Origin: an uncultured Bacillales bacterium
Lineage (GTDB): Bacteria; Bacillota_I; Bacilli_A; RF39; UBA660
Assembly: GCA_947564265.1 (NCBI GenBank)
Contig: CANOBK010000004.1
Location: 69,583-133,582 of the forward strand
Direction: 5' to 3'
DNA: 64,000 nucleotides
The notes beneath the pieces are model-generated. The model did not search any database. It was not told the DNA's origin and saw only the letters and a program-made list of their open reading frames with translations. Both the position numbers and the translations under genes were made by a program. Positions 1 through 64,000 of this stretch are shown here, piece by piece. Every line of letters starts with the position of its first letter. Within the stretch, counting starts at the first letter, position 1.

Positions 1-1479
1 GTTACGATTATGGGGCACGTTGATCACGGAAAGACATCTTTATTAGACGCAATCAGAGCAACGAATGTAGCCTCAGGAGAAGCAGGTGGAATTACACAGG
101 CAATTGGAGCTTATCAAGTTGTTTGCAATGATAAAAAAATTACATTTATCGATACGCCAGGACATGAAGCATTTACAGAGATGCGTGCAAGAGGAGCATC
201 TGTTACGGATATCGTTATCATCATTGTTGCTGCAGATGATGGTGTTATGCCTCAGACCAAAGAAGCAATCGATCATGCGAAAGCTGCCAATGTTCCCATT
301 ATTGTAGCGATTAATAAAATGGATAAGCCAGGTGCCAATCCTGAACGTGTTTTAACCGAATTAGCAGAATATGGAATTACACCAGAAGAATGGGGTGGAG
401 ATACCATCGTTTGTAAGATTTCTGCAAAGACACAAGAGGGAATTCCTGAATTATTAGAAAATATCCTTTTAATTAGTGAAATGGCTGATTTAAAAGCGAA
501 TCCATCTAGATATGCAACTGGTACTGTTATTGAGTCAAAACTTGATAAACAAGTCGGAAGTGTTGCAACTTTATTAATTCAAAATGGAACGCTTCGGTTA
601 GGAGACCCAATTGTTGTAGGAACAAGTGTTGGTAAGATTCGAACACTAAAAAATGATAAGGGTCAAGATATCACAGAAGCTCTTCCTTCAACACCAGTAG
701 AAATTACAGGATTAAATCAAACGCCAATGGCTGGGGATAAGTTCATGGCTTTTGAAACGGAAAAACAGGCAAAACAAATCGCAGAAGAAAGGGCGACTCG
801 TGAGAAGGAACGTACAAATAATAAACCAGGAATGACATTGGAGGATTTATTTGGACATATCAAAGAAGGAATTCGTGAAATCAATGTTATCATCAAAGCA
901 GATGTCAATGGTAGTAGTGAAGCAGTTAAGAATTCCTTAGAAAAAATTCAAATCGAAGATGTTCGTGTAAAAATCATTCGTGCTGGTGTTGGAACAATTA
1001 CAGAAAGTGATGTAACTCTAGCAAAAGCTTCGAATGCGATTTTGATTGGATTTAACGTTCGCCCAACAGGCAATATTACAGATGCAGCCAAAGAAGCTGG
1101 CGTTGAGATCCGTACCTATGATATCATCTACAAATTAGTAGAGGATATGGAAGCTGCAATGAAGGGTATGCTTGAACCAATTTATGAAGAAAAAGTAACC
1201 GGAGAAGCTGAAATTCGTCAAATCTTTAAATTCTCAAAAGTTGGAAATATTGCAGGTAGCCATGTTCTAAATGGAGTATTAAAAAATGGAAGCGATGCTA
1301 GATTAATTCGTGACGGAATTGTTCTATATACTGGAAAAATTAAGTCTATTCAAAGAGAAAAAGATCAAGCAAAAGAAGTATCTAAAGGAATGGATTGTGG
1401 AATTACTTTAGAAAACTATCAAGACATTAAAGAAAAAGATATTATAGAAACTTTTGATTTAGTTGAAATTAAAAGATAG
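1..1479 (+). CDS. infB: translation initiation factor IF-2, C-terminal ~490 aa (5' end lies outside window)
   Basis: Frame open from base 1 ([17 protein letters not shown]1 motif, [12 protein letters not shown]); IF-2 G domain followed by the C-terminal domains; stop at 1477-1479. Confidence 0.95.
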
Positions 1480-1497
1480 TATTTAGGGGTGGTTGAA

Positions 1498-2205
1498 ATG
1501 AGAAATCCATATGAAATTTTAGGAATTGAACAAGATGCTACAGATGAAGAAATTGAGAGTGCTAGAAAATATCAGTTATTAGTTCAGTGTGGTAATGATG
1601 TCAATAAGAAAGATGAAAATGGAGAATATATACAAGAAGTAATCAATGAGGCAGCAGCTAATTTATTAAATCCTGAAAATAGGAAAGAAATTGATGAAAA
1701 AATAGGGAAAGGCATAAATTATCTTGTACCTTATGATTCCTCTTTACAATTACCATCACAAATTGTACTGACTAAAATCAATCATGAGTTAGTAGAACAA
1801 GTACCAAAAATTCAATTAAAGAGAAGTACTTTTGAAAAAAAGGTTAAACTTAGTAAATTTTTCTTGACTGTGTTAGAGAATCATAGTTTCATATATACAG
1901 TAGAAAAAGATGATCTTAAAGAGTATTGGTTATATGAATATTTCACCGATAGGGATACCTCAAATGGATTTAAAAGTGGAAAATGTCCATGGGATAATTT
2001 TGAAGTATTTACATGTGATGGTATTCTAGGAATTGCTTATCCGGCATACAGAGTATTTCCTATTTCTATTATAGAAAAGAAACGTATTAGTGATAGCACT
2101 TTAAGAGCAATACATCCAATTATTCAAAAAGCAGTTTATAATATGGGAGAAGAAATTTCTGAATTATTTGAAGAATATAAAGTAAAAAATAAAGGCAAGA
2201 GATAA
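1498..2205 (+). CDS. J-domain-like protein lacking HPD motif, otherwise uncharacterised
   Basis: N-terminus NPYEILGIEQDATDEEIESARKYQ resembles DnaJ helices I-II but no HPD tripeptide follows; ATG 1498 preceded by AGGGGTGG. Confidence 0.55.
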   Translation: MRNPYEILGIEQDATDEEIESARKYQLLVQCGNDVNKKDENGEYIQEVINEAAANLLNPENRKEIDEKIGKGINYLVPYDSSLQLPSQIVLTKINHELVEQVPKIQLKRSTFEKKVKLSKFFLTVLENHSFIYTVEKDDLKEYWLYEYFTDRDTSNGFKSGKCPWDNFEVFTCDGILGIAYPAYRVFPISIIEKKRISDSTLRAIHPIIQKAVYNMGEEISELFEEYKVKNKGKR

Positions 2206-2222
2206 AAAACTTGCCTTTTTTA
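2192..2222 (+). terminator. rho-independent terminator
   Basis: AGGCAAG (2193-2199) pairs with CTTGCCT (2210-2216), followed by TTTTTT. Confidence 0.75.
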
Positions 2223-2465
2223 ATGCCCAAAAATTTTTACCACAATTTCCCATATTTCTTTCGTATTTTGACTATATTTGTTTCTTATACTGGAAATATG
2301 AAAGGAAGGTGATAGGTAAATTTAGAAGAAAAAAGTAAACTATTCTTTTCAATAAAATAAATTAAAAATATAAAATTTACTCCTACAAGACTAAAAAAGT
2401 GAGGTGATAAATGACTAGTAGAAAAAGGGAAAATTTAATGTTATACTAATGCTGGTGGTGAATTT

Positions 2466-3128
2466 ATGTATACAGTATGTTTGGTAGAAGATGAGGTTGA
2501 TTTAGCCAACTTAATTGGAACTTACCTAGAGAAAGCTGGATATCAAGTAGTAAAATTTTCAAAAGGAAGAGATGCACTTTCTTATATTGGTTCTCTTTGT
2601 CATTTATGGATTCTTGATATTATGCTCTCGGATGATGTGACAGGGTATGATATTATTAAGAAAATTAGAGAAGTAGATACAACAACTCCCGTAATATTTA
2701 CTTCTGCAAGAGACCAAGACCTTGATAAAATTATCGGCTTAGAACTAGGTAGTGACGATTATGTAACGAAGCCATATTCTCCCAAAGAATTGGTTTTACG
2801 AGTAAATAACATTATTAAAAGGGTTTATCGGGAATCAGAAGCAAATAAAATTATGTATGAAGATTCTTATATTGTTGACTCTGAAAAAAGAATTGTTATG
2901 GAAAAAGAGAGTGAAATAAAATTAACAACTTTAGAATTTGATTTATTATTTCTCTTACTTACTAATAAGAATAAGACTTTCTCTAGAGAAGAGATTTTAA
3001 ATCTTGTTTGGGGAGAGGATTATTTTGGAAGTGATAGAGTTGTCGACGATTTGATTCGAAGACTTCGTAAGAAAATGCCTAAGTTAAATGTTTCAACGAT
3101 CTATGGATATGGATATCGCTTATTATGA
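2466..3128 (+). CDS. OmpR-family response regulator
   Basis: REC domain with acceptor Asp in LWILDIML; C-terminal winged helix (LTTLEFDLLFLLLTN...YGYGYRL); 4-nt overlap with downstream kinase. Confidence 0.9.
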   Translation: MYTVCLVEDEVDLANLIGTYLEKAGYQVVKFSKGRDALSYIGSLCHLWILDIMLSDDVTGYDIIKKIREVDTTTPVIFTSARDQDLDKIIGLELGSDDYVTKPYSPKELVLRVNNIIKRVYRESEANKIMYEDSYIVDSEKRIVMEKESEIKLTTLEFDLLFLLLTNKNKTFSREEILNLVWGEDYFGSDRVVDDLIRRLRKKMPKLNVSTIYGYGYRLL

Positions 3129-4405
3129 GAAAATATATTCAAAGTAAGCTAAGTAGACAATTAATTTTAGTTGTTGGAGCTGCCTGTATTGTAATTTTAT
3201 TATCCTTGGGTGTTATTCTACCAAAAAGTATGCTGCCTGTATATGAAAAAAACTTATACAATTATTTAAAACAACCATTAGAGTTAGTGTCTGATGATAT
3301 TGAGGAGAACCCGATCTCTCATGAAATCGCATACATTTATATGTATGAAGACGTAATTTCCGTTAGTGAAAATCTAAATGAAATCGTACGCTTTGCAGAT
3401 GTTTATAAATTAACGAATTATTTTACCGAAAAGTATGGAAAATTTATTTATAAAGCACATTTATATTATTATTATACGAGTGAATCAAATTCAGTAAAAC
3501 GTGTTGCCATAACAAATAACTCCTACATTAGGCAAGCACGAGAAGATGCCCTACATAGTGTTTTTCCTATCGTTTTTATCACGATGTTTGTGGTATCCTT
3601 ACTCCTTGTAATTTGGTCCACTAAAGTAGTTCGAAGAATTGAAAAATTAAAGAAAAAAATAGATCATATCGATGATGATACCTACAATCATCAAGTAAGT
3701 GATTCTGAACTCGATGAGATTTATTCTCTAGAACAAGCACTGGAAGATATGAGGCTTGGCTTAAAAAATCAAGAAGAATATCGGAATCAAATGTATCAAA
3801 ATATTTCTCATGACTTTAAAACACCGCTTACTGTAATTAAATCTTATGTGGAGGCTGTGGAAGATCAAGTGGAAGATGTAGAAAAAGCACTTCCAATTAT
3901 TAAAGAACAAACCTTAAAATTAGAAAATAAAGTTCACTCCTTACTTTACTTAAATAAACTTGATTATATTCGGGAAAGAAATTTGATACAGATGGAAGAA
4001 GTCGATATTAAAAGTATTTTAAATTCTTCGATTGAAAAATTTAAGTATCACAACAAAAATCTAAAATTTAAAGTAACCGTGATTGGAAATGCTAAATTCT
4101 ACGGGACTATTGATTCTTGGGAAACAGTAATTGATAATATTTTAAATAATTTTATTCGGTATGCTGAAAAAGAAATAAGAATTACATTAAGAAAAAATCA
4201 ATTGGTTTTTTATAATGATGGTCCAAATATTAGTTCTGATTTGATAGAGGGTATTTTTATTCCATTTCGAAAGGGAATTAAAGGAGAATTTGGTCTTGGA
4301 CTTTCCATTGTTAAGAAAACATTAAATTATATGCATTATGATGTTCAAGTAAAAAATCATGCCAAAAACGGTGTATCATTTATCATTACGAAAGAGGGAA
4401 AGTAA
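3125..4405 (+). CDS. sensor histidine kinase
   Basis: Two TM segments, H-box SHDFKTPLT, N-box NNFIRYA, G-box GLGLSIV; translationally coupled to the regulator. Confidence 0.9.
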   Translation: MRKYIQSKLSRQLILVVGAACIVILLSLGVILPKSMLPVYEKNLYNYLKQPLELVSDDIEENPISHEIAYIYMYEDVISVSENLNEIVRFADVYKLTNYFTEKYGKFIYKAHLYYYYTSESNSVKRVAITNNSYIRQAREDALHSVFPIVFITMFVVSLLLVIWSTKVVRRIEKLKKKIDHIDDDTYNHQVSDSELDEIYSLEQALEDMRLGLKNQEEYRNQMYQNISHDFKTPLTVIKSYVEAVEDQVEDVEKALPIIKEQTLKLENKVHSLLYLNKLDYIRERNLIQMEEVDIKSILNSSIEKFKYHNKNLKFKVTVIGNAKFYGTIDSWETVIDNILNNFIRYAEKEIRITLRKNQLVFYNDGPNISSDLIEGIFIPFRKGIKGEFGLGLSIVKKTLNYMHYDVQVKNHAKNGVSFIITKEGK

Positions 4406-4420
4406 CCTCTTTCTTTTTTT
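4391..4420 (+). terminator. rho-independent terminator
   Basis: AAAGAGG (4391-4397) pairs perfectly with CCTCTTT (4406-4412), then T-run; overlaps the kinase stop codon. Confidence 0.7.
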
Positions 4421-4461
4421 GGGGTTTTGTGCTATAATACAGAAATATTTTGGGGGTTGTT

Positions 4462-5235
4462 ATGGATAAAATTTATGATAATAAATGGGACGTTGTACTC
4501 GAATATCTTCCATTGGCGGAGAAAATGGCTAATATTTATCAAAATACTTTAATTTCTTATGATGATATGTATCAGGAAGCTTGTTTAGCAATTTATGATA
4601 GTATTGCAGATTATAAACCAGATAGGGATACTAGTCTTTTGACTTTTTTAACAAATAGAATTCGATATCGATATTATGATTTACTTGCGATTAATAAATT
4701 TGAAGTTTATGTTCCTCCTGCCTATTGTAGGGCGGCCTTTCGTCTTCATCGATTGCAACAAAAGGCTCAAATTTCAACAGGAAGTTATTTATCTAATCAA
4801 GAAGCAGGAGAAAAATTGAATCTTTCGGAAACAACGGTGGAAGTTTTGGGAAGTTTGAATCGTAGAATGCTTCGACATATGACATCTTCTTTATCTGATT
4901 TTTGTGAAGTTTTTTATGATGATATGGATGAAACTATGGACGAGAACAATGAGACAATAAAAAGAGTTTATGAAGAGTATGAAGAATTAATGAGAAGTGA
5001 TTTAGATATAGAAGAAGATTTCATTATGCAAGATTTTTTAGAATACGCAATTAAACAGATAGAATATCTTCCTGAGAAACAAAGACAAACTGTCCTATAT
5101 CGTTTGGGCTTTATTACAGGGAAAAAGGAAAAGTTTAAAAATATTGCGAAAATAATGGGTGGCGTTCATCAAAATGCCCAAAAACAGTATCATAGTGGAA
5201 TAAAAAATTTAAGAAAACTTATTTTAAATGGTTAA
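4462..5235 (+). CDS. sigma-70 family RNA polymerase sigma factor
   Basis: Region 2-like YQEACLAIYDSIADYKPD..FLTNRIRYR and region 4 HTH KNIAKIMGGVHQNAQKQYHSGIKNLR; ATG 4462 follows a GGGGG RBS. Confidence 0.75.
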   Translation: MDKIYDNKWDVVLEYLPLAEKMANIYQNTLISYDDMYQEACLAIYDSIADYKPDRDTSLLTFLTNRIRYRYYDLLAINKFEVYVPPAYCRAAFRLHRLQQKAQISTGSYLSNQEAGEKLNLSETTVEVLGSLNRRMLRHMTSSLSDFCEVFYDDMDETMDENNETIKRVYEEYEELMRSDLDIEEDFIMQDFLEYAIKQIEYLPEKQRQTVLYRLGFITGKKEKFKNIAKIMGGVHQNAQKQYHSGIKNLRKLILNG

Positions 5236-5240
5236 TTTAA

Positions 5241-5270
5241 AAAGAAGAAATTTATTTTTCTTCTTTTTTT
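5241..5270 (+). terminator. AT-rich rho-independent terminator
   Basis: AAAGAAGAAA (5241-5250) pairs with TTTCTTCTTT (5257-5266), then T-run; few GC pairs, so weak. Confidence 0.5.
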
Positions 5271-5312
5271 GATTTTAATATTGTATAATTTTAATAGGAA
5301 GAAGTTGATAAA

Positions 5313-6623
5313 ATGAAATATTATTGTATTGGAATCAAAGGAAGTGGGATGGCAACATTAGCGTGCCTACTTCATGATCTAGGACATACAGTTTCTGGTT
5401 ATGATGATACAAAGGAATGGAAATTTACTCAAGAGGGATTAGACAAACGAAAAATTTCTATTTATAGTGATTCCTCTTTTTTACCTGATTCAGATACCAT
5501 TTTTACTTGCTCAAAGGCATTTAGTGAGGATCACCAAGAGATTGAAAGAATGAAACAACTAGGAGTAAAAAGGAAGGCCTACAATGAAATTTTAGGAGAT
5601 TTGACAGATCAATTTCAAACCATTTCGGTTTCAGGAACTCATGGAAAAACGACAACTAGTTCTTTAATTAGTCATATTTTAAATTCTACTTATGGATGTA
5701 ATTATTTTATTGGGGATGGAACAGGTCATGCTGAAAAGAAAAATGATTATTTTGTCATTGAATCTGATGAATTTAATCGCCATTTTTTAGCGTATCATCC
5801 AACATATTCCATTATTACAAACATTGAGTTAGAACACACAGAATGCTACAAAGATATTGAGGATATTATTGAGACATTTGAACAATTTTCGAAAAATACA
5901 AAGAAAGGTTTAATTGTCTGTGGGGATAATTCTAACATTAGAAAAATTAAATTTGATAAAGAAGTTATTTTTTACGGTTTTGAAGAACAAAATGATGTTG
6001 TTGCAAAAAATATAAAATTAACAAAAGAGGGAAGTAGTTTTGATATATATATGAATGGGACTTTGTATGGTCACTTTGAAATTCCTCTTTTTGGAAATCA
6101 CATGATATTAAATACATTAGCGTGTGTGGCAATCTGTGATAAATTAGGAATCGAAAAAGATAAAATTCATGAATTACTTCTCACATTTCAAAATGCAAAA
6201 CGTAGGTTTGCTGAAGAGATAATTGGAGATACGGTGATTATTGATGATTATGCGCATCATCCAACCGAGATTAAAGTTACTTTAGAGGCTGCTAGACAAA
6301 AATATCCAGATAAAGAGTTAGTTGTTTTATTTAAGCCAAATACGTATTCAAGAACAGAAGCTTTTCCAAAAGAATTTGCAGAGGCATTAAATACAGCAGA
6401 TAAAGCTTATTTAACAGAAATTGATTGTAATCGAGAAAAGGCTAGTGATTATCCAGGAGTTTCTTCTAAGATTATTCTAGATCAATTAAAAAATGGAGAA
6501 ATGATTGGGGAAGAAACTATCGATAAGTTGGTATCCCATAAAGATGCAGTGATATGTTTTATGAGTTGTGCCAGTATTGCCCATTTAAAGGATCTTTATG
6601 AAAAATTGCTAAAACAGGGATAG
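5313..6623 (+). CDS. murC: UDP-N-acetylmuramate--L-alanine ligase
   Basis: N-terminal GIKGSGMATLA, Mur ligase P-loop SGTHGKTTTSSL, DDYAHHPTEI motif; length typical of MurC. Confidence 0.9.
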   Translation: MKYYCIGIKGSGMATLACLLHDLGHTVSGYDDTKEWKFTQEGLDKRKISIYSDSSFLPDSDTIFTCSKAFSEDHQEIERMKQLGVKRKAYNEILGDLTDQFQTISVSGTHGKTTTSSLISHILNSTYGCNYFIGDGTGHAEKKNDYFVIESDEFNRHFLAYHPTYSIITNIELEHTECYKDIEDIIETFEQFSKNTKKGLIVCGDNSNIRKIKFDKEVIFYGFEEQNDVVAKNIKLTKEGSSFDIYMNGTLYGHFEIPLFGNHMILNTLACVAICDKLGIEKDKIHELLLTFQNAKRRFAEEIIGDTVIIDDYAHHPTEIKVTLEAARQKYPDKELVVLFKPNTYSRTEAFPKEFAEALNTADKAYLTEIDCNREKASDYPGVSSKIILDQLKNGEMIGEETIDKLVSHKDAVICFMSCASIAHLKDLYEKLLKQG

Positions 6624-6636
6624 TAGGAGTTTAATT

Positions 6637-7326
6637 ATGATTTATCAACATAATCAAAGAAAAGAGAGGGATTTTAAGGAAGAATATAAAAATGCTCCTC
6701 AAGAATTAAATCAAGCAAATTTGGATTATCAGGAAGCAAAGAAAATGAAAGTTAAAAAATTCTTTCGATATATTATGATATTCTTTTTGATTTTTTTAAT
6801 CTATGTTTTTTTCCGAATGGGAGGAATTCAATTACCTCAAAAAGTAGATATTCAAGAAGGATACGAAATCTCCTTAAATCAAATGCCAATCGATTTTTCC
6901 TTAAAAAAGTATTATCAGAAAACCTATATTCCTTTTGTTTTAAGCCGAGTTGGAGACTTTACTTACTACTATTCTTCTGATGTAGATAATAAGTTTCTTT
7001 TCGAAAAAGATTTTCCTTTTGAAATGAAAAGATATGAATGTTATCAAGATGATAAAAAAGTTTCTTGTTATGATAATCTAGATGATTATGGGACAATTCC
7101 TAATATGTATTCAAAAGAAGCGTTGTCAACAGAAGAGTTTACTATGTCTATTTATCGAGGCAATTGCGGTATGAAAGATCTTCGGGTATATTCGGGAAAG
7201 ATTATTCGTAATTTATCTCCTTACTTAAAAAAAACTGGAGCCTATTGTATTCGTCTAGATTTACAGGAGGGAAAAGAAGAAACTCTCAGACTAGAATTAA
7301 GGTTTAAAATGGTGGAAGAAGATTAG
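6637..7326 (+). CDS. hypothetical membrane-anchored protein
   Basis: Long ORF with RBS GGAG upstream; single TM (FFRYIMIFFLIFLIYVFF); no recognised domain. Confidence 0.6.
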   Translation: MIYQHNQRKERDFKEEYKNAPQELNQANLDYQEAKKMKVKKFFRYIMIFFLIFLIYVFFRMGGIQLPQKVDIQEGYEISLNQMPIDFSLKKYYQKTYIPFVLSRVGDFTYYYSSDVDNKFLFEKDFPFEMKRYECYQDDKKVSCYDNLDDYGTIPNMYSKEALSTEEFTMSIYRGNCGMKDLRVYSGKIIRNLSPYLKKTGAYCIRLDLQEGKEETLRLELRFKMVEED

Positions 7327-7342
7327 AAAGTCTTATTCATAG

Positions 7343-7371
7343 AAAAAAAGATTCGAGTGAATCTTTTTTTT
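7343..7371. terminator. bidirectional terminator between convergent genes
   Basis: AAAAGATTC / GAATCTTTT stem around loop GAGT, flanked by an A-run and a T-run. Confidence 0.7.
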
Positions 7372-7373
7372 GT

Positions 7374-7925
7374 TTAAGATGCTTTTTCTTTTTCATTTAA
7401 TTCTGCTATCATAGAATCATAGTAGTTATTGATTCGATTCTGTAATGGAATGTCTAATTCTTCTGCCATAGATAAAATCTGTTTTTCGTAAAGTTCTGTT
7501 TGATTTTCTTCTTCTGATAAAATTTCAATTTCTATAAAATCGCCAAGCCGTTTTACTTGATCAATACAGATGTTAAATCCTTGATAGGTAGTTTCTATTC
7601 TCATTTTTTCAACAGTGACCCATTCCTTGAAACCAACCGTTTCTAAAAGGTCTTTGGCTTTATCCATATCACCAATTTCAAATTCAATCTCTTTATTTTG
7701 CATAATGACTTTCGATTGCTTTTTTAGCGTAATTATCTTTTTTTCGTTTTGCTTCCTTAATCGTATAAAAATTTTCCCCTCTCCATTTTCTGTGTCATTT
7801 AAATTAGGAACAAAAATGATATCTTTTTGATTTATAGGTTCTGAAAATTTACATTGAAGAGATTTTAGTTTTTTTAGAAGTTTTTCTGTGTTATTAATTT
7901 GAAATTTGATTTCAATTTCCTGCAT
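7374..7925 (-). CDS. CYTH-domain protein (CyaB-like class IV adenylyl cyclase / triphosphatase family)
   Basis: Starts MQEIEIKF (the ExExK-type motif of CYTH); alternating charged beta-strands FIRLRK, IEFEI, FIEIEI; ATG 7925 preceded by AGGAG; longer ORF start at 7982 has no RBS. Confidence 0.65.
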   Translation of the reverse strand: MQEIEIKFQINNTEKLLKKLKSLQCKFSEPINQKDIIFVPNLNDTENGEGKIFIRLRKQNEKKIITLKKQSKVIMQNKEIEFEIGDMDKAKDLLETVGFKEWVTVEKMRIETTYQGFNICIDQVKRLGDFIEIEILSEEENQTELYEKQILSMAEELDIPLQNRINNYYDSMIAELNEKEKAS

Positions 7926-8187
7926 GAGTTTTCTCCTTTCTTTCTTCTGGATGTTTCTTACTTTCGATATGTTGTAATTCAAATCGATGCCTTTGATCCT
8001 TATTTTCTACTTCTTCGATAAACATGGATAGAGGACGAATCCAGACTTCATTATTTCCATAGAGTCCACGGTAAATTACCATTTTTTCCATTGTTTCTGT
8101 ATGAGTTCCGATTCCTTCTACAATATAATAATCTCCTCCATAGTGACGATAGACACCTTTAATTTTAACGGTAGATTCCTGTTTCAT
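7912..8187 (-). CDS. DUF1653-family protein
   Basis: YRHYGGDYYIV...MVIYRGLYG...WIRPLSMF matches the DUF1653 signature as I recall it; overlaps CYTH start by 14 nt. Confidence 0.65.
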   Translation of the reverse strand: MKQESTVKIKGVYRHYGGDYYIVEGIGTHTETMEKMVIYRGLYGNNEVWIRPLSMFIEEVENKDQRHRFELQHIESKKHPEERKEKTHAGN

Positions 8188-8239
8188 ACTACTACTTCCT
8201 TTCTACTTATTTATTATATCATTTTTTTAGTTTATCAAA

Positions 8240-8800
8240 TTAGAAATGTGTTCTGATTTCAAAGATAATAATATTTTGATTATGAATTCCTACCGGGATA
8301 TCGTAATAGGCAAATTCAACAATTACATCGATTAGTTTGTGTTCTACTATATATTGGTAAATCTCATTAAATTTTGGAATTTCGTTTAATTTTTTATCAA
8401 AAATCGTTGTTTTTAAATTAAATTAAGGATTTTGTTCAGCCATCTTTCCTGTGAAATTTTGGTTGGTGGATGCAATGATCCAAACTTCATTATCCTTACT
8501 GATTTTGATATCTCCAATTAGTATGAGATGGGAAGTGTAGTTATAAGAACTGACATTAATTGAGAATAGGTCGAACTTTTTTTGTTCTTCTAACACGTTA
8601 TCTCTTGGAACTTTAAAATTATTTTTTTTACATCCAACGACATTTTTACTGCGAACTGCATAATAGATGGAAGGATAAGTTTCTAAAAAGTTTGAAATTT
8701 TTTCTTCTTCTCCTGAATGGAATAATTGTTCAGGAAATTGATTTAATTCTAGTTTTTTAATGAGTTCGATACTTTTTAATTTTGTTTTGACATCAAACAT
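8240..8800 (-). pseudogene. uncharacterised ORF interrupted by an in-frame TAA (8423-8425), continuing 60 more codons
   Basis: After ...MAEQNP-TAA the same frame stays open (FNLKTTIFDKKLNEIPKF...IIIFEIRTHF) to TAA at 8240-8242; no start codon near the head of the downstream part. Confidence 0.5.
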
Positions 8801-8905
8801 ACATTTCCTCCAATGATTACCACTGACATTTTAATGATTACTATTATTATACTATAAAAGGTGTTACAATGATAGTAAGTAAAACGAATAGAAAAGGTGA
8901 GAATT

Positions 8906-9802
8906 ATGAAGGTATTAAGTATTAGACAGCCTTGGGCAACCTTAATTGTAGAAGGATACAAGCAATTTGAATTTAGATCTTGGAAAACTAATTTTAGAGG
9001 AGTATTTTTAATTCATGCGAGTAGAGGAGTAGAATCTGAAAATATGGATAGGTTTCGTCACTTAAATTTAGAATATCCAACAGGATGTATTATTGGAAGT
9101 GCTGAAATTACAGATTGTATTAAAGTAGAAAAAAGATTTGAAGATGAATTAATCGAGAAAGATGAATTGGTTTATGGTGTCGTAAGAAATAGAAATGGGT
9201 ATGCGTTTCAATTAGAAAAAATTGAAAAATTTGAAACTTTGATTCCAGCAATAGGAAGTCTTGGATTTTGGGATTATTATGATGAGTTTGAAATTATGGA
9301 AAAAATGGAAAAAATTCGTTATGGTTGGGTAGATAAAAATGGAAAAATTCATGAAGGAATAAATTCCAATTTAAATGAGAATTACCGATTACAAAATCCA
9401 AAGGAAGTAATAGTAAGTAAGGTAGGAACTTGTTGGGATCAAGTGGAATTGGAAAGATTCTATTTTAATGGGCATGATATTAAAACTTATTTTTTAGTGT
9501 ATTATGATAATAAAAATTGTCCAACTCATACCTTTTTGACATTTAAGAAACAGGGGAAATATTATTGGTTTGAGCATAGTTATAAGAAATATCGCGGAAT
9601 TCATGAGTATCACTCAGAAAAAGATCTTTTGATCGATGTAAGAAGTAAATTTATTTTAGACGAACTAAGTAAATCAAGTGGTAAGTTTGATAAATACCAA
9701 TTAGTATTAAGAGAATATAAAAAACCGAAACCTCATATCACAATAGAAGATTTTTACAAGTATTGTGAAAAAAATATGTATATTGATTTAGACAGACTAT
9801 AA
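8906..9802 (+). CDS. ASCH-domain protein with uncharacterised C-terminal extension
   Basis: LSIRQPWATLIVEGYKQFEFRSW is an ASCH/PUA-like N-terminal signature; ~170-aa C-terminal part (GTCWDQVELERFYF...HTFL) unassigned; ATG 8906 follows AAAGGTGAG. Confidence 0.65.
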   Translation: MKVLSIRQPWATLIVEGYKQFEFRSWKTNFRGVFLIHASRGVESENMDRFRHLNLEYPTGCIIGSAEITDCIKVEKRFEDELIEKDELVYGVVRNRNGYAFQLEKIEKFETLIPAIGSLGFWDYYDEFEIMEKMEKIRYGWVDKNGKIHEGINSNLNENYRLQNPKEVIVSKVGTCWDQVELERFYFNGHDIKTYFLVYYDNKNCPTHTFLTFKKQGKYYWFEHSYKKYRGIHEYHSEKDLLIDVRSKFILDELSKSSGKFDKYQLVLREYKKPKPHITIEDFYKYCEKNMYIDLDRL

Positions 9803-9836
9803 AAAAATGAATCAAGAACGATTCATTTTTTAATGA

Positions 9837-10430
9837 TTAAGTATTAATTTTTTTAACAGTTAGGGAGGCACTTGTTCCACCACCTAAAGTAACTCCAACG
9901 GCTAGTAAGGCAGATACTGCCATATCAATTACTGTGTTGGCTGGTAATTGTACTAAAACACTGCCACTATAGATAGAACTAGTTCCGACAGATAAAGCTC
10001 TAGAAACAACAGTAGAAGCTATATTCGTTCCATTTGCTCGAACGGCTAGAGTCAGTGTAGTACCAAGGGCTACTGATACATTGGAGTAGAAGTTAATTTC
10101 ATAAACGCCACCTTGTGTCACTGTAATACTATTCGTAGTTGCATAGGTAGTATTTAAATTTGGCATAGAAACGGGAAGGGGGACCTGTGATTGTGTACCG
10201 ATTCCCAAGGAAATGTTACTAGAAGTATTGTTATATTTTCCCCCATAGGCAGCTAGACCAGAGGAAGGACCAGTTGGTCCTGTTGGGCCTGTGATTCCAG
10301 CTAATCCCTGAGGCCCTGTTGGCCCTGTGGTTCCAGTTAATCCCTGAGGCCCTGTTGGCCCTGTGGTTCCAGTTAATCCTTGAGGACCAGTTGGTCCCTG
10401 GGGAATCACAAAATTTATTTCATAATTCAT
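9837..10430 (-). CDS. collagen-like triple-helix repeat protein with C-terminal globular domain (BclA-like architecture)
   Basis: N-terminus [13 protein letters not shown], ~15 GXY triplets ([12 protein letters not shown] repeated), then ~135-aa Ser/Thr/Val-rich domain. Confidence 0.85.
10270..10400 (-). repeat. 36-bp tandem coding repeats ([12 protein letters not shown] units)
   Basis: 10306-10341 and 10342-10377 are identical 36-mers, with diverged copies on both sides. Confidence 0.85.
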
Positions 10431-10455
10431 ATCTTCAACTCTTTCTATCTAGATT

Positions 10456-10905
10456 TTATGTGGTTGGTGTGATTGTTACACTTGCCGGTGTTCCTGGTGC
10501 TCCAGTGGTAACTGTTCCAATTGAAAACGTTGGTGCAGGTCCAGTAGCTCCTGTAGGTCCAGTTGCACCCACAGTACCTTGAGGTCCCGTGGGTCCTTCG
10601 ATTCCCTGAGGTCCAGTCGGTCCAGTCGGCCCCTCTAAACCCTGGGGTCCTGTAGGTCCAGTTGCACCCGCAGTACCTTGAGGTCCCGTGGGTCCTTCGG
10701 CTCCCTGAGGTCCCGTAGGTCCAGTTGGTCCCTCTAAACCTTGGGGTCCTGTAGGTCCAGTTGCACCCGTAGTACCTTGAGGTCCCGTGGGTCCTTCGGC
10801 TCCCTGAGGTCCTGTAGGCCCAGTTGCTCCTTCTAGTCCTTGAGGTCCTGTTGGACCTTGTGGGATTACAAAATCTAAAATATATCCAGAAGCATTTTCA
10901 TTCAT
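10456..10905 (-). CDS. collagen-like triple-helix repeat protein
   Basis: [14 protein letters not shown] followed by ~35 GXY triplets in 33-aa repeats; ends [23 protein letters not shown]; RBS GAGGAG upstream. Confidence 0.85.
10535..10860 (-). repeat. 99-bp tandem coding repeats (33-aa collagen units), about 3 copies
   Basis: GAGGTCCCGTGGGTCCTTCG recurs at 10581, 10680 and 10779 (period 99 nt) with near-identical intervening sequence. Confidence 0.85.
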
Positions 10906-10951
10906 TTTTTTAATCTCCTCTCATTGATTGAATATCTTTGTATCATATTAC

Positions 10952-11176
10952 TTAATCTATGGGAGTAATATTGACAGATGCCTGAGATCCTGGTAGCCCT
11001 GTTTCGACTGTTCCAATCATAAGTTGTGGAGCAGGGCCTGTTGCCCCATCATTTCCCTGAGGTCCCGTGGGTCCAGTTGATCCGGGAATTCCACCAGGTC
11101 CTCTAGGTCCAGTTGGCCCTATAATATAGCATCCATTTAAAGAATTATAGTTTTTGTGACAATCTTTACAACTCAT
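10952..11176 (-). CDS. short collagen-like protein with Cys-rich N-terminus
   Basis: MSCKDCHKNYNSLNGC then ~11 GXY triplets; ends LMIGTVETGLPGSQASVNITPID, parallel to the C-terminus of the next gene. Confidence 0.7.
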   Translation of the reverse strand: MSCKDCHKNYNSLNGCYIIGPTGPRGPGGIPGSTGPTGPQGNDGATGPAPQLMIGTVETGLPGSQASVNITPID

Positions 11177-11406
11177 TTTATCCTACCTTTCTAATGAAGT
11201 TTCCTTTTACAAAAATATTCATTTTTTGGAAAGTAAAAGATATAGATTTTCTATCTTATATTTTTACTATCAATACAATATTATGCATTTGATCAATTTT
11301 AAATATAAAAATAATCTATTTTATTAAAATGTTAAATTATTTTTACTAGATGTTATATTTTATTTATATACAAATAAAATAATCAATAGTAAAATGTTGG
11401 TAGGTG

Positions 11407-11853
11407 ATGGAAATGAAATTTGGCAAAAGAATAACGGAACTTAGAAAAAAGGAAAATATTACACAAGAACAACTCGCAAAAATGTTAGAAGTTACAAGAC
11501 AAACTATTTCAAATTGGGAAAGTGATATTACAAGTCCAGATGTTAATCAAGCATTAGAACTTACTAAAATATTTAAGGTTCCTATCAATGATTTATTAAA
11601 TGAACAACTTGAAATTCAATGTAAAAATTCTACATCAATTTTAAATTCTCTAATAGGAAAAGAGTGTTTTTTAGATATTGATGATGATGTAGAGGATTAT
11701 CGGATTGATTCCTTAAAAAAATGTAGGATTCTTAGTATTGATGAGAACTATTTAAAATTTCAATTTTCTCATGGAAAAGAGAAAATTACGAAATTAATTG
11801 ATTTAAGACTCATTCATTCTTTTAAAATAGTAACTAAGAAGGAGGAGCAATGA
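11407..11853 (+). CDS. XRE-family HTH transcriptional regulator
   Basis: ITQEQLAKMLEVTRQTISNWESD helix-turn-helix; divergent from the collagen genes; exact start ambiguous (GTG 11404, ATG 11407 or ATG 11413). Confidence 0.8.
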   Translation: MEMKFGKRITELRKKENITQEQLAKMLEVTRQTISNWESDITSPDVNQALELTKIFKVPINDLLNEQLEIQCKNSTSILNSLIGKECFLDIDDDVEDYRIDSLKKCRILSIDENYLKFQFSHGKEKITKLIDLRLIHSFKIVTKKEEQ

Positions 11854-12170
11854 TGGAATTATTTTTATTATTTATTATTCTTTTTATTTTATTTGATTTA
11901 GAATCTAAAGTATCAAAAATAAGTACAAGGGATCCTATGACTCAAAAATTTACATCTCAAGAGATTAGAAAATTAGTAGGAAAGACGGTCTGTTTAAATC
12001 TTAAAAATGAAGATATTCAAGATAGTTATTTGTTTGACCCAATCAGTAATACAAAGGGAATCATTGTAGAGAATGATGAAGAATGGCTTTTATTTCAATA
12101 TGAAACCAAAAAGGAAGTAGTACAGCAATATTTTAGAATTCAAGATATCTCTAGTATTGATGAAGTATAA
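11850..12170 (+). CDS. small membrane-anchored hypothetical protein
   Basis: ATGATG overlap with upstream stop; N-terminal TM LFLLFIILFILF. Confidence 0.55.
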   Translation: MMELFLLFIILFILFDLESKVSKISTRDPMTQKFTSQEIRKLVGKTVCLNLKNEDIQDSYLFDPISNTKGIIVENDEEWLLFQYETKKEVVQQYFRIQDISSIDEV

Positions 12171-12323
12171 ATAGTACAACATAATTCTTTTTTTCTAGAA
12201 TATTATTTCATAAAAAGTCAAAGATATAAATATTAGTATTCATTTTATCATTTTTGCAAAAAAATTAAAAACAGTATTGTCAAAAGATGGTAAAAATGCT
12301 ATTATTATATTGTTGATTTTTAT

Positions 12324-12400
12324 GGCGAGGTAGCTCAGCTGGCTAGAGCGTTCGGTTCATACCCGAAAGGTCGAGGGTTCGATCCCCCCTCTCGCTACCA
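12324..12400 (+). tRNA. tRNA with CAU anticodon (elongator Met type; lysidine-modified Ile2 not excluded)
   Basis: 77 nt: acceptor GGCGAGG/TCTCGCT (two G-U pairs), D-arm GCTCAGCTGGCTAGAGC, anticodon stem TTCGG/CCGAA with loop TTCATAC, GGTTCGATCC T-arm, encoded CCA. Confidence 0.9.
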
Positions 12401-12542
12401 TTTAAAAAGTTACTAGATTCATATCTAGTTTTTATTTTATAGGAATACTATTTATTTAGTGTTCCTATCTTTTTTTGTTTATAGGAAAATGATATAATAA
12501 TCTCACAGACAAATAGTAATTTGTAGGGAGGAGTATTATATT

Positions 12543-12647
12543 ATGGGAAAAATAAAAAAATTCTTTAAAGAGCATAAGAAAGCAATAGGCACTATCATAA
12601 TTTTAATTGGTGTAGTTGTTGCTTGTGCAATAAACTTATTATGGTAA
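12543..12647 (+). CDS. 34-aa Lys-rich/hydrophobic peptide (MGKIKKFFKEHKKAIGTIIILIGVVVACAINLLW)
   Basis: GGGAGGAG RBS 10 nt upstream, extended -10 TGATATAAT at ~12490, single TM; stop codon overlaps junction-module copy A. Confidence 0.4.
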   Translation: MGKIKKFFKEHKKAIGTIIILIGVVVACAINLLW

Positions 12648-12697
12648 ATTACAATTTAACGAGCAGACTAGAAATAGTTTGTTTTATAATGTATAAT
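12645..12697 (+). repeat. cassette-junction module copy A (box + hairpin + -10)
   Basis: TAAATTACAATTTAACGAGCAGACT, hairpin CAGACTA/TAGTTTG, then TTTTATAATGTATAAT. Confidence 0.8.
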
Positions 12698-12699
12698 TA

Positions 12700-12821
12700 A
12701 AATACAAAGTTAAAAACACAGTTCTGGTTGGTAGTCCAGACATAATAATTTTATTATTATCAGTAACCTGCCTCCTAAGGTTGTCCGTTCTTTGTATATT
12801 TTTTATAGGAGGTTAATTTGT
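12700..12821 (+). promoter_or_regulatory. structured 5' leader, candidate yjdF-type riboswitch
   Basis: Closing stem ATACAAAG (12702-12709) / CTTTGTAT (12790-12797), internal hairpins CTGG..CCAG and AACCT..AGGTT, anti-SD CCTCCT (12771-12776) versus RBS AGGAGG (12807-12812); lies upstream of a DUF2992/yjdF homolog. Confidence 0.5.
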
Positions 12822-13238
12822 ATGAATAAGGTACAAATTAAATTGACAGTCTTATTTGATGGTGCTTTTTGGATTGGTGTTTTTGAAAGAGTGATTGATA
12901 ATAAATTAGAAGTTGCTAAAGTTACTTTTGGGGCAGAGCCAAAAGATATAGAAATATATAACTTTATCTTAAATAAATATCAATATTTAAACTTTAGTAA
13001 TGGAATTTCTATAAATCAGAAAACACAAAAGGAAGTAAATCCTAAACGAATGCAAAGGTTTTTAAAAAAACAAGTTGATAAATCATTAGGAACAAAATCG
13101 CAACAAGCATTAAAACTTCAACAAGAACAACATAAAATAGATCGTAAATCTATATCTAAACAGAAAAAGGAAGAATTTTTAAAGTTAAAGTTTGAAATGA
13201 AACAAAAGAAAAGACAGCAAAAGCACAAAGGAAGATAA
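12822..13238 (+). CDS. DUF2992 (YjdF-like) protein
   Basis: TVLFDGAFWIGVFERV...FGAEPKDIEIYNFI...NPKRMQRFLKK plus Lys-rich tail; ATG 12822 has RBS AGGAGG, so the 12792 start in the ORF track is rejected. Confidence 0.7.
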   Translation: MNKVQIKLTVLFDGAFWIGVFERVIDNKLEVAKVTFGAEPKDIEIYNFILNKYQYLNFSNGISINQKTQKEVNPKRMQRFLKKQVDKSLGTKSQQALKLQQEQHKIDRKSISKQKKEEFLKLKFEMKQKKRQQKHKGR

Positions 13239-13270
13239 GACTTAAAGGATTTATTTTTTAAGTTCTTTTT

Positions 13271-13337
13271 AATTACAAATTACAATTTATAAAGCAGATC
13301 AACAGGTATAGAAGATTTGCTTTTTTCGTGGTATAAT
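13271..13337 (+). repeat. cassette-junction module copy B
   Basis: AATTACAAATTACAATTTATAAAGCAGATC, hairpin GCAGATC/GATTTGC, TTTTTT, extended -10 TGGTATAAT. Confidence 0.8.
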
Positions 13338-13393
13338 TATAAATGTAAATAGGACAAAAAATAGTAACTTGAAAGTGAGTTGAAGTAAGATAA

Positions 13394-13639
13394 ATGAATA
13401 TAAAAGGTGTGGAAAAAGATAAAGTAGATAAAGGTTTTGAATTATTTTATAATAACTTATCATATCGAAGAAAGTTCATTAGAACACTTTGGCTTATTCC
13501 AATTGGAATTGTAGTTGGAGCTATAATTTCTTATCTCAGTATAATCGTTTCATTATTTTATTGGCTATGGTTTATAATTGCTATAATCAAGCAATTAAAA
13601 TATAACTATACTATGTGGAAACAGAAAGCAGATAAATAA
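13394..13639 (+). CDS. small two-TM membrane protein
   Basis: 81 aa with two hydrophobic segments; leader shares GTTGAAGTAAGA with the 24109 gene; stop followed by degenerate box AAATTATAATTA (13638-13649). Confidence 0.6.
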   Translation: MNIKGVEKDKVDKGFELFYNNLSYRRKFIRTLWLIPIGIVVGAIISYLSIIVSLFYWLWFIIAIIKQLKYNYTMWKQKADK

Positions 13640-13796
13640 ATTATAATTAAGAAGGAAAAATAATAATTTGGCTATTATTAAAAAGTATATACCTAAAGTT
13701 ATATTATTTTTAATTTTAAATGGAAGTGATGTATATGGTTGCAGATTGATAATAATATCATGTTTATTATTTAAGAAAAATTAGTAAGGAGAATTT

Positions 13797-14450
13797 ATGG
13801 AGTATTTAATAACATTTGTAGAAGGATTAGCTTCTTTTATATCACCCTGTATTTTACCAGTTATTCCGATTTATATCTCTTATTTTGCTACTGAAAGTAA
13901 AAGTACAAAGAAATCTATTATTAACTCTATTGGTTTTGTTTCAGGATTTAGTATTATATTTATACTTTTGGGAGTATTTGCAGGTACATTTGGTGTGGTA
14001 ATACATAAATATTCAGATTATATCAATATTTTACTTGGATTATTTTTAATCGTTATAGGATTGAATTATATGGAAGTTATTATGGTTAAATTTTTAAATA
14101 AAACAAAAGGAATTCAACAGAATGATAAAGATTTGAATTTTATTACATCTATCTTGTTTGGTATCTTCTTTTCTTTATCATGGACTCCTTGTGTAGGTGC
14201 TTTTTTATCGTCAGCATTAATTCTTGCTAGTACAACAGGTAGTGTTTTAAAAGGTACAATTTTGTTATTGTTATATTCGTTAGGTTTAGCAATTCCTTTT
14301 TTAATAACAACGGTATTTATGGAAAGAGTAAAAAATACTTTTAACTTTATAAAAAAGCATTATAATATTATAAATAAAGTAGCAGGAAGTATTCTCGTTG
14401 TAAGTGGAATATGGAATATTGCAAATGGAATAATTGGAATTATGCGTTAG
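13797..14450 (+). CDS. ccdA: cytochrome c biogenesis / thiol-disulfide transporter, CcdA (DsbD_2) family
   Basis: Six TM segments; conserved Cys in SPCILPVIPIY and WTPCVGAF. Confidence 0.85.
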   Translation: MEYLITFVEGLASFISPCILPVIPIYISYFATESKSTKKSIINSIGFVSGFSIIFILLGVFAGTFGVVIHKYSDYINILLGLFLIVIGLNYMEVIMVKFLNKTKGIQQNDKDLNFITSILFGIFFSLSWTPCVGAFLSSALILASTTGSVLKGTILLLLYSLGLAIPFLITTVFMERVKNTFNFIKKHYNIINKVAGSILVVSGIWNIANGIIGIMR

Positions 14451-14462
14451 GAAGGTGTAAGA

Positions 14463-14900
14463 ATGAATAAAAAGAAAGTTAGTTTGATTATTGAAATCGT
14501 ATTGTTTGTATGTGCATTATTTGCGATAACAGGTATCTATTATTTTGGAGGAAATGATACTAAAATTGAAGAAGAAGCAGGAGAAGTTGGAATCGTCAAA
14601 GTAGATGATGATAATTTTCAGGAAGAAGTATTGAGTTCGGATAAGCCAGTAATCTTAGAATTCTCATCTAATAATTGCCCACCATGTTTAACTATGATTC
14701 CGACAATGATAAATATTGCTAAAAATAATAAGAATATAAAAGTTGCTTCTGTTAACTGTGATGATGACAATGTTTCTAAAATAGTAAAAGATTATCATAT
14801 TGATGCATATCCTACCATCTTTATAATCAAAGAAGGTCAGATTCAAAAAAGATTTGTTGGTGTTACGAGTGAAACAGCATTGTTAAGTGAAGCTCAATAG
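14463..14900 (+). CDS. membrane-anchored thioredoxin
   Basis: N-terminal TM plus thioredoxin fold with CPPC active site (SSNNCPPCLTM); adjacent to ccdA. Confidence 0.8.
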   Translation: MNKKKVSLIIEIVLFVCALFAITGIYYFGGNDTKIEEEAGEVGIVKVDDDNFQEEVLSSDKPVILEFSSNNCPPCLTMIPTMINIAKNNKNIKVASVNCDDDNVSKIVKDYHIDAYPTIFIIKEGQIQKRFVGVTSETALLSEAQ

Positions 14901-14911
14901 TGGAGGTATTT

Positions 14912-15319
14912 ATGAAAAAAAGACATATTGTTATGGTTACTGTATTAGTTTTATTCGCACTAATTATGTTTGGTATAAAAGACTCTAAAAATGTTAAAAA
15001 TTTAACTTGTACTGTAAATGGTGAATTTTTAAATATGGAAAGTTTAACCACTTTAAAAATTAAAGTAAAAGGGAATAAGATTAAAGATATGGATATTATT
15101 ATTGATGCTATTCTTCCAAAAGAATCTCTAGATCAGAAACAAGATTTAATAAATTCCTTTAATGCGAGTGGTAAAATGAAAGCAACAAGTACAAAAGAAG
15201 GAATTAGATTTCAAACAGGAATGTATAGTAATTATTTTAAGGCTTTGAAAATGAATACTAAATCGTCTTATAGTGATTTAAAAAGTACATTAGAATTAGA
15301 AGGATTTAGTTGTAAGTAA
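14912..15319 (+). CDS. membrane-anchored hypothetical protein
   Basis: ATG 14912 preceded by GGAGG; N-terminal TM VMVTVLVLFALIMFG; no recognised domain. Confidence 0.6.
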   Translation: MKKRHIVMVTVLVLFALIMFGIKDSKNVKNLTCTVNGEFLNMESLTTLKIKVKGNKIKDMDIIIDAILPKESLDQKQDLINSFNASGKMKATSTKEGIRFQTGMYSNYFKALKMNTKSSYSDLKSTLELEGFSCK

Positions 15320-15367
15320 TAATGGAAATATTTTAATGATGTCTTGCTAAAAAAATAGAAAAGTAAG

Positions 15368-15419
15368 TTTATAAAGCAGATTACTTCCTATAGAAAATCT
15401 GCTTTTTGCGTGCTATAAT
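15368..15419 (+). repeat. cassette-junction module copy C (box degenerate)
   Basis: TTTATAAAGCAGATT, perfect hairpin GCAGATT/AATCTGC, TTTTT, extended -10 TGCTATAAT. Confidence 0.75.
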
Positions 15420-15448
15420 AAAGAAAAATTAGCTATTTAGGTGATATT

Positions 15449-16777
15449 ATGAGTATTGAAAGTGATGTATTTAAGAGAAAAAAGGTTTGTTTTGATAAAT
15501 TAACAGCTTATGGATTTAAAAAAGAAGGATTGATTTATAAGTATTCAAAACCATTTTTGGATGACTTCAGAGCAGATATTGAAATTAATGAGCAGGGAGA
15601 GGTTTCTGGAATGGTTTATGACCTTACTATGGATGAAGAATATATAAATATTCGAATCGAAAGTCAAGTGGGAAGCTTTGTAAATCAAGTAAGGGAAGAG
15701 TACCAAAAAATTTTAGAAGATATTTCGGATCATTGTTTTGAAAAATTCTTTTTTATCACAGAGCAGGCCAACCGAATTGCAGGATCTATACGAAATTTGT
15801 ACCATGATGAACCAGAGTTTGCTTGGGAAAACTCTCCGGGATTTGGAATTTTTAGAAATCCTAGTAATGAAAAATGGTATGGATTAATTATGAATATTGA
15901 TAAGAGCAGAATTGATAAGAACGGTTCAGAAGAGGTAGAAATCATCAATGTAAAATTAGATCCTGAAAAAATTCAAAGGTTACTTTCTAATCGTGGATTT
16001 TATCCTGCTTATCATATGAATAAAAAGAACTGGATTACCATTCTTTTAGATGGTACTCTTTCTGATAATGAGGTGATGGAGTGTGTCAAAGAGAGTCACC
16101 AATATACAGAAAAAGGGGAGGAATGGATTGTTCCTGCGAATCCTAAATTCTATGATGTTATCTCAGATGTCCGTGATCATGATGTAATTACATGGAAACA
16201 ATCCAGCAATATTCAGGTTGGTGATTCTGTCTATTTATATGTTGGTGCTCCTTATTCTTCTATTCTTTGTAAATGCCAAGCACAAGAAGTAAATATTCCA
16301 TACGATTATCAGGATCATAATTTGTCTATGGAGAAAGTCATGAAATTAAAGGTACTAAAAAGATATCAACAGGATCAATATCCTTTTGCTAAACTAAATG
16401 AGTATGGAGTGAAGGCCATACGTGGTCCTAGAAGTATGCCTAAAAAATTAAGTGAAGTAATCAACCAAGAATCGAAAGTAGTAAATCAAATGAAAACAGA
16501 TTTGCTTACGATTCCTAATATTGGTAAAAATACAAAAGAAGATTTATTAAACTTAGGAATTACTTGTGTTGAGGATTTAAAGGGAAAAAATCCTGAAAAA
16601 CTTTATTTAGAAGATTGCAAAGTAAAAAAATATCAAGAGGATAGATGTCAATTATACGTATTTCGGATGGCAGTTTATTATGCAGAACATACTACTCATG
16701 AAAAAGAAAAGTTAAAATGGTGGTATTGGAAGGATAAAGAATATTTTAATGAAACAATTAAAGAGGACCAATTATAA
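15449..16777 (+). CDS. multidomain fusion: MmcQ/YjbR-like + PUA-like (EVE/ASCH-type) + helix-hairpin-helix C-terminus
   Basis: FGIFRNPSNEKWYGLIM...KKNWITILLDG (YjbR fold); WIVPANPKFYDV...GDSVYLYVG (PUA-like); LLTIPNIGKNTKEDLLNLGI (HhH). Confidence 0.55.
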   Translation: MSIESDVFKRKKVCFDKLTAYGFKKEGLIYKYSKPFLDDFRADIEINEQGEVSGMVYDLTMDEEYINIRIESQVGSFVNQVREEYQKILEDISDHCFEKFFFITEQANRIAGSIRNLYHDEPEFAWENSPGFGIFRNPSNEKWYGLIMNIDKSRIDKNGSEEVEIINVKLDPEKIQRLLSNRGFYPAYHMNKKNWITILLDGTLSDNEVMECVKESHQYTEKGEEWIVPANPKFYDVISDVRDHDVITWKQSSNIQVGDSVYLYVGAPYSSILCKCQAQEVNIPYDYQDHNLSMEKVMKLKVLKRYQQDQYPFAKLNEYGVKAIRGPRSMPKKLSEVINQESKVVNQMKTDLLTIPNIGKNTKEDLLNLGITCVEDLKGKNPEKLYLEDCKVKKYQEDRCQLYVFRMAVYYAEHTTHEKEKLKWWYWKDKEYFNETIKEDQL

Positions 16778-16892
16778 AAAAGTGGATAATGTTTGTTTAA
16801 AAAATTCTGTTAGATAAGCGAATGCAACTGAAAGTTGGTAGTTTTAAAATAATTTTTCGAATATGATAGAACATGAAAAGGAGGAATATCTA

Positions 16893-17810
16893 ATGAAGTT
16901 TGGAGAAAATTTAAAAAAATTAAGAAAATCAAAAAAACTATCACAGGAAGATCTTGCAGAAAAAATGAAGGTATCAAGACAAAGTGTTAGTAAATGGGAA
17001 ACAGGTGATGCTTATCCTGAAATGAATAACATATTACAACTTTGTAAAATATTTCACTGTCGTATAAATGATCTTGTAAATGATAGTATCATTGATGTTG
17101 ATTCATTAGATGAAGAAATTAAAATGAATGTAGTGAAATTTAAAAAAGAACAGCAGCAAAAGATGAAAGGGTTAAGTAAGGCAATTTCTATAATTGCTAG
17201 AATTGGTAAAGTTGTTTGTCTTGTTTGTATTCCAATTTTAATAGTATCTATGATATTCGTAGGGATAACTATCAAAGATGTAGATATAGTTGATAACGAA
17301 ATAAAAATAGCTGACAATTCTATAGTGTCATTAATCGATGAAGATGATAAGCTCACTTTAAAATTAAAAGGAATGGTACTTATTGACGCAACTGATTCTA
17401 GTGAAATTGCAACAATAAAAGAAGTATTAATGAACAATTCAAAATTATCAGTATTCATATTCATGGAATCAGCATTTCTTGTTTTAATAATTACATTATA
17501 TTTAGGGAGCATCTTATTAAAATCATTAGAAAAATTATTTAATAATATTCATAATGGAGATACGCCCTTTACTCTTGAAAATGTTGGATATATAAAGAAA
17601 ATGGCATATTTAATGATTGTTCTTGTAATACTTCCATCTTTTGGGGGAGGAGTATTTGAAATACTTTTGAAAATGGATTTAGATGTTGATTTTGAAATAT
17701 TTAGTTTAGTAGAAATTTTATTTTTATTCAGTATCGCTTATATTTTCCAATATGGGTATGAAATTCAATTAGACTCTAAAGGAAAAATGTATGGAGAAGA
17801 AAATGAATAA
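16893..17810 (+). CDS. membrane-tethered XRE-family HTH regulator
   Basis: LSQEDLAEKMKVSRQSVSKWETG HTH followed by ~4 TM segments; ATG 16893 preceded by AAAGGAGG. Confidence 0.75.
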   Translation: MKFGENLKKLRKSKKLSQEDLAEKMKVSRQSVSKWETGDAYPEMNNILQLCKIFHCRINDLVNDSIIDVDSLDEEIKMNVVKFKKEQQQKMKGLSKAISIIARIGKVVCLVCIPILIVSMIFVGITIKDVDIVDNEIKIADNSIVSLIDEDDKLTLKLKGMVLIDATDSSEIATIKEVLMNNSKLSVFIFMESAFLVLIITLYLGSILLKSLEKLFNNIHNGDTPFTLENVGYIKKMAYLMIVLVILPSFGGGVFEILLKMDLDVDFEIFSLVEILFLFSIAYIFQYGYEIQLDSKGKMYGEENE

Positions 17811-18066
17811 GACAGAATTTATAAAACAATTATCAAATAACCTTTCATATTCTGAAGATAAGTGTGCTATCATAAACGATATTTTAGAAAGTAATTTCTT
17901 TATCAGTAAAAAGAGTAAAAACAAAATTATAGATGATTTTGTTGAGAAATTAAAAATAGATAATAAAGAGGCAAGTTACATATATGAAGTATCAACAAAG
18001 ATAGTAAATGATGAAATAAAATATAAATTAAAACATCCATTTGGAAGTCAAGATAGAAATATATAA
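17803..18066 (+). CDS. small hypothetical protein
   Basis: 87 aa, overlaps upstream stop by 8 nt; N-terminus MNKTEFIKQLS is reminiscent of HU-type helices, but no beta-arm is seen. Confidence 0.45.
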   Translation: MNKTEFIKQLSNNLSYSEDKCAIINDILESNFFISKKSKNKIIDDFVEKLKIDNKEASYIYEVSTKIVNDEIKYKLKHPFGSQDRNI

Positions 18067-18093
18067 TGTAATATCAGTTATAATATAGAAATG

Positions 18094-18155
18094 AATTATT
18101 TATAAGCAGATCAACCGATATAGAAGATTTGCTTTTTTGTTCATGGTGTGATATT
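18094..18155 (+). repeat. cassette-junction module copy D (box partly deleted)
   Basis: AATTATTTATAAGCAGATCAACCGATATAGAAGATTTGCTTTTTT; stem and loop almost identical to copy B. Confidence 0.8.
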
Positions 18156-18272
18156 TATATAGAAAGATAGAAAATCTTAATTTATAGGGTAGATTATGAA
18201 AAATAATTTACTTTTTTAAATTCTATGGAACTTTTTTTAAAAAAATTCAACTATGATAGTGAGGTGAACAAA

Positions 18273-18815
18273 ATGATTGATCAAGAAACCTTAAATACAT
18301 TTGATAAATTATACAAAGAATCTTATCCTAATGTCCTAAAATATGTTGTTTGTCATTGCTCTAATGCAGAAGATATTAAAGATATTGTTCAAAATGTTTA
18401 TTTAGAACTATTAAAAATTTTGCAGAAAGATAATCTCTTTCATAAAGGAAATGCTTATATTATGGGTATTGCCAAAAACAAAGTGAATGAATATTATCGA
18501 TTTAACTATAAAGCTAAAATAGTATCCTTGTTTTCTAAAAAAGAGGATTTTATTCTATTAGATAGTATTCCTGATTCTATAGATTTACAGGAAGAGTTTA
18601 TCAAAGAGGAAGATTTAAAATTTATATGGGATTTTTTAAAAAAGAAAAAGGTAATGATTTTTAAAGTTTTTTATCTTTATTATTATGCGGATATGAGTAT
18701 TAAGGATATTTCAATAGAATTAAATATAAGTGAATCAAATGTGAAGCATTATTTGTATAGAACATTAAAAGAACTTAATTCGATTATGAAGAATGGAGAT
18801 GATAAAAATGTCTAA
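18273..18815 (+). CDS. ECF-type sigma-70 family sigma factor
   Basis: Region 2-like DIVQNVYLELLK and region 4 HTH MSIKDISIELNISESNVKHYLYRTLKEL; ATG 18273 follows GTGAGGTG. Confidence 0.75.
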   Translation: MIDQETLNTFDKLYKESYPNVLKYVVCHCSNAEDIKDIVQNVYLELLKILQKDNLFHKGNAYIMGIAKNKVNEYYRFNYKAKIVSLFSKKEDFILLDSIPDSIDLQEEFIKEEDLKFIWDFLKKKKVMIFKVFYLYYYADMSIKDISIELNISESNVKHYLYRTLKELNSIMKNGDDKNV

Positions 18816-19407
18816 CAAAAAGATAATTCAAAAAGTATTTGATGAGGAGCTGAATGGTGAAAAAATAAAACAGCAAATACTTTTAGAATATGAAAGAAAG
18901 GGAAAAAGTAAAATGAATAAAATAATAAAATATGCTGTTATTTCAGTATGTCTTGTGTTCACTATTTTTATAGGAATTTCATTCAATAAGGGAAAAGATA
19001 TTGAGGGTAATGTTATAGGCACCATGAAAGTATATGCTTATACGATGTCAGAAGATGAAAAGGTAAAAAAAATGGAATTAAAAGATAATATTAAACTGGG
19101 GCTTGCAAGCTATAATTTGGCAATGTCTAGTGTTCCAGGCTATCCGATTGAATTTGAGATAAATGGAATTGATTTGATAAAAATTGAAATTATTAATGGA
19201 ACAATTTTCGATTGGAATAGAGAAACAGGAGAGGTAAAGAATATTGGTAGTTCTTATCAATTAACTAACAATGGAACTTTATATTTTCATGTAAATGAAA
19301 GTACTCATATTAAAATAAAAGGAATTAAGGATAAAGAGGAAATATTTGAAAAAGATATATCAATTTCAAGTGATGACGATTTTAATTACTATGCAGTACT
19401 AAAATAG
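18808..19407 (+). CDS. single-pass membrane protein, possible anti-sigma factor
   Basis: Overlaps the sigma gene by 8 nt; ~40-aa cytoplasmic head, TM YAVISVCLVFTIFIGI, extracytoplasmic domain. Confidence 0.4.
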   Translation: MSNKKIIQKVFDEELNGEKIKQQILLEYERKGKSKMNKIIKYAVISVCLVFTIFIGISFNKGKDIEGNVIGTMKVYAYTMSEDEKVKKMELKDNIKLGLASYNLAMSSVPGYPIEFEINGIDLIKIEIINGTIFDWNRETGEVKNIGSSYQLTNNGTLYFHVNESTHIKIKGIKDKEEIFEKDISISSDDDFNYYAVLK

Positions 19408-19510
19408 TTATATTTACCAATCATAATATATATTAGATAAAACTCAAGTTTTATTTCGTGTTCAAAAGGGTTTTTACATTATAAAATTTAATGTGAAAGG
19501 AGCAGAAATT

Positions 19511-20221
19511 ATGGATCAAGAAAAAATAGGAAAATTTATTTCAGAATGTAGAAAAACAAAAAAAATCACTCAATCAGAGTTGGCAGAACAATTAGGAGTT
19601 ACTGATCGTTCCATCAGTAATTGGGAAAATGGTAAAAATATGCCAGACTTATCTTTGTTCAAACCACTATGTAACATTCTTGATATTACGATCAATGAGT
19701 TATTAAGTGGGGAAAAATTAAGTAAGCAAGAATATCAGGAAAAATTTGAAGAAAATATGGTAAATACGATTAATTATTCTACAAAAAGATTAACAAAATA
19801 TAAAGAATTGATTTCTTTGATTTTAGTGATATTTGGATTATTTATTTCCTTGTCAGCCATTATGATTTTTCCAAGTGAAAGTAGTTGGAGCTCTATCTAT
19901 TCAGTGTTTGGAATCATCCTATTCATGATTGGTATTTCAAGATTATTAAATCGAATAAAATGGTACAAGCGATTATTTCTAATCATATTAATTTTTGTTG
20001 GAGCAATGACAATTTTATTTTTCACTGATTATATTAATGTAAAAAATAATAAAGAAGCACCTATGTTTCGAATTACTACAACGACTACAGGTAATGTCAT
20101 TTATTATGATACACCATTTTATGATGTATATCGATGTAACTTCGATGAAAGCGATGAATATTGGGTGATTAGCAAAAATAGTAATCCTACGATTGATGAA
20201 TTAATCGATTATTGTAAATAA
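19511..20221 (+). CDS. membrane-tethered XRE-family HTH regulator
   Basis: ITQSELAEQLGVTDRSISNWENG HTH plus 3 TM segments; RBS GAAAGGAG. Confidence 0.75.
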   Translation: MDQEKIGKFISECRKTKKITQSELAEQLGVTDRSISNWENGKNMPDLSLFKPLCNILDITINELLSGEKLSKQEYQEKFEENMVNTINYSTKRLTKYKELISLILVIFGLFISLSAIMIFPSESSWSSIYSVFGIILFMIGISRLLNRIKWYKRLFLIILIFVGAMTILFFTDYINVKNNKEAPMFRITTTTTGNVIYYDTPFYDVYRCNFDESDEYWVISKNSNPTIDELIDYCK

Positions 20222-20242
20222 TAGTAAATGATTAATGAATGA

Positions 20243-20281
20243 AAAGATCAAATTTTTGTTTTGATCTTTTTCTGATATAAT
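20243..20281 (+). terminator. terminator fused to extended -10 promoter
   Basis: AAAAGATCAAA/TTTGATCTTTT hairpin, then TGATATAAT (20273-20281). Confidence 0.65.
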
Positions 20282-20323
20282 ATTTAATATAACTAGAAAT
20301 ATTAATTTATAAGGAGAATTGTA

Positions 20324-21364
20324 ATGAAGAAGAAATTATTTACTATTTTATTATGTGGCATTATGGTACTAGGAATTACAGGATGTGGAACAGGGAAACA
20401 AAGAGATAAACAGCAAAAGGAAAATGAAAACTATACGAAAGAGTTAGTACAATGTTTAGAAAATGAATTAGTAGGATATCTTACCACTGAAGAGGATCAT
20501 TTGATGGAAATACCTTTAAGTGAAATCAAAGCAGTAGATCATAACAAAATAGAATATTATAAAGGTTCTTATGCTAGTGAACATCCCGATAATAGATATG
20601 TAATAGTTTACCCTAAAAATGGAACTTATGATTTTGATGTAATGAAAGATTTTGATCAGTATTTTTATAGTAAATTTCCTGTATATCAAAGTGATTTTGT
20701 TTCTTCTATTACAATTTATGTTCATAGTCAAAATAACGATATTGATTTTAATAACATCATAAATAAATGTCAAATAAGTAATGATATGGATAGTGGTAAG
20801 TCTATTCCATCTAAAACAATGAATAAACTAAAAGATACTAAAAAGATTGTGATAAAATCTAGTAAAAATGTATTGGGTACAATCAGTAATCAGGATAAAT
20901 TGACAGAAATATTAAATACTATTTCAAGTAGTAAACAGTATGGTGATTTTTTTCTTTGTGATGGGAATGGTTTCGACTTTGAATTGTATGATAAAAACAA
21001 TCAATTAATTGATACAATTTATGTTTGGGGAGATGGTAACAGATTAATTCCTTCCAGTATTCATAGTGGTTGTTCCTATTATTCCATTTCAAATGATCTA
21101 GATTTAAGAAGGATTATTGAAGAAGAAACAAATTATGTGTTTTATAGTATTTTAAATTTTGGAGATTATGATAAACAAAAACAGCAATTCATTTATAATG
21201 ATAGTAAATATGGTTACTATTTGAATAGTGAGAATACGAATGAAATCCTAATCCAGTTTACGTTGAATCATCAAATTATGACATTAAAATATGCTTTGGA
21301 AAATCAATACATTTCTGCTGAAAAAGTGGTTCATGATTACCCAGATATATTAGTCAAAAGGTAA
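20324..21364 (+). CDS. lipoprotein, uncharacterised
   Basis: Signal peptide with lipobox VLGITGC; RBS AAGGAG. Confidence 0.7.
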   Translation: MKKKLFTILLCGIMVLGITGCGTGKQRDKQQKENENYTKELVQCLENELVGYLTTEEDHLMEIPLSEIKAVDHNKIEYYKGSYASEHPDNRYVIVYPKNGTYDFDVMKDFDQYFYSKFPVYQSDFVSSITIYVHSQNNDIDFNNIINKCQISNDMDSGKSIPSKTMNKLKDTKKIVIKSSKNVLGTISNQDKLTEILNTISSSKQYGDFFLCDGNGFDFELYDKNNQLIDTIYVWGDGNRLIPSSIHSGCSYYSISNDLDLRRIIEEETNYVFYSILNFGDYDKQKQQFIYNDSKYGYYLNSENTNEILIQFTLNHQIMTLKYALENQYISAEKVVHDYPDILVKR

Positions 21365-21430
21365 TATTTAAAATTGATACAATGTTATTACCCATACTAA
21401 GTTATAAAAGGTAGAATAAAGGTGGTATTT

Positions 21431-22015
21431 ATGAGAAAAAATAAATTTAAAATAATAATCCTAATTGTGTTTATCTTAGTCCTTATTGTTGGGAGTATGT
21501 ATTTCATTGATTTAGATAGGATAAAGAAGGGAGAAAAGGTTGTATTTAGTACTTGGGGAAGAAAAGATGAACCTGTAATTAAAATAAATCCAAATGAAAA
21601 TAATAAGAAACTTGATTATTCTTATCAAAAATATTCTAAAGTAATCGATCATATGAAGTTAGAATTCAATCTACCAAATGATTGGAACTATCAAGAAATG
21701 CAAGAAGAGAAAGCAAATGATTCTTATAAATATGCTTTAAAGCTATATAAAAATAGTGAGGAACAATATGCTACCTTATATATTTCTAATAATCCATTTG
21801 GCGTTTGTGGTACGGGAAGAATCACTGAAGACCTAATTTTAGAAAATGGTGAGAAGGCAACAATCGGGTATTATTCAGGCAATAAAAATTGGAGTGATAT
21901 TTCATTTCATTATGTGAATCAATATGTCGCAGTGATTAATCATAACTTAATCGATGAAGAGGCTACTGAAGCAATGGATTTTATAAAAAACATCAATATT
22001 ATTGAGAAAGATTGA
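21431..22015 (+). CDS. membrane-anchored hypothetical protein
   Basis: ATG 21431 after AAAGGTGG; N-terminal TM IIILIVFILVLIVGSMYF. Confidence 0.6.
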   Translation: MRKNKFKIIILIVFILVLIVGSMYFIDLDRIKKGEKVVFSTWGRKDEPVIKINPNENNKKLDYSYQKYSKVIDHMKLEFNLPNDWNYQEMQEEKANDSYKYALKLYKNSEEQYATLYISNNPFGVCGTGRITEDLILENGEKATIGYYSGNKNWSDISFHYVNQYVAVINHNLIDEEATEAMDFIKNINIIEKD

Positions 22016-22254
22016 TAGATAGGGATAGAAAAATAAATGAATTAAACCACTGGTATGTGTGAATGATTAAGGAAAAATAATAAGGTGATTTAGTTACTGG
22101 TAGATTGTTTTTTTACGATTATATGTAATACGATTTCATTTATCTTATCTTAATAATATATAAATGAAAGAGGATGAAAGATTTGTATTTTTATGATATA
22201 ATATTTGATGTAAATAAAACAAAGGATAGTATTGATTGAAAGGGAGGAATGATT

Positions 22255-22812
22255 ATGAAGAGAAAAATATTTATGATTTTACTAACTTGCGTTTTAGTTT
22301 TAGGAATGACTACTGGTTGTTCCGAGAAAAAAGAAGAGGCACCAAAAGATAAAGAAGTGGAAGAAAAAGCAAAAGGAAAATGTGAAGTAGAAGAATGTAT
22401 GAACCTTATTGAAACGAATATGACAGTAGAGGAAGTAAATGAGATTATTGGTTTCGATGGAGAAAAAGAAGAGGATAAAGAGATTTATACTTGGCAACTT
22501 ACAGAAAAAACAAAAATAGAAGTAGAATATACAGATGGTCAAGGAACAATTACAGCAACTATGGATAAAGAAAAAATCAAAGAGGATAAACTAAAAATGT
22601 CTATTTGCTATGGAATTCAAAGCTCTCTTCGAAATGGGGAAACGTTTAACTATGAAGAAATGGTTGAAAAATTAGAGGGAATTGAAGGACATTTGGCTAC
22701 AAAGGCGCCAACTTTTAAAAGATATATTTGGGTAAGTAAAGATAGTCAAACATTTGGGGCATCCTTCTCAGATTCTTTAGATGGTAAGTGTTCTATCGCA
22801 TCGATTAGATAA
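22255..22812 (+). CDS. lipoprotein, uncharacterised
   Basis: Lipobox VLGMTTGC; Glu/Lys-rich linker; RBS AGGGAGG. Confidence 0.7.
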   Translation: MKRKIFMILLTCVLVLGMTTGCSEKKEEAPKDKEVEEKAKGKCEVEECMNLIETNMTVEEVNEIIGFDGEKEEDKEIYTWQLTEKTKIEVEYTDGQGTITATMDKEKIKEDKLKMSICYGIQSSLRNGETFNYEEMVEKLEGIEGHLATKAPTFKRYIWVSKDSQTFGASFSDSLDGKCSIASIR

Positions 22813-22835
22813 GATTAAAATAAGTAAATAAGATA

Positions 22836-22879
22836 AGGCGGAAGTATTATAAGAAATTCTGCCTTTTTTATGGTACAAT
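22836..22879 (+). terminator. terminator fused to extended -10 promoter
   Basis: GGCGGAA/TTCTGCC hairpin (one G-U), TTTTTT, then TGGTACAAT. Confidence 0.65.
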
Positions 22880-22909
22880 TAAGATATAGAAAGAGAGGAT
22901 TGATTGATA

Positions 22910-23473
22910 ATGAAGAAAAATATCAAAACAACAGAAGCAATATTTCCAATGCCCGTTTTAATGATTGCAACTTATAATGAGGATGGTACGATTGATGTAA
23001 TGAATGCTGCATGGGGAACGATGTTAGAACGAGATCATATTATTTTAAATTTAACTGAAACCCATAAAACCGTAAAAAATATAAAAGAAAGAAGAGCGTT
23101 TACAGTTAGTATAGCAGATGCTAACCATGTAAAAGAAGCAGATTACTTTGGGGTAGTATCTGGAAACAATACAACAGAAAAGTTTGAAAAAAGTGGTATG
23201 ACCGCAACAAAATCAAGCTTAGTGGATGCCCCTATTATCAATGAGTTTCCTATTTGTATGGAATGTGAGTTTATAGAATATCAGAGTGATACTTATGGTT
23301 GTGGAGTAGTTGGTAAAATTGTGAATGTATCAGCGGAAGAAAGTGTTATGAGTGGGGAAAATGTTGATATATCATTGTTAAATGCCATAGCCTTCGATCC
23401 ATATACGCATGGCTATTATAAAGTAACTGAAAGAGTAGGAAATGCTTTTAAAGATGGGTTAGAGCTTAAATAA
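22910..23473 (+). CDS. flavin reductase-like FMN-binding protein
   Basis: MPVLMIATYNEDGTIDVMNAAWG and FTVSIA motifs typical of the flavin reductase/flavoredoxin split-barrel family. Confidence 0.7.
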   Translation: MKKNIKTTEAIFPMPVLMIATYNEDGTIDVMNAAWGTMLERDHIILNLTETHKTVKNIKERRAFTVSIADANHVKEADYFGVVSGNNTTEKFEKSGMTATKSSLVDAPIINEFPICMECEFIEYQSDTYGCGVVGKIVNVSAEESVMSGENVDISLLNAIAFDPYTHGYYKVTERVGNAFKDGLELK

Positions 23474-23565
23474 GCATAATAAAAATTCTACCTAAATTCT
23501 ACTTGATAGGGGTGTAATAGCTAATTGAATTTTATTATAATCGTATAATAGAAAGGAAGATTATA

Positions 23566-24012
23566 ATGAATCAAATTAAAATTGGAAAATATATCCAACT
23601 AAAAAGAAAAGAAAAAAATATAACTCAGGAACAGCTTTCAGAAACATTAGGTGTATCAAACAAAACAATTTCAAAATGGGAGTGTGGAAAATCCCTTCCA
23701 GATTATTCTTTAGTTGAAATTTTATGTGATACATTAGAAGTGACTACCTCTGAATTATTTAACGGAGAAGATAGTGGATCAGATAAAAAAGCAATGATTG
23801 AAATGTTAGAGAAAATTCAAAACCTTGAAAATCAAAAAAACATCATGTTTGGAATATTGTTAATCATTTTAGGTATTGCCTGTCTTTGCCTATCACAACT
23901 TTTTAGCGGTAGTAACTTTAAAGAATTTATATCAGGAGTATTACTAGGACTATCGGTTGGCGAAATGTTAGTTGGAATATTTATAACAGCAAGTTCTATA
24001 ACGAAACAATAA
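23566..24012 (+). CDS. membrane-tethered XRE-family HTH regulator
   Basis: ITQEQLSETLGVSNKTISKWECG HTH plus two C-terminal TM segments. Confidence 0.75.
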   Translation: MNQIKIGKYIQLKRKEKNITQEQLSETLGVSNKTISKWECGKSLPDYSLVEILCDTLEVTTSELFNGEDSGSDKKAMIEMLEKIQNLENQKNIMFGILLIILGIACLCLSQLFSGSNFKEFISGVLLGLSVGEMLVGIFITASSITKQ

Positions 24013-24064
24013 ATTACAATTTATAGAACAAATCAATTTATAATCTGTTCTTTTTTGATATAAT
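24010..24064 (+). repeat. cassette-junction module copy E
   Basis: TAAATTACAATTTATAGAACAAATC..ATCTGTTCTTTTTTGATATAAT; box begins inside the stop codon. Confidence 0.8.
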
Positions 24065-24108
24065 GAGAGTGAAAGACAAATAGTAGTTTGTTAAGGAGTT
24101 GAAGTAAG

Positions 24109-24855
24109 ATGAATGAATATATCAATTTGAATTTAGAAAACATTGATAATGAGCATATATGTTGTGCTATTGGTGATCCTAAACATCAATGTGGTGTAGA
24201 TAATAAAAAAGAATGGATAAAAAGTAAATTAAAAGATGGTCATGTATTTAGAAAATTAAATGCTAGAGGTAAAATATTCATTGAGTATGAGCCAATAGAA
24301 ACAGCATGGGTTCCTATTAGTGGTAAAAACTATGAATATATTTATTGTTTATGGGTAGCAGGTAGTTTTAAAGGAAAAGGCATTGCAAAAGAATTATTAG
24401 AATATGCTATCAATGATTCTAAAGAAAAAGGTATGAGTGGAATTTGCACTTTAACTTCTAAAAAGAAAAAACCATTTATTGGAGAAAAGAAATTTTTTGA
24501 ACATTACGGTTTTAAAGTAGTAGATACAGTTGGAGATTATGAATTATTGGTATTACAATTTGATAATAATGAAATACCAAAATTTAATGATAATGCAAGA
24601 AATATGAAAATTGATAGTGAAGATTTTACAATCTATTACAGTCCTGAATGTCCTTATGTGGAATACGAAGTAAAAGAATTATCAGAATATGCAAAAGAAA
24701 AGAATATCAAGATTAACTTTATAAAGGTTGATACATTGGAAAAAGCGAAGAATGTTCCTTGTATATTCAATAACTGGGCTAACTTTTATAAAGGTGAATT
24801 TGTTTCAAATACAATATTAAATGCAAATTCATTTGAAAAATTAGTGAGTAAATAA
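24109..24855 (+). CDS. GNAT N-acetyltransferase with YoaP-like C-terminal domain
   Basis: GNAT core LWVAGSFKGKGIAKELLEYAI; C-terminal IYYSPECPYVEYEV...NFIKVDT resembles the YoaP domain. Confidence 0.7.
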   Translation: MNEYINLNLENIDNEHICCAIGDPKHQCGVDNKKEWIKSKLKDGHVFRKLNARGKIFIEYEPIETAWVPISGKNYEYIYCLWVAGSFKGKGIAKELLEYAINDSKEKGMSGICTLTSKKKKPFIGEKKFFEHYGFKVVDTVGDYELLVLQFDNNEIPKFNDNARNMKIDSEDFTIYYSPECPYVEYEVKELSEYAKEKNIKINFIKVDTLEKAKNVPCIFNNWANFYKGEFVSNTILNANSFEKLVSK

Positions 24856-24856
24856 G

Positions 24857-25741
24857 ATGGAGTTTATAAAAGCAAAAACCATTCTTTCCAAAGTAAAATA
24901 TGGTAATGAATGGTATGGTATTGATTATAATATGAATCTTTATAGAGGTTGTTCTCATAGATGTATCTATTGTGATAGTAGAAGTAATTGTTATCACATA
25001 GATAATTTCGATATAGTTAGAGGTAAAGAAAATGCACTATATATTTTAGAAAAAGAATTATGTAAAAAACGAGAAAAAGGAGTTATTGGAATTGGAGCAG
25101 TGTCTGATCCCTATAATCCTTTGGAAAAAGAATTTGAACAAACACGAGGAGCACTAAAACTTATTTCAAAATATGGATTTGGTGTTTCTATTGATACTAA
25201 AAGTGATTTGATTTTAAGAGATATAGATTTATTAAAAGAAATAAATTTAAAAAATAATGTTATTATAAAATTTACTATAACTACACCAAATGATGAATTA
25301 TCAAAAATAATAGAGCCAGGAGTCTCTTCATCTTCTAAAAGATTACAAGCCATAAAAAAATTATCTGATAATGGAATATATGTGGGTATTATGATGAATC
25401 CTGTTTTACCATTTATTACTGCCAACGAAGAAGATATAAAGAAATTAGTTAAACTTGCTAGTGAATCAGGGGCTAAATTTATTCATACCTATATGGGAAT
25501 GACTTTAAGGGAAAATCAAAGAGATTATTATTATGATAAGTTAGATCAAAACTTTGTAGGATTAAAGGAAAAATATATTAAGTATTATGGAGATAGATAT
25601 AATTGTATTGCTCCTAATTATAAAATATTATATAAAATATTTACTGATGAATGCGACAAGTATGGAATCTTATATAATATGAATGATATTATTAAAGCAT
25701 ATAAAAAAATTAAAAGTAATGAACAAATATCATTGTTTTAG
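24857..25741 (+). CDS. radical SAM protein (SplB/Rv2578c-like family)
   Basis: CSHRCIYC CxxxCxxC cluster motif near the N-terminus; 1-nt gap after the GNAT gene. Confidence 0.75.
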   Translation: MEFIKAKTILSKVKYGNEWYGIDYNMNLYRGCSHRCIYCDSRSNCYHIDNFDIVRGKENALYILEKELCKKREKGVIGIGAVSDPYNPLEKEFEQTRGALKLISKYGFGVSIDTKSDLILRDIDLLKEINLKNNVIIKFTITTPNDELSKIIEPGVSSSSKRLQAIKKLSDNGIYVGIMMNPVLPFITANEEDIKKLVKLASESGAKFIHTYMGMTLRENQRDYYYDKLDQNFVGLKEKYIKYYGDRYNCIAPNYKILYKIFTDECDKYGILYNMNDIIKAYKKIKSNEQISLF

Positions 25742-25744
25742 AAT

Positions 25745-25760
25745 TGCAAATTACAATTTA
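25745..25760 (+). repeat. cassette-junction box only (copy F)
   Basis: TGCAAATTACAATTTA directly followed by RBS GGAG; no hairpin. Confidence 0.65.
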
Positions 25761-25771
25761 GGAGTGTGTAT

Positions 25772-26140
25772 ATGGTAAAATCTAATATAAAAAAAGAATT
25801 TAATTGTAATATAGAAAAATTATGGAGTGTTATCACAGATAATACAAAATATGCTTGGAGAAGTGACTTATCTAAAATAGAAATAATAGATGATAAACAT
25901 TTTATAGAATATGCAAAAAATAATTTTCCAACTTATTTTATAATTACTTCAAAACAGAAATTTAAAGAGTATAAATTTGATATAGAAAATGCAAATATAA
26001 AAGGAAAATGGATAGGTTTGTTTAAAAAACTGCCGAATGGAAATGTAGAACTAGATTTTACAGAAGAAATAGAAACAAATAATTGCATTATGAAATTATT
26101 AGCAAAACCATATTTAAAAAGTATGCAAAAAAATATATGA
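25772..26140 (+). CDS. SRPBCC-superfamily protein, 3' end apparently shifted at an A7 run
   Basis: Size and pattern (KLWSVITDNTKYAWRSDL) fit SRPBCC; the -1 frame continues KYMRDLEKEVNE to TAA 26167-26169, which abuts box copy G. Confidence 0.6.
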   Translation: MVKSNIKKEFNCNIEKLWSVITDNTKYAWRSDLSKIEIIDDKHFIEYAKNNFPTYFIITSKQKFKEYKFDIENANIKGKWIGLFKKLPNGNVELDFTEEIETNNCIMKLLAKPYLKSMQKNI

Positions 26141-26169
26141 GAGATTTAGAAAAAGAAGTAAATGAGTAA

Positions 26170-26186
26170 TTCAAATTACAAAATGA
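26170..26186 (+). repeat. cassette-junction box only, degenerate (copy G)
   Basis: TTCAAATTACAAAATGA; same TAA-TTCAAATTACAA context as copy H. Confidence 0.55.
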
Positions 26187-26203
26187 AAGATAGATGATGT
26201 ATT

Positions 26204-26623
26204 ATGAATTTAAAGAAAATAGAAAATTTTATTGATAAACAAAAAGTTAGTTTTATATGTTCTATTGATAATGAAAATTATCCTAATTTAAAAGCAATGC
26301 TTAAACCTAGAAAAAGAATAGGAATAAAAGAATTTTATTTTTCTACTAATACTTCATCTATGAGAGTAAAACAGTATCAAAATAATCCAAATGCAAGTAT
26401 ATACTTTTATCATAAAGGATTCATTAAATATGTAGGTGTTATGTTAAAAGGTCAAATGGAAGTATTAACAGATCAGGAAACTAAAAATATGATTTGGAAA
26501 AAGAGAGATACCATGTTTTATAAAAAAGGTGTAACTGATCCAGATTATTGTGTTTTAAAATTTACTGCTACAAGTGGTAGATATTATTGCGATTTAAAAA
26601 CAGAAAATTTTGATATAGAGTAA
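26204..26623 (+). CDS. pyridoxamine 5'-phosphate oxidase-like FMN-binding protein
   Basis: 139 aa; pattern VSFICSIDNENYPNLKAM...ASIYFY...MLKGQMEVLTD fits the PNPOx split-barrel / general stress protein 26 family. Confidence 0.6.
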   Translation: MNLKKIENFIDKQKVSFICSIDNENYPNLKAMLKPRKRIGIKEFYFSTNTSSMRVKQYQNNPNASIYFYHKGFIKYVGVMLKGQMEVLTDQETKNMIWKKRDTMFYKKGVTDPDYCVLKFTATSGRYYCDLKTENFDIE

Positions 26624-26672
26624 TTCAAATTACAATTTATAGAGCAGATCATGAAAAATGATTTGTTTTTTT
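26621..26672 (+). repeat. cassette-junction module copy H
   Basis: TAATTCAAATTACAATTTATAGAGCAGATCAT..ATGATTTGTTTTTTT. Confidence 0.8.
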
Positions 26673-26691
26673 ATGTTTGAATTTTAATATA

Positions 26692-26730
26692 TTGACAACT
26701 GTATATATTCTGTATATAATGTATATACAC
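26692..26730 (+). promoter_or_regulatory. sigma-A-type promoter with overlapping triple TGTATATA operator-like repeats
   Basis: TTGACA (26692-26697), 17 nt, TATAAT (26715-26720); TGTATATA at 26700, 26711 and 26720; palindrome GTATATAC at 26721-26728. Confidence 0.6.
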
Positions 26731-26744
26731 AAAAGAGGTGAGTT

Positions 26745-27122
26745 ATGGAAATTATTATAAGTAATTCAAGTGGAGTTCCTATATATGAACAGATAAAAGA
26801 ACAAATTAAAGTAAAGATTGTATCTAATGAATTACAAGCAGGTGAATTATTACCATCAATAAGAACCTTAGCAAAAGATTTAAGATGTAGTGTAATAACC
26901 ACTAAAAATGCTTATGAAGAATTAGTAAAAGATGGTTATGTTAGGAATGTTCCATCTAAAGGATTTTATGTGGCAGAGGTTAATAAGGAAGTTGCTCATG
27001 AAGAACAGTTAAATAAAATAGAGGGATTGTTAGATTCAGCCGTTACTATTGCTAAAATGAATAATATCTCTAAAAAGACTATGAATGAGATGTTAGATAT
27101 ATTGTATGAGGAGGAAAAATAA
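26745..27122 (+). CDS. GntR-family (YtrA-type) transcriptional regulator
   Basis: Winged HTH LPSIRTLAKDLRCSVITTKNAYEELVKDGYV; short effector region; TAATG coupling to the ABC ATPase. Confidence 0.85.
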   Translation: MEIIISNSSGVPIYEQIKEQIKVKIVSNELQAGELLPSIRTLAKDLRCSVITTKNAYEELVKDGYVRNVPSKGFYVAEVNKEVAHEEQLNKIEGLLDSAVTIAKMNNISKKTMNEMLDILYEEEK

Positions 27123-27979
27123 TGGAAAATATATTAGAAGTAAAAAATTTATCTAAAAAGTATACAGGTTTTGAATTAAAAAATATTAGTTTTGAATTAC
27201 CAAAAGGAATGATTATGGGTTTTATTGGCGAAAATGGAGCAGGAAAAACTACGACAATTAAAGCAATTTTAGACATAATTAAGAATTATACTGGTGAAAT
27301 TAAAGTATTTGGTCTTGATAACAGAAAAGATGATAAGAAAATAAAAGAAGATGTTGGTGTAGTATTAGATGATATGTTCTTTCCAGAAATCCTAATACCA
27401 AATGATATAAATAGCATTATGAAAGATACCTATAAAAATTGGGATTCTAATCTTTACTTTAAGTATTTATCAGATTTTGATTTACCTAAAAATAAACAAA
27501 TAAAAACCTTTTCTAAAGGTATGAGAAAAAAATTGGAAATAGCCACAGCTCTTTCACACCATCCAAAATTGTTGATTCTTGATGAGCCGACAAGTGGACT
27601 TGATCCGATTGCTCGTAATGAAGTAATAGATATTTTTCAAGACTTTATTCAAAATGAAGAATGTTCCATTCTTTTATCAAGCCATATTACAACAGATTTG
27701 GAACACATTGCAGATTATATAACTTTTATTAATAATGGCGAAATACTGTTGCAAAAAACTTGTGATGAATTATTAGGAAAATATGGAATTGTAAAATGTA
27801 CAGAATCAGAATTTAAAAAGATGGATAAAAGTGATTTTATTAAATATAGGAAAACTAAATATGAATATGAAGTATTGGTAGAAAATAAAAAAGAATTTAG
27901 TAAAAAATATGGTAATAATACAATAGATAAGATAACACTTGAGGATCTTATGGTATTAATGATTAAAGGGGTGAAATAA
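27122..27979 (+). CDS. ABC transporter ATP-binding protein
   Basis: Walker A GENGAGKTT, signature FSKGMRKK, Walker B LLILDEPTSGLD. Confidence 0.9.
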   Translation: MENILEVKNLSKKYTGFELKNISFELPKGMIMGFIGENGAGKTTTIKAILDIIKNYTGEIKVFGLDNRKDDKKIKEDVGVVLDDMFFPEILIPNDINSIMKDTYKNWDSNLYFKYLSDFDLPKNKQIKTFSKGMRKKLEIATALSHHPKLLILDEPTSGLDPIARNEVIDIFQDFIQNEECSILLSSHITTDLEHIADYITFINNGEILLQKTCDELLGKYGIVKCTESEFKKMDKSDFIKYRKTKYEYEVLVENKKEFSKKYGNNTIDKITLEDLMVLMIKGVK

Positions 27980-28611
27980 TGTTAGGGTTAATAAAAAAAG
28001 ATTTATTGATGATTAAAAGTAATTTGAAGATTTTAGTAATTTTATTGTTTGTATATGGGTTTATGACTTATCAAGGTGAAATGAGTTTATTATTTGTATT
28101 ACCATTTATGAGCGTAATGATAATGATTTCAACTTTTAGCTATGATACTTATAATAAATGGGATGCTTATGTTTGTTCCTTACCAGATGGAAGAAAAAAT
28201 AGTGTTAGAGCAAAGTATTTAGCTACTATTCTATTAATTATTGCAACTACAATAATTATAACAATACTTTCAGTAGTAATTTCTTATATTCAAACTAAGG
28301 TAATAGATTTTGAAAATATTTTTTCTACAATATTTGGAGCTGTTTTTGCTACTGCTTTACTACAATCTTTTATGTATCCATCAATTTATAAGTTTGGTGT
28401 AGAAAAAGCAAGAATTGGAATATTTATAGTAGTATTTGGAGGTGCTATTATTTGTGGTATTATTTCTCAATTTGTTGATTTTAAACCACTACTTCAAGCA
28501 TTAGATATTCTAGAAAATTATTGGATGATTATATTTCCACTAGCTATTATAGTAATATTATACTTATCTTATAAAATATCTGGGTGTATATATAAGAAAA
28601 AGGAATATTAA
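27979..28611 (+). CDS. ABC-2 type transporter permease
   Basis: About 6 TM segments; TAATG coupling to the ATPase gene. Confidence 0.75.
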   Translation: MLGLIKKDLLMIKSNLKILVILLFVYGFMTYQGEMSLLFVLPFMSVMIMISTFSYDTYNKWDAYVCSLPDGRKNSVRAKYLATILLIIATTIIITILSVVISYIQTKVIDFENIFSTIFGAVFATALLQSFMYPSIYKFGVEKARIGIFIVVFGGAIICGIISQFVDFKPLLQALDILENYWMIIFPLAIIVILYLSYKISGCIYKKKEY

Positions 28612-28629
28612 CATAGGAGAATAATAGAT

Positions 28630-28695
28630 ATGAATGAAAAAAATGTGAAAAATATACCTAATGGACTGTCTTTTGAATATAAGTGGAACAATTAA
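28630..28695 (+). CDS. possible 21-aa ORF (MNEKNVKNIPNGLSFEYKWNN)
   Basis: RBS TAGGAG 8 nt upstream; stop codon abuts junction box copy M; may be a remnant. Confidence 0.25.
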   Translation: MNEKNVKNIPNGLSFEYKWNN

Positions 28696-28714
28696 ATAAA
28701 TAACAATTTAACGA
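28693..28714 (+). repeat. cassette-junction box only (copy M, A/I subfamily)
   Basis: TAAATAAATAACAATTTAACGA resembles TAAATTACAATTTAACGA of copies A and I; no hairpin. Confidence 0.55.
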
Positions 28715-28728
28715 TTAGAGGTGCAATT

Positions 28729-29178
28729 ATGGATTATGATAAATTAGAAATTGAAACGGTTTTTAAAGATGGAAATATGATTCCAATAGAATATACTGGA
28801 TATGGAAAAAATATATCTCCAGAATTTAAAATTAAAAATCTATCACCTAATGCAAAAAGTCTAGTAATAATATTAGAAGATCTAAGCCATCCAATTAAGA
28901 ATTTTACACATTGGATTGCTTGGAACATAAAAGCAGAATCTATAATTCCAGAAAATGTTGGTAACATGAACAATGTGATACAGGGAATTGCTTATGGATT
29001 TCATAAGTATGCAGGAGCAAAACCTCCAATATTCCAAAAACACTATTATAGATATACGATATGTTCATTAGATGATACTTTAAACTTATCATCTAATAGT
29101 ATGAAAAAGAAGTTATTAAAAACAATAGAAGGGCATATTTTGCAAAAAGGAACTATTACTGGTTATTTTAAAAAATAA
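28729..29178 (+). CDS. PEBP (YbhB/YbcL) family protein
   Basis: SPEFKIKNLSPNAKSLVIILEDLS...HWIAWNI...HYYRYTICSLD follows the PEBP pattern. Confidence 0.7.
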   Translation: MDYDKLEIETVFKDGNMIPIEYTGYGKNISPEFKIKNLSPNAKSLVIILEDLSHPIKNFTHWIAWNIKAESIIPENVGNMNNVIQGIAYGFHKYAGAKPPIFQKHYYRYTICSLDDTLNLSSNSMKKKLLKTIEGHILQKGTITGYFKK

Positions 29179-29235
29179 ATAAATTACAATTTAACGAGCA
29201 GACTTATCTTGTTTGCTTTTTTTTATGCTATAATT
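29179..29235 (+). repeat. cassette-junction module copy I
   Basis: ATAAATTACAATTTAACGAGCAGACT, hairpin AGCAGAC/GTTTGCT, T8, extended -10 TGCTATAAT; 25 nt identical to copy A. Confidence 0.85.
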
Positions 29236-29271
29236 AAAATAATATATATCAACTTGAATGGGGGAAATTAA

Positions 29272-30605
29272 ATGGAACAGCAATCATTATTCGAAAATAT
29301 ATTGAATGAGCCTTTGGCTTCAAGAATGCGACCAAGAACTTTAGAAGAATTTGTTGGACAACAACATTTGATAGGGGAAAATAAGATTTTAAGAAAAATT
29401 ATTGAAAGTGATCATGTTTCCTCTATGATATTTTGGGGTCCTCCTGGTGTAGGAAAAACAACTCTTGCTAAAATTATCGCTACTCAAACGGAATCAGAAT
29501 TTATTACGTTTTCAGCTGTAACAGCAGGAATTAAAGAAATAAAAAAGTAATGGAGGATGCAGATTATAATAAAAAATTAGGAATCAAGACAATTGTGTTT
29601 GTAGATGAAATTCATAGATTCAATAAGGCACAACAAGATGCCTTTTTACCATTTGTTGAAAAAGGTTCTATTGTTTTGATAGGAGCAACAACAGAAAATC
29701 CATCTTTTGAAGTAAATAATGCTTTACTTTCAAGATGTAGAGTATTTGTTTTAAAAGAATTATCCAGTGATGATATTTTGATTTTACTTAAAAGAGCTAT
29801 TAAAGATAAAAGGGGCTTTGGAAATGAAACAATCAATATTGGTGAGGAAGATTTAAAAATCATTGCTGAATTTGCGAATGGAGATGCAAGAAGTGCTTTG
29901 ACAACTCTTGACATGATTTTAATAAATGGGGATAGTGATAAAGATGGGAAAATCAATATTTCTAAAAATACAATAGAAGAATGCTTAACCAAGAAGACTT
30001 TACTTTACGATAAAAACGGAGAAGAACACTATAATATTATTTCGGCGCTTCATAAATCTATGAGAAATAGTGATCCAGATGCTGCTGTTTACTGGTTAGC
30101 AAGAATGTTAGAGGCTGGAGAAGACCCTATTTATATTGCGAGGAGAATTACCAGGTTTGCTTCAGAAGATATCGGCCTTGCTGATACGAACGCTTTAAAT
30201 GTAGCAATTAATGTGTATCATGCCTGTCATTTTATAGGAATGCCAGAGTGTAATGTTCATTTAACAGAGGCAGTTATCTATATGTCTTTAGCCCCTAAAT
30301 CCAATTCTTGCGATATTGCTTATCAGTTAGCTTCAAAAGACGCTAAAGAAATGTTATCAGAACCTGTTCCACTAGTAATTAGGAATGCTCCAACGAGACT
30401 TATGAAAGAGCTAAATTATGGAAAAGGTTATCAATTCGCCCATGATACGAAAGAGAAATTGACTACAATGGATTGTTTGCCATCCTCTTTACTTGGAAAA
30501 ATATATTACTATCCTGGCATTCAAGGAAATGAAATTAGATTTAAAGAAAGATTAGAACAAATCAAAAAATGGAAGCAAACAAATAAAAAGGAAGAGGAAA
30601 AATAA
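29272..30605 (+). pseudogene. rarA: replication-associated recombination protein A (AAA+), split by a -1 frame change at an A6 run
   Basis: ORF1 carries Walker A GPPGVGKTT and ends IKEIKK-TAA (29548-29550); ORF2 starts in TAATG and carries Walker B VFVDEIHRFNK and the MgsA C-terminal domain; one extra A restores KEIKKVMEDA. Confidence 0.85.
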
Positions 30606-30628
30606 GATATTGGGAGCGAAAGGAAATC

Positions 30629-31090
30629 ATGAAGAAAGTAATTTTAATCGTATTATGCATTTTACTGTGTGGGTGTCAGAAAGATTTAGATACTAAGATA
30701 GATACTGGAGTAGATAAGGAGGTTCCTATGGAAAAAAATGAATTAAAAATTAGTTTAACAATTCGTAATGAAACGTTGATGGCTACTTTAGAAGATAACG
30801 AAACAGCAAAAAAATTTGCTGAACAATTACCTATTTCTATATCAATGAGTGAACTAAATGGAAATGAAAAATATTATTATTTTAATACTTCTTTTCCTAA
30901 TCATCCTACCCAAGTAAATAGGATAAATTCAGGAGATCTGATGTTATTTGGTAGTGACTGTTTCGTTTTGTTTTATGATGACTTTGATACAAATTATAGT
31001 TATACAAGAATTGGAACAATCGATCATCCAGATAGAATTAAAGAGATTGTTGGAACTGGAGATGTAGAGGTTTTTATTTCTAAAGAATAA
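30629..31090 (+). CDS. lipoprotein with cyclophilin-like domain
   Basis: Lipobox LLCGC; LTIRNETLMATLEDNETAKKFAEQLP...GDLMLFGSDCFVLFYDDF matches the cyclophilin-like family pattern. Confidence 0.6.
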   Translation: MKKVILIVLCILLCGCQKDLDTKIDTGVDKEVPMEKNELKISLTIRNETLMATLEDNETAKKFAEQLPISISMSELNGNEKYYYFNTSFPNHPTQVNRINSGDLMLFGSDCFVLFYDDFDTNYSYTRIGTIDHPDRIKEIVGTGDVEVFISKE

Positions 31091-31140
31091 ATTTACAATC
31101 GAAAATAGGATGGATAAGTAGTCGAAAGAGGAGAAAAAAT

Positions 31141-32178
31141 ATGAGAAAGCAGTATTTAGATAATATAAAAACAATTGCAATTTTACTTTTGTTTCCTTAC
31201 CATACTTTTATGATCTGGAATAATTTTGGTACAAAATTTTATATATGGGGTGGAGAGAATGATTTTCTAAGTTCTTTGATTGTACTAGTCAGTCCATGGC
31301 TTATGCCTGTTTTATTTGTTATTGCTGGTATATCAGCAAGATATTCCTTAGCGAAGAGGACGACTAAAGAATTTATCAAAGAACGGATTTGGAAATTACT
31401 ACTCCCTTTTTTGAGTGGACTCCTCTTCCTTGTTCCTTTTCAAACACTGTATGCACGTAAGTTCTTTTTTGATTATCATGGTGGAATTTTAGAGAATTTT
31501 AAATACTTTTTTACTCATTTTTCGGATTTCAATGGCTATGATGGAATGTTTACGTTAGGTCATTTATGGTTTTTATTTTATTTGTTTTTAATCTCTATTT
31601 TAACATTCCCATTGTTAAGAAAACAAGTTTCTAAAAAATGGGGGAGTAAAATCAATCTCATTTCAATGATATTACTGTTTATTCCAATATTTCTTGTTTA
31701 TCCTATTGGGAATTTTGGAGGACAAAGTGTGGGAAAATATTTATTATTATATCTAATAGGGTATTATTTATTTCAGGATTCAGTGGTAGAAAAATTAATC
31801 AGTGGAAAGTTTTTTATTTTATTACTCTTTTTTGTTTCTGAAGCAATCTTAGTAGTCCTATATTTTAAGTATCGTTATTATGGGGATTTATTGGTAAATT
31901 TTGTTGGTTGGCTAGGAGTACTATCTTGTATTATTTTGGGAAGATTATTTTTAAATAAAGAAAATAGAATTACTCATTATTTTAAGAATGCCTCTTTTTC
32001 CATCTATCTTCTTCATCAAACTATTTTAATATTTATTGGTTATTATTCTCTTCGATTTATCAATCATCTTATTTTACAAATATTCATTATTCTTTGTACT
32101 AGTTTTTTAGTGACAATCCTATTTTATGAGATTTTTAGGAGGACTCCTGTGATAAAGCGAATCCTAGGAATTCATTGA
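31141..32178 (+). CDS. acyltransferase family 3 membrane protein
   Basis: About 10 TM segments; N-terminus YLDNIKTIAILLLFPYHTF typical of Acyl_transf_3. Confidence 0.75.
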   Translation: MRKQYLDNIKTIAILLLFPYHTFMIWNNFGTKFYIWGGENDFLSSLIVLVSPWLMPVLFVIAGISARYSLAKRTTKEFIKERIWKLLLPFLSGLLFLVPFQTLYARKFFFDYHGGILENFKYFFTHFSDFNGYDGMFTLGHLWFLFYLFLISILTFPLLRKQVSKKWGSKINLISMILLFIPIFLVYPIGNFGGQSVGKYLLLYLIGYYLFQDSVVEKLISGKFFILLLFFVSEAILVVLYFKYRYYGDLLVNFVGWLGVLSCIILGRLFLNKENRITHYFKNASFSIYLLHQTILIFIGYYSLRFINHLILQIFIILCTSFLVTILFYEIFRRTPVIKRILGIH

Positions 32179-32192
32179 ATTTTTCTCTATCA

Positions 32193-32237
32193 GGCAAATC
32201 GAAGATTTTAGTCGATTTGTCTTTTTCATGTTATAAT
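32193..32237 (+). terminator. terminator fused to extended -10 promoter
   Basis: CAAATCGA/TCGATTTG perfect 8-bp stem, CTTTTT, then TGTTATAAT (32229-32237). Confidence 0.7.
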
Positions 32238-32279
32238 TATACATAGATAAGAATTTAATCATTCATTGGAGGTTTAAAA

Positions 32280-32618
32280 ATGAAAGTAATTACTGTTTGT
32301 GGAAGCTTAAAGTATAAAGAGGAAATGATGGATTCTGCAATGATGCTAGAACTAGCAGGAAATGTTGTTTTAATTCCTATTTTTCCAATCAGTCATGATA
32401 CAAGTTATCTGTCAGAGGAAGATTTTCAAATTCTAGGTAATATGCATAAAGAAAAAATAAGATTATCTGATGCTATTTTTGTTGTAGATGTAGATGGATA
32501 TATAGGAAATAGTACGAAGAGTGAAATTGCATTTGCTAAAAAGTTACACAAAGAAATTCTTTATTATAGTGATTTCAAAAAAGAAGATTCTACGATTTTA
32601 GCCGAAGAAATCAATTAG
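32280..32618 (+). CDS. small Rossmann-like protein (nucleoside 2-deoxyribosyltransferase-like)
   Basis: MKVITVCGSLKY...SDAIFVVDVDGYIGNSTKSEIAFAKKLHKEI follows the pattern of that superfamily; assignment from memory only. Confidence 0.4.
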   Translation: MKVITVCGSLKYKEEMMDSAMMLELAGNVVLIPIFPISHDTSYLSEEDFQILGNMHKEKIRLSDAIFVVDVDGYIGNSTKSEIAFAKKLHKEILYYSDFKKEDSTILAEEIN

Positions 32619-32688
32619 AACTTATATTTGTAATTGTAATCGTTTTTAATTTATGTTAATTTAAATGAAAGAGAGTGAGGAAGTAGAT

Positions 32689-33597
32689 ATGAAAAGTTTT
32701 TGTAGAGGGATACTTACTGTATTCATAACGATTGCCTTAATTGGGCTTGGGGTTTCTTTTGGTTTAAAGGGAATGCTAATAGATACTGCAGATACTTTAA
32801 TCAAAAAAGAAGTAAAAAATAGTATTGTAGATGTTGTGGAAGATTATACGAATGATTCTATTTCAGAAGAAGTAATCCGTGAAGTGGAAAATACGATTGA
32901 AAATAATGAAGAAATCAAAAAGATTGTAGATGCCTATTATCGTAGTATCTTAGATGTTTTAAGTGATAAAGAAACAGAATTAAATATCAATGTTACGGAA
33001 GAATTAACTGGATTAATCGATGAGGGAGAAAAGGTATTAAAAGACTATGGAATTGAAATCACGCCAGAGGAAAAACAAGAGTTATTATCTATTGTGTCAT
33101 CAGAAGAGTTGAATGATTTAGCAAGTTCAGCGATTACTGAAGCAAAGCAAAATATGACTAGTGAAACAAAAATGATTTTGGATGTTTATCAATTTTTAAC
33201 AAGCTCAGAACTTAAGATAATATTAATTTTATCTATTGTTGTTTTCTTATTGTTCATCGCATTACTGAAGAAGAGCGTTTATCAGTGGTTCTCTAATTTC
33301 GCTATTGCCGCTATTTCATCTGGAATCGTGATAGGAATTTTATTTCCTTTCCTAGTTGATAGCGCACTAAAATTATTAGAAGAAGAAAGTCTTAACTTGT
33401 CTCTAAGCTCTTTCACTACGTATGGATATATTCTGATTGGTTTAGGAATTCTTTCTATTATTGTTAATCTAGTAGCTTCTAATCTATTAAAAAAGGATTC
33501 AGCAAAAGTTAAAAAAAGTCATAAGAAAAAAGAAAAAGAATTAGAGAAAAGTAATTCGGAAGAACAATCTAATGAAGACGATGAAGAAGAAATTTAG
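32689..33597 (+). CDS. multi-pass membrane protein with acidic tail
   Basis: ATG 32689 after GAGTGAGGAAG; N-terminal TM, acidic coiled region, 3-4 C-terminal TM segments, KKKEKE/DDEEE tail. Confidence 0.6.
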   Translation: MKSFCRGILTVFITIALIGLGVSFGLKGMLIDTADTLIKKEVKNSIVDVVEDYTNDSISEEVIREVENTIENNEEIKKIVDAYYRSILDVLSDKETELNINVTEELTGLIDEGEKVLKDYGIEITPEEKQELLSIVSSEELNDLASSAITEAKQNMTSETKMILDVYQFLTSSELKIILILSIVVFLLFIALLKKSVYQWFSNFAIAAISSGIVIGILFPFLVDSALKLLEEESLNLSLSSFTTYGYILIGLGILSIIVNLVASNLLKKDSAKVKKSHKKKEKELEKSNSEEQSNEDDEEEI

Positions 33598-33611
33598 AAA
33601 GGGGAATGATC

Positions 33612-33887
33612 ATGTATTTAGTTATTAAAATTTTAATTATAGTACTTTGTTTTGGTGGTATTCTTTATTTAGTTAGAATGAATACAAAATATAAAAATGA
33701 TACTTCTTCTTCCAAAGATGATATTATTAATTACTTTGAACAACAACAAGCAATTAGCGTAGAGTCAGGAATTAAAACAAAAGATTTGCCAATTTCTATT
33801 GCCAAAAATCCTTATCTTTTAATGATGGTAAAGGATCAAACCCTTTTATTTAAAAAAGGAAAATATTATTTAAATAAGGAAAAATAG
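33612..33887 (+). CDS. small membrane-anchored protein
   Basis: N-terminal TM LVIKILIIVLCFGGILYLV; RBS AAAGGGGA. Confidence 0.5.
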   Translation: MYLVIKILIIVLCFGGILYLVRMNTKYKNDTSSSKDDIINYFEQQQAISVESGIKTKDLPISIAKNPYLLMMVKDQTLLFKKGKYYLNKEK

Positions 33888-33906
33888 AGAATAGGAGGAT
33901 GGTCGT

Positions 33907-34131
33907 ATGGAAAAGGAAAACCAGGAACTTACAATAGAAAAAAAGGAAGAAGATTCTCTCTCTTTAGGAATTTCACTTGGAGTGTGTTTTGGTATGGCAA
34001 TCGGAATAGCAGTTGGGATGGCAACCAATCATGTTGGTCCTTTTCTGTTTGTTGGACTCAGTATTGGATTGTGTTTTGGAATTCTTATGAAGACTTCTAT
34101 TAAATCATCGAAAGAAAAAAATAGCAAATGA
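33907..34131 (+). CDS. small two-TM Gly-rich membrane protein
   Basis: LGISLGVCFGMAIGIAVGMA and FLFVGLSIGLCFGILM; RBS AGGAGGA. Confidence 0.55.
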   Translation: MEKENQELTIEKKEEDSLSLGISLGVCFGMAIGIAVGMATNHVGPFLFVGLSIGLCFGILMKTSIKSSKEKNSK

Positions 34132-34383
34132 TTTTACTTTTAAGTAGAACATATATAGTATTTTAAAAAATTAACAGAATATAATATTCCACATGAATAT
34201 ATTGCTTTTTGAACATTTAGGATATGGATAATTCATTTGCCACAAAATTTGCGATAACTTCAAAAAAAATATATAAAGTCGACGAATTAGAGGAACAATC
34301 AGTATACTCGTTTTTTGAACATGAAGTTTCCTCATTTTCATGCTATAATAATTAATATAAAAAATTAAGAATAGAGGTTTGAA

Positions 34384-35244
34384 ATGAAGAAGAAAGAAAT
34401 TATATTATTAGGAATCGTAGTTTTAGGATTATTAGGGATTGTTTTGATTGCAAATCGTCCTGTTCAAACTGAGAAAACTTCTCAGGCTACAGAAGAAAAT
34501 TCAACGGGAACGGCTAACTATTTATTTGATTTAAAAACACCATATCTTGGAAATAATTCGGCAGTAGGAAGACTCTTAACCGTATTAGATATCGAAATGT
34601 ATGGACAGTATACGTTTGAGTTAAAGACTACGGAAGAGCCTTATGCATTAGTGATTCGCTATAATCTTATAGAGGGTTGGGGAAATATTTTAGATCATCC
34701 TTCTATTATTTTAGAAAAATCAGCACTTCTTTTAGCACTGATTGATAACGTAGAAGAAATTGATTGGATTCTTCCTGATAGTGAGGAAGTCCATAAAATA
34801 ACAGTATCTGACTTAGTGGAGCAGTTTGGAGATATCAAAGAATATGGAAAATCAGCCAAAAGTTTGAATCAACTTTTAATTCAATTAGATTATTTTGAAG
34901 AAACAGATCCAATTACAATGAAGGCGAAGAATATCAAGAATACGGAGATTACTTTAACGATAGAAAACCATACAGAAAATCAATATACCTATGGGGAAGC
35001 TTTTAGTGTTGAAACTTTCATTGATGGGACTTGGATCAGTGTAGAGGATACGCCAACTCATTTTACTGATATTGGGTATACATTAGATCCTAATCAAACA
35101 TCTGAAAAAACATACTCCTGGGAAATCAAACTACCTTCTGGAACATATCGAATTACAAAGGAATTTGATCAAATTTCTTTCAAATCGGAAGAGGCAATTG
35201 AATTTGGAAAAAAATATATTGTTTCTTTTGAATTTACTATCTAA
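34384..35244 (+). CDS. DUF4825-domain membrane-anchored protein with Ig-like C-terminal domain
   Basis: LKTPYLGNNSAVGRLL motif as in DUF4825; C-terminal beta-rich region ITLTIENHTENQYTYGEAFSVE. Confidence 0.55.
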   Translation: MKKKEIILLGIVVLGLLGIVLIANRPVQTEKTSQATEENSTGTANYLFDLKTPYLGNNSAVGRLLTVLDIEMYGQYTFELKTTEEPYALVIRYNLIEGWGNILDHPSIILEKSALLLALIDNVEEIDWILPDSEEVHKITVSDLVEQFGDIKEYGKSAKSLNQLLIQLDYFEETDPITMKAKNIKNTEITLTIENHTENQYTYGEAFSVETFIDGTWISVEDTPTHFTDIGYTLDPNQTSEKTYSWEIKLPSGTYRITKEFDQISFKSEEAIEFGKKYIVSFEFTI

Positions 35245-35271
35245 AATGAAATGTAGGAGGAAGCTTTCGCT

Positions 35272-35910
35272 ATGAAAAAAAAGTATAAGGAGTATCTTAC
35301 CAAGGATCATTCTTTTGACAAAATGACGATGTTAGGAATTTTATGTTTAATTACTGTAATTGCAGGAATTTTTGGATTTGTTTATGAATTTATTTTTTAT
35401 TATTTTAATGGTGGAATGAAAGAATTCTTTTGGAGGGGCGGTAATTTCCTTCCTTGGATTAATATCTATGCGATTGGATCTATCATTATCTATTTTCTTT
35501 CTTATCGTCATCGACAGAGTGTTTGGAAAGTCTTTCTAATCAGTGTGATTTCTAGTGGAATTGTAGAGTTAATTGGAGGACTTGGCTTATACGTGATTGG
35601 AGACGGCTTTCGTTGTTGGGATTATAATACAGAAATTTTGAATTTCGGAAATATTGGTGGTTTTGTTTGTTTAAGAAGTGTCTTATTTTTTGGAGTTTCT
35701 AGTCTATTATTAATCTATGGGATTGTTCCTTTATGTTTTTCTTTAGCTAAAAAAATGAATAAAAAAGCATTCTTGGCGATTAGCATTACTTTGTGTGCCA
35801 TTATCTTAATAGATGAATTTTATAATCTACTATTTGCAAGGTTATTCAATCTTCCAAGAGCTTCTGATATTTACAAAAAGATTGGATTTCATTATGTGGA
35901 TTTTAAATAA
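35272..35910 (+). CDS. polytopic membrane protein (putative ABC-transporter type IV, PF06541-like)
   Basis: Five to six TM segments; FGFVYEFIFYYFNGG...RGGNFLPWINIYAIGS. Confidence 0.5.
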   Translation: MKKKYKEYLTKDHSFDKMTMLGILCLITVIAGIFGFVYEFIFYYFNGGMKEFFWRGGNFLPWINIYAIGSIIIYFLSYRHRQSVWKVFLISVISSGIVELIGGLGLYVIGDGFRCWDYNTEILNFGNIGGFVCLRSVLFFGVSSLLLIYGIVPLCFSLAKKMNKKAFLAISITLCAIILIDEFYNLLFARLFNLPRASDIYKKIGFHYVDFK

Positions 35911-35995
35911 GAAATTGATTTTCATTTTTTTGAATTGTATCATATAACAAATTAATTGGATGAGATTAGTTATAATAATAAAGGAGGAGAGTAAT

Positions 35996-36517
35996 ATGGA
36001 TTTTTTAGAACTAGCGAAAAACAGATATTCTTGTAGAAGTTTTTCTGATAGAAAGGTAGAAGGGGAAAAATTAGAGAGAATTTTGGAGGCAGGAAGAGTT
36101 GCGCCTACTGCGGTAAATTATCAACCACAGAGAATTTTGGTTCTTCAAGAAAAGGAGCAGTTAGAGAAATTATGTGAATGTACTGCCTATGGTTGGGGTG
36201 CTCCTGTTATGATGGTTGTTTGTTACGATAAAAATGTATCTTGGAAGAGGAAGTTTGATGGAAAGGATGAAGGGATTGTCGATGCTTCTATCGTAACGAC
36301 TCATATGATACTTGAAATTGCTAGTCTAGGACTTGGAACCACTTGGATTGGTTCTTTTGATCCTGAAAAGGTAAGAGAGGTTTATCAAATTCCAGAACAG
36401 TATGAAATTGTAGCCCTATTACCAGTTGGCTATCCAGGAGAGGATGCAGCACCTAGTGTTGCTCATGAAAAGAGAAATTCTATTGAAGAATTTGTTTTTT
36501 GGGAATCGATTCAATAA
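35996..36517 (+). CDS. nitroreductase family protein
   Basis: [13 protein letters not shown]...[17 protein letters not shown] classic nitroreductase N-terminus; ATG 35996 after AAAGGAGGAG. Confidence 0.85.
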
Positions 36518-36543
36518 TTAAAAAAATGAAAGGAAAACACTCA

Positions 36544-37152
36544 ATGAAAAACAAAAAAATTACAAGGAAAATTAGTCAAGGAATGTATGTACTAACTACA
36601 AAAAATGGTGGGTGTATTGTTGATGCAGTATCTCAAATTAGTGCGGGAGATCATCCATTAATCTCAGTTTCTGTTATGAAAAATAATTATACCAATCAAT
36701 TATTAAAAGAAAACGATAAATTTGCTCTTTCTGTATTAGGAAAAGATGTGAATGCAGAAATCATTACTACCTTTGGAATGAACTCAATGCGTGATATTAA
36801 TAAATTTGAAAAAGTAGAGACAGAAGAAGTGGAAGGAGTCAAAGTAATCAATGATTCTTTAGGTTATATGGTTTGTGAAAAAATAGATTCGATTGAGAAT
36901 GAGACGCATACTTTATTTATTGGAAAGTTGATTGAAGCAGATCTTTTTGAAGACAAGGAAGCTATGAATTATGGTTATTATCAAGAAAACAAAAATGATT
37001 TAATCAAAGTTACTACCGAAAAAGGAAAAACGGCATGGATTTGTACTATTTGTGGTTATATTTATTATGGAGAAGAATTACCAGATGATTTTAAATGTCC
37101 AAAATGTGGAGTTGATAAGAACCTTTTTGAAAAAAAAGAAAGTGGGGTTTAA
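36544..37152 (+). CDS. flavin reductase domain fused to rubredoxin (high-molecular-weight rubredoxin type)
   Basis: [12 protein letters not shown]...AVSQIS flavin reductase-like core; C-terminal [10 protein letters not shown]...FKCPKCG rubredoxin CxxC pairs; start 36526 is also possible. Confidence 0.75.
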
Positions 37153-37158
37153 AAATCT

Positions 37159-37800
37159 ATGGCCTTTGATTATAAAAAAGAATATAAAGAATTCTATTTA
37201 CCAAAGAATAAACCGAGTATTGTCAATGTACCAAAAATGAATTATATAGCGGTTTCTGGAAAGGGTAATCCAAATGAAGAAGAAAGTGAGTATAAAGCTT
37301 CTATCGGACTATTGTATGGGATTGCCTTTACAATTAAAATGAGTTATAAGGGGAATCATAAAATCGATGGGTATTTTGAATATGTAGTTCCACCATTAGA
37401 AGGTTTCTGGTGGCAAGAGGGAAATAAAGAAGGAATCAATTATCAAAAGAAAGATCAATTTAATTTCATCTCTATGATTCGTTTACCAGATTTTGTAACA
37501 AAAAGTGATTTTGATTGGGCAGTAGAGGAAGCCACAAAGAAGAAAAAACAGGATTTTTCAAAGGTTCAATTCTTAACTTATGAAGAGGGACTATGTGTTC
37601 AATCAATGCATATTGGTTCTTATGATGAGGAACCGACTACGATTCAATTAATGCACAAATACATGGAAGAAAATGGATATGAACTTGATATTACAGATAC
37701 TAGATATCATCATGAAATCTACTTAAGTGATCCAAGAAGGTGTGAGAGTAGTAAATTAAAAACAGTGATTAGACATCCAATAAAGAAAATAAATTCTTAG
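37159..37800 (+). CDS. GyrI-like small-molecule-binding domain protein
   Basis: DYKKEYKEFYLPKNKPSIVNVPKMNYIAVSGKGNPN and LEGFWW motifs typical of the GyrI-like family. Confidence 0.7.
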   Translation: MAFDYKKEYKEFYLPKNKPSIVNVPKMNYIAVSGKGNPNEEESEYKASIGLLYGIAFTIKMSYKGNHKIDGYFEYVVPPLEGFWWQEGNKEGINYQKKDQFNFISMIRLPDFVTKSDFDWAVEEATKKKKQDFSKVQFLTYEEGLCVQSMHIGSYDEEPTTIQLMHKYMEENGYELDITDTRYHHEIYLSDPRRCESSKLKTVIRHPIKKINS

Positions 37801-37828
37801 TAAAAAATGATAGAAAAGAAGGATTCAG

Positions 37829-38224
37829 ATGATTACGAAACAGTTAGAAACAGTTATTGAACAATATAAAATTACAAAAACAAAAAATATTTTATATGGT
37901 ACTAATATACCAATGCCTAATATGGTCATTCCAACAGGAATCAAAACATATATTAGATTTGATGAGACTGAAAAATACTTCTTTTACTTTGATGAACAAG
38001 GGATTACCATTTATCCAATTAATGGAGAGTCTTCTGCTAATATCCCTTGGACACAAGTCGAAAACTTTCAAGTCAAACACATTTCAATTCTTGGAAAAAT
38101 GACGATTCAAACGAAGGAAGGAACCTATCAGTTTCAACTCAATCGTTTTGTTCTTGGATGTCCTTGGATTAAAATCAATACGAGATATTTAGAAGAAAAT
38201 CATTATTTTTATCAGAAGAAGTAG
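37829..38224 (+). CDS. hypothetical protein
   Basis: 131-aa ORF with RBS AAGGA; no recognised domain. Confidence 0.5.
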   Translation: MITKQLETVIEQYKITKTKNILYGTNIPMPNMVIPTGIKTYIRFDETEKYFFYFDEQGITIYPINGESSANIPWTQVENFQVKHISILGKMTIQTKEGTYQFQLNRFVLGCPWIKINTRYLEENHYFYQKK

Positions 38225-38243
38225 ATACCTATCTACTTTTTTC
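38221..38243 (+). terminator. rho-independent terminator
   Basis: GTAGAT (38221-38226) / ATCTAC (38231-38236), loop ACCT, then TTTTTT. Confidence 0.65.
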
Positions 38244-38328
38244 AGTAATAAAGAATAGTGTTAAATTTGGATACCCCCTTATTTACAAAAAGCGCTTTCT
38301 AAGTATATAATGACGGTGGTGATGCAAA

Positions 38329-38631
38329 ATGAAAGAAAATTCTTGTAGTCATAAGAAAACATATCGAGGAGAAGAAGAAAAAAAGAAAATCAAGAATCGA
38401 GTGAATCGGATTGAGGGGCAACTAAAAGGAATCAAAAGGATGATTGATGAAGATACCTACTGTAATGAGATTTTAACGCAGTTATCTTCGATTGAGAAGG
38501 CTGTCAGAAGTTTATCCAATTATATTTTAGAGAATCATCTTTATAGTTGTATCAGTCAGGATTTAGAGGATGGAAAACTAGAATCCATCGATGAGTTAAT
38601 GAGTTTATTTAAAAAATGGACACAAAATTAA
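38329..38631 (+). CDS. csoR: CsoR-family metal-sensing transcriptional repressor
   Basis: RVNRIEGQLKGIKRMIDEDTYCNEILTQL...NHL..C pattern of the CsoR/RcnR family; upstream of copZ-copA. Confidence 0.85.
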   Translation: MKENSCSHKKTYRGEEEKKKIKNRVNRIEGQLKGIKRMIDEDTYCNEILTQLSSIEKAVRSLSNYILENHLYSCISQDLEDGKLESIDELMSLFKKWTQN

Positions 38632-38654
38632 AAAAATTGGAAGGAGAAAATAAA

Positions 38655-38867
38655 ATGAAAGAAATCGTATTGAAAGTAGAAGGTATGGTTTGTAGTGGGT
38701 GTGAAAATCGAGTACAAAATGCTTTAAGTAATTTAGAATTTGTTAAAAAGGTAGTTGCAGATCATAAAACTAATACAGTAAAAATAATGTTTGATCAAGA
38801 AGGACTGGAAAAAGAAATCAAAGAAACAATTGAAGATCTTGGTTTTGATGTGGTAGAGGAAGAATAA
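38655..38867 (+). CDS. copZ: copper chaperone (heavy-metal-associated domain)
   Basis: GMVCSGC metal-binding motif; 70 aa; ATG 38655 after GGAAGGAG. Confidence 0.85.
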   Translation: MKEIVLKVEGMVCSGCENRVQNALSNLEFVKKVVADHKTNTVKIMFDQEGLEKEIKETIEDLGFDVVEEE

Positions 38868-38870
38868 AAT

Positions 38871-41081
38871 ATGAAAAAGATTATTTTATCGATTGATGGA
38901 ATGACCTGTTCTGCCTGTTCTAATGGATTAGAAAAATATCTAAACAAACAAGAGGGGATTGAGAATGCTTCTGTTAATTTGGTAATGGCAAATGCTACCA
39001 TAGAATATGATGAAAAGAAACTAGATCAAGAGCAGATTGAAATCTTTGTTAAAAAGGCTGGATTTCGAAGCCTTGGGATATTTAAAGAAATCCGATTAGA
39101 AGCAAAAGGAAGGCAAGAAAAAAGAAAGTTAATTCTATTTACGATTTTAGCTCTTTTCCTTATGTATGTTTCCATGGGGCACATGGTGCATTTTCCGAGT
39201 ATTCCTTTTTTTAATCCGCATACAAATCCCAATAACTATGTGTTGCTTTTATTTTTGTTAACGCTGTGTTTTCTTATTTATGGGTTTGATATTTTAAAAA
39301 ACGGATATAAAAATCTAATTCATAAGACTCCCAATATGGATACTTTAGTAAGTATTGGTGTTCTTTCTGGATTATTATATAGCTTATATAATATGTACCT
39401 TATATGGACAGGAAATCAAGAACTGGTTATGAATTTATATTTTGAATCTTCCTCCATTGTCATTTACTTTGTGAAATTAGGTAGGTATATCGATGGTATT
39501 AGTAAAGATAAAACGAAAGAGGCGATTCAAAAGTTAGTTTCTATTACTCCAGATCGCGCAGTGATTCAAAAAGAGGGAAAAGAAAGAATTGTAACATTAG
39601 ATGAAATTAATCAAGGGGATATTGTAATTGCGAGAGCGGGAGAGAGAATCGCTGTTGATGGAAAAATTGTTTCTGGTTTTGCCCATTTAGACGAAGCCTT
39701 TATTACAGGAGAAAGTAAGCCAGTTTTTAAAGAAAGTGGAGATAAAGTAATTGCTGGTAGTATGAATTATGACGGATACCTTGAATACCAAGCTGAAAGA
39801 ATTGGGAAGGAATCTACCATATCAAAAATCGTAGAATTAGTGGTAGAAGCGAGTAATACAAAAGTTCCAATTGCTACCTTGGCAGATAGAGTTGCCAGTT
39901 ATTTTGTTCCTGGGGTGATTTTCCTCGCCATTCTTACTTTCTTCTTTTATCTAGTGTTCGATCAATCATTAGAGATAGCCTTAACTACGTTTATTACCAT
40001 CTTAGTAGTCGCTTGTCCTTGTAGTTTAGGATTAGCAACACCTCTTGCAATTGTAGTTAGTGAGGGAGTATGTGCATCAAGAGGAATTCTCATTAAAAAA
40101 AGTGAAATCCTAGAAAATACACAAAAAGTTAATATGATTGTCTTTGATAAGACTGGGATTTTAACTTATGGAAAATTAAAAATATCAGAGATTCTTCTGT
40201 TTTGTGATAGAAAAGAAGAGAAATTAATGCAACTGGTTGGGAGTATGGAACAGAAATCTACTCACCCAATCGCAAAACCACTTGTCGATTATTTAGAAGA
40301 ACATCATATCGAATCACTAGAAGTAGAAAAATTTGAAAATCATGCGGGGTTTGGAATTGTTGGAACTATTAATCAAAAAGAAATCTTATTAGGAAATGCC
40401 AAGATGTTAAATCAGTTTAAAATTAAAAATTCTTATTTGAAAGAAGAAAAGCGCCTTGCCAAAGAAGGAAATAGTATTGTTTATGTAGTAGAAAATCAAA
40501 AGATTCTAGCCATGATTGCAATCAATGATATTGTAAGAGAAGAAACGAGGCAGGTAGTAGAGAACCTATCTAATCATCATATTGAAGTAATTATGTTAAC
40601 GGGAGATAACGAAGAAACGGCAAAGAAAATTGCAGAAGAAGTAGGAATTACCAAAATGATTTCCAATGCTCTTCCAAAAGAAAAGGCAAGCGTTATAAGA
40701 AATCTCCAAAAGGAAGGAAAGTTTGTGATGATGTGTGGGGATGGGATTAATGATAGTCCTGCGTTAGCCAGTGCTGATATTGGAGTAAGCATCAATAGTG
40801 GGGCAGATATCGCAATGGATTCCTCAGATGTCATCCTAACAAGAAATAATCTTCTTGGTATTTTAGATTTAATTCAGATTAGCGAGAAGACCTTGCGGAA
40901 TATCAAACAAAATCTTTTTTGGGCCTTTTTCTATAATTGTCTCATGCTTCCTATCGCAATGGGAGTGTTGAAACCTTTGGGAGTTTCTATCAATCCTATG
41001 ATTGCCAGTCTTGCGATGGTTCTTAGTAGTCTTACTGTTATCTTAAATACTTTACGATTACGTAAAGTAAAGCAGCTTTAA
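38871..41081 (+). CDS. copA: copper-translocating P1B-type ATPase
   Basis: N-terminal HMA GMTCSAC, TGES, CPC (VACPCSLG), phosphorylation motif FDKTGILT (variant), STHPIA, GDGINDSPAL. Confidence 0.9.
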   Translation: MKKIILSIDGMTCSACSNGLEKYLNKQEGIENASVNLVMANATIEYDEKKLDQEQIEIFVKKAGFRSLGIFKEIRLEAKGRQEKRKLILFTILALFLMYVSMGHMVHFPSIPFFNPHTNPNNYVLLLFLLTLCFLIYGFDILKNGYKNLIHKTPNMDTLVSIGVLSGLLYSLYNMYLIWTGNQELVMNLYFESSSIVIYFVKLGRYIDGISKDKTKEAIQKLVSITPDRAVIQKEGKERIVTLDEINQGDIVIARAGERIAVDGKIVSGFAHLDEAFITGESKPVFKESGDKVIAGSMNYDGYLEYQAERIGKESTISKIVELVVEASNTKVPIATLADRVASYFVPGVIFLAILTFFFYLVFDQSLEIALTTFITILVVACPCSLGLATPLAIVVSEGVCASRGILIKKSEILENTQKVNMIVFDKTGILTYGKLKISEILLFCDRKEEKLMQLVGSMEQKSTHPIAKPLVDYLEEHHIESLEVEKFENHAGFGIVGTINQKEILLGNAKMLNQFKIKNSYLKEEKRLAKEGNSIVYVVENQKILAMIAINDIVREETRQVVENLSNHHIEVIMLTGDNEETAKKIAEEVGITKMISNALPKEKASVIRNLQKEGKFVMMCGDGINDSPALASADIGVSINSGADIAMDSSDVILTRNNLLGILDLIQISEKTLRNIKQNLFWAFFYNCLMLPIAMGVLKPLGVSINPMIASLAMVLSSLTVILNTLRLRKVKQL

Positions 41082-41194
41082 TTACCGAATTTCACCAAAA
41101 ACTTACTGAATCTCACCGATGAATTTTTTTCTTTCTCAAAGTATGATACCATGTTATATACGAAAAATGAGGTAGCTTGAAAGAGGGAATAAAA

Positions 41195-42349
41195 ATGAAA
41201 CATGGATATAACGCTAATTATCGTATCGCAACTTATCATCTTCCAGAAAGTATGATTCGTGTAATTATAGAAGAGTTAAAAAAAAGCAATTTACCTAAGG
41301 AGGTTTTCTTAGTTCAGAAAATAGAGAATTTTCCTCTAGAGGAAAATCAAGATCTAATGGATCAGCCGGATATCATTTTAATTCATGAGGATGAACCGAT
41401 TACAGAAAAAATGAGAGTCTACTCGATTCAAAATTTGGCACAGATTGTGAGAGTTACAGAAAGGTCTTTAGAAAGAGAAGGAAATATGCCGGATTTAATG
41501 ATTTCTACGAACCAAGAACCTTTTGAAAAACATTCTAGGGGCATCTCCTCTTATCGTATTACTTCCCAATTAAGGGAAGGAGTTTCTTTTCTTAGAAACT
41601 TAGCGCAGATGGTAAATATGACAAAATTAAAGTATTTGGGAAACGAAGTTCTTGGTGAGAAAACAATGGTATCTTTAGAAAGCAAAGATGTAGTCATCCA
41701 AAGTTTATTAAGATTAAATAAATTAATTTGTTGGAAAGATAGTTATACAGCGATGCATTCTGATCATGTAGCAGAATATGGGGTTATGATTGGAAGAGAA
41801 GCGGGACTAGATTCAGAACAATTAGAACTCATTCGAATTGGTGGGAAACTGCACGATATTGGGAAGGTAGGAATTCCTGATGTCATTTTACAAAAAACTA
41901 GTAATTTGACAGATCAAGAATTTGAAATTATGAAACATCATACGATTATTGGTACTGAAATTTTACCAGATCAAGGGTATCAAGAGATTAAAGATATGAT
42001 TCGATCTCATCATGAGCGATATGATGGAAAAGGGTATCCAGATGAACTAAGAGGAGAAGAAATTCCTTATTATGCGCGTATTCTAAGTGTAGCGGATACC
42101 TTTGATGCGATGACTACACAACGCAGTTACAATACAAGAAAAACATTAGAGGAAGCATTTCAAGAACTTCGAAGAGCTTCCACCCCTGTTGTGAATGCTT
42201 ATGGGGAAGTGACACAACAACTAGATCCTATTTTAGTGGAATATTTTTTAAGAGGATTTTTAAAAGATGAGAACTTAATGGAGGAATTTAGAAAACAAGA
42301 TGAGGAAATTTTAAAGGCGCGGCAAGAAGAGGTGTTTTTTGTAAAATAG
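41195..42349 (+). CDS. HD-GYP domain protein (putative cyclic-di-GMP phosphodiesterase)
   Basis: KLHDIGKVGIPD and HHERYDGKGYPDEL motifs; N-terminal ~190 aa unassigned. Confidence 0.8.
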   Translation: MKHGYNANYRIATYHLPESMIRVIIEELKKSNLPKEVFLVQKIENFPLEENQDLMDQPDIILIHEDEPITEKMRVYSIQNLAQIVRVTERSLEREGNMPDLMISTNQEPFEKHSRGISSYRITSQLREGVSFLRNLAQMVNMTKLKYLGNEVLGEKTMVSLESKDVVIQSLLRLNKLICWKDSYTAMHSDHVAEYGVMIGREAGLDSEQLELIRIGGKLHDIGKVGIPDVILQKTSNLTDQEFEIMKHHTIIGTEILPDQGYQEIKDMIRSHHERYDGKGYPDELRGEEIPYYARILSVADTFDAMTTQRSYNTRKTLEEAFQELRRASTPVVNAYGEVTQQLDPILVEYFLRGFLKDENLMEEFRKQDEEILKARQEEVFFVK

Positions 42350-42418
42350 AAGGCATTTTGCTTTCTTTTTCTTTTCAATCTTTTTTTCTTAATTCATATA
42401 GTAAAGTAGGAGGAAAAT

Positions 42419-43162
42419 ATGGATTATATTATAAAAAATGGAGTTGGTAGTAAAAATACAACGCCGAATACTGAAAAATCAATTTCTCTTGCTTTAGGTA
42501 ATAATGAATTATCAGGGGTTAGTCTAAATCTTAATATGACAAAGGATCACAAAATCGTTATTTCAAGTAAAAATTATTTAGAGGAAAACCCAAGTATTAA
42601 AATAGAAAATGCTACACTAGAAGAATTACGTGTTTATAATATTGGAACTAGGGTGAGTCCTGAAAGAATTATGACATTAGAAGAAGTGTTAACATCCTTT
42701 AAAAATGATCCTAAATCATTTATTTTTACAATGGAAAATCATGGAAAAAATAATCGAGTATTTGTAGAAGAAGTTGCTAAGATTGTGAATCAATATCCAA
42801 ATAGTAACATTTATATAAAAAGCCCCATCGCAGAAATTATCCTTTATTTAAGAGATTTAGTGCAATTTGCAAAGGTAGGAGCGATTTTGTTGGATGAAAG
42901 TACTTATTTTCTAAAACAAAATTTAGATTTCTATTCTTTATCAGGACCTAGTTTATGTCCTTATTGGTCCAAACAAAAGTCTGAAGAAGGAACCTTATTG
43001 ATGGTTGAAAATATTGTAGATGAGTCTGATGCTGTAGATACCATTCATGAAGTAAAATTATTTTTAAACAAAATGTATATGATAGTAAATGATGCAACCA
43101 CTCTAAATACAATTTATCCTGTTTGTCAAAAGGAACTAGAAAACTTAGAAAGAATCGATTGA
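42419..43162 (+). CDS. glycerophosphodiester phosphodiesterase-like protein with degenerate catalytic residues
   Basis: Alignable by eye to the GDPD N-terminus, but HRG, ENT, ELD and HD positions read KNG, PNT, SLN and SS. Confidence 0.45.
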   Translation: MDYIIKNGVGSKNTTPNTEKSISLALGNNELSGVSLNLNMTKDHKIVISSKNYLEENPSIKIENATLEELRVYNIGTRVSPERIMTLEEVLTSFKNDPKSFIFTMENHGKNNRVFVEEVAKIVNQYPNSNIYIKSPIAEIILYLRDLVQFAKVGAILLDESTYFLKQNLDFYSLSGPSLCPYWSKQKSEEGTLLMVENIVDESDAVDTIHEVKLFLNKMYMIVNDATTLNTIYPVCQKELENLERID

Positions 43163-43230
43163 TTCTTTTTTTCTTTGTCATCTTTTAGAACTATGATATA
43201 ATGTTCTTAGAAAAAGTACGGGTGATAGAA

Positions 43231-43842
43231 ATGAAACGAAAACTTCTTCTGTTTTTTAGTTTTTTCTTATTAATTTTGCCAATGAAATCTTATGCGATGA
43301 ATGAAGTCAATGTCTATTTCTTTTATAGTGATGATTGTAATATTTGTAGTCAAGAAAAGGCATATTTGGAGGCACTCAAACAAAGATATTCGAATATGAG
43401 AATTTATAAGTATGAGGTTTCAAGTGATGCTAATTTAGGTTTGATGAGTCAAGCAAAAGGGTTATATGGAGTCAGTGAAACTGGAGTTCCTTTTACGATT
43501 ATTGGTGATACCACTTATTTAGGATTCTCCCAAAATAAAAAATCTCAAATGCAAAGAAGCGTTTATGATTATTCTACAAAAATTTATGATAATAAGTTTG
43601 GTACTTCCATTTTAGAAATTGGTTATCGTACAGATTTAGAGGGAGAACCACCAGAATATAAGGATAATAGTGATTATACAATCGAAGAGAGTGGACCTAT
43701 GCAGACAACATCACCAAGTAGTGAAAAGAAACCTTTGAATACCAAATATCGAGCGAGTATTATTTTGGTTTCTGTTGGTGTCATTACAGGGCTTACTACA
43801 ATTTTAATTACGATTTATGAAAGGAGACATCGTTCATGGTAG
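43231..43842 (+). CDS. secreted/membrane-anchored thioredoxin-fold protein
   Basis: Signal peptide, NVYFFYSDDCNICSQEKAYL CxxC motif, C-terminal TM. Confidence 0.55.
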   Translation: MKRKLLLFFSFFLLILPMKSYAMNEVNVYFFYSDDCNICSQEKAYLEALKQRYSNMRIYKYEVSSDANLGLMSQAKGLYGVSETGVPFTIIGDTTYLGFSQNKKSQMQRSVYDYSTKIYDNKFGTSILEIGYRTDLEGEPPEYKDNSDYTIEESGPMQTTSPSSEKKPLNTKYRASIILVSVGVITGLTTILITIYERRHRSW

Positions 43843-44528
43843 GATTTCTAATTGCAGGAATTGTTATTTTTTCTATTGTCATTGTTGTATGCGTGATCTT
43901 ATTAATCCGTTTATCGGGAAAAGAAACTTTGTTGATGGAAGTTTCGAATCGATATCTAAAGGATATTGGAAAAGACTATAATAAAGATACCTTTGCAATG
44001 GCAATTTATGAATTGTATCGGGATATTATTGATGGTGTTCAGAACGAAAGATATGAGTTTCTAAGAGATGTATTGTCTGATGAAATTTATAATAGTTACT
44101 TAAGAGGAATTAAATTGAGTAAGGATCATCAAGTAAAAAATATCGTTGCTGATATGAAACCTACATTTTCACGATTAGTCAGTTTGATTATCAAAGGAGA
44201 TATGGAGGTTGCCAAGGTATGGATTCGAGTTTCCTTTTTAGAATATGCTTTAGATGTTACGCCTTTAACAGAAGAACAAAAACAAGTAGTAAAGGGAGAT
44301 CGGATTGTTGGAGGAAGTAAGACGAGAAGACTGGAAAAGGAATATATCTTAACCTTGGTAAAGGCTCATACACCAAAAGAAAGCGTTGCGTGTCCTTCTT
44401 GTGGACATGTAACCCATGTAGTTTTACGAAATCAATGTACTCGTTGTGGTTCTAATATTGCCAATCGTAGATATCATTGGGTTATGATTGGAAAGGAAGA
44501 GAAGCCTTTATCGCAAATAGTAAAATAA
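43836..44528 (+). CDS. membrane-anchored Tim44-like domain protein with C-terminal zinc ribbon
   Basis: N-terminal TM; AIYELYRDIIDGVQNERYEFLRDVLSDEIY Tim44-like; CPSCGH...CTRCG. Confidence 0.5.
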   Translation: MVGFLIAGIVIFSIVIVVCVILLIRLSGKETLLMEVSNRYLKDIGKDYNKDTFAMAIYELYRDIIDGVQNERYEFLRDVLSDEIYNSYLRGIKLSKDHQVKNIVADMKPTFSRLVSLIIKGDMEVAKVWIRVSFLEYALDVTPLTEEQKQVVKGDRIVGGSKTRRLEKEYILTLVKAHTPKESVACPSCGHVTHVVLRNQCTRCGSNIANRRYHWVMIGKEEKPLSQIVK

Positions 44529-44557
44529 AAAAGGTAATCATGGTGATGATTGCCTTT

Positions 44558-45427
44558 TTAATATAGTTCATTCTTTAATAAATCAATATTATCATTCATT
44601 AAAGTCATATAATTTTCATCATTATCTCTTTCTGTGTCTGTCATGTTGTCTAATCTTTTATATGTATAGGTTGGAACTTTGGTTTCCTTAATTAGTTGTT
44701 TGACAATTTCATTAGAATCTGTCTTGTCTAAAAGAAATATATGTTTTACTTCTCCACTTTGAATCATTTCTTTAACATCGCTTACTCTTTTCTCAGAAAC
44801 AGGATTCGTTTGGTTATCTAAAGAAATAACAGTGAATCCATATTTTTCTAAAAATAGGAGAGAGTTACTATTGACAACAATGGTCTTTCTCGTAGCATTT
44901 TGTGCGGTTAATCTGATTTCTGCATCCAATTCAGATAATTCAATCTTAATTTTATCATAAGCTTCGTCAATTTCTTTCTTTAAATAATTATTCGTAATAT
45001 ACTCATTTAAACCATTTCTAATATTTTGGCTAATCATTAATAAATTGGAAGGGTTTAGCCAAAGTTCTTCTTCTCCGTATAGTGTTTCCATTCCAGAAGT
45101 AGCATCAATAATCATCATGTTTTTATTTCTTTCAAGTAGTTCTAAGGCTAAATCTTTATCACTACCAATCCCGCTATAGATGAATAATTCCTTTTTACTA
45201 TAGTCACTAATACTCTTACTCCTTAAAGTATAATTCTTAATATCTGTCCCATCTGGATAAATGGAAGTGACTAAAGAATGATCTCCATATAAGTAATCTG
45301 CGATAAACTCATAGGGATAGGCAGTTGTTACAATTTCAATACCTTCTAGATTATCTTTTTTTAAACAGCCAGTACACAATATAGAAATTAATAATAAGAT
45401 ACTAAAGATTCGTTTTCTTTTTTTCAT
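44558..45427 (-). CDS. metal ABC transporter substrate-binding lipoprotein (ZnuA/TroA-like)
   Basis: Lipobox ILCTGC; [15 protein letters not shown]...LWLNP pattern of cluster A-I binding proteins; no cognate permease or ATPase adjacent. Confidence 0.6.
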
Positions 45428-45650
45428 TTTTCTTCTCCTTTTTTTGAGGAACAGGATCATAACCATATCCTCCCCAAGGGTTACACCTTAAAATTCTTTT
45501 TATCATTAGAATGGATCCCTTAAAGGCACCAAATCTGTCAATCGCTTCAATCGCATAGTTCGAACAAGTTGGTTGAAATCTGCAGTTGTCATGCCATGGC
45601 CCAGGAATCATTTGATAGATTTTAATCCATCCAACGAGTAGGTATTTCAT
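45402..45650 (-). CDS. yidD: membrane protein insertion efficiency factor YidD
   Basis: IKIYQMI...[23 protein letters not shown]...RILRCNPW conserved YidD motifs; start 45662 is also possible. Confidence 0.85.
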
Positions 45651-45769
45651 ATAATTCACCATAAATTTATTCTACTATTTTTTTTCTTCTTTTACAATCA
45701 TTAGTTTTTAATTGTTGACGAGTTAGGAAAACAAATTTATAATAAAAGACACTTAGAGGGTGAAAAGTT

Positions 45770-47245
45770 ATGTTTGAATCTAAGATTGAGGATATAATTA
45801 AAAATAACGATTTAGATCATAAGTTCCTTCTTGAAGAGATTAGAAGTTCTCAAATTTGTGAAGTGATTGATTCTTTAACGGAAGAGGAATTTTTAGGATT
45901 ACAGGAAAGCGCCTTAGAGGTGTTTCCTTCTGTTGATCATTTATTGGCAACTGTCAAGAAAGGATTAAATGAAGAAGAATCTTATGATTCTATCTATCAA
46001 GCTGTTTCTTCTGATTTTCAACAGGAAAAGGGGAGTACGGATTATTATCGTGATGTTTTCTTTTCTATTTTAAGATTTTTAGAAAAGAAAAAAAAGGCTT
46101 GGTTGGAAAAGGAAAAAAGAAATAATCCTTGGGCGAATGCCAAAAAGAAGTTTTATTACTTATTAGAAAGACAATTTTCTAGTGAAGTGGAAGAACCAAT
46201 TCAGCAATTTAGAATCGCTTTACAAGAATCTTTATGTAGTAGAGAATTGGCAAAGAATAGAATCCTTTCGGAAGAAAACCAATCGGAAATCGGAAGAATA
46301 AAAACATTCTATCATCTAGCACAAGACGTGAAAGAAAATTTAAAGCAAGAAGAAGTTCTTTCTTTGATTGATTCAAATAAATTAGAAAGGCTTTCGGCAG
46401 AAGAGATTTATCAAGGACTAATCTTACAAATGATTGATTGGAAAGATTCCACTATTTATGCGGGAAAACATGAATTTAATGATTACTTTTTTATTAAGAG
46501 AAATCATCAGCAAGAAATAATTGATTCTCAAGTGAATTTATTTATGGGAAAGTTAGAAGAAATTCACCAGCTACAGAGCAATTTATCTAAGTGTTCTCTA
46601 GAAAAGAAACGGAAAGTAAAGAAAAAAGAAGAAAAATCTATTAGAAGTAGATTAGTTTCTTTGATTAAGGGATCAAAAAAGGATCAAACTTTCAATCGAT
46701 TTATATTAGGATTTCGTCATAGAACTCTATTACGTTTTGGGTGGGTTCCGAATCATTTAGAAGTTATGAAAGAATTACTTTCTGCGATGGAATCTTCTTT
46801 TAACATTCAGTGTGCACGTGCAAAAAATATGTTATTTAATACTAGTGTTGAAGATTCTCACTTTGTTTCTAACTTTTTAGAAAAAGAGGGACAAAATGAA
46901 GATTATTTAATTTCTAAAAGTGATTTTGAACAGATTAAGAGACATATTGATGATATTGATGTTATAGAAAGATATAAAGAACTTGCCCATGATAGGAAAC
47001 TGGTGTTTCACTTTTATAAAGATTACTTCTCTTTATCAGAAGAGACTTGTCAAGAATTGAAAAAATTATTTCAATCGGGTGAAATGGATCAAATTACTTT
47101 AAAAATCAGAGAAAAAGTATCCGAGATTTTTGATGATTCGAGTACAGATTTAGAACTATCAAAAGTTCAATTATATGAACAAGTAATGTCCGCTAGAAAA
47201 GTAAAAGAAGAGGAAATTATAAATGTTCTTGTAAAAAAAATGTAG
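45770..47245 (+). CDS. large acidic hypothetical protein (paralog 1)
   Basis: 491-aa ORF, RBS GAGGGTG; N-terminal ~100 aa paralogous to the next gene. Confidence 0.65.
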   Translation: MFESKIEDIIKNNDLDHKFLLEEIRSSQICEVIDSLTEEEFLGLQESALEVFPSVDHLLATVKKGLNEEESYDSIYQAVSSDFQQEKGSTDYYRDVFFSILRFLEKKKKAWLEKEKRNNPWANAKKKFYYLLERQFSSEVEEPIQQFRIALQESLCSRELAKNRILSEENQSEIGRIKTFYHLAQDVKENLKQEEVLSLIDSNKLERLSAEEIYQGLILQMIDWKDSTIYAGKHEFNDYFFIKRNHQQEIIDSQVNLFMGKLEEIHQLQSNLSKCSLEKKRKVKKKEEKSIRSRLVSLIKGSKKDQTFNRFILGFRHRTLLRFGWVPNHLEVMKELLSAMESSFNIQCARAKNMLFNTSVEDSHFVSNFLEKEGQNEDYLISKSDFEQIKRHIDDIDVIERYKELAHDRKLVFHFYKDYFSLSEETCQELKKLFQSGEMDQITLKIREKVSEIFDDSSTDLELSKVQLYEQVMSARKVKEEEIINVLVKKM

Positions 47246-47264
47246 TAAATTTAGGAGGAAATTT

Positions 47265-48595
47265 ATGTTTGAAGCAAAATTAGAAAATGTGATAGAAAAA
47301 ATTAGTGAGACTTCGGAGGAAGAGAAATATGTTCAATCTTTTCGAAAACAACAAATCTGTGAAGTAGTTGATTCATTAACAGAAGAGGAATTTATCTGTC
47401 TACAGGAGAATTTAAAACAAACTTTTGAAGAGGTAGAAACTTTATTCCAAATTGTAGAAGAAAAGATTCAATCAAGGGCTCACTATGAAGAAATAGTACA
47501 AGCGGTAAATGAAGCTTATAGAAATTCTACAGAATGTAGTAGTTATTATAAGAAACAATTTTTGAATTAATGGTGATAACTTTGTATCATTTATATCAAG
47601 AGATTTGGCAAGTATTAGGTTTTGATGTACTAGGAAAAAAGATGCATCTTTCTGCTTGTGATGAAATTAAAGCGCTAATTCTTTCTATTATTGATTTAAA
47701 AAATAAGAAACTAAAAATAATAAGAAAAGAAGGAATTGCTAATTGTTTAGAGAGTTTGAATCAACGTATCGCAAAGTTTTCTAAAAGTCATGATGAATTT
47801 GTGGATAAAATAGGTATACTAGGAAATCAAAAAAAGACCATGCAAGAAAAAGATGAAGCTCTGAAGGAATTGATTGATTTGTTAGAAGTAATTCCTCTAA
47901 CTCGGGTAGATTGTTGTATCAGTGATGGAAATCCAAGAAAAGAGTTACAAATGATTCAAAATAGTAATTGGGTTGTTCGTCTTGCAGCTTTTAATGATTG
48001 GAAGATTATTTCTCGTGGAGAAAAGTATCAGAGAACGATCACCTTAAGCAATCTTCTACATGATGTTAAGATGAAAGCAGATTATTCAGGCGGTCTATAT
48101 CAAATAAAAAGTAAAACGATTGATGGACTCAATGCAATATTTGAATTAGAATTATGGAATAGTATTACTGCTAAAGAAATTCCTGATACGGATTTCTATT
48201 GTAAGCACTTTGGTGAAGTTCCTATTATTAATGAGTTCACTCAAAACAAAGTTTTCGAGGAATTGCTTTATCAAAAAGAAATAGGCGCTCTTAGAAGTTT
48301 TGTTTATAGATTTTATGAGTCCTTTGTAAAATCAGAAGAAGAAAAACAATATCTTCATTCAAGGTTAGTAGAGGGAAAACTAGATAAAATTATCTTAGGG
48401 ATTTTAGAAAAAGTAGAAGCAGTGACAGATGGCTTTTCTCAAAATTTTCAAGAAACCTTTGAAAAAGTAGATTCAAGATACATTATACTTTCTGGTGAAT
48501 TAGAAAATGTAAGAGAAGTACAAGAGGAAGATGTTATCAACGCAGTCATTGGACAAGAACCTAAGGCTTATCAAAAAAAGTTTGCAAATGAATAG
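47265..48595 (+). pseudogene. paralog 2 of the preceding gene, split by a -1 frame change at a T5 run
   Basis: ORF1 ends YYKKQFLN-TAA (47568-47570); ORF2 frame is open from 47552; one extra T gives YYKKQFFELMV, matching YYRDVFFSIL in paralog 1. Confidence 0.6.
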
Positions 48596-48716
48596 TAGAA
48601 ATTTCTACTATTTTTTTGTCAAGTAAAACGTGCTTTCTTGATTAATAAGAGATTTTGTAGTATTCTAGGAATAGGATTTGCTTCCTAATAAAAAAAGACG
48701 AAAAAGAGGAGAAATT

Positions 48717-49388
48717 ATGAAAAAAATATTTGAAAAACTGGGAATTGAACCTAAAAATAAAAAGTTATATCAACTTGCTTTTTCACACTCCTCTTATGTA
48801 CATGAGAATCACTTAAAAGCAGATTATGAAAGATTGGAATTCTTAGGAGACGCTGTATTAGATTTAGTTATGAGTGATTATCTTTATCAAAATTTTAATG
48901 TAAAAGAAGGGGATATGACTAAAATTCGAGCAAGCTATGTTTGTGAAAATGCTTGTTTTACGTATGCCTCAAATCTTGGTTTTAGTAATTATATTAAAGT
49001 TGGTCATGGCGAGGAATTAGAAGGTGGAAGATATAAAAAAGTAATTCTAGCGGATATTTTTGAAGCTTTTATGGGGGCTATTTACTTAGATCTTGGATAT
49101 GAAACTGTTCGAAAAGTCCTTTTAAAAATTATTGTTCCTTATGTAGAAGATCCAAAAATTGTATTTTTTAATGATTACAAAAGTTCTTTACAAGAATATA
49201 TTCAAACAGAACAAGGGTCTTTAAAGTATGACTTGATAAAAGAAGAAGGACCTGCTCATAATAAACAATTTACAATTGAAGTTAGTGTAGATGGAATTGT
49301 CTATGGAATAGGAACTGCTCATAGTAAGAAAGAAGCAGAACAGGAAGCAGCGAAAAGTGCTTTAGAAAAACTCGCAACCATTGATTAA
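48717..49388 (+). CDS. rnc: ribonuclease III
   Basis: ERLEFLGDAVLDL signature, DIFEAFMGAIYLD, C-terminal dsRBD (GPAHNKQFTIEV...HSKKEAEQEAA); ATG 48717 after AAGAGGAG. Confidence 0.92.
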   Translation: MKKIFEKLGIEPKNKKLYQLAFSHSSYVHENHLKADYERLEFLGDAVLDLVMSDYLYQNFNVKEGDMTKIRASYVCENACFTYASNLGFSNYIKVGHGEELEGGRYKKVILADIFEAFMGAIYLDLGYETVRKVLLKIIVPYVEDPKIVFFNDYKSSLQEYIQTEQGSLKYDLIKEEGPAHNKQFTIEVSVDGIVYGIGTAHSKKEAEQEAAKSALEKLATID

Positions 49389-49423
49389 TTTCGATTTTTG
49401 ATGTATAATGAAAAAGCGATTCG

Positions 49424-49906
49424 ATGAGGTCTTGTATGAGAAACGGATATGATTGGTTTCAAAATTTTAAAATTCAAATTCTATCACTCGTGTCTTTATT
49501 AAACATGTTAAAAGAAGATATGATTATTATGGTAACAATGAGTGATTGGGTTTTAGAAGAAGAATTTTTCAATGAAAGTTTTTTGAAATTACAACAGATA
49601 CTTACCATGAGTGATCAAGATTTAGAACTTTTAATAGGACAAGTAGAATTTTTAGAACAAGGGAACTTTTTTTATGTAGAAGATTTGAAAGATGAATTTG
49701 AATGGGTTCATGCTAATATTTATTTAGAACTGGATTATATGAATCTGATATCAGATTGTATCCTTGGTTTCAATCAACCAATTTTTCACAAAGAAAGAGG
49801 AAAAGTAAAATATTTGAATCAAGAAAAAAGATACTTAGAACAGATAGAAAAAAATCATCAAGAATTAGAAAAGTTAAGAGAAGAAAGGAGAGAAAATTTT
49901 GAGTAA
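49424..49906 (+). CDS. hypothetical acidic protein
   Basis: ORF between rnc and RNase J, overlapping the latter by 8 nt; extended -10 TGATGTATAAT at ~49399; start codon uncertain. Confidence 0.45.
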   Translation: MRSCMRNGYDWFQNFKIQILSLVSLLNMLKEDMIIMVTMSDWVLEEEFFNESFLKLQQILTMSDQDLELLIGQVEFLEQGNFFYVEDLKDEFEWVHANIYLELDYMNLISDCILGFNQPIFHKERGKVKYLNQEKRYLEQIEKNHQELEKLREERRENFE

Positions 49907-51554
49907 AATTAAAATATTTAGTTTAGGAGGACTCAATGAAAATGGGAAAAATATGTATGTTGTTAATGTCGATGAACATATTTTTGTCTTTGATTCGGGT
50001 TTGAAATACGATAATAGTAAAATGTTAGGAGTTGATTATATTGTACCTAACATCGATTATTTAAAAGAAAATCAGAAAAAAATAGAAGGGATTTTTATTA
50101 CCCATGGTCATGAAAGTAATATGGGAGGGATTAGTGATGTTATCTTATCACTTCCTAATGTAGCAGTATATGCTACTAAGTATACTATGGAAATTATTAA
50201 AAGGGACTTAATGGATGCGGGTATTGAAAATGCCAAATTAAAAGAAATTAGACCTCATTCTAAATTGGATTTTGGACGTGATTTATCTATTTTTCCAATT
50301 AGTGTAACACATTCGATTCCAGATGCTGTATGTTATGTATTATATACAAAAGATGGATCTATTTGTTATACGGGGGACTTTGTTTTTGACTCTACGATGA
50401 TGGGACATTACAAAACGGATATCGGAAAACTTGCTTATGTAGGAAAACAGGGAGTTTTATGTTTACTTTCAGAGTCCTTTTATGCGGAAAAAGGAGGACA
50501 TACATCTCCTAATAATCGAGTAAGTGGTTTTATTCGTGAAGTATTTAACCATAACGAAAATAGAATTATTGCGACGATTCTTCCAGCACATATTTACCGA
50601 GTACAAGAAATCTTTAATGAGGTAATGAAAACCAAACGAAAAATCGTTGTTATGGGGAAAAGATTACAAGACCTAATTCATAAATCAATCGAAATGAAAT
50701 ATTTAACGATTGATTCTGATCGTATTGGGGATTTAGCAAATCTAAATGATAAAGGAGTAGTTGTTTTAATTTCTGATGAAAAAGAAAAACCATTTGCTAA
50801 TTTAGAAAGAGTGATCAAAGGATTTGATAAATACATCAAACTTCGTGAAAATGATACCATTTTTATTACAGAACCTAGTTATGAAGGAATTGAAAAAAGA
50901 CTGGCTATCGTGATGGATGATATCGCAAGAGCGAATATTAATGTAGTATGTCTTTCTAGTAAAAAACATCTATTACACCATGCTTCTAGAGAAGACTTGA
51001 TGCTTATGATTAATTTAATGAATCCAAAATACTATTTTCCAGTCAAGGGAGAATATCGTCATCAGTATATGAATGCAACGATTGCGGAAGAATTAGGAAT
51101 TCCTAAAGAAAATATTCTATTAAAGCAAAATGGGGATGTTGTAGAGTTTGAAAATGGAGTACTAGTAGATAGTAAGGAACATATTCCAGTAGGAGAAATT
51201 CTAATTGATGGAAAAAGTAATGGCGATATCGGAGAATTAGTTCTAAAAGATCGTGAAATGCTTGGAGAAAATGGAATTGTGATTTTAAGCGCTACTTTAG
51301 ATCGATCTACCAAGAAGATTTTAGCGGGTCCAGAAATTGTTACGAAAGGATTCATCTATGTAAAAGAGCATTTAGATGTAATAGAAGAGGCAAAAAGTCG
51401 TTCCTTAGAGATTATCGAACGTAATACAAATTTTGAACAACATCGTGTAGATTATACAAAAATCAAAAATGAAGTACGTGAGACACTAGGAAAATACTTC
51501 TATAAAGAAACGGAATGTAAACCAATGATTATCACAGTAATTCAAGAGGTATAA
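49899..51554 (+). CDS. rnj: ribonuclease J
   Basis: IFSLGGLNENGKNMYVV, metallo-beta-lactamase ITHGHESNMGG, beta-CASP and C-terminal domains; TTG start after AAAGGAGAG. Confidence 0.9.
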   Translation: MSKIKIFSLGGLNENGKNMYVVNVDEHIFVFDSGLKYDNSKMLGVDYIVPNIDYLKENQKKIEGIFITHGHESNMGGISDVILSLPNVAVYATKYTMEIIKRDLMDAGIENAKLKEIRPHSKLDFGRDLSIFPISVTHSIPDAVCYVLYTKDGSICYTGDFVFDSTMMGHYKTDIGKLAYVGKQGVLCLLSESFYAEKGGHTSPNNRVSGFIREVFNHNENRIIATILPAHIYRVQEIFNEVMKTKRKIVVMGKRLQDLIHKSIEMKYLTIDSDRIGDLANLNDKGVVVLISDEKEKPFANLERVIKGFDKYIKLRENDTIFITEPSYEGIEKRLAIVMDDIARANINVVCLSSKKHLLHHASREDLMLMINLMNPKYYFPVKGEYRHQYMNATIAEELGIPKENILLKQNGDVVEFENGVLVDSKEHIPVGEILIDGKSNGDIGELVLKDREMLGENGIVILSATLDRSTKKILAGPEIVTKGFIYVKEHLDVIEEAKSRSLEIIERNTNFEQHRVDYTKIKNEVRETLGKYFYKETECKPMIITVIQEV

Positions 51555-51560
51555 AGTTAG

Positions 51561-53063
51561 GTGAACAAGATGGAAAAAGACCAAAACTTAAAAGAAAAAA
51601 TCGAAGACGATTTTGTAGATGCAAAAGTTAGAGTTTTCTATCAAGGAGAATGGTATTTACTAATTCAATATGGAGATATGAGAATCGTCTTAAGGGAAGT
51701 AAAGGAAAATCAAAAAGTAAGTTATCAAATTCCACCTTTAGGTGTTCGAGAAGAAGTATTAGAATTGATGAGTTCAGAAGTAGTTTCTAAAACGAAAGAG
51801 GCATTAAATACTAAGGCAGATTCTCAAATAGAGAACTCGCCTAAAAAAGTGAAAAAGAAATTTCCAAAGGTAGCAGTATCACTATTATTAGCGGCAGGTG
51901 TTTTGGCATTGCTTCATAAATATAACAGTTATACTTATGTTGGACTTGACTATCAAGAGTTATTAGATAAATTACCAGATCATTCTTTAGAACTTGGGGA
52001 AATTTTAGAAGAACATCTCAATTTTCAGGATAGTGAATATTATGGAAGTTTTTCTGAATTAGAAAAAGAAGAATTTCGAAATAGGGCAGAGAGATTTGCT
52101 TCTTATCTTACAGAAGACGAACAAGAACTTTTTAAATATCAATTAAATAACGTAACTATACAAAAAGCGGACGCTACCAATTTTTTTTATTTTAAAGAAG
52201 ATAGTATATTATATATATATAAGGGAATGCGTAGCGATAATTATTATTTAGAGTTCGCATTTTGTGAAATGATGCAAGAATGTTATATGAAGAATGGAAA
52301 AGATTATTTTATTTTTAATAATCAACAGTTTCAGGATCCTCATAGGGTGGAATTAGGGGATCACTTTCCTTTCTATAATAATCTATTATTTATATATTGG
52401 AATTACCCAGAGTATCAAAAAGAATTGAATCTAACATTAGAAACAGAAGAAGCACTTTATTATCAATTGATGTTACAAGTGTTAGATTCTAATCTGAATT
52501 ATTTACCATTTAATTATCAAATGGAAGATATATTGAAAGCATATCAAGAAATTTCTCCATCTAAAGAAAAAACAACAGATTTGTTTGGGCAGATTGGGAT
52601 TATTCAATCCTTTCAAAATGATGGTAGGTTTTATGATTATGAACGTAGGCATAATGTAATTGAATTAGCTAGTGAATACTTTATAGAAAGAGAAAAGCAA
52701 GTGGCACTGAGGTATTCTTTATTAACAGTTATGGAACAAGAAAAGGAAGCAGCTGGAGAACAATTGATTTCAGAATTTGCAGAACGCTATACTAAATATT
52801 TATCAAAACTAGAACAAATTAATCAATTATATTCAATTAATATGTGTGAAAGATGGGTTTTTAAAGGAACTTATGAAAGCGAAGTTTTGCCTTATGTCTA
52901 TAACTTAGAAAAAAGATTTGAAATGATTCCAAAGGATATGACAGAAGATGAATTTCAAACCTACTTTTTTGAAAAGGTATATGATTATAAAACTGAAAAT
53001 GAAGTAGAAACTTCGAAAGAAGAAAAACAATATATCTTTCACTATCCTTTGTCAACCCAATAG
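51561..53063 (+). CDS. hypothetical single-pass membrane protein
   Basis: 500-aa ORF; TM VAVSLLLAAGVLALL near residue 100; no recognised domain. Confidence 0.6.
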   Translation: MNKMEKDQNLKEKIEDDFVDAKVRVFYQGEWYLLIQYGDMRIVLREVKENQKVSYQIPPLGVREEVLELMSSEVVSKTKEALNTKADSQIENSPKKVKKKFPKVAVSLLLAAGVLALLHKYNSYTYVGLDYQELLDKLPDHSLELGEILEEHLNFQDSEYYGSFSELEKEEFRNRAERFASYLTEDEQELFKYQLNNVTIQKADATNFFYFKEDSILYIYKGMRSDNYYLEFAFCEMMQECYMKNGKDYFIFNNQQFQDPHRVELGDHFPFYNNLLFIYWNYPEYQKELNLTLETEEALYYQLMLQVLDSNLNYLPFNYQMEDILKAYQEISPSKEKTTDLFGQIGIIQSFQNDGRFYDYERRHNVIELASEYFIEREKQVALRYSLLTVMEQEKEAAGEQLISEFAERYTKYLSKLEQINQLYSINMCERWVFKGTYESEVLPYVYNLEKRFEMIPKDMTEDEFQTYFFEKVYDYKTENEVETSKEEKQYIFHYPLSTQ

Positions 53064-53148
53064 AAAAATATGTCGATTTGTTCTCTATAATGAGAGTTCG
53101 ACATTTTTTTTATTGTAAGTTTATATAATTATGATATAGTAAAGATAG

Positions 53149-54783
53149 GTGATCGTCGTGAAAAAGAAAAGGGTAATCCTTCTTTTCAGTATTTTACTTG
53201 TTCTAGTTTTTTGTCTAGTTGGAATTTTTCTAGTCCATAAATTTCAAGAAAAAGAAAAGGAGAAGAAGGAACAAGAAATGGTTTCAAAGATTAGGAAGTC
53301 ATTTTCTGAAGGGGTAAAGACCTCGAAAAAAAAGAGTATCTATCAAAAGAGAGAAGACGAGTATCAAGAAGTTGGTTTTGTTGAAAAAGGAGTCTTTCTA
53401 CCACTAGAAGAAACAAACATTAATACTTCAAACGATATTTATTTTAAAATTAAAGATTTAGATTACTACATTGATTATGAAAATTTGGAGAAGGTATCTC
53501 ATACAGAAGATACTTCTCTTAATAATTTAATTGCTACTAAGAGATTAATCACAGAAAAAACAGAGTTATATAAAAATGACGAACTAGTATTTTCTCTTCC
53601 TGATTCTTTTACCTTTGATGTCCTCTTAGTTGAAAATGAAAATTATTATATTTCCTTTTTAGATGAAATTTATTTAGTAAAAGAACATTTTAAATTAGAA
53701 GAGAAAGAAACGGATCCTCTATTACAGAAACTAAGTGTTTTTCAGTTTTCAGAGGATATTTCTCAAGAAAAACTAGAGGAAGTCTTATCTCTTTGGAAAG
53801 AAAAAGAATATACTTCTTTAACGAAGCAAGAGTTTATTTATTGGATGGAAGGAAAGGGAGATTTTAAAGAAAAAAATCTTTTCTTAATAGGAAGTACTGC
53901 CCAAAAAGAAAAATGGGATGAAGTTCTTCAAAAATATGGATTTTTTCTAGAAAATGATTTGGAACCATATTTCTTTCATGAAGGAGATCAACAGTTAACA
54001 AAAGGGGCAAGTACTCATTATCAATATTTAATTTCTAACAGTACAACGAAAGAAAGAGTAGTGGAGATGCTATCAGGAATTCCAAAACCAACACCACCAC
54101 CTGTTTCTAATACATCTTCAGGTGGGTCAGTAGCGGTTTTAAATTATCATTTCTTTTATGATGCCGCAACAGAAGCCTGTAATGAGAGTATCTGTATTTC
54201 GACAGAGAATTTTAGAAAACAGTTAGATTATTTGAAGAATAATGGATATAAAACGCTTACAATGCAGGAATTTTATGATTGGAAAACTGGGAAATTAAAT
54301 TTGTCACAAAAAGCTGTTTTAATCACTGTCGATGATGGAGCGATGGGAACAGATACTCATTTACCAGCTATTTTAGAAGAATATCAAATGCATGCAAGCC
54401 TTTTCTTAATTACAGGATGGTGGGATATCTCAAAATATCAAAAAAACCAATATTTAGAAATTTATTCTCATGGGGATGAACTCCATCATAATAATTATTG
54501 TGCAGGTTCTAATTGTGGTTATAAGCCTCTTCTATTATCGAAGGAAGAAATTGTTGCAGATTTGAATCTTTCTCTTTCAAAGGGAGTTGGGAAACTTGCG
54601 TTCTGTTATCCTTTTTATCAGACGAGTAAAACGTTAGAAGCAGCGTTAAAAGAAGTAGGTATCCCTCTAGCGTTTGCTGGAGGAAATAAAAAAGCGACAA
54701 GAAGTGTTTCTAACTATTATATTCCTCGTTACGTCGTTTATAAAGGAACAAGTCTCAACCAATTTATTAATATGATATCTTAG
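53149..54783 (+). CDS. membrane-anchored polysaccharide deacetylase (NodB homology) family protein
   Basis: N-terminal TM; C-terminal VLITVDDGAMGT...IYSHGDELHH NodB-type motifs. Confidence 0.75.
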   Translation: MIVVKKKRVILLFSILLVLVFCLVGIFLVHKFQEKEKEKKEQEMVSKIRKSFSEGVKTSKKKSIYQKREDEYQEVGFVEKGVFLPLEETNINTSNDIYFKIKDLDYYIDYENLEKVSHTEDTSLNNLIATKRLITEKTELYKNDELVFSLPDSFTFDVLLVENENYYISFLDEIYLVKEHFKLEEKETDPLLQKLSVFQFSEDISQEKLEEVLSLWKEKEYTSLTKQEFIYWMEGKGDFKEKNLFLIGSTAQKEKWDEVLQKYGFFLENDLEPYFFHEGDQQLTKGASTHYQYLISNSTTKERVVEMLSGIPKPTPPPVSNTSSGGSVAVLNYHFFYDAATEACNESICISTENFRKQLDYLKNNGYKTLTMQEFYDWKTGKLNLSQKAVLITVDDGAMGTDTHLPAILEEYQMHASLFLITGWWDISKYQKNQYLEIYSHGDELHHNNYCAGSNCGYKPLLLSKEEIVADLNLSLSKGVGKLAFCYPFYQTSKTLEAALKEVGIPLAFAGGNKKATRSVSNYYIPRYVVYKGTSLNQFINMIS

Positions 54784-54865
54784 GAAGCTTTAGCTTCCTT
54801 TTAAATTTCCTTGAAAATATTGCACTTTTGTGTTATAATAGGTTGCGTTGAAAGGCGGGATTACA

Positions 54866-56257
54866 ATGAAAATTAACAATTTAAAAGTGACTGCGACTGC
54901 ACTGACTCTTGGTGGTTGTATTTTGCTTGGCGCAAGTGCATTTCATCATTATGATGAAGAAGTCGACCAAGAATTAATTGATATCGAAATGAATTTAGAT
55001 GAAATCAAGGATGATATAAGTGAAATTAGGAATGATATAGATGACTTATCAGAAATGATTATGATGCATCACGATTATTTAGAACAGGTTAATAAAATAG
55101 AAAATGTTCAGGAACAAGAAAAAACAGTGGAACAAGAAGTAGAAGAACTACTTGAAGAATCTCCTGAATATAGAAAAATTGCAGAATATGTATCAGAAAT
55201 TACGGAAGAAGATGTAGATGCCTATGTAAAAGAGGTATTAGATTCCTATGGAATTACTTCAAAAAGTAATACTTTCCGTTTTGATCCTAATAACTTTTAT
55301 GAAGCAAATTCAAGAATCCAGGAATATGCAGAAAAAATGGATAGTGAAGAAAATATGACTTATGAGACAGAATATCATATTAATGCTACAGAGGAAGATT
55401 ATCTTGTAAGAGAATATAGGGAGAGATATCAAGTAACCCATCCAGAGGCATCCGAAGAGGAATTAAAAGCCGTTGAAAAAGAATTTAGGGAAAAGGCAGC
55501 AGCAGTTTATTATACAAAAATGAATTTAAAATATTTAAATGATACCACTTTAAAAAAGATTAATGAAACATATCATTTCGTAGATGACTCAGAAAATCTG
55601 ATTGACGAGATCAAAGCGTATGCTGATAGTGCTATTATTTTATATAGGAATAATCCATTAATGAAAAATATGGTTGCCAATAGTGGTGATTACCTTGCTC
55701 ATAGTTTACTTGATGAGAATGTAAATAATTGGCATTATTTAATTGGCTTTGATGAGGAGAAAATCGCAACGAGAGTTATTCATGGAGACTATGGTAATGG
55801 AGAAGAAAGAAAAGAAAACTTAGGGAGAGAAGGATATAATTATTATACGGTTCAAGCAAAAGTGAATCAAATGATGGGACTCGTACCAAGGCAATCATCT
55901 GTTTTCTATCGAATGGAAAATGGAGAAGTTGTATCTAATCTTCCAATGTTACCAACTGATCAAGAAGAATTATACAAATATTTATTAATTGAATTAAAAT
56001 ATCAATCACAACATTATGGATTTTATGGACCAGAATCTTATGATCCAGGGGATTTTTTAATTAGACAAGTAATCTTTGGACATTATAATCAAGTTTATGA
56101 TATGCTTTACAGAACTGAGGAAATTACTGATGATATGGAAAAAGCAATTCTAAAGGAATTGGATTATCATCGATATGCTGGAGATGCCATCAAATTTTTT
56201 GAAACAGTAGAAAAGGTTCCAGAAGTAACGGGAAACAGTCAAAAAACTTATAAATAG
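54866..56257 (+). CDS. membrane-anchored acidic hypothetical protein
   Basis: ATG 54866 after AAAGGCGGG; N-terminal TM then Glu/Asp-rich coiled region. Confidence 0.6.
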   Translation: MKINNLKVTATALTLGGCILLGASAFHHYDEEVDQELIDIEMNLDEIKDDISEIRNDIDDLSEMIMMHHDYLEQVNKIENVQEQEKTVEQEVEELLEESPEYRKIAEYVSEITEEDVDAYVKEVLDSYGITSKSNTFRFDPNNFYEANSRIQEYAEKMDSEENMTYETEYHINATEEDYLVREYRERYQVTHPEASEEELKAVEKEFREKAAAVYYTKMNLKYLNDTTLKKINETYHFVDDSENLIDEIKAYADSAIILYRNNPLMKNMVANSGDYLAHSLLDENVNNWHYLIGFDEEKIATRVIHGDYGNGEERKENLGREGYNYYTVQAKVNQMMGLVPRQSSVFYRMENGEVVSNLPMLPTDQEELYKYLLIELKYQSQHYGFYGPESYDPGDFLIRQVIFGHYNQVYDMLYRTEEITDDMEKAILKELDYHRYAGDAIKFFETVEKVPEVTGNSQKTYK

Positions 56258-56275
56258 TGTGTAGGAGAAAAAAAT

Positions 56276-57139
56276 ATGGTAAATGTTAAGGTTAATTTAA
56301 ATTATTTTAATAGTACCATTTTAGATGGTAATATGAATACGGCACCAAGATTTTATAAAGAGGGAATGACAAGAGAAGAAATAAAAAAAGATTTTACAGA
56401 AAGAAGAATTAAACTTGGAGAGCAATACGGATTTGACGGATTAAAAATTTTAACACCTATTCAAAAGTCTAGACCTAATTTAGAAGATAAATCGGAAGAA
56501 GAAAAACAAGTTCTTTTAGACAAATATCATTCTAAGTATCCAGACGGTTATTATGTAAGAATCACAGAAGATATGATTGAAGGTTATGAAGATCTTTACG
56601 ATTTAGATATTTACTCAGATATTTTAATGATAGGAAAAGAATTACCAAAAATTGCACTTGCTTATCCAGTTGCTGATTGTCCTGTTTTATTTGTAGAAGA
56701 TACCAAAAATAATGTAGTGGCAATGGCACATTGTGGAGGAGAGTATATCGATCGATGCTTACCATCTCAAATGATTGATGCGATTCGAAGTGAAACTGAT
56801 GTAAAAGTAGAAGATATTTCAGTTACAGTGGGTCCTTATGCACACAAAGAAAACTTTACTTATAATGGAATCCCAAAATGGGTTCAGAACTTCAATGTTT
56901 GGAGTAGAGCTTTAGAAAATAAAAGTGGCTATATGCATATAGATATGGAAATGGCTATCCGAAATCAACTTCTAAAACAAGGTGTAGATGCTTACAATAT
57001 TCATTTTTCTGAATTAGATACGATTACAGATCCAAGATTTTATTCAAATAATAGAGCAAGTATTGATAAAGAAAAGTCAGGAAGATTTTATAGTGGATGT
57101 TTCTATAGTCAATGCAAAGAAAAATGTAAAACATTATAA
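56276..57139 (+). CDS. YfiH/PgeF (DUF152) family protein
   Basis: ADCPVLFVEDTKNNVVAMAHCGGEY and RFYS motifs of the polyphenol oxidase/purine nucleoside phosphorylase YfiH family. Confidence 0.75.
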   Translation: MVNVKVNLNYFNSTILDGNMNTAPRFYKEGMTREEIKKDFTERRIKLGEQYGFDGLKILTPIQKSRPNLEDKSEEEKQVLLDKYHSKYPDGYYVRITEDMIEGYEDLYDLDIYSDILMIGKELPKIALAYPVADCPVLFVEDTKNNVVAMAHCGGEYIDRCLPSQMIDAIRSETDVKVEDISVTVGPYAHKENFTYNGIPKWVQNFNVWSRALENKSGYMHIDMEMAIRNQLLKQGVDAYNIHFSELDTITDPRFYSNNRASIDKEKSGRFYSGCFYSQCKEKCKTL

Positions 57140-57268
57140 AATTAAGTTAAACTCTAAAAGATATTATTAAAATATAATTAAAGTAGAAGTGATAGATGAA
57201 AGTCGATTCTTAGAATCGTCTTTTTTCTATTATCATCTTATTTTATAAAGAGATTTGCTTAAAAATGA

Positions 57269-57297
57269 TTGACTTTATAGAAACTCTATGATATCAT
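57269..57297 (+). promoter_or_regulatory. sigma-A-type promoter of the rplU operon
   Basis: TTGACT (57269-57274), 17-nt spacer, TATCAT (57292-57297). Confidence 0.6.
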
Positions 57298-57299
57298 TT

Positions 57300-57395
57300 T
57301 AGATGTTTGAAGCCTTCCATGGTATCAAACCACATTGAAAAGGTCAAAAAAGTAGAAATACTACCTTAAAAGTGAGTCAGAAATCTAATAAAGGA
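57300..57395 (+). promoter_or_regulatory. structured leader, candidate ribosomal protein L21 leader
   Basis: Hairpin GTTTGA..TCAAAC enclosing CCATGG, second hairpin GTAG..CTAC; position upstream of rplU as for the Firmicute L21 leader. Confidence 0.45.
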
Positions 57396-57404
57396 GGTAT
57401 ATTC

Positions 57405-57707
57405 ATGAACGCAGTGATTAAAACAGGTGGTAAACAATATCTTGTTTCTGAAGGAAGTGTAATTTTTATTGAAAAGTTAGCTTTAAATGAAGGAGACAAA
57501 GTTGTTTTTGATGAGGTTTTAATGCTTGATAGTAAAGTAGGAAATCCTTACGTTAACAAAGCTAGTGTTGAGGGTGTTGTTTTAAAACAAGGAAAAAACA
57601 AGAAGATTCGTGTCTTCAAGTACAAATCAAAAGATAGAAGTAACAGAAGAACCCTTGGACATAGACAACCTTATACAAAAGTTGAAATTAAGAAAATTAA
57701 TGGGTAA
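57405..57707 (+). CDS. rplU: 50S ribosomal protein L21
   Basis: [17 protein letters not shown]...[11 protein letters not shown]; RBS AAAGGAGG. Confidence 0.95.
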
Positions 57708-57713
57708 ATTGGA

Positions 57714-58016
57714 ATGATAAAAGTAAGAATCGAAAGAGAAAGGGAATCCTTAAAAAAAGTTACCATTACAGGTCATGCTAACTATGATGATTATGGAAAA
57801 GACATTGTTTGTAGTAGTGTTAGTAGTATTGTCATTACGACAGTCAATGGAATTTTAGAGATTAATCCTAAGTATCTAGCGGTGATAGAAACGAAAGATA
57901 AGATGGAAATTGAAATAAAAGAACAAGATGAAATCTGTATTAAGTTAATGAACAATATGATTTCTCTTCTAGAGGAATTATCCAAAAGTTATCCAAAAAA
58001 TATAACAATTCAGTAA
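57714..58016 (+). CDS. prp: ribosomal-processing cysteine protease Prp
   Basis: Sits between rplU and rpmA; GHANYDDYGKDIVCSSVSSI contains the His/Cys dyad context. Confidence 0.85.
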   Translation: MIKVRIERERESLKKVTITGHANYDDYGKDIVCSSVSSIVITTVNGILEINPKYLAVIETKDKMEIEIKEQDEICIKLMNNMISLLEELSKSYPKNITIQ

Positions 58017-58028
58017 GGAGGAAAATAC

Positions 58029-58325
58029 ATGAACAGATTAGTATTAAATATACAATATTTTGCTCACCATAAAGGACAAGGTTCTACATCTAATGGTCGT
58101 GATTCTGCTGGACGTAGACTAGGAGCAAAAGCTGCTGATGGAGAATTTGTTACAGCAGGTTCTATTATCTATCGTCAAAGAGGAACTAAAATTTTTCCTG
58201 GAAACAATGTAGGACGTGGAAACGATGATACGTTATTTGCTAAGGTTTCAGGAATCGTTAAATTTGAACGTGTAGGTAGAGATAAAAAACAAGCAAGTGT
58301 ATATAGTGTAAGTGCAGAAGAATAG
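58029..58325 (+). CDS. rpmA: 50S ribosomal protein L27 with N-terminal propeptide
   Basis: [26 protein letters not shown]...; the extension before AHHKG is the Prp cleavage context. Confidence 0.95.
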
Positions 58326-58345
58326 TTTATGCTATTCTTTTTTTC
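58319..58345 (+). terminator. rho-independent terminator
   Basis: AGAATAG (58319-58325) / CTATTCT (58332-58338), then T7. Confidence 0.75.
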
Positions 58346-58460
58346 TGAAAAGGTTATTAAATAATAATTAGTATTGCCTTTGACGGGGTTAACAGAAAAT
58401 GGTATAATAATTCCAACTTTATTAGCAAATAATCGTCAAATAAAAGTAACGGAGAGAATT

Positions 58461-58934
58461 ATGAAATTAACAAAGGAAAATGTAGATAGAATATTTAGTG
58501 AGTGTGAATGGCCATTTCAGGAGTGGAATGATAAAAAAATACCGATAGATCAAGCACCAGATGGTGCAATGTTGTTGATTCCATTACCGTCAGGGTTAAA
58601 TGTGGCTACCTTTCATCCGGAAAAGTTAAAGCAATATAGTCAAGAAATTGGTGAATTGTTAGATCAGGTTCCTTATTTAAGCCAAAAAACAGGAATCTCA
58701 TTTTCGATGTTAGGCCGTACTGTAGATGGAATCACTTGGGCGGTAAATCCTTATGAAATACAAAAATTATATCTATTAGGAGTAGCAACAGATCAATTAA
58801 TTTCTATTTCAATAAATGGAGCTATCTCGATTGGAAGAATTCCGAAGGAAAAATCAGCGAGTAGTCTTGTTAGTGTAGGGGAAGATGGTAATAAAATTAT
58901 TGCAAAGAGGTTCTTTATGAACCTTAAAAAATAA
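58461..58934 (+). CDS. hypothetical protein
   Basis: ATG 58461 after ACGGAGAG; 157 aa, no recognised domain. Confidence 0.55.
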   Translation: MKLTKENVDRIFSECEWPFQEWNDKKIPIDQAPDGAMLLIPLPSGLNVATFHPEKLKQYSQEIGELLDQVPYLSQKTGISFSMLGRTVDGITWAVNPYEIQKLYLLGVATDQLISISINGAISIGRIPKEKSASSLVSVGEDGNKIIAKRFFMNLKK

Positions 58935-58988
58935 AATCATAGTATAATATAAATAATTACTCGAGTAAAAAAGAAAGGAGTCGCCTCT

Positions 58989-60263
58989 ATGTTTATAGAT
59001 GAAGTCACAATTGAAGTACATGCTGGAAATGGTGGAGATGGATGTCTTGCTTTTCGTCGTGAAAAATATATTCCAATGGGAGGACCCTTCGGTGGAAATG
59101 GTGGTCGTGGAAGCAACATCGTTTTTAAAGTAGATACGGGTCTTCATACCTTACTAGATCTCCGATATAATCGTATTATTAAAGGGAAAAAAGGAGAAAA
59201 TGGACAAGGGAAAAACTGTCATGGAAAAAACAGTGAAGATGTTATTATTCGAGTACCTCAAGGAACGGTTGTTACCGATACTGATAGTGGTTTGATTGTT
59301 GCAGATTTAAAAGGAAAAGAAGATGAAATAATTGTTGCTTATGGTGGACGCGGTGGACGTGGAAATACAGCTTTTAAAACACAAAGTAATCCAGCTCCTA
59401 ATTTCTCAGAAAAAGGGGAACCTGGAGAAGTAAAATATTTAAAAGTAGAACTAAAACTACTCGCAGATGTTGGATTAGTTGGTCTTCCAAGTGTCGGAAA
59501 AAGTACTTTGATTTCTCAAGTATCAAAATCAAAACCAAAAATTGCAGCATATCACTTTACCACATTAACTCCAAATCTTGGTGTATGTAGAAGTAAGGAT
59601 GGACGAAGTTTTGTGATGGCAGATTTACCAGGATTAATTGAAGGAGCTAGTCAGGGAGAAGGATTAGGAGATCGCTTTTTACGACATATTGAAAGAACAA
59701 AAGTAATCGCTCATGTCATTGATATGTCTGGTTTTGAAGGAAGAAATCCTTATGATGATTATCAAGTGATTCAAAATGAATTAAAATCATTCAGTGAAAA
59801 ATTAGTAAAAAAACCTCAAATTATTATCGCAAATAAAATGGATTTAGAAAATGCTGAAGAAAATTTAAAAGAATTTAAGAAAAAAGTCAGTGTACCTGTT
59901 TATCCAGTCAGTGCGATGAATCAAAAGGGATTAGATCCTGTCTTAACAGTTCTTGCGGACTTATTAGATTCAATTCAGGATACGCCTTTATATGAGGAAG
60001 ATCAATTTGAAGGACATGTATTATATAAATTTAAGAAAGAGGAACCTTATACAATTACGAGAGAAGATAATGGTGATTTTGTAATTCATGGAGAAGAAAT
60101 TGAAAAACTATTTAAAATGACAAACTTTCAAACAGAGGATGGAATGCTTCGTTTTACGAAACGACTTCGTAAAATGGGAATTGATGACAAGCTAGAAGAG
60201 ATGGGTGCGCAAGAAGGGGATATTGTACATCTGTTGGATTTTAACTTTGAATATAGAAAATAA
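58989..60263 (+). CDS. obg: GTPase Obg
   Basis: MFIDEVTIEVHAGNGGDGCLAFRREK Gly-rich Obg fold, G1 GLPSVGKST, DLPGLIEGAS, NKMD, OCT C-terminal domain. Confidence 0.95.
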   Translation: MFIDEVTIEVHAGNGGDGCLAFRREKYIPMGGPFGGNGGRGSNIVFKVDTGLHTLLDLRYNRIIKGKKGENGQGKNCHGKNSEDVIIRVPQGTVVTDTDSGLIVADLKGKEDEIIVAYGGRGGRGNTAFKTQSNPAPNFSEKGEPGEVKYLKVELKLLADVGLVGLPSVGKSTLISQVSKSKPKIAAYHFTTLTPNLGVCRSKDGRSFVMADLPGLIEGASQGEGLGDRFLRHIERTKVIAHVIDMSGFEGRNPYDDYQVIQNELKSFSEKLVKKPQIIIANKMDLENAEENLKEFKKKVSVPVYPVSAMNQKGLDPVLTVLADLLDSIQDTPLYEEDQFEGHVLYKFKKEEPYTITREDNGDFVIHGEEIEKLFKMTNFQTEDGMLRFTKRLRKMGIDDKLEEMGAQEGDIVHLLDFNFEYRK

Positions 60264-60307
60264 AAGATAAGAATTCTAAGAAAAATCCTTAATTCTTATC
60301 TTTTTTT
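60264..60307. terminator. bidirectional terminator
   Basis: GATAAGAATT (60266-60275) / AATTCTTATC (60291-60300), perfect 10-bp stem, T-run; overlaps the 3' end of the minus-strand gene. Confidence 0.7.
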
Positions 60308-60645
60308 AGTAGGCCTGAATCCTCTAGTTTTAATTGGTGACCAATTTGTATATTTTGAGCACTTCCCAAAGGAAGTTCAAATACATAGTAAGCTTTAGAA
60401 ATTGGCCATAAAATCCGATTTTTATGGAAATTTTCGTATTGAGCGACTACCTTTAAATCAGAATCGCATAAAACTAAATCTATCTCTTGAAACATAAAGA
60501 AAGTATGAATAGAATTGCAATGTGGAAAGCACTTTCCTGTTGTAATTTTTTTTCTTTGAAACATAAATCCTATCAAACGTTTCCTAAAAGTATTGCAGAG
60601 TTCAATTTCAATTTGCTGATTTGGAGTTATTAATTTTAAACTCAA
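60289..60645 (-). CDS. DUF192-family protein
   Basis: RLIGFMFQRK...CNSIHTFFMFQEIDLVLCDSDLKVV follows the DUF192 (COG1430) pattern. Confidence 0.65.
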   Translation of the reverse strand: MSLKLITPNQQIEIELCNTFRKRLIGFMFQRKKITTGKCFPHCNSIHTFFMFQEIDLVLCDSDLKVVAQYENFHKNRILWPISKAYYVFELPLGSAQNIQIGHQLKLEDSGLLKKDKN

Positions 60646-60742
60646 CGTCCATCACCAAATCTATTATACAAGTAAAAAACAAAATTGACAAATACCATAA
60701 TTTCCTATAAACTTAAACTATAAAGTAAAGGGTGGGATCAAT

Positions 60743-60982
60743 ATGAAACTAGGAAGTCGTAGTACTAGAGGTCAAGCACTTGTAGAATATGTATTAATTA
60801 TCGCACTGATTTCTGTCATTATTGTTGCTGTTGTAAAAATATTAGGTGGCTATCTAATGGATTCGATTACCAAAACATCTTGTTCTGTCAAAGGAGCAGA
60901 TTATGAATATGTGGAAGGTAAAAAGGCAGGAGAAGGAAAATGTGTAGATACTAACGAAGAAGAAATGGAAGAGGAATCATGA
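60743..60982 (+). CDS. flp: Flp-family type IVb pilin
   Basis: Leader MKLGSRSTRG then QALVEYVLIIALISVIIVAVV (G/XXXXEY Flp motif plus hydrophobic helix); RBS AAGGGTGGG. Confidence 0.8.
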   Translation: MKLGSRSTRGQALVEYVLIIALISVIIVAVVKILGGYLMDSITKTSCSVKGADYEYVEGKKAGEGKCVDTNEEEMEEES

Positions 60983-61040
60983 AAAAGATTTCCTCTTTTT
61001 TAAAAACATGATATAATGAAAGATAATAGGGGTGGCGTCA

Positions 61041-61400
61041 GTGAGGTTAAAAAACAATGGTCAAGCATTAATTGAATTTGTCTTAATTTTACCAGTATTC
61101 TTACTGATTCTTTTTGCGTTGATTGACTTTGGACGTCTTTTTTATGAAAAAATAGAACTAGAAAATCGTTTTCAAACAAGCTTAGAGGTGTATCAGAAAG
61201 AAAAAAATTATGAAGAAGCACTTCGACTTTTAAATGAGGGTCAAGAAAAGGAGGCTACATTAGAGACAAAACAGTTTGATTCTTATATGGAAATGACGAC
61301 TTCAGTTCCGTTTGAATTTTTAACACCAGGACTTTCTACAGTTTTAGGAAATCCCTATCATATTAAAATAGAAAGGACGATTCCTTATGTTGCGGAATAG
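61041..61400 (+). CDS. TadE-like pseudopilin/pilus assembly protein
   Basis: NNGQALIEFVLILPVFLLILFALIDFGR is a TadE N-terminal signature; GTG 61041 after AGGGGTGG. Confidence 0.7.
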   Translation: MRLKNNGQALIEFVLILPVFLLILFALIDFGRLFYEKIELENRFQTSLEVYQKEKNYEEALRLLNEGQEKEATLETKQFDSYMEMTTSVPFEFLTPGLSTVLGNPYHIKIERTIPYVAE

Positions 61401-61728
61401 TTCTTTGAATAATCATGGGCAAGTTTTAATCTTATTTGTTTTAATCTTACCTGTACTACTTCTTAGTGTGTTTGTTTTTCTTTCGTACTGTACAGCTCGC
61501 TATGAACAGAAGAGTCTTAAAAATATTGCGGAACTTAGTTGTCGTTATGCCTTAGAAGGAAAGGGAGAAAATGAAGTAAGGGAGTTAATTAAAAAGAACG
61601 ATTCAGAGATTGAAGAAATAGAGATAAAATGGAAAACAAAGCAAGTTGAAATCGTATTAAAAAAAGAAATAACGATTTTATTCTTAAATCAAAAAATGTC
61701 CATTCAAGAATCGGTGGAATGTGAATAA
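61387..61728 (+). CDS. TadE/TadF-like pilus assembly protein
   Basis: NNHGQVLILFVLILPVLLLSVFVF prepilin-like N-terminus; overlaps the previous gene. Confidence 0.6.
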   Translation: MLRNSSLNNHGQVLILFVLILPVLLLSVFVFLSYCTARYEQKSLKNIAELSCRYALEGKGENEVRELIKKNDSEIEEIEIKWKTKQVEIVLKKEITILFLNQKMSIQESVECE

Positions 61729-61740
61729 TGGGAGGAAAAT

Positions 61741-62529
61741 ATGAGAAGTGAAAAGGGGAAAATTGTAACTGTTACCTCCGCAAAAGGTGGCGTTGGAAAA
61801 AGTATATTTTTATTAAATCTAGCAGGAATTTATCAGAAACTTGGAAAAAAGGTACTACTATTAGATCTTGATTTTAGTGGAGGGTCTTTGGCAGTTTCTT
61901 TAAATGTAGCAGTTTCTAAGACAATTTATAATGCGATTGATGATTTAGTACATAACAGGTACCTTGGAATTGAAGAGTATATTTCTTCCTATAGTGATCT
62001 CATTGATGTTGTATCTTGTCCAAAAGACCCAAGACAAGCGACAAAAATAGAAATTCGTTATTTAGACACTTTTTTAGAAAGGGCTTCTTTTGCTTATGAT
62101 ATCATTTTAGTAGATACGACACATGGGTTCTCTAAAAATAATATTGTAATTTATGATAATTCCGATATGATTGTTTATGTAATGTCAAATGACTTACTAG
62201 ACTTAAAAAATAGTAAGAACTTTATGAGTATTATGAAAGATATTGAAATGGATCATCTTCGTGTAATCTTGAATCATAGTTTAGTTCCAAACGAGAACTA
62301 CTTTAGTAACTTTGACATTCGTACGATGATTCAGTGGAACATCGATTATACATTACCTACTGATTATTATATTAAAAACATAACTGGGTACTTACTAGAG
62401 GGGATGATTCCTTCTTTAGATCAAAAAACCTGGGATCGGAAATATCAGAAAGATAAAAAACAACTCATTAAAATGGCAACCGATTTTATAGGGGAGGATG
62501 ATTATAGTGGCGAAGAAAACGTTGACTGA
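61741..62529 (+). CDS. TadZ/CpaE-like ParA/MinD-fold ATPase
   Basis: Deviant Walker A TSAKGGVGKS; positioned between pseudopilins and the secretion ATPase. Confidence 0.75.
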   Translation: MRSEKGKIVTVTSAKGGVGKSIFLLNLAGIYQKLGKKVLLLDLDFSGGSLAVSLNVAVSKTIYNAIDDLVHNRYLGIEEYISSYSDLIDVVSCPKDPRQATKIEIRYLDTFLERASFAYDIILVDTTHGFSKNNIVIYDNSDMIVYVMSNDLLDLKNSKNFMSIMKDIEMDHLRVILNHSLVPNENYFSNFDIRTMIQWNIDYTLPTDYYIKNITGYLLEGMIPSLDQKTWDRKYQKDKKQLIKMATDFIGEDDYSGEENVD

Positions 62530-63868
62530 AGAGTTTGAATTAGATACTAGTATTCGAAAACCTATTAAAATTATTAAAGATTACGAGATTTTTAAGGATA
62601 AAGAACTATTAGATCAGTTAAGGGTTCAGATTATTCAAAATATGTTGGATAATAAAATTCCAGAAAATATGCCTTTAGCGGAATATATTAATACAGAAAT
62701 TGATCGAAGTTTAGAGGGGTATGATTTATCAAATTTAGAAAGAGATCATATCTTTAACCTCATCGAAAATGAAATTCAAGGATTCGGACCAATTACAGAA
62801 TTGCTAGATGATGGAAACGTAACGGAAATCATGGTTAATGGTCCCAATGACATTTATATTGAAATCGATGGTAAAATTATCAAGGATGATACTATTTCCT
62901 TTATTAATAATGATCACATTTTAAGAACGATTGAGAGAATGATTCAACCATTAGGAAGAACAATTGATATTTCGAATCCGATGGTCGATTCTCATTTACC
63001 AGATGGTTCTAGAATTAATGCGATTATTCCTCCTCTTAGTTTAAAAGGACCTATTTTAACGATACGTAAATTTAGTAATCATTTAAATACAATTGAGGAT
63101 TTAATTCGCTTTGGAACTCTTACCCCTTACATGGCAAGATTTTTAGAAGCGGCTGTGTTGTCGAAATTAAATATTCTTGTATGTGGGGGAACAGGAAGCG
63201 GAAAAACTACAATTTTAAATGTACTCTCTAACTTTATCTCAGAAGAGGAGAGAATTATTACGATTGAAGATGCAGCAGAATTAAAACTGAGACAAGGTCA
63301 TGTAATTTCTTTGGAAACGAGAAATACAAATTATGATAACGGAAAAGAAGTATCCATTCGAGACTTGGTTCGTAATTCTCTTCGAATGAGACCTGATCGC
63401 ATTATTGTAGGAGAAGTTCGTGGGAAAGAAGCATTTGACATGTTACAGGCAATGAATACAGGTCATGATGGGAGTCTTACAACACTTCATGCGAATAGTC
63501 CTTCAGATGCTTTAAATCGATTGGAAACAATGGTTTTAATGGGAGAAATGGAAATTCCAGTTAGCGCGATTCGTGAATACGTTGAAAGCGCTATTGATGT
63601 TGTCATTCAGATTGAAAGACTGAGTGATGGTCGTAGAAAGATTACCAGTATTTCTGAAGTTGTCGGTATGAAAAATGGAGAAATTGAATTACAAGAGATT
63701 TTTGCTTTCCGTAGAAAAGGATTAACTTCTAACGGAGAAGTAGATGGAGAATTTATTTTATACAATTATATTCCAAAGGTTTATAAGACAATTACTAGTC
63801 GAGGAATTGATAGTGTTGATGATATTTTTGAGCCTTTGAAGAAAAATAGTAGAAAAAAGGTAGCGTAA
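62507..63868 (+). CDS. tadA: Tad pilus secretion ATPase (CpaF/TadA)
   Basis: Walker [43 protein letters not shown]; GTG 62507 has better spacing to GGAGG than ATG 62498. Confidence 0.9.
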
Positions 63869-63893
63869 GCAAAAAAGAAAGAAGGGATGTTTT

Positions 63894-64000
63894 ATGCCAA
63901 TTAAGATAGAGCCAGTGATACTTATCGTTATTGGTATTTTACTCTTTCTATTTTTAGGAGTCTATCTCCTAATTTCAAAGTTTTATGGTGTCTATCGTCT
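63894..64000 (+). CDS. 5' end of probable TadB-like pilus membrane protein (truncated by window)
   Basis: ATG 63894 after GAAGGGA; hydrophobic N-terminus PVILIVIGILLFLFLGVYLLI; position follows tadA. Confidence 0.5.
   Translation, partial: MPIKIEPVILIVIGILLFLFLGVYLLISKFYGVYR

Follow-up and report, generated by a model that had tools for sequence, protein, structure and literature searches.

A 13-nucleotide sequence, AAATTACAATTTA (here called the box), precisely delimits small units of accessory genes that uncultured gut Bacillota swap among their chromosomes, conjugative elements, and phages. The units are exchanged in an integron-like manner, yet without an integron-type site or integrase. 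No published description of a box array was found in the literature searched, and AAATTACAATTTA appeared in no relevant paper.

In the window (the whole 64-kb stretch of DNA analyzed here), six exact copies of the box were detected (starting at 12646, 13277, 24011, 25748, 26627, and 29181), compared with 0.07 expected and a maximum of 1 in shuffled sequences. As the initial annotation of this DNA had stated, all were on the plus strand, and each window copy began at, or a few nucleotides from, the upstream stop codon. The boxes were confined to 12.6 to 29.2 kb; no exact copy was found in the other ~47 kb of the window, on both sides of the array. One further copy carried one mismatch (28698), and another was decayed (~26173). 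Matches with two mismatches numbered 34 in the window versus 24.7 expected, and the degenerate copies formerly placed at 13638 and 31089 were no better than such chance matches. The box is the central part of a palindrome of 7-2-7 layout, (A)(T/C)AAATT-AC-AATTT(A)(T), whose center is asymmetric. Among 168 exact boxes in the sequence set then analyzed, 92 had a same-strand open reading frame (ORF) ending nearby, and 65 of these 92 started −2 to +7 nt from the stop codon. GC content was lower in the array (24.8 to 28.7%) than in most of the flanks (29 to 33%). One-directionality is not special to the array: nearly all genes of the 64 kb were on the plus strand, and GC skew was positive across the whole window.

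The initial annotation had described a three-part module (box, hairpin with T-run, and TGnTATAAT) in at least seven full copies. This was an overcount: the complete module was present at three sites (13277, 24011, and 29181) and is one among several junction types, and the constant junction element is the 13-mer alone. At two listed copies (15368 and 18094), the hairpin was present and the box was absent or decayed. Three others (25745, 26170, and 28693) had a box or variant directly before a ribosome binding site (RBS) but no full module. The copies at 12645 and 26621 had box and hairpin, but the former carried a plain TATAAT in place of TGnTATAAT and the latter a separate TTGACA-17-TATAAT (26692 to 26720). 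In box-only junctions (25748, 26173, and 28698 in the window), the RBS directly followed the box. The reported T-run was seen at all five boxed hairpins (Table 1); hairpins of the same family occurred without a box at 15375 to 15403 and 18105 to 18133, and TGnTATAAT occurred at 13329, 15411, 24056, and 29226. Promoter-bearing junctions ended in an inverted box variant, AAATAGTAATTTG. This element, absent from the earlier description, follows the pattern AAATAGTA(A/G)(T/C)TTG and lies just after the −10 (12511, 13359, and 24078), inside the near-palindrome ACAAATAGTAATTTGT. Box and inverted variant were spaced by 53 to 57 nt in 10 of 12 cases, and one or the other was always directly 5′ of the RBS. 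Also newly recorded were the last hairpin, with TGTTATAAT, and the tRNA-Met, whose 3′ end, by direct reading of the window sequence, was not repeated at the junctions. No Rfam family covered the junction modules.

Table 1. Features of the box array in the window, from left to right
Feature	Position	Strand	Composition and context
tRNA-Met (CAT)	12324..12400	+	Left boundary of the array; ARAGORN, Rfam RF00005
First promoter-type junction, no 5′ box	12439..12523	+	Hairpin 12439-12468; TGATATAAT 12490-12498; inverted box variant AAATAGTAATTTG 12511-12523
34-aa hydrophobic peptide ORF, first cassette	12543..12647	+	Stop codon overlaps box
Junction	12646..12697	+	Box 12646-12658; hairpin 12663-12682; T-run; TATAAT
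Azaaromatic (yjdF) riboswitch	12700-12804	+	Downstream of box 12646
DUF2992 gene	12822-13238	+	Follows riboswitch
Junction	13271..13371	+	Half-box duplication AATTAC; box 13277-13289; hairpin 13293-13321; TGGTATAAT 13329-13337; inverted box variant 13359-13371
Junction	15375..15419	+	Hairpin 15375-15403; TGCTATAAT 15411-15419; box decayed, TTTA left
Junction	18094..18140	+	Decayed box (GAATTATTTA); hairpin 18105-18133; T-run
Complete promoter-type junction	24011..24090	+	Box 24011-24023; hairpin 24025-24051; TGATATAAT 24056-24064; inverted box variant 24078-24090
GNAT and radical-SAM genes	24109-25741	+	After junction 24011..24090
Box-only junction	25748..25760	+	Box, directly followed by GGAG RBS
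122-aa gene	25772-26140	+	After box 25748
Decayed box AAATTACAAAATG	26173..26185	+	Upstream of PNPOx gene
PNPOx gene	26204-26623	+	
Junction	26627..26720	+	Box 26627-26639; hairpin 26644-26666; TTGACA-17-TATAAT 26692-26720
GntR and ABC transporter genes	26745-28611	+	After junction 26627..26720
Box-only junction, box variant AAATAACAATTTA	28698..28710	+	Upstream of PEBP gene
PEBP gene	28729-29178	+	
Junction	29181..29234	+	Box 29181-29193; hairpin 29197-29217; TGCTATAAT 29226-29234
rarA/mgsA	29272-30605	+	Split into two ORFs; downstream of junction 29181..29234
Last module-like junction, no box	32188..32237	+	Hairpin of the same family and TGTTATAAT

Alignment of 37 module copies, drawn from many genomes, showed a retained hairpin stem with compensatory changes at three pairs, and plus-strand G-U was the commonest state at two stem positions (at one of them, 23 G-U, 11 G-C, and 3 A-U). 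Both features support the earlier proposal that the hairpin acts as an RNA terminator. Conservation did not stop at the box but included the RBS leader and terminator stem; because the loci were retrieved with the box plus part of the hairpin as the query, the consensus downstream of the box is biased. A leader after the box (GAAAGTGAG...ATG) was also common to unrelated units.

Comparisons between loci, which the initial annotation had named as a way to examine the boxes, placed presence/absence breakpoints exactly at them. Of 256 internal homology end-points, 68 fell within 15 nt of a box (30 inside it), an enrichment of approximately 15-fold over the expected 4.5 (maximum of 10 in 200 random trials). 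Polymorphisms of single units were observed between near-identical contigs from independent assemblies. Locus L121, with flanks 99.3% identical to the window, carried an extra unit of ~929 bp exactly at the box at 29181, with a box on each side, and the difference between L131 and L130 was one XRE unit (645 bp) whose insertion at a box had left a 13-bp duplication around it. L131 and L136 differed by a replacement bounded on the left by the inverted box variant and on the right by a box. At the cleanest joints, the parental sequences shared the 13-mer only, with unrelated flanks on both sides; by itself, the 13-mer is below the length at which RecA-type recombination or misassembly would occur.

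Consistent with the earlier reading of the window genes as cassettes, they recurred box to box elsewhere beside unrelated neighbors. The 483-bp PEBP unit was 99.6% identical box to box between L131 (a conjugative element) and L132 (a chromosomal-type array); outside the window it had at least five different neighbors on each side, and its neighbors differed among the window, L012, L121, L134, and L136. XRE units likewise recurred in L060 and L086 and in L086 and L102. The DUF2992 unit (12645 to 13288) was 94.7% identical, box to box, to L101; the GNAT/radical-SAM unit was homologous to L011 and L012 as far as 25759; and the GntR-ABC unit was 77% identical to a unit in L028, L031, L044, L045, L116, and L118. 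A homologue of the 34-aa peptide unit lay between two boxes in L012, adjoining a relaxase gene. The unit of the 122-aa gene, previously labeled SRPBCC and for which no Pfam family was found, had two flanking boxes in L069 and neighbors unrelated to those in the window. PNPOx relatives in other loci had the inverted box variant upstream, and in L100 a module like that at 29181 ended 37 nt upstream of an unannotated 142-aa ORF that runs off the locus end. A hairpin and promoter move together with the gene that follows them.

The same junctions were present in many gut metagenome-assembled genomes (MAGs) labeled Bacilli, Tenericutes/Mollicutes, Erysipelotrichales, and Clostridia among the matches listed, and also in conjugative elements and phages. 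Boxes lay on the chromosome (in the window), in cargo regions of integrative conjugative or mobilizable elements (ICEs/IMEs), and in phages between the terminase and portal genes, which argues for a function acting in trans. Dense arrays in contigs of 250 to 550 kb consisted of single-gene units of 0.3 to 0.7 kb separated by ~30-nt junctions, with content differing by sample. The most recurrent family near boxes comprised XRE helix-turn-helix proteins with transmembrane segments (35 ORFs in 22 loci; 4 in the window). A few matches came from implausible taxa (Akkermansia and Saccharibacteria MAGs) and were probably misbinned.

On balance, though with moderate confidence, these observations are best explained by reading the box as the site where a trans-acting system of site-specific recombination makes its crossovers. 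Small DNA units would be inserted, lost, and exchanged at AAATTACAATTTA, a unit running from one box to the next and ending 0 to 5 nt past a stop codon. In its simple form, a unit would comprise an RBS and one or more ORFs; in the other, its own insulating terminator, an extended −10, and the inverted box variant (at about +6 to +18, as placed from the −10) would precede the ORFs. In conservative recombination, an excised and probably circular unit would cross over through its box with any box already resident, leaving a regenerated box on each side of the inserted unit. The hairpin would serve as an ordinary intrinsic terminator, acting as RNA, and the promoter, possibly with the inverted variant as its operator, would make a unit expressible in any context. 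Because it is encoded neither in the units nor beside the arrays, the enzyme would have to act in trans, perhaps supplied by the host or by conjugative elements bearing the same units. Directly seen in the sequences are the site, the unit boundaries, the polymorphisms, and the spread across replicons and taxa, whereas the circle, the site-specific chemistry, and the nature of the recombinase are inferred.

Pfam scans found no recombinase and no relaxase in 70 window ORFs (nearly all ORFs of at least 90 aa up to ~51.5 kb), in accord with the initial annotation, whose overall interpretation (an RNA terminator, a box outside termination, a cassette-like layout, and no visible recombinase) is supported. 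No recombinase lay consistently beside the arrays. A regex screen of 118 loci yielded only three tyrosine-recombinase-like ORFs. Large serine recombinases occurred in nine loci, 1 to 4 kb from boxes and with no clear relation to them; one such element ended inside an XRE gene and not at a box. Distant Ccr relatives were found near some arrays, once as a tandem pair (97 to 147 bits versus a Ccr cutoff of 900). MobA/VirD2-type relaxases were near boxes in six loci, coupling proteins in four, and a Mob_Pre "plasmid recombination enzyme" in one locus scanned, its cluster spanning three. In one ICE family, the distance from the last box to the relaxase gene downstream was 52 to 85 nt, and exactly this spot had collected cargo units; in a second box-bearing family, coding sequence lay directly upstream of the relaxase, with no box. 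This inconsistency counts against the crossover reading. So do the lack of any circular form or excision joint in the sequences analyzed and the size of the box, since well-studied serine and tyrosine recombinase sites are longer than a conserved 13-mer whose left flank varies. Because the box is always 5′ of an RBS, with a leader common to unrelated units, it could be conserved for expression, and recombination could then merely occur where homology exists; loss of single units could also proceed without an enzyme, by slippage between 13-bp direct repeats.

The main rival, a real possibility that we nevertheless regard as unlikely, is short-homology recombination at a shared expression leader, as in the PeSLs of phages, with no dedicated enzyme. 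The conserved part would be the box and RBS leader, or the terminator-promoter module of ~80 to 110 nt, kept for context-independent termination, transcription, and translation; RecA, single-strand-annealing proteins of phages or ICEs, or slippage would exchange units sharing no other sequence. There is documented precedent in T4-type phages, where composite terminator/promoter motifs mediate indels, replacements, and mini-circles by homologous recombination (PMC2839356, PMC4122927). The promoter-type junction is a comparable composite, conservation extends beyond the box, one breakpoint lies at the inverted variant rather than at the box, and no dedicated recombinase emerged from the window scans or the 118-locus screen. 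Also in its favor, boxes occur in phages and ICEs, and annealing recombinases are common in both. However, the 13-mer shared at the cleanest joints falls far short of the homology usually required, breakpoints are not spread across the modules as predicted (30 end-points fall inside the 13-mer), and the trimming of unrelated genes to 0 to 5 nt past the stop codon, followed by the same 13-mer, is left unexplained. A specific version of the crossover reading, and one we think improbable, makes the box the nick and strand-transfer site of an HUH enzyme (a conjugative relaxase or Rep-like protein from ICEs/IMEs) that would start at one box and stop at the next, releasing a single-stranded unit to be rejoined at another box. 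HUH nucleases recognize single strands, which fits a strand-specific motif of ~13 nt with variable flanks and exclusively direct orientation, and the relaxases, coupling proteins, and cargo-bearing ICE family described above point the same way. Against it, coding sequence and not a box directly precedes the relaxase in the second ICE family, Pfam scans of the window found no relaxase, no inverted repeat adjoins box-only junctions, and the box-adjacent hairpin pairs best as plus-strand RNA, its G-U pairs becoming A-C mismatches on the other DNA strand.

More doubtful still is a purely regulatory role, in which membrane-anchored XRE regulators use the box and inverted variant as operators, or the motif is a translational enhancer, and breakpoints coincide with it only because it marks gene starts. 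The abundance of XRE proteins near boxes, the near-palindrome after the −10 at a spacing typical of paired operators, and the position of the box directly 5′ of the RBS in every box-only junction are in its favor. Yet invariance of 13/13 positions over >100 copies in different bacterial classes is unexpected for a regulatory motif, as are exact duplication at both ends of inserted units and a position upstream of a terminator, at the 3′ end of the preceding transcript; breakpoints, moreover, lie in the motif itself, not just in intergenic DNA. Least credible, and in our view very improbable, is a lineage-typical terminator/promoter style or an artifact, at repeats, of assembling or binning metagenomes. 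A module lies at the start or end of many contigs, indicating that modules break assemblies, and the probable misbinning noted above would fit. But a 13-bp repeat is shorter than assembler k-mers and so cannot create chimeric joins, and the same polymorphisms recurred across samples and assemblers independent of one another. The counter-scenario raised in the initial annotation, a terminator style common to the lineage and present in core operons, was not seen: the ~47 kb outside the array, including the core genes infB, murC, rnc, and rnj, had no box.

Several known systems share features with the box arrays. SCC islands of staphylococci, moved by the large serine recombinases CcrAB and CcrC, also show tandem accretion downstream of a conserved gene, short direct repeats between units, a site conserved on one side only, and many units without recombinase genes, moved in trans. 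However, SCC units span 3 to 60 kb (0.3 to 3 kb in box arrays), the box repeat is unrelated to the SCC rlmH-end sequence, and the serine recombinases near arrays score far below Ccr and are not positioned at boxes. The pdif modules of Acinetobacter plasmids and other Xer-dependent elements are likewise discrete accessory modules bounded by short sites, with no recombinase nearby, and are moved in trans by a host enzyme; pdif sites are 28 bp (11-6-11) and bracket their modules in inverted orientation, whereas the box has a 2-bp center, arms of only ~7 bp, and direct orientation. Rci/sfx shufflons and the vpma/vsa systems of mycoplasmas use short sites with only one conserved arm or within a conserved 5′ leader just upstream of each gene in a family, and Mollicutes are relatives of the box-array hosts. 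There, inversion switches expression within one gene family next to a tyrosine recombinase, in contrast to the insertion and deletion of unrelated genes in direct orientation with no adjacent recombinase.

Integrons and CALINs resemble box arrays in being one-directional, with small, mostly single-gene, functionally unrelated units cut back nearly to the ORF, junctions that each bear a conserved site starting at or in the stop codon, many promoterless units, strain-variable content, and cargo such as GNATs, small enzymes, and resistance genes; CALINs (attC clusters without an integrase) also parallel the arrays with no recombinase nearby. Unlike integrons, box arrays have no IntI, attI, or Pc; their junction is a fixed 13-mer rather than a structured attC of 57 to 141 bp with R″/R′ cores (GTTRRRY), many units have their own terminator and promoter, and crossover at the 5′ edge of the module means that it moves with the downstream gene. 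Their hosts are Bacillota, and complete integrons were absent from all Firmicutes and Tenericutes genomes of a published survey (PMC4889954). Work on putative mobile promoters ("promoter reuse in prokaryotes," PMC3575422) describes highly similar promoters that recur in front of unrelated genes, both inside one genome and across genomes; it concerns this pattern only and not a junction site, cassette boundaries, or arrays. PeSL mobile regulatory cassettes of T4-type phages share a composite of terminator stem-loop and promoter between small accessory ORFs in hyperplastic regions, a motif that bounds indels and replacements, and mini-circles proposed as vectors (PMC2839356, PMC4122927). PeSL exchange, however, proceeds by homologous recombination over the whole motif in one phage group, whereas the constant element of box arrays is 13 bp, many box junctions have no hairpin or promoter, and box units pass from one kind of replicon to another (chromosome, ICE, or phage) across bacterial classes.

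The 13-mer AAATTACAATTTA, which we call the box, occurs six times in exact form in the window (at 12646, 13277, 24011, 25748, 26627, and 29181), always on the + strand, against an expectation of 0.07 and a maximum of one in shuffled sequences. A box with one mismatch lies at 28698 and a decayed one at about 26173. When up to two mismatches were allowed, 34 matches were found in the window versus 24.7 expected and significance was lost; the degenerate copies that the initial annotation had placed at 13638 and 31089 therefore carry no weight. The array of units (each running from one box to the next) starts directly 3′ of tRNA-Met (12324-12400) and stops at rarA/mgsA (29272-30605). Its GC content is 24.8 to 28.7%, compared with 29 to 33% in most of the flanking DNA and 29.8% in the window. 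The window is chromosomal DNA whose flanks hold infB, murC, a two-component system, rnc, and rnj; almost all of its genes lie on the + strand, and GC skew stays positive along the whole stretch. At 90% identity, its MurC falls in one cluster with a protein of a metagenome-assembled genome labelled 'Bacilli bacterium'. The cassette next to tRNA-Met (12543-12647), the first of the array, encodes a 34-aa hydrophobic peptide (MGKIKKFFKEHKKAIGTIIILIGVVVACAINLLW), which might act as a small membrane toxin or serve as a leader peptide. This unit recurs, flanked by boxes, beside a relaxase gene in L012 (4750-4898; L numbers denote related loci from other genomes, metagenome contigs, or phage contigs).

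The initial annotation had described one three-part module of box, hairpin, and TGnTATAAT at the junctions. That module is real but is only one among several junction types. In this promoter-type junction, the box is followed in order by 2 to 4 nt, a hairpin with the 5′ arm (G)AGCAGAT(C), a T-run, TGnTATAAT, approximately 15 nt, AAATAGTAATTTG, and a ribosome binding site (RBS). AAATAGTAATTTG is an inverted box with GT for AC at its centre and one further change, and the spacing between the box and this inverted variant is 53 to 57 nt in 10 of 12 copies. Box-only junctions, in which the box (last base A or G) leads directly into an RBS (often GAAAGTGAG) and a start codon, number about 20 clear cases, those at 25748 and 28698 among them. 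In a third type, TGTAATTCACTAGATTTATAGTAATTTG stands between the box and the RBS. A consensus promoter and terminator scan was uninformative in DNA of 27% GC. In an alignment of 37 copies, the hairpin stem is kept, with compensatory changes in three pairs, and at two stem positions G-U pairs on the + strand outnumber every other state. Together, these features argue that the hairpin is an RNA terminator, as had been proposed from the sequence alone.

Coordinates of junctions, shared units, and repeats in the window and in related loci
Feature	Sequence	Coordinates	Remarks
Promoter-type junction with inverted box variant	Window	13277-13371	
Promoter-type junction with inverted box variant	Window	24011-24090	
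Promoter-type junctions with stem-loop terminator and sigma-70-type promoter	Window	Boxes 13277, 24011, 29181	
First junction	Window	12439-12523	Promoter and inverted variant, without 5′ box
Unit with riboswitch and DUF2992	Window	12645-13288	L101, 94.7% identical, box to box
Unit with GNAT and radical SAM	Window	24051/24093-25759	L011, L012; match ends at box
Unit with 122-aa gene (initially annotated as SRPBCC)	Window	25748-26181	L069; two flanking boxes, unrelated neighbours
Unit with PEBP	Window	28719-29180	L012
Erm/GntR-ABC element	L118	53-3200	Also L028, L031, L044, L045, L116
Palindromic repeat, Clostridium hydrogenum	L046	2424-2670, 6605-6851	Also L049, L052, L090

Among all sequences compared, an ORF on the same strand lay upstream of 92 of 168 exact boxes, and the box began between −2 and +7 nt from the stop codon in 65 of these 92. 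Position −2 is A in 65% of box copies, position −1 is C or T in 84%, and position +13 is T in 68%; with these positions the symmetry of the box extends to a 7-2-7 palindrome around AC. Natural variants of the box differ at position 5 (T or A), at position 13 (A, G, or T), and in the centre (AC or GT). Conserved positions span approximately 16 bp around the 2-bp centre, and the flanks are variable. A copy of the left half of the box often precedes it (AATTAC-AAATTACAATTTA; window 13271-13289, L121 ~2020-2050, L136 ~5960, and L101 ~2726), and hexamers including TAATAC, AATAAC, and AATTAC are over-represented upstream. This half-box copy could have been left by recombination, as a scar, or could belong to the site itself.

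Homology between loci ends preferentially at the box, the check that the initial annotation had named. In an all-against-all comparison of all loci, 68 of 256 internal homology end-points lay within 15 nt of a box and 30 lay inside it, whereas 200 trials of random placement yielded no more than 10 near a box, with 4.5 expected. Units of the window recur elsewhere in other surroundings (see the table): the PEBP unit is directly 3′ of the radical-SAM gene in L012, with three other units intervening in the window. The cleanest cases come from near-identical contigs of independent samples, in which inserts are exact to the box. L121 is 99.3% identical to the window on both sides of an extra unit of approximately 929 bp (an HxlR gene and a lumazine-binding-fold gene), which lies exactly after box 29181 and has a box at each end. 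Between L131 and L130, the difference is a 645-bp XRE unit inserted at the box 5′ of a relaxase gene, with a 13-bp duplication. Between L131 and L136, a β-lactamase-fold gene and a 148-aa gene are exchanged for a PdaC-type deacetylase, the left breakpoint falling 4 nt past the inverted box variant and the right one at the box. A 483-bp PEBP unit is 99.6% identical from box to box in an integrative and conjugative element (ICE; L131) and a chromosomal-type array (L132). At the cleanest joints, the parental sequences have only the 13-mer in common, which is too short for the shared sequence to have caused assembly chimeras.

Dense arrays on contigs of 250 to 550 kb consist of runs of single-gene units of 0.3 to 0.7 kb with junctions of approximately 30 nt, carrying genes for LMW phosphatase, GNATs, PNPOx, DUF6194, DUF188, GrpB, lipase, hydrolase, and Fic. 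Their content varies between samples, and defence genes adjoin them. Anti-phage genes abut arrays in L143 (15838-20420) and L144 (15961-20420) and encode BrxC/PglY, DUF4007 with PAPS reductase, an SLFN-like helicase, and a PLD-SNF2 protein.

A scan of one genome per GTDB species, with the box and a degenerate hairpin start as the query, returned at least 118 loci, a few of the matches being due to chance in unrelated AT-rich genomes. The hairpin and T-run were present in at least 59 distinct copies. As the box itself was the means of finding the loci, the consensus downstream of it is biased. Many of the loci listed contain several co-oriented boxes. Most copies are from gut or rumen metagenome-assembled genomes (MAGs) labelled Bacilli, Tenericutes/Mollicutes, Mycoplasmatota, Erysipelotrichales, Anaeroplasma, Clostridia, or Oscillospiraceae, and the evidence as a whole comes mostly from MAGs and metagenome contigs. 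Metagenome samples containing such strains include ERZ13410465, SRR13102896, and ERZ13692154. A scan of IMG/VR viral contigs gave only six matches, four of them related contigs, and a phage-specific feature was rejected on this count. In Pfam analysis of L124, the terminase and portal genes are separated by, in order, a sigma-factor gene, a 244-aa partner, and a box. An ECF-type sigma factor, the 244-aa partner, and a box share the terminase-portal interval in L124 (5253-6600), L125 (3101-5247), L126, and L128, and L125 has an extra two-gene unit between two boxes.

At the gathering score, Rfam detected only tRNA and the azaaromatic (yjdF) riboswitch in the window, with no family covering the junction modules, and among 10 related loci only a DUF3800-VII RNA in L028, away from the boxes (5508-5603, − strand, 71.7 bits, a few kilobases from the Erm/GntR-ABC element). 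Full-text queries with the box, its reverse complement, 12-mers, and the inverted variant found only unrelated eukaryotic or viral primer-type matches; keyword searches on integron-like systems of Firmicutes or Erysipelotrichales brought up nothing pertinent; and by megablast neither the array nor the Erm element had a meaningful match among PLSDB plasmids. In Clostridium hydrogenum CUEA01, a palindromic multi-copy repeat of approximately 250 to 330 bp carries the box and TCGAGCAGAGTACAG in both arms. It may be akin to the junction module or may be unrelated, a chance match that copy number has multiplied.

The units occur on three kinds of replicon: the chromosome (in the window), the cargo regions of conjugative or mobilisable elements, and phages. 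The conjugative or mobilisable elements encode MobA/VirD2-type and Mob_Pre relaxases, coupling proteins, DUF3991-Toprim, NikA/MobC, and large serine recombinases. Most frequent among the cargo are XRE HTH proteins that have several transmembrane segments. Genes of resistance type are also carried, namely, those for an Erm-family methyltransferase, a β-lactamase-fold protein, and a chloramphenicol acetyltransferase (CAT). The methyltransferase satisfies the broad Erm model of NCBIfam, with Erm(42) as its closest counterpart, and a CAT gene was called near one array. The Erm gene, a box, and a GntR-ABC unit, in that order, form an element that is 99.4 to 100% identical in six species-representative MAGs, with flanks that differ in each genome. 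It ends in ...CACCCGCTCCA, 136 nt past a box variant; these terminal 136 nt hold a promoter-like TGGTATATT and a well-folding stretch of 73 nt (z = −2.96), and an Rfam E-value scan of this RNA-like end gave chance matches only.

No recombinase had been visible in the window at first reading, and Pfam scans agree: neither Phage_integrase nor any other recombinase domain was detected in 70 window ORFs (nearly all those of at least 90 aa between the start of the window and approximately 51.5 kb). No recombinase was found to adjoin the arrays consistently. A tyrosine recombinase beside the arrays was rejected, with only three tyrosine-recombinase-like ORFs among the 118 loci listed. Large serine recombinases are enriched near boxes; their gene ends contained no box-like sequence, no positional link to boxes was found, and those in nine loci scored 97 to 147 bits versus Ccr cut-offs of 900. 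An element of approximately 5 kb (L015 1138-6317 and L017 905-6074), whose right end encodes a large serine recombinase of 582 aa, has a box as its left homology boundary in three different contexts and its right junction inside the HTH-coding part of two XRE genes. XRE proteins with long C termini were considered as hidden recombinases and rejected, being multi-pass membrane proteins; unannotated array ORFs, rejected likewise, resemble lipoproteins or membrane proteins. Three further roles for the box were set aside: oriT, which is not general across ICE families; pairing with downstream sequence in the manner of attC, which is not conserved; and an invertible promoter between the box and its inverted variant, for which the spacing of approximately 55 bp is too short and none of 12 copies was inverted.

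Integrons serve as the standard model of single-gene stockpiling and reshuffling in bacteria. As in integrons, cassette content varies here and breakpoints fall at the site. Integrons, however, have an intI tyrosine recombinase beside the array, attC sites with inverted-repeat cores R″(RYYYAAC)...R′(GTTRRRY), and crossover in R′, whereas here Pfam found no such enzyme in the 70 window ORFs, the repeat AAATTACAATTTA has no GTTRRRY core, and breakpoints lie at the 5′ box. The array works in an integron-like manner yet differs from integrons in every sequence-level test of membership. Sequence-level tests likewise separate it from SCC islands, pdif modules, MITEs, and tRNA-targeting islands. SCC elements encode ccrAB or ccrC, absent from the window, and integrate at the 3′ end of rlmH, which supplies the sequence of their direct repeat, whereas this array runs from tRNA-Met to rarA and its repeat is the box. 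Xer-dependent pdif/IMEX modules use a 28-bp 11-6-11 XerC/XerD site, in contrast to roughly 16 bp around a 2-bp centre. MITE and REP elements are non-coding and have terminal inverted repeats and target-site duplications; here the units are coding, the boxes are direct repeats, and the ends are not inverted. A tRNA-targeting integrative island was rejected, since the 3′ end of tRNA-Met, read directly in the sequence, is not repeated and there is no integrase. In our assessment, the locus is a cassette array that uses a new site, and with substantial probability it constitutes a new, separate system. In a published survey, complete integrons were absent from all Firmicutes and Tenericutes genomes examined (PMC4889954).

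The best-supported reading of these comparisons is that the box would be the crossover site of a conservative site-specific reaction that inserts and excises box-to-box units, with the enzyme presumably supplied in trans. Four observations favour it: joints share only 13 bp, inserts are flanked by exact duplicates of the box, units are cut close to the ORF, and the same units reside on different replicon types. The main rival is short-homology exchange at a shared expression leader, as shown for PeSLs, the terminator/promoter mobile cassettes of T4-type phages (PMC2839356, PMC4122927). The window resembles these phages in having a composite stem-loop terminator and sigma-70-type promoter between accessory ORFs, and such exchange accounts for the added conservation seen in the leader and for the absence of an enzyme. 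PeSL exchange is homologous recombination over the whole motif; in the present loci, clean joints share only 13 bp and box-only junctions lack the motif. Short-homology exchange leaves joints with so little in common, and identically trimmed ends on unrelated genes, unexplained. A purely regulatory box, serving as an XRE operator or translational enhancer, does not by itself explain the duplications around inserts, although such a role may well coexist with recombination.

If the box is a crossover site, its asymmetric AC centre (GT in the inverted variant) would set polarity, as in the sites of serine recombinases. Against a serine enzyme, the conserved part is much shorter than known serine-recombinase sites, and the nearby genes are not linked to it in position. 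An attractive alternative is an HUH relaxase acting on one strand of the box, but neither the second ICE family nor the strand on which the hairpin pairs gives it support. Returning to site-specific crossover, we tentatively propose, with somewhat less than even confidence, a hitherto unrecognised, integron-analogous form of cassette capture in gut Bacillota, in which a trans-acting recombinase would act on a near-palindromic site of 13 to 16 bp with an asymmetric centre, and box-to-box units, some with their own terminator and promoter, would move among chromosomes, conjugative elements, and phages across Bacilli and Clostridia. If this is true, it would represent a second, independent route to cassette arrays, in abundant and mostly uncultured gut Bacillota; the box would be a simple sequence tag for mobile genes and hotspots in metagenomes; and the system would point to a recombinase with a compact target, possibly useful as a tool. 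It would also explain how, in the guts of animals and humans, identical small genes such as the Erm unit are exchanged between chromosomes, ICEs, and phages. If exchange is instead driven by homology, the phage PeSL principle would extend to bacterial chromosomes and conjugative elements.

Other features were observed around the array. Upstream, the − strand at 9837-11176 holds highly repetitive ORFs of 9-nt periodicity with collagen-like G-X-Y repeats and interrupted ORF calls. At the right limit, rarA/mgsA is divided into two ORFs with an ATGA overlap, a 92-aa N-terminal part with the Walker A region and a 351-aa C-terminal part. The independent assembly L120 shows this split as well, which could reflect a frameshift pseudogene or a genuine split gene. 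L120, otherwise 99.8 to 100% identical, is missing a 64-bp segment (window 32123-32186) that lies between short CTAT repeats just 5′ of the last hairpin/promoter module.
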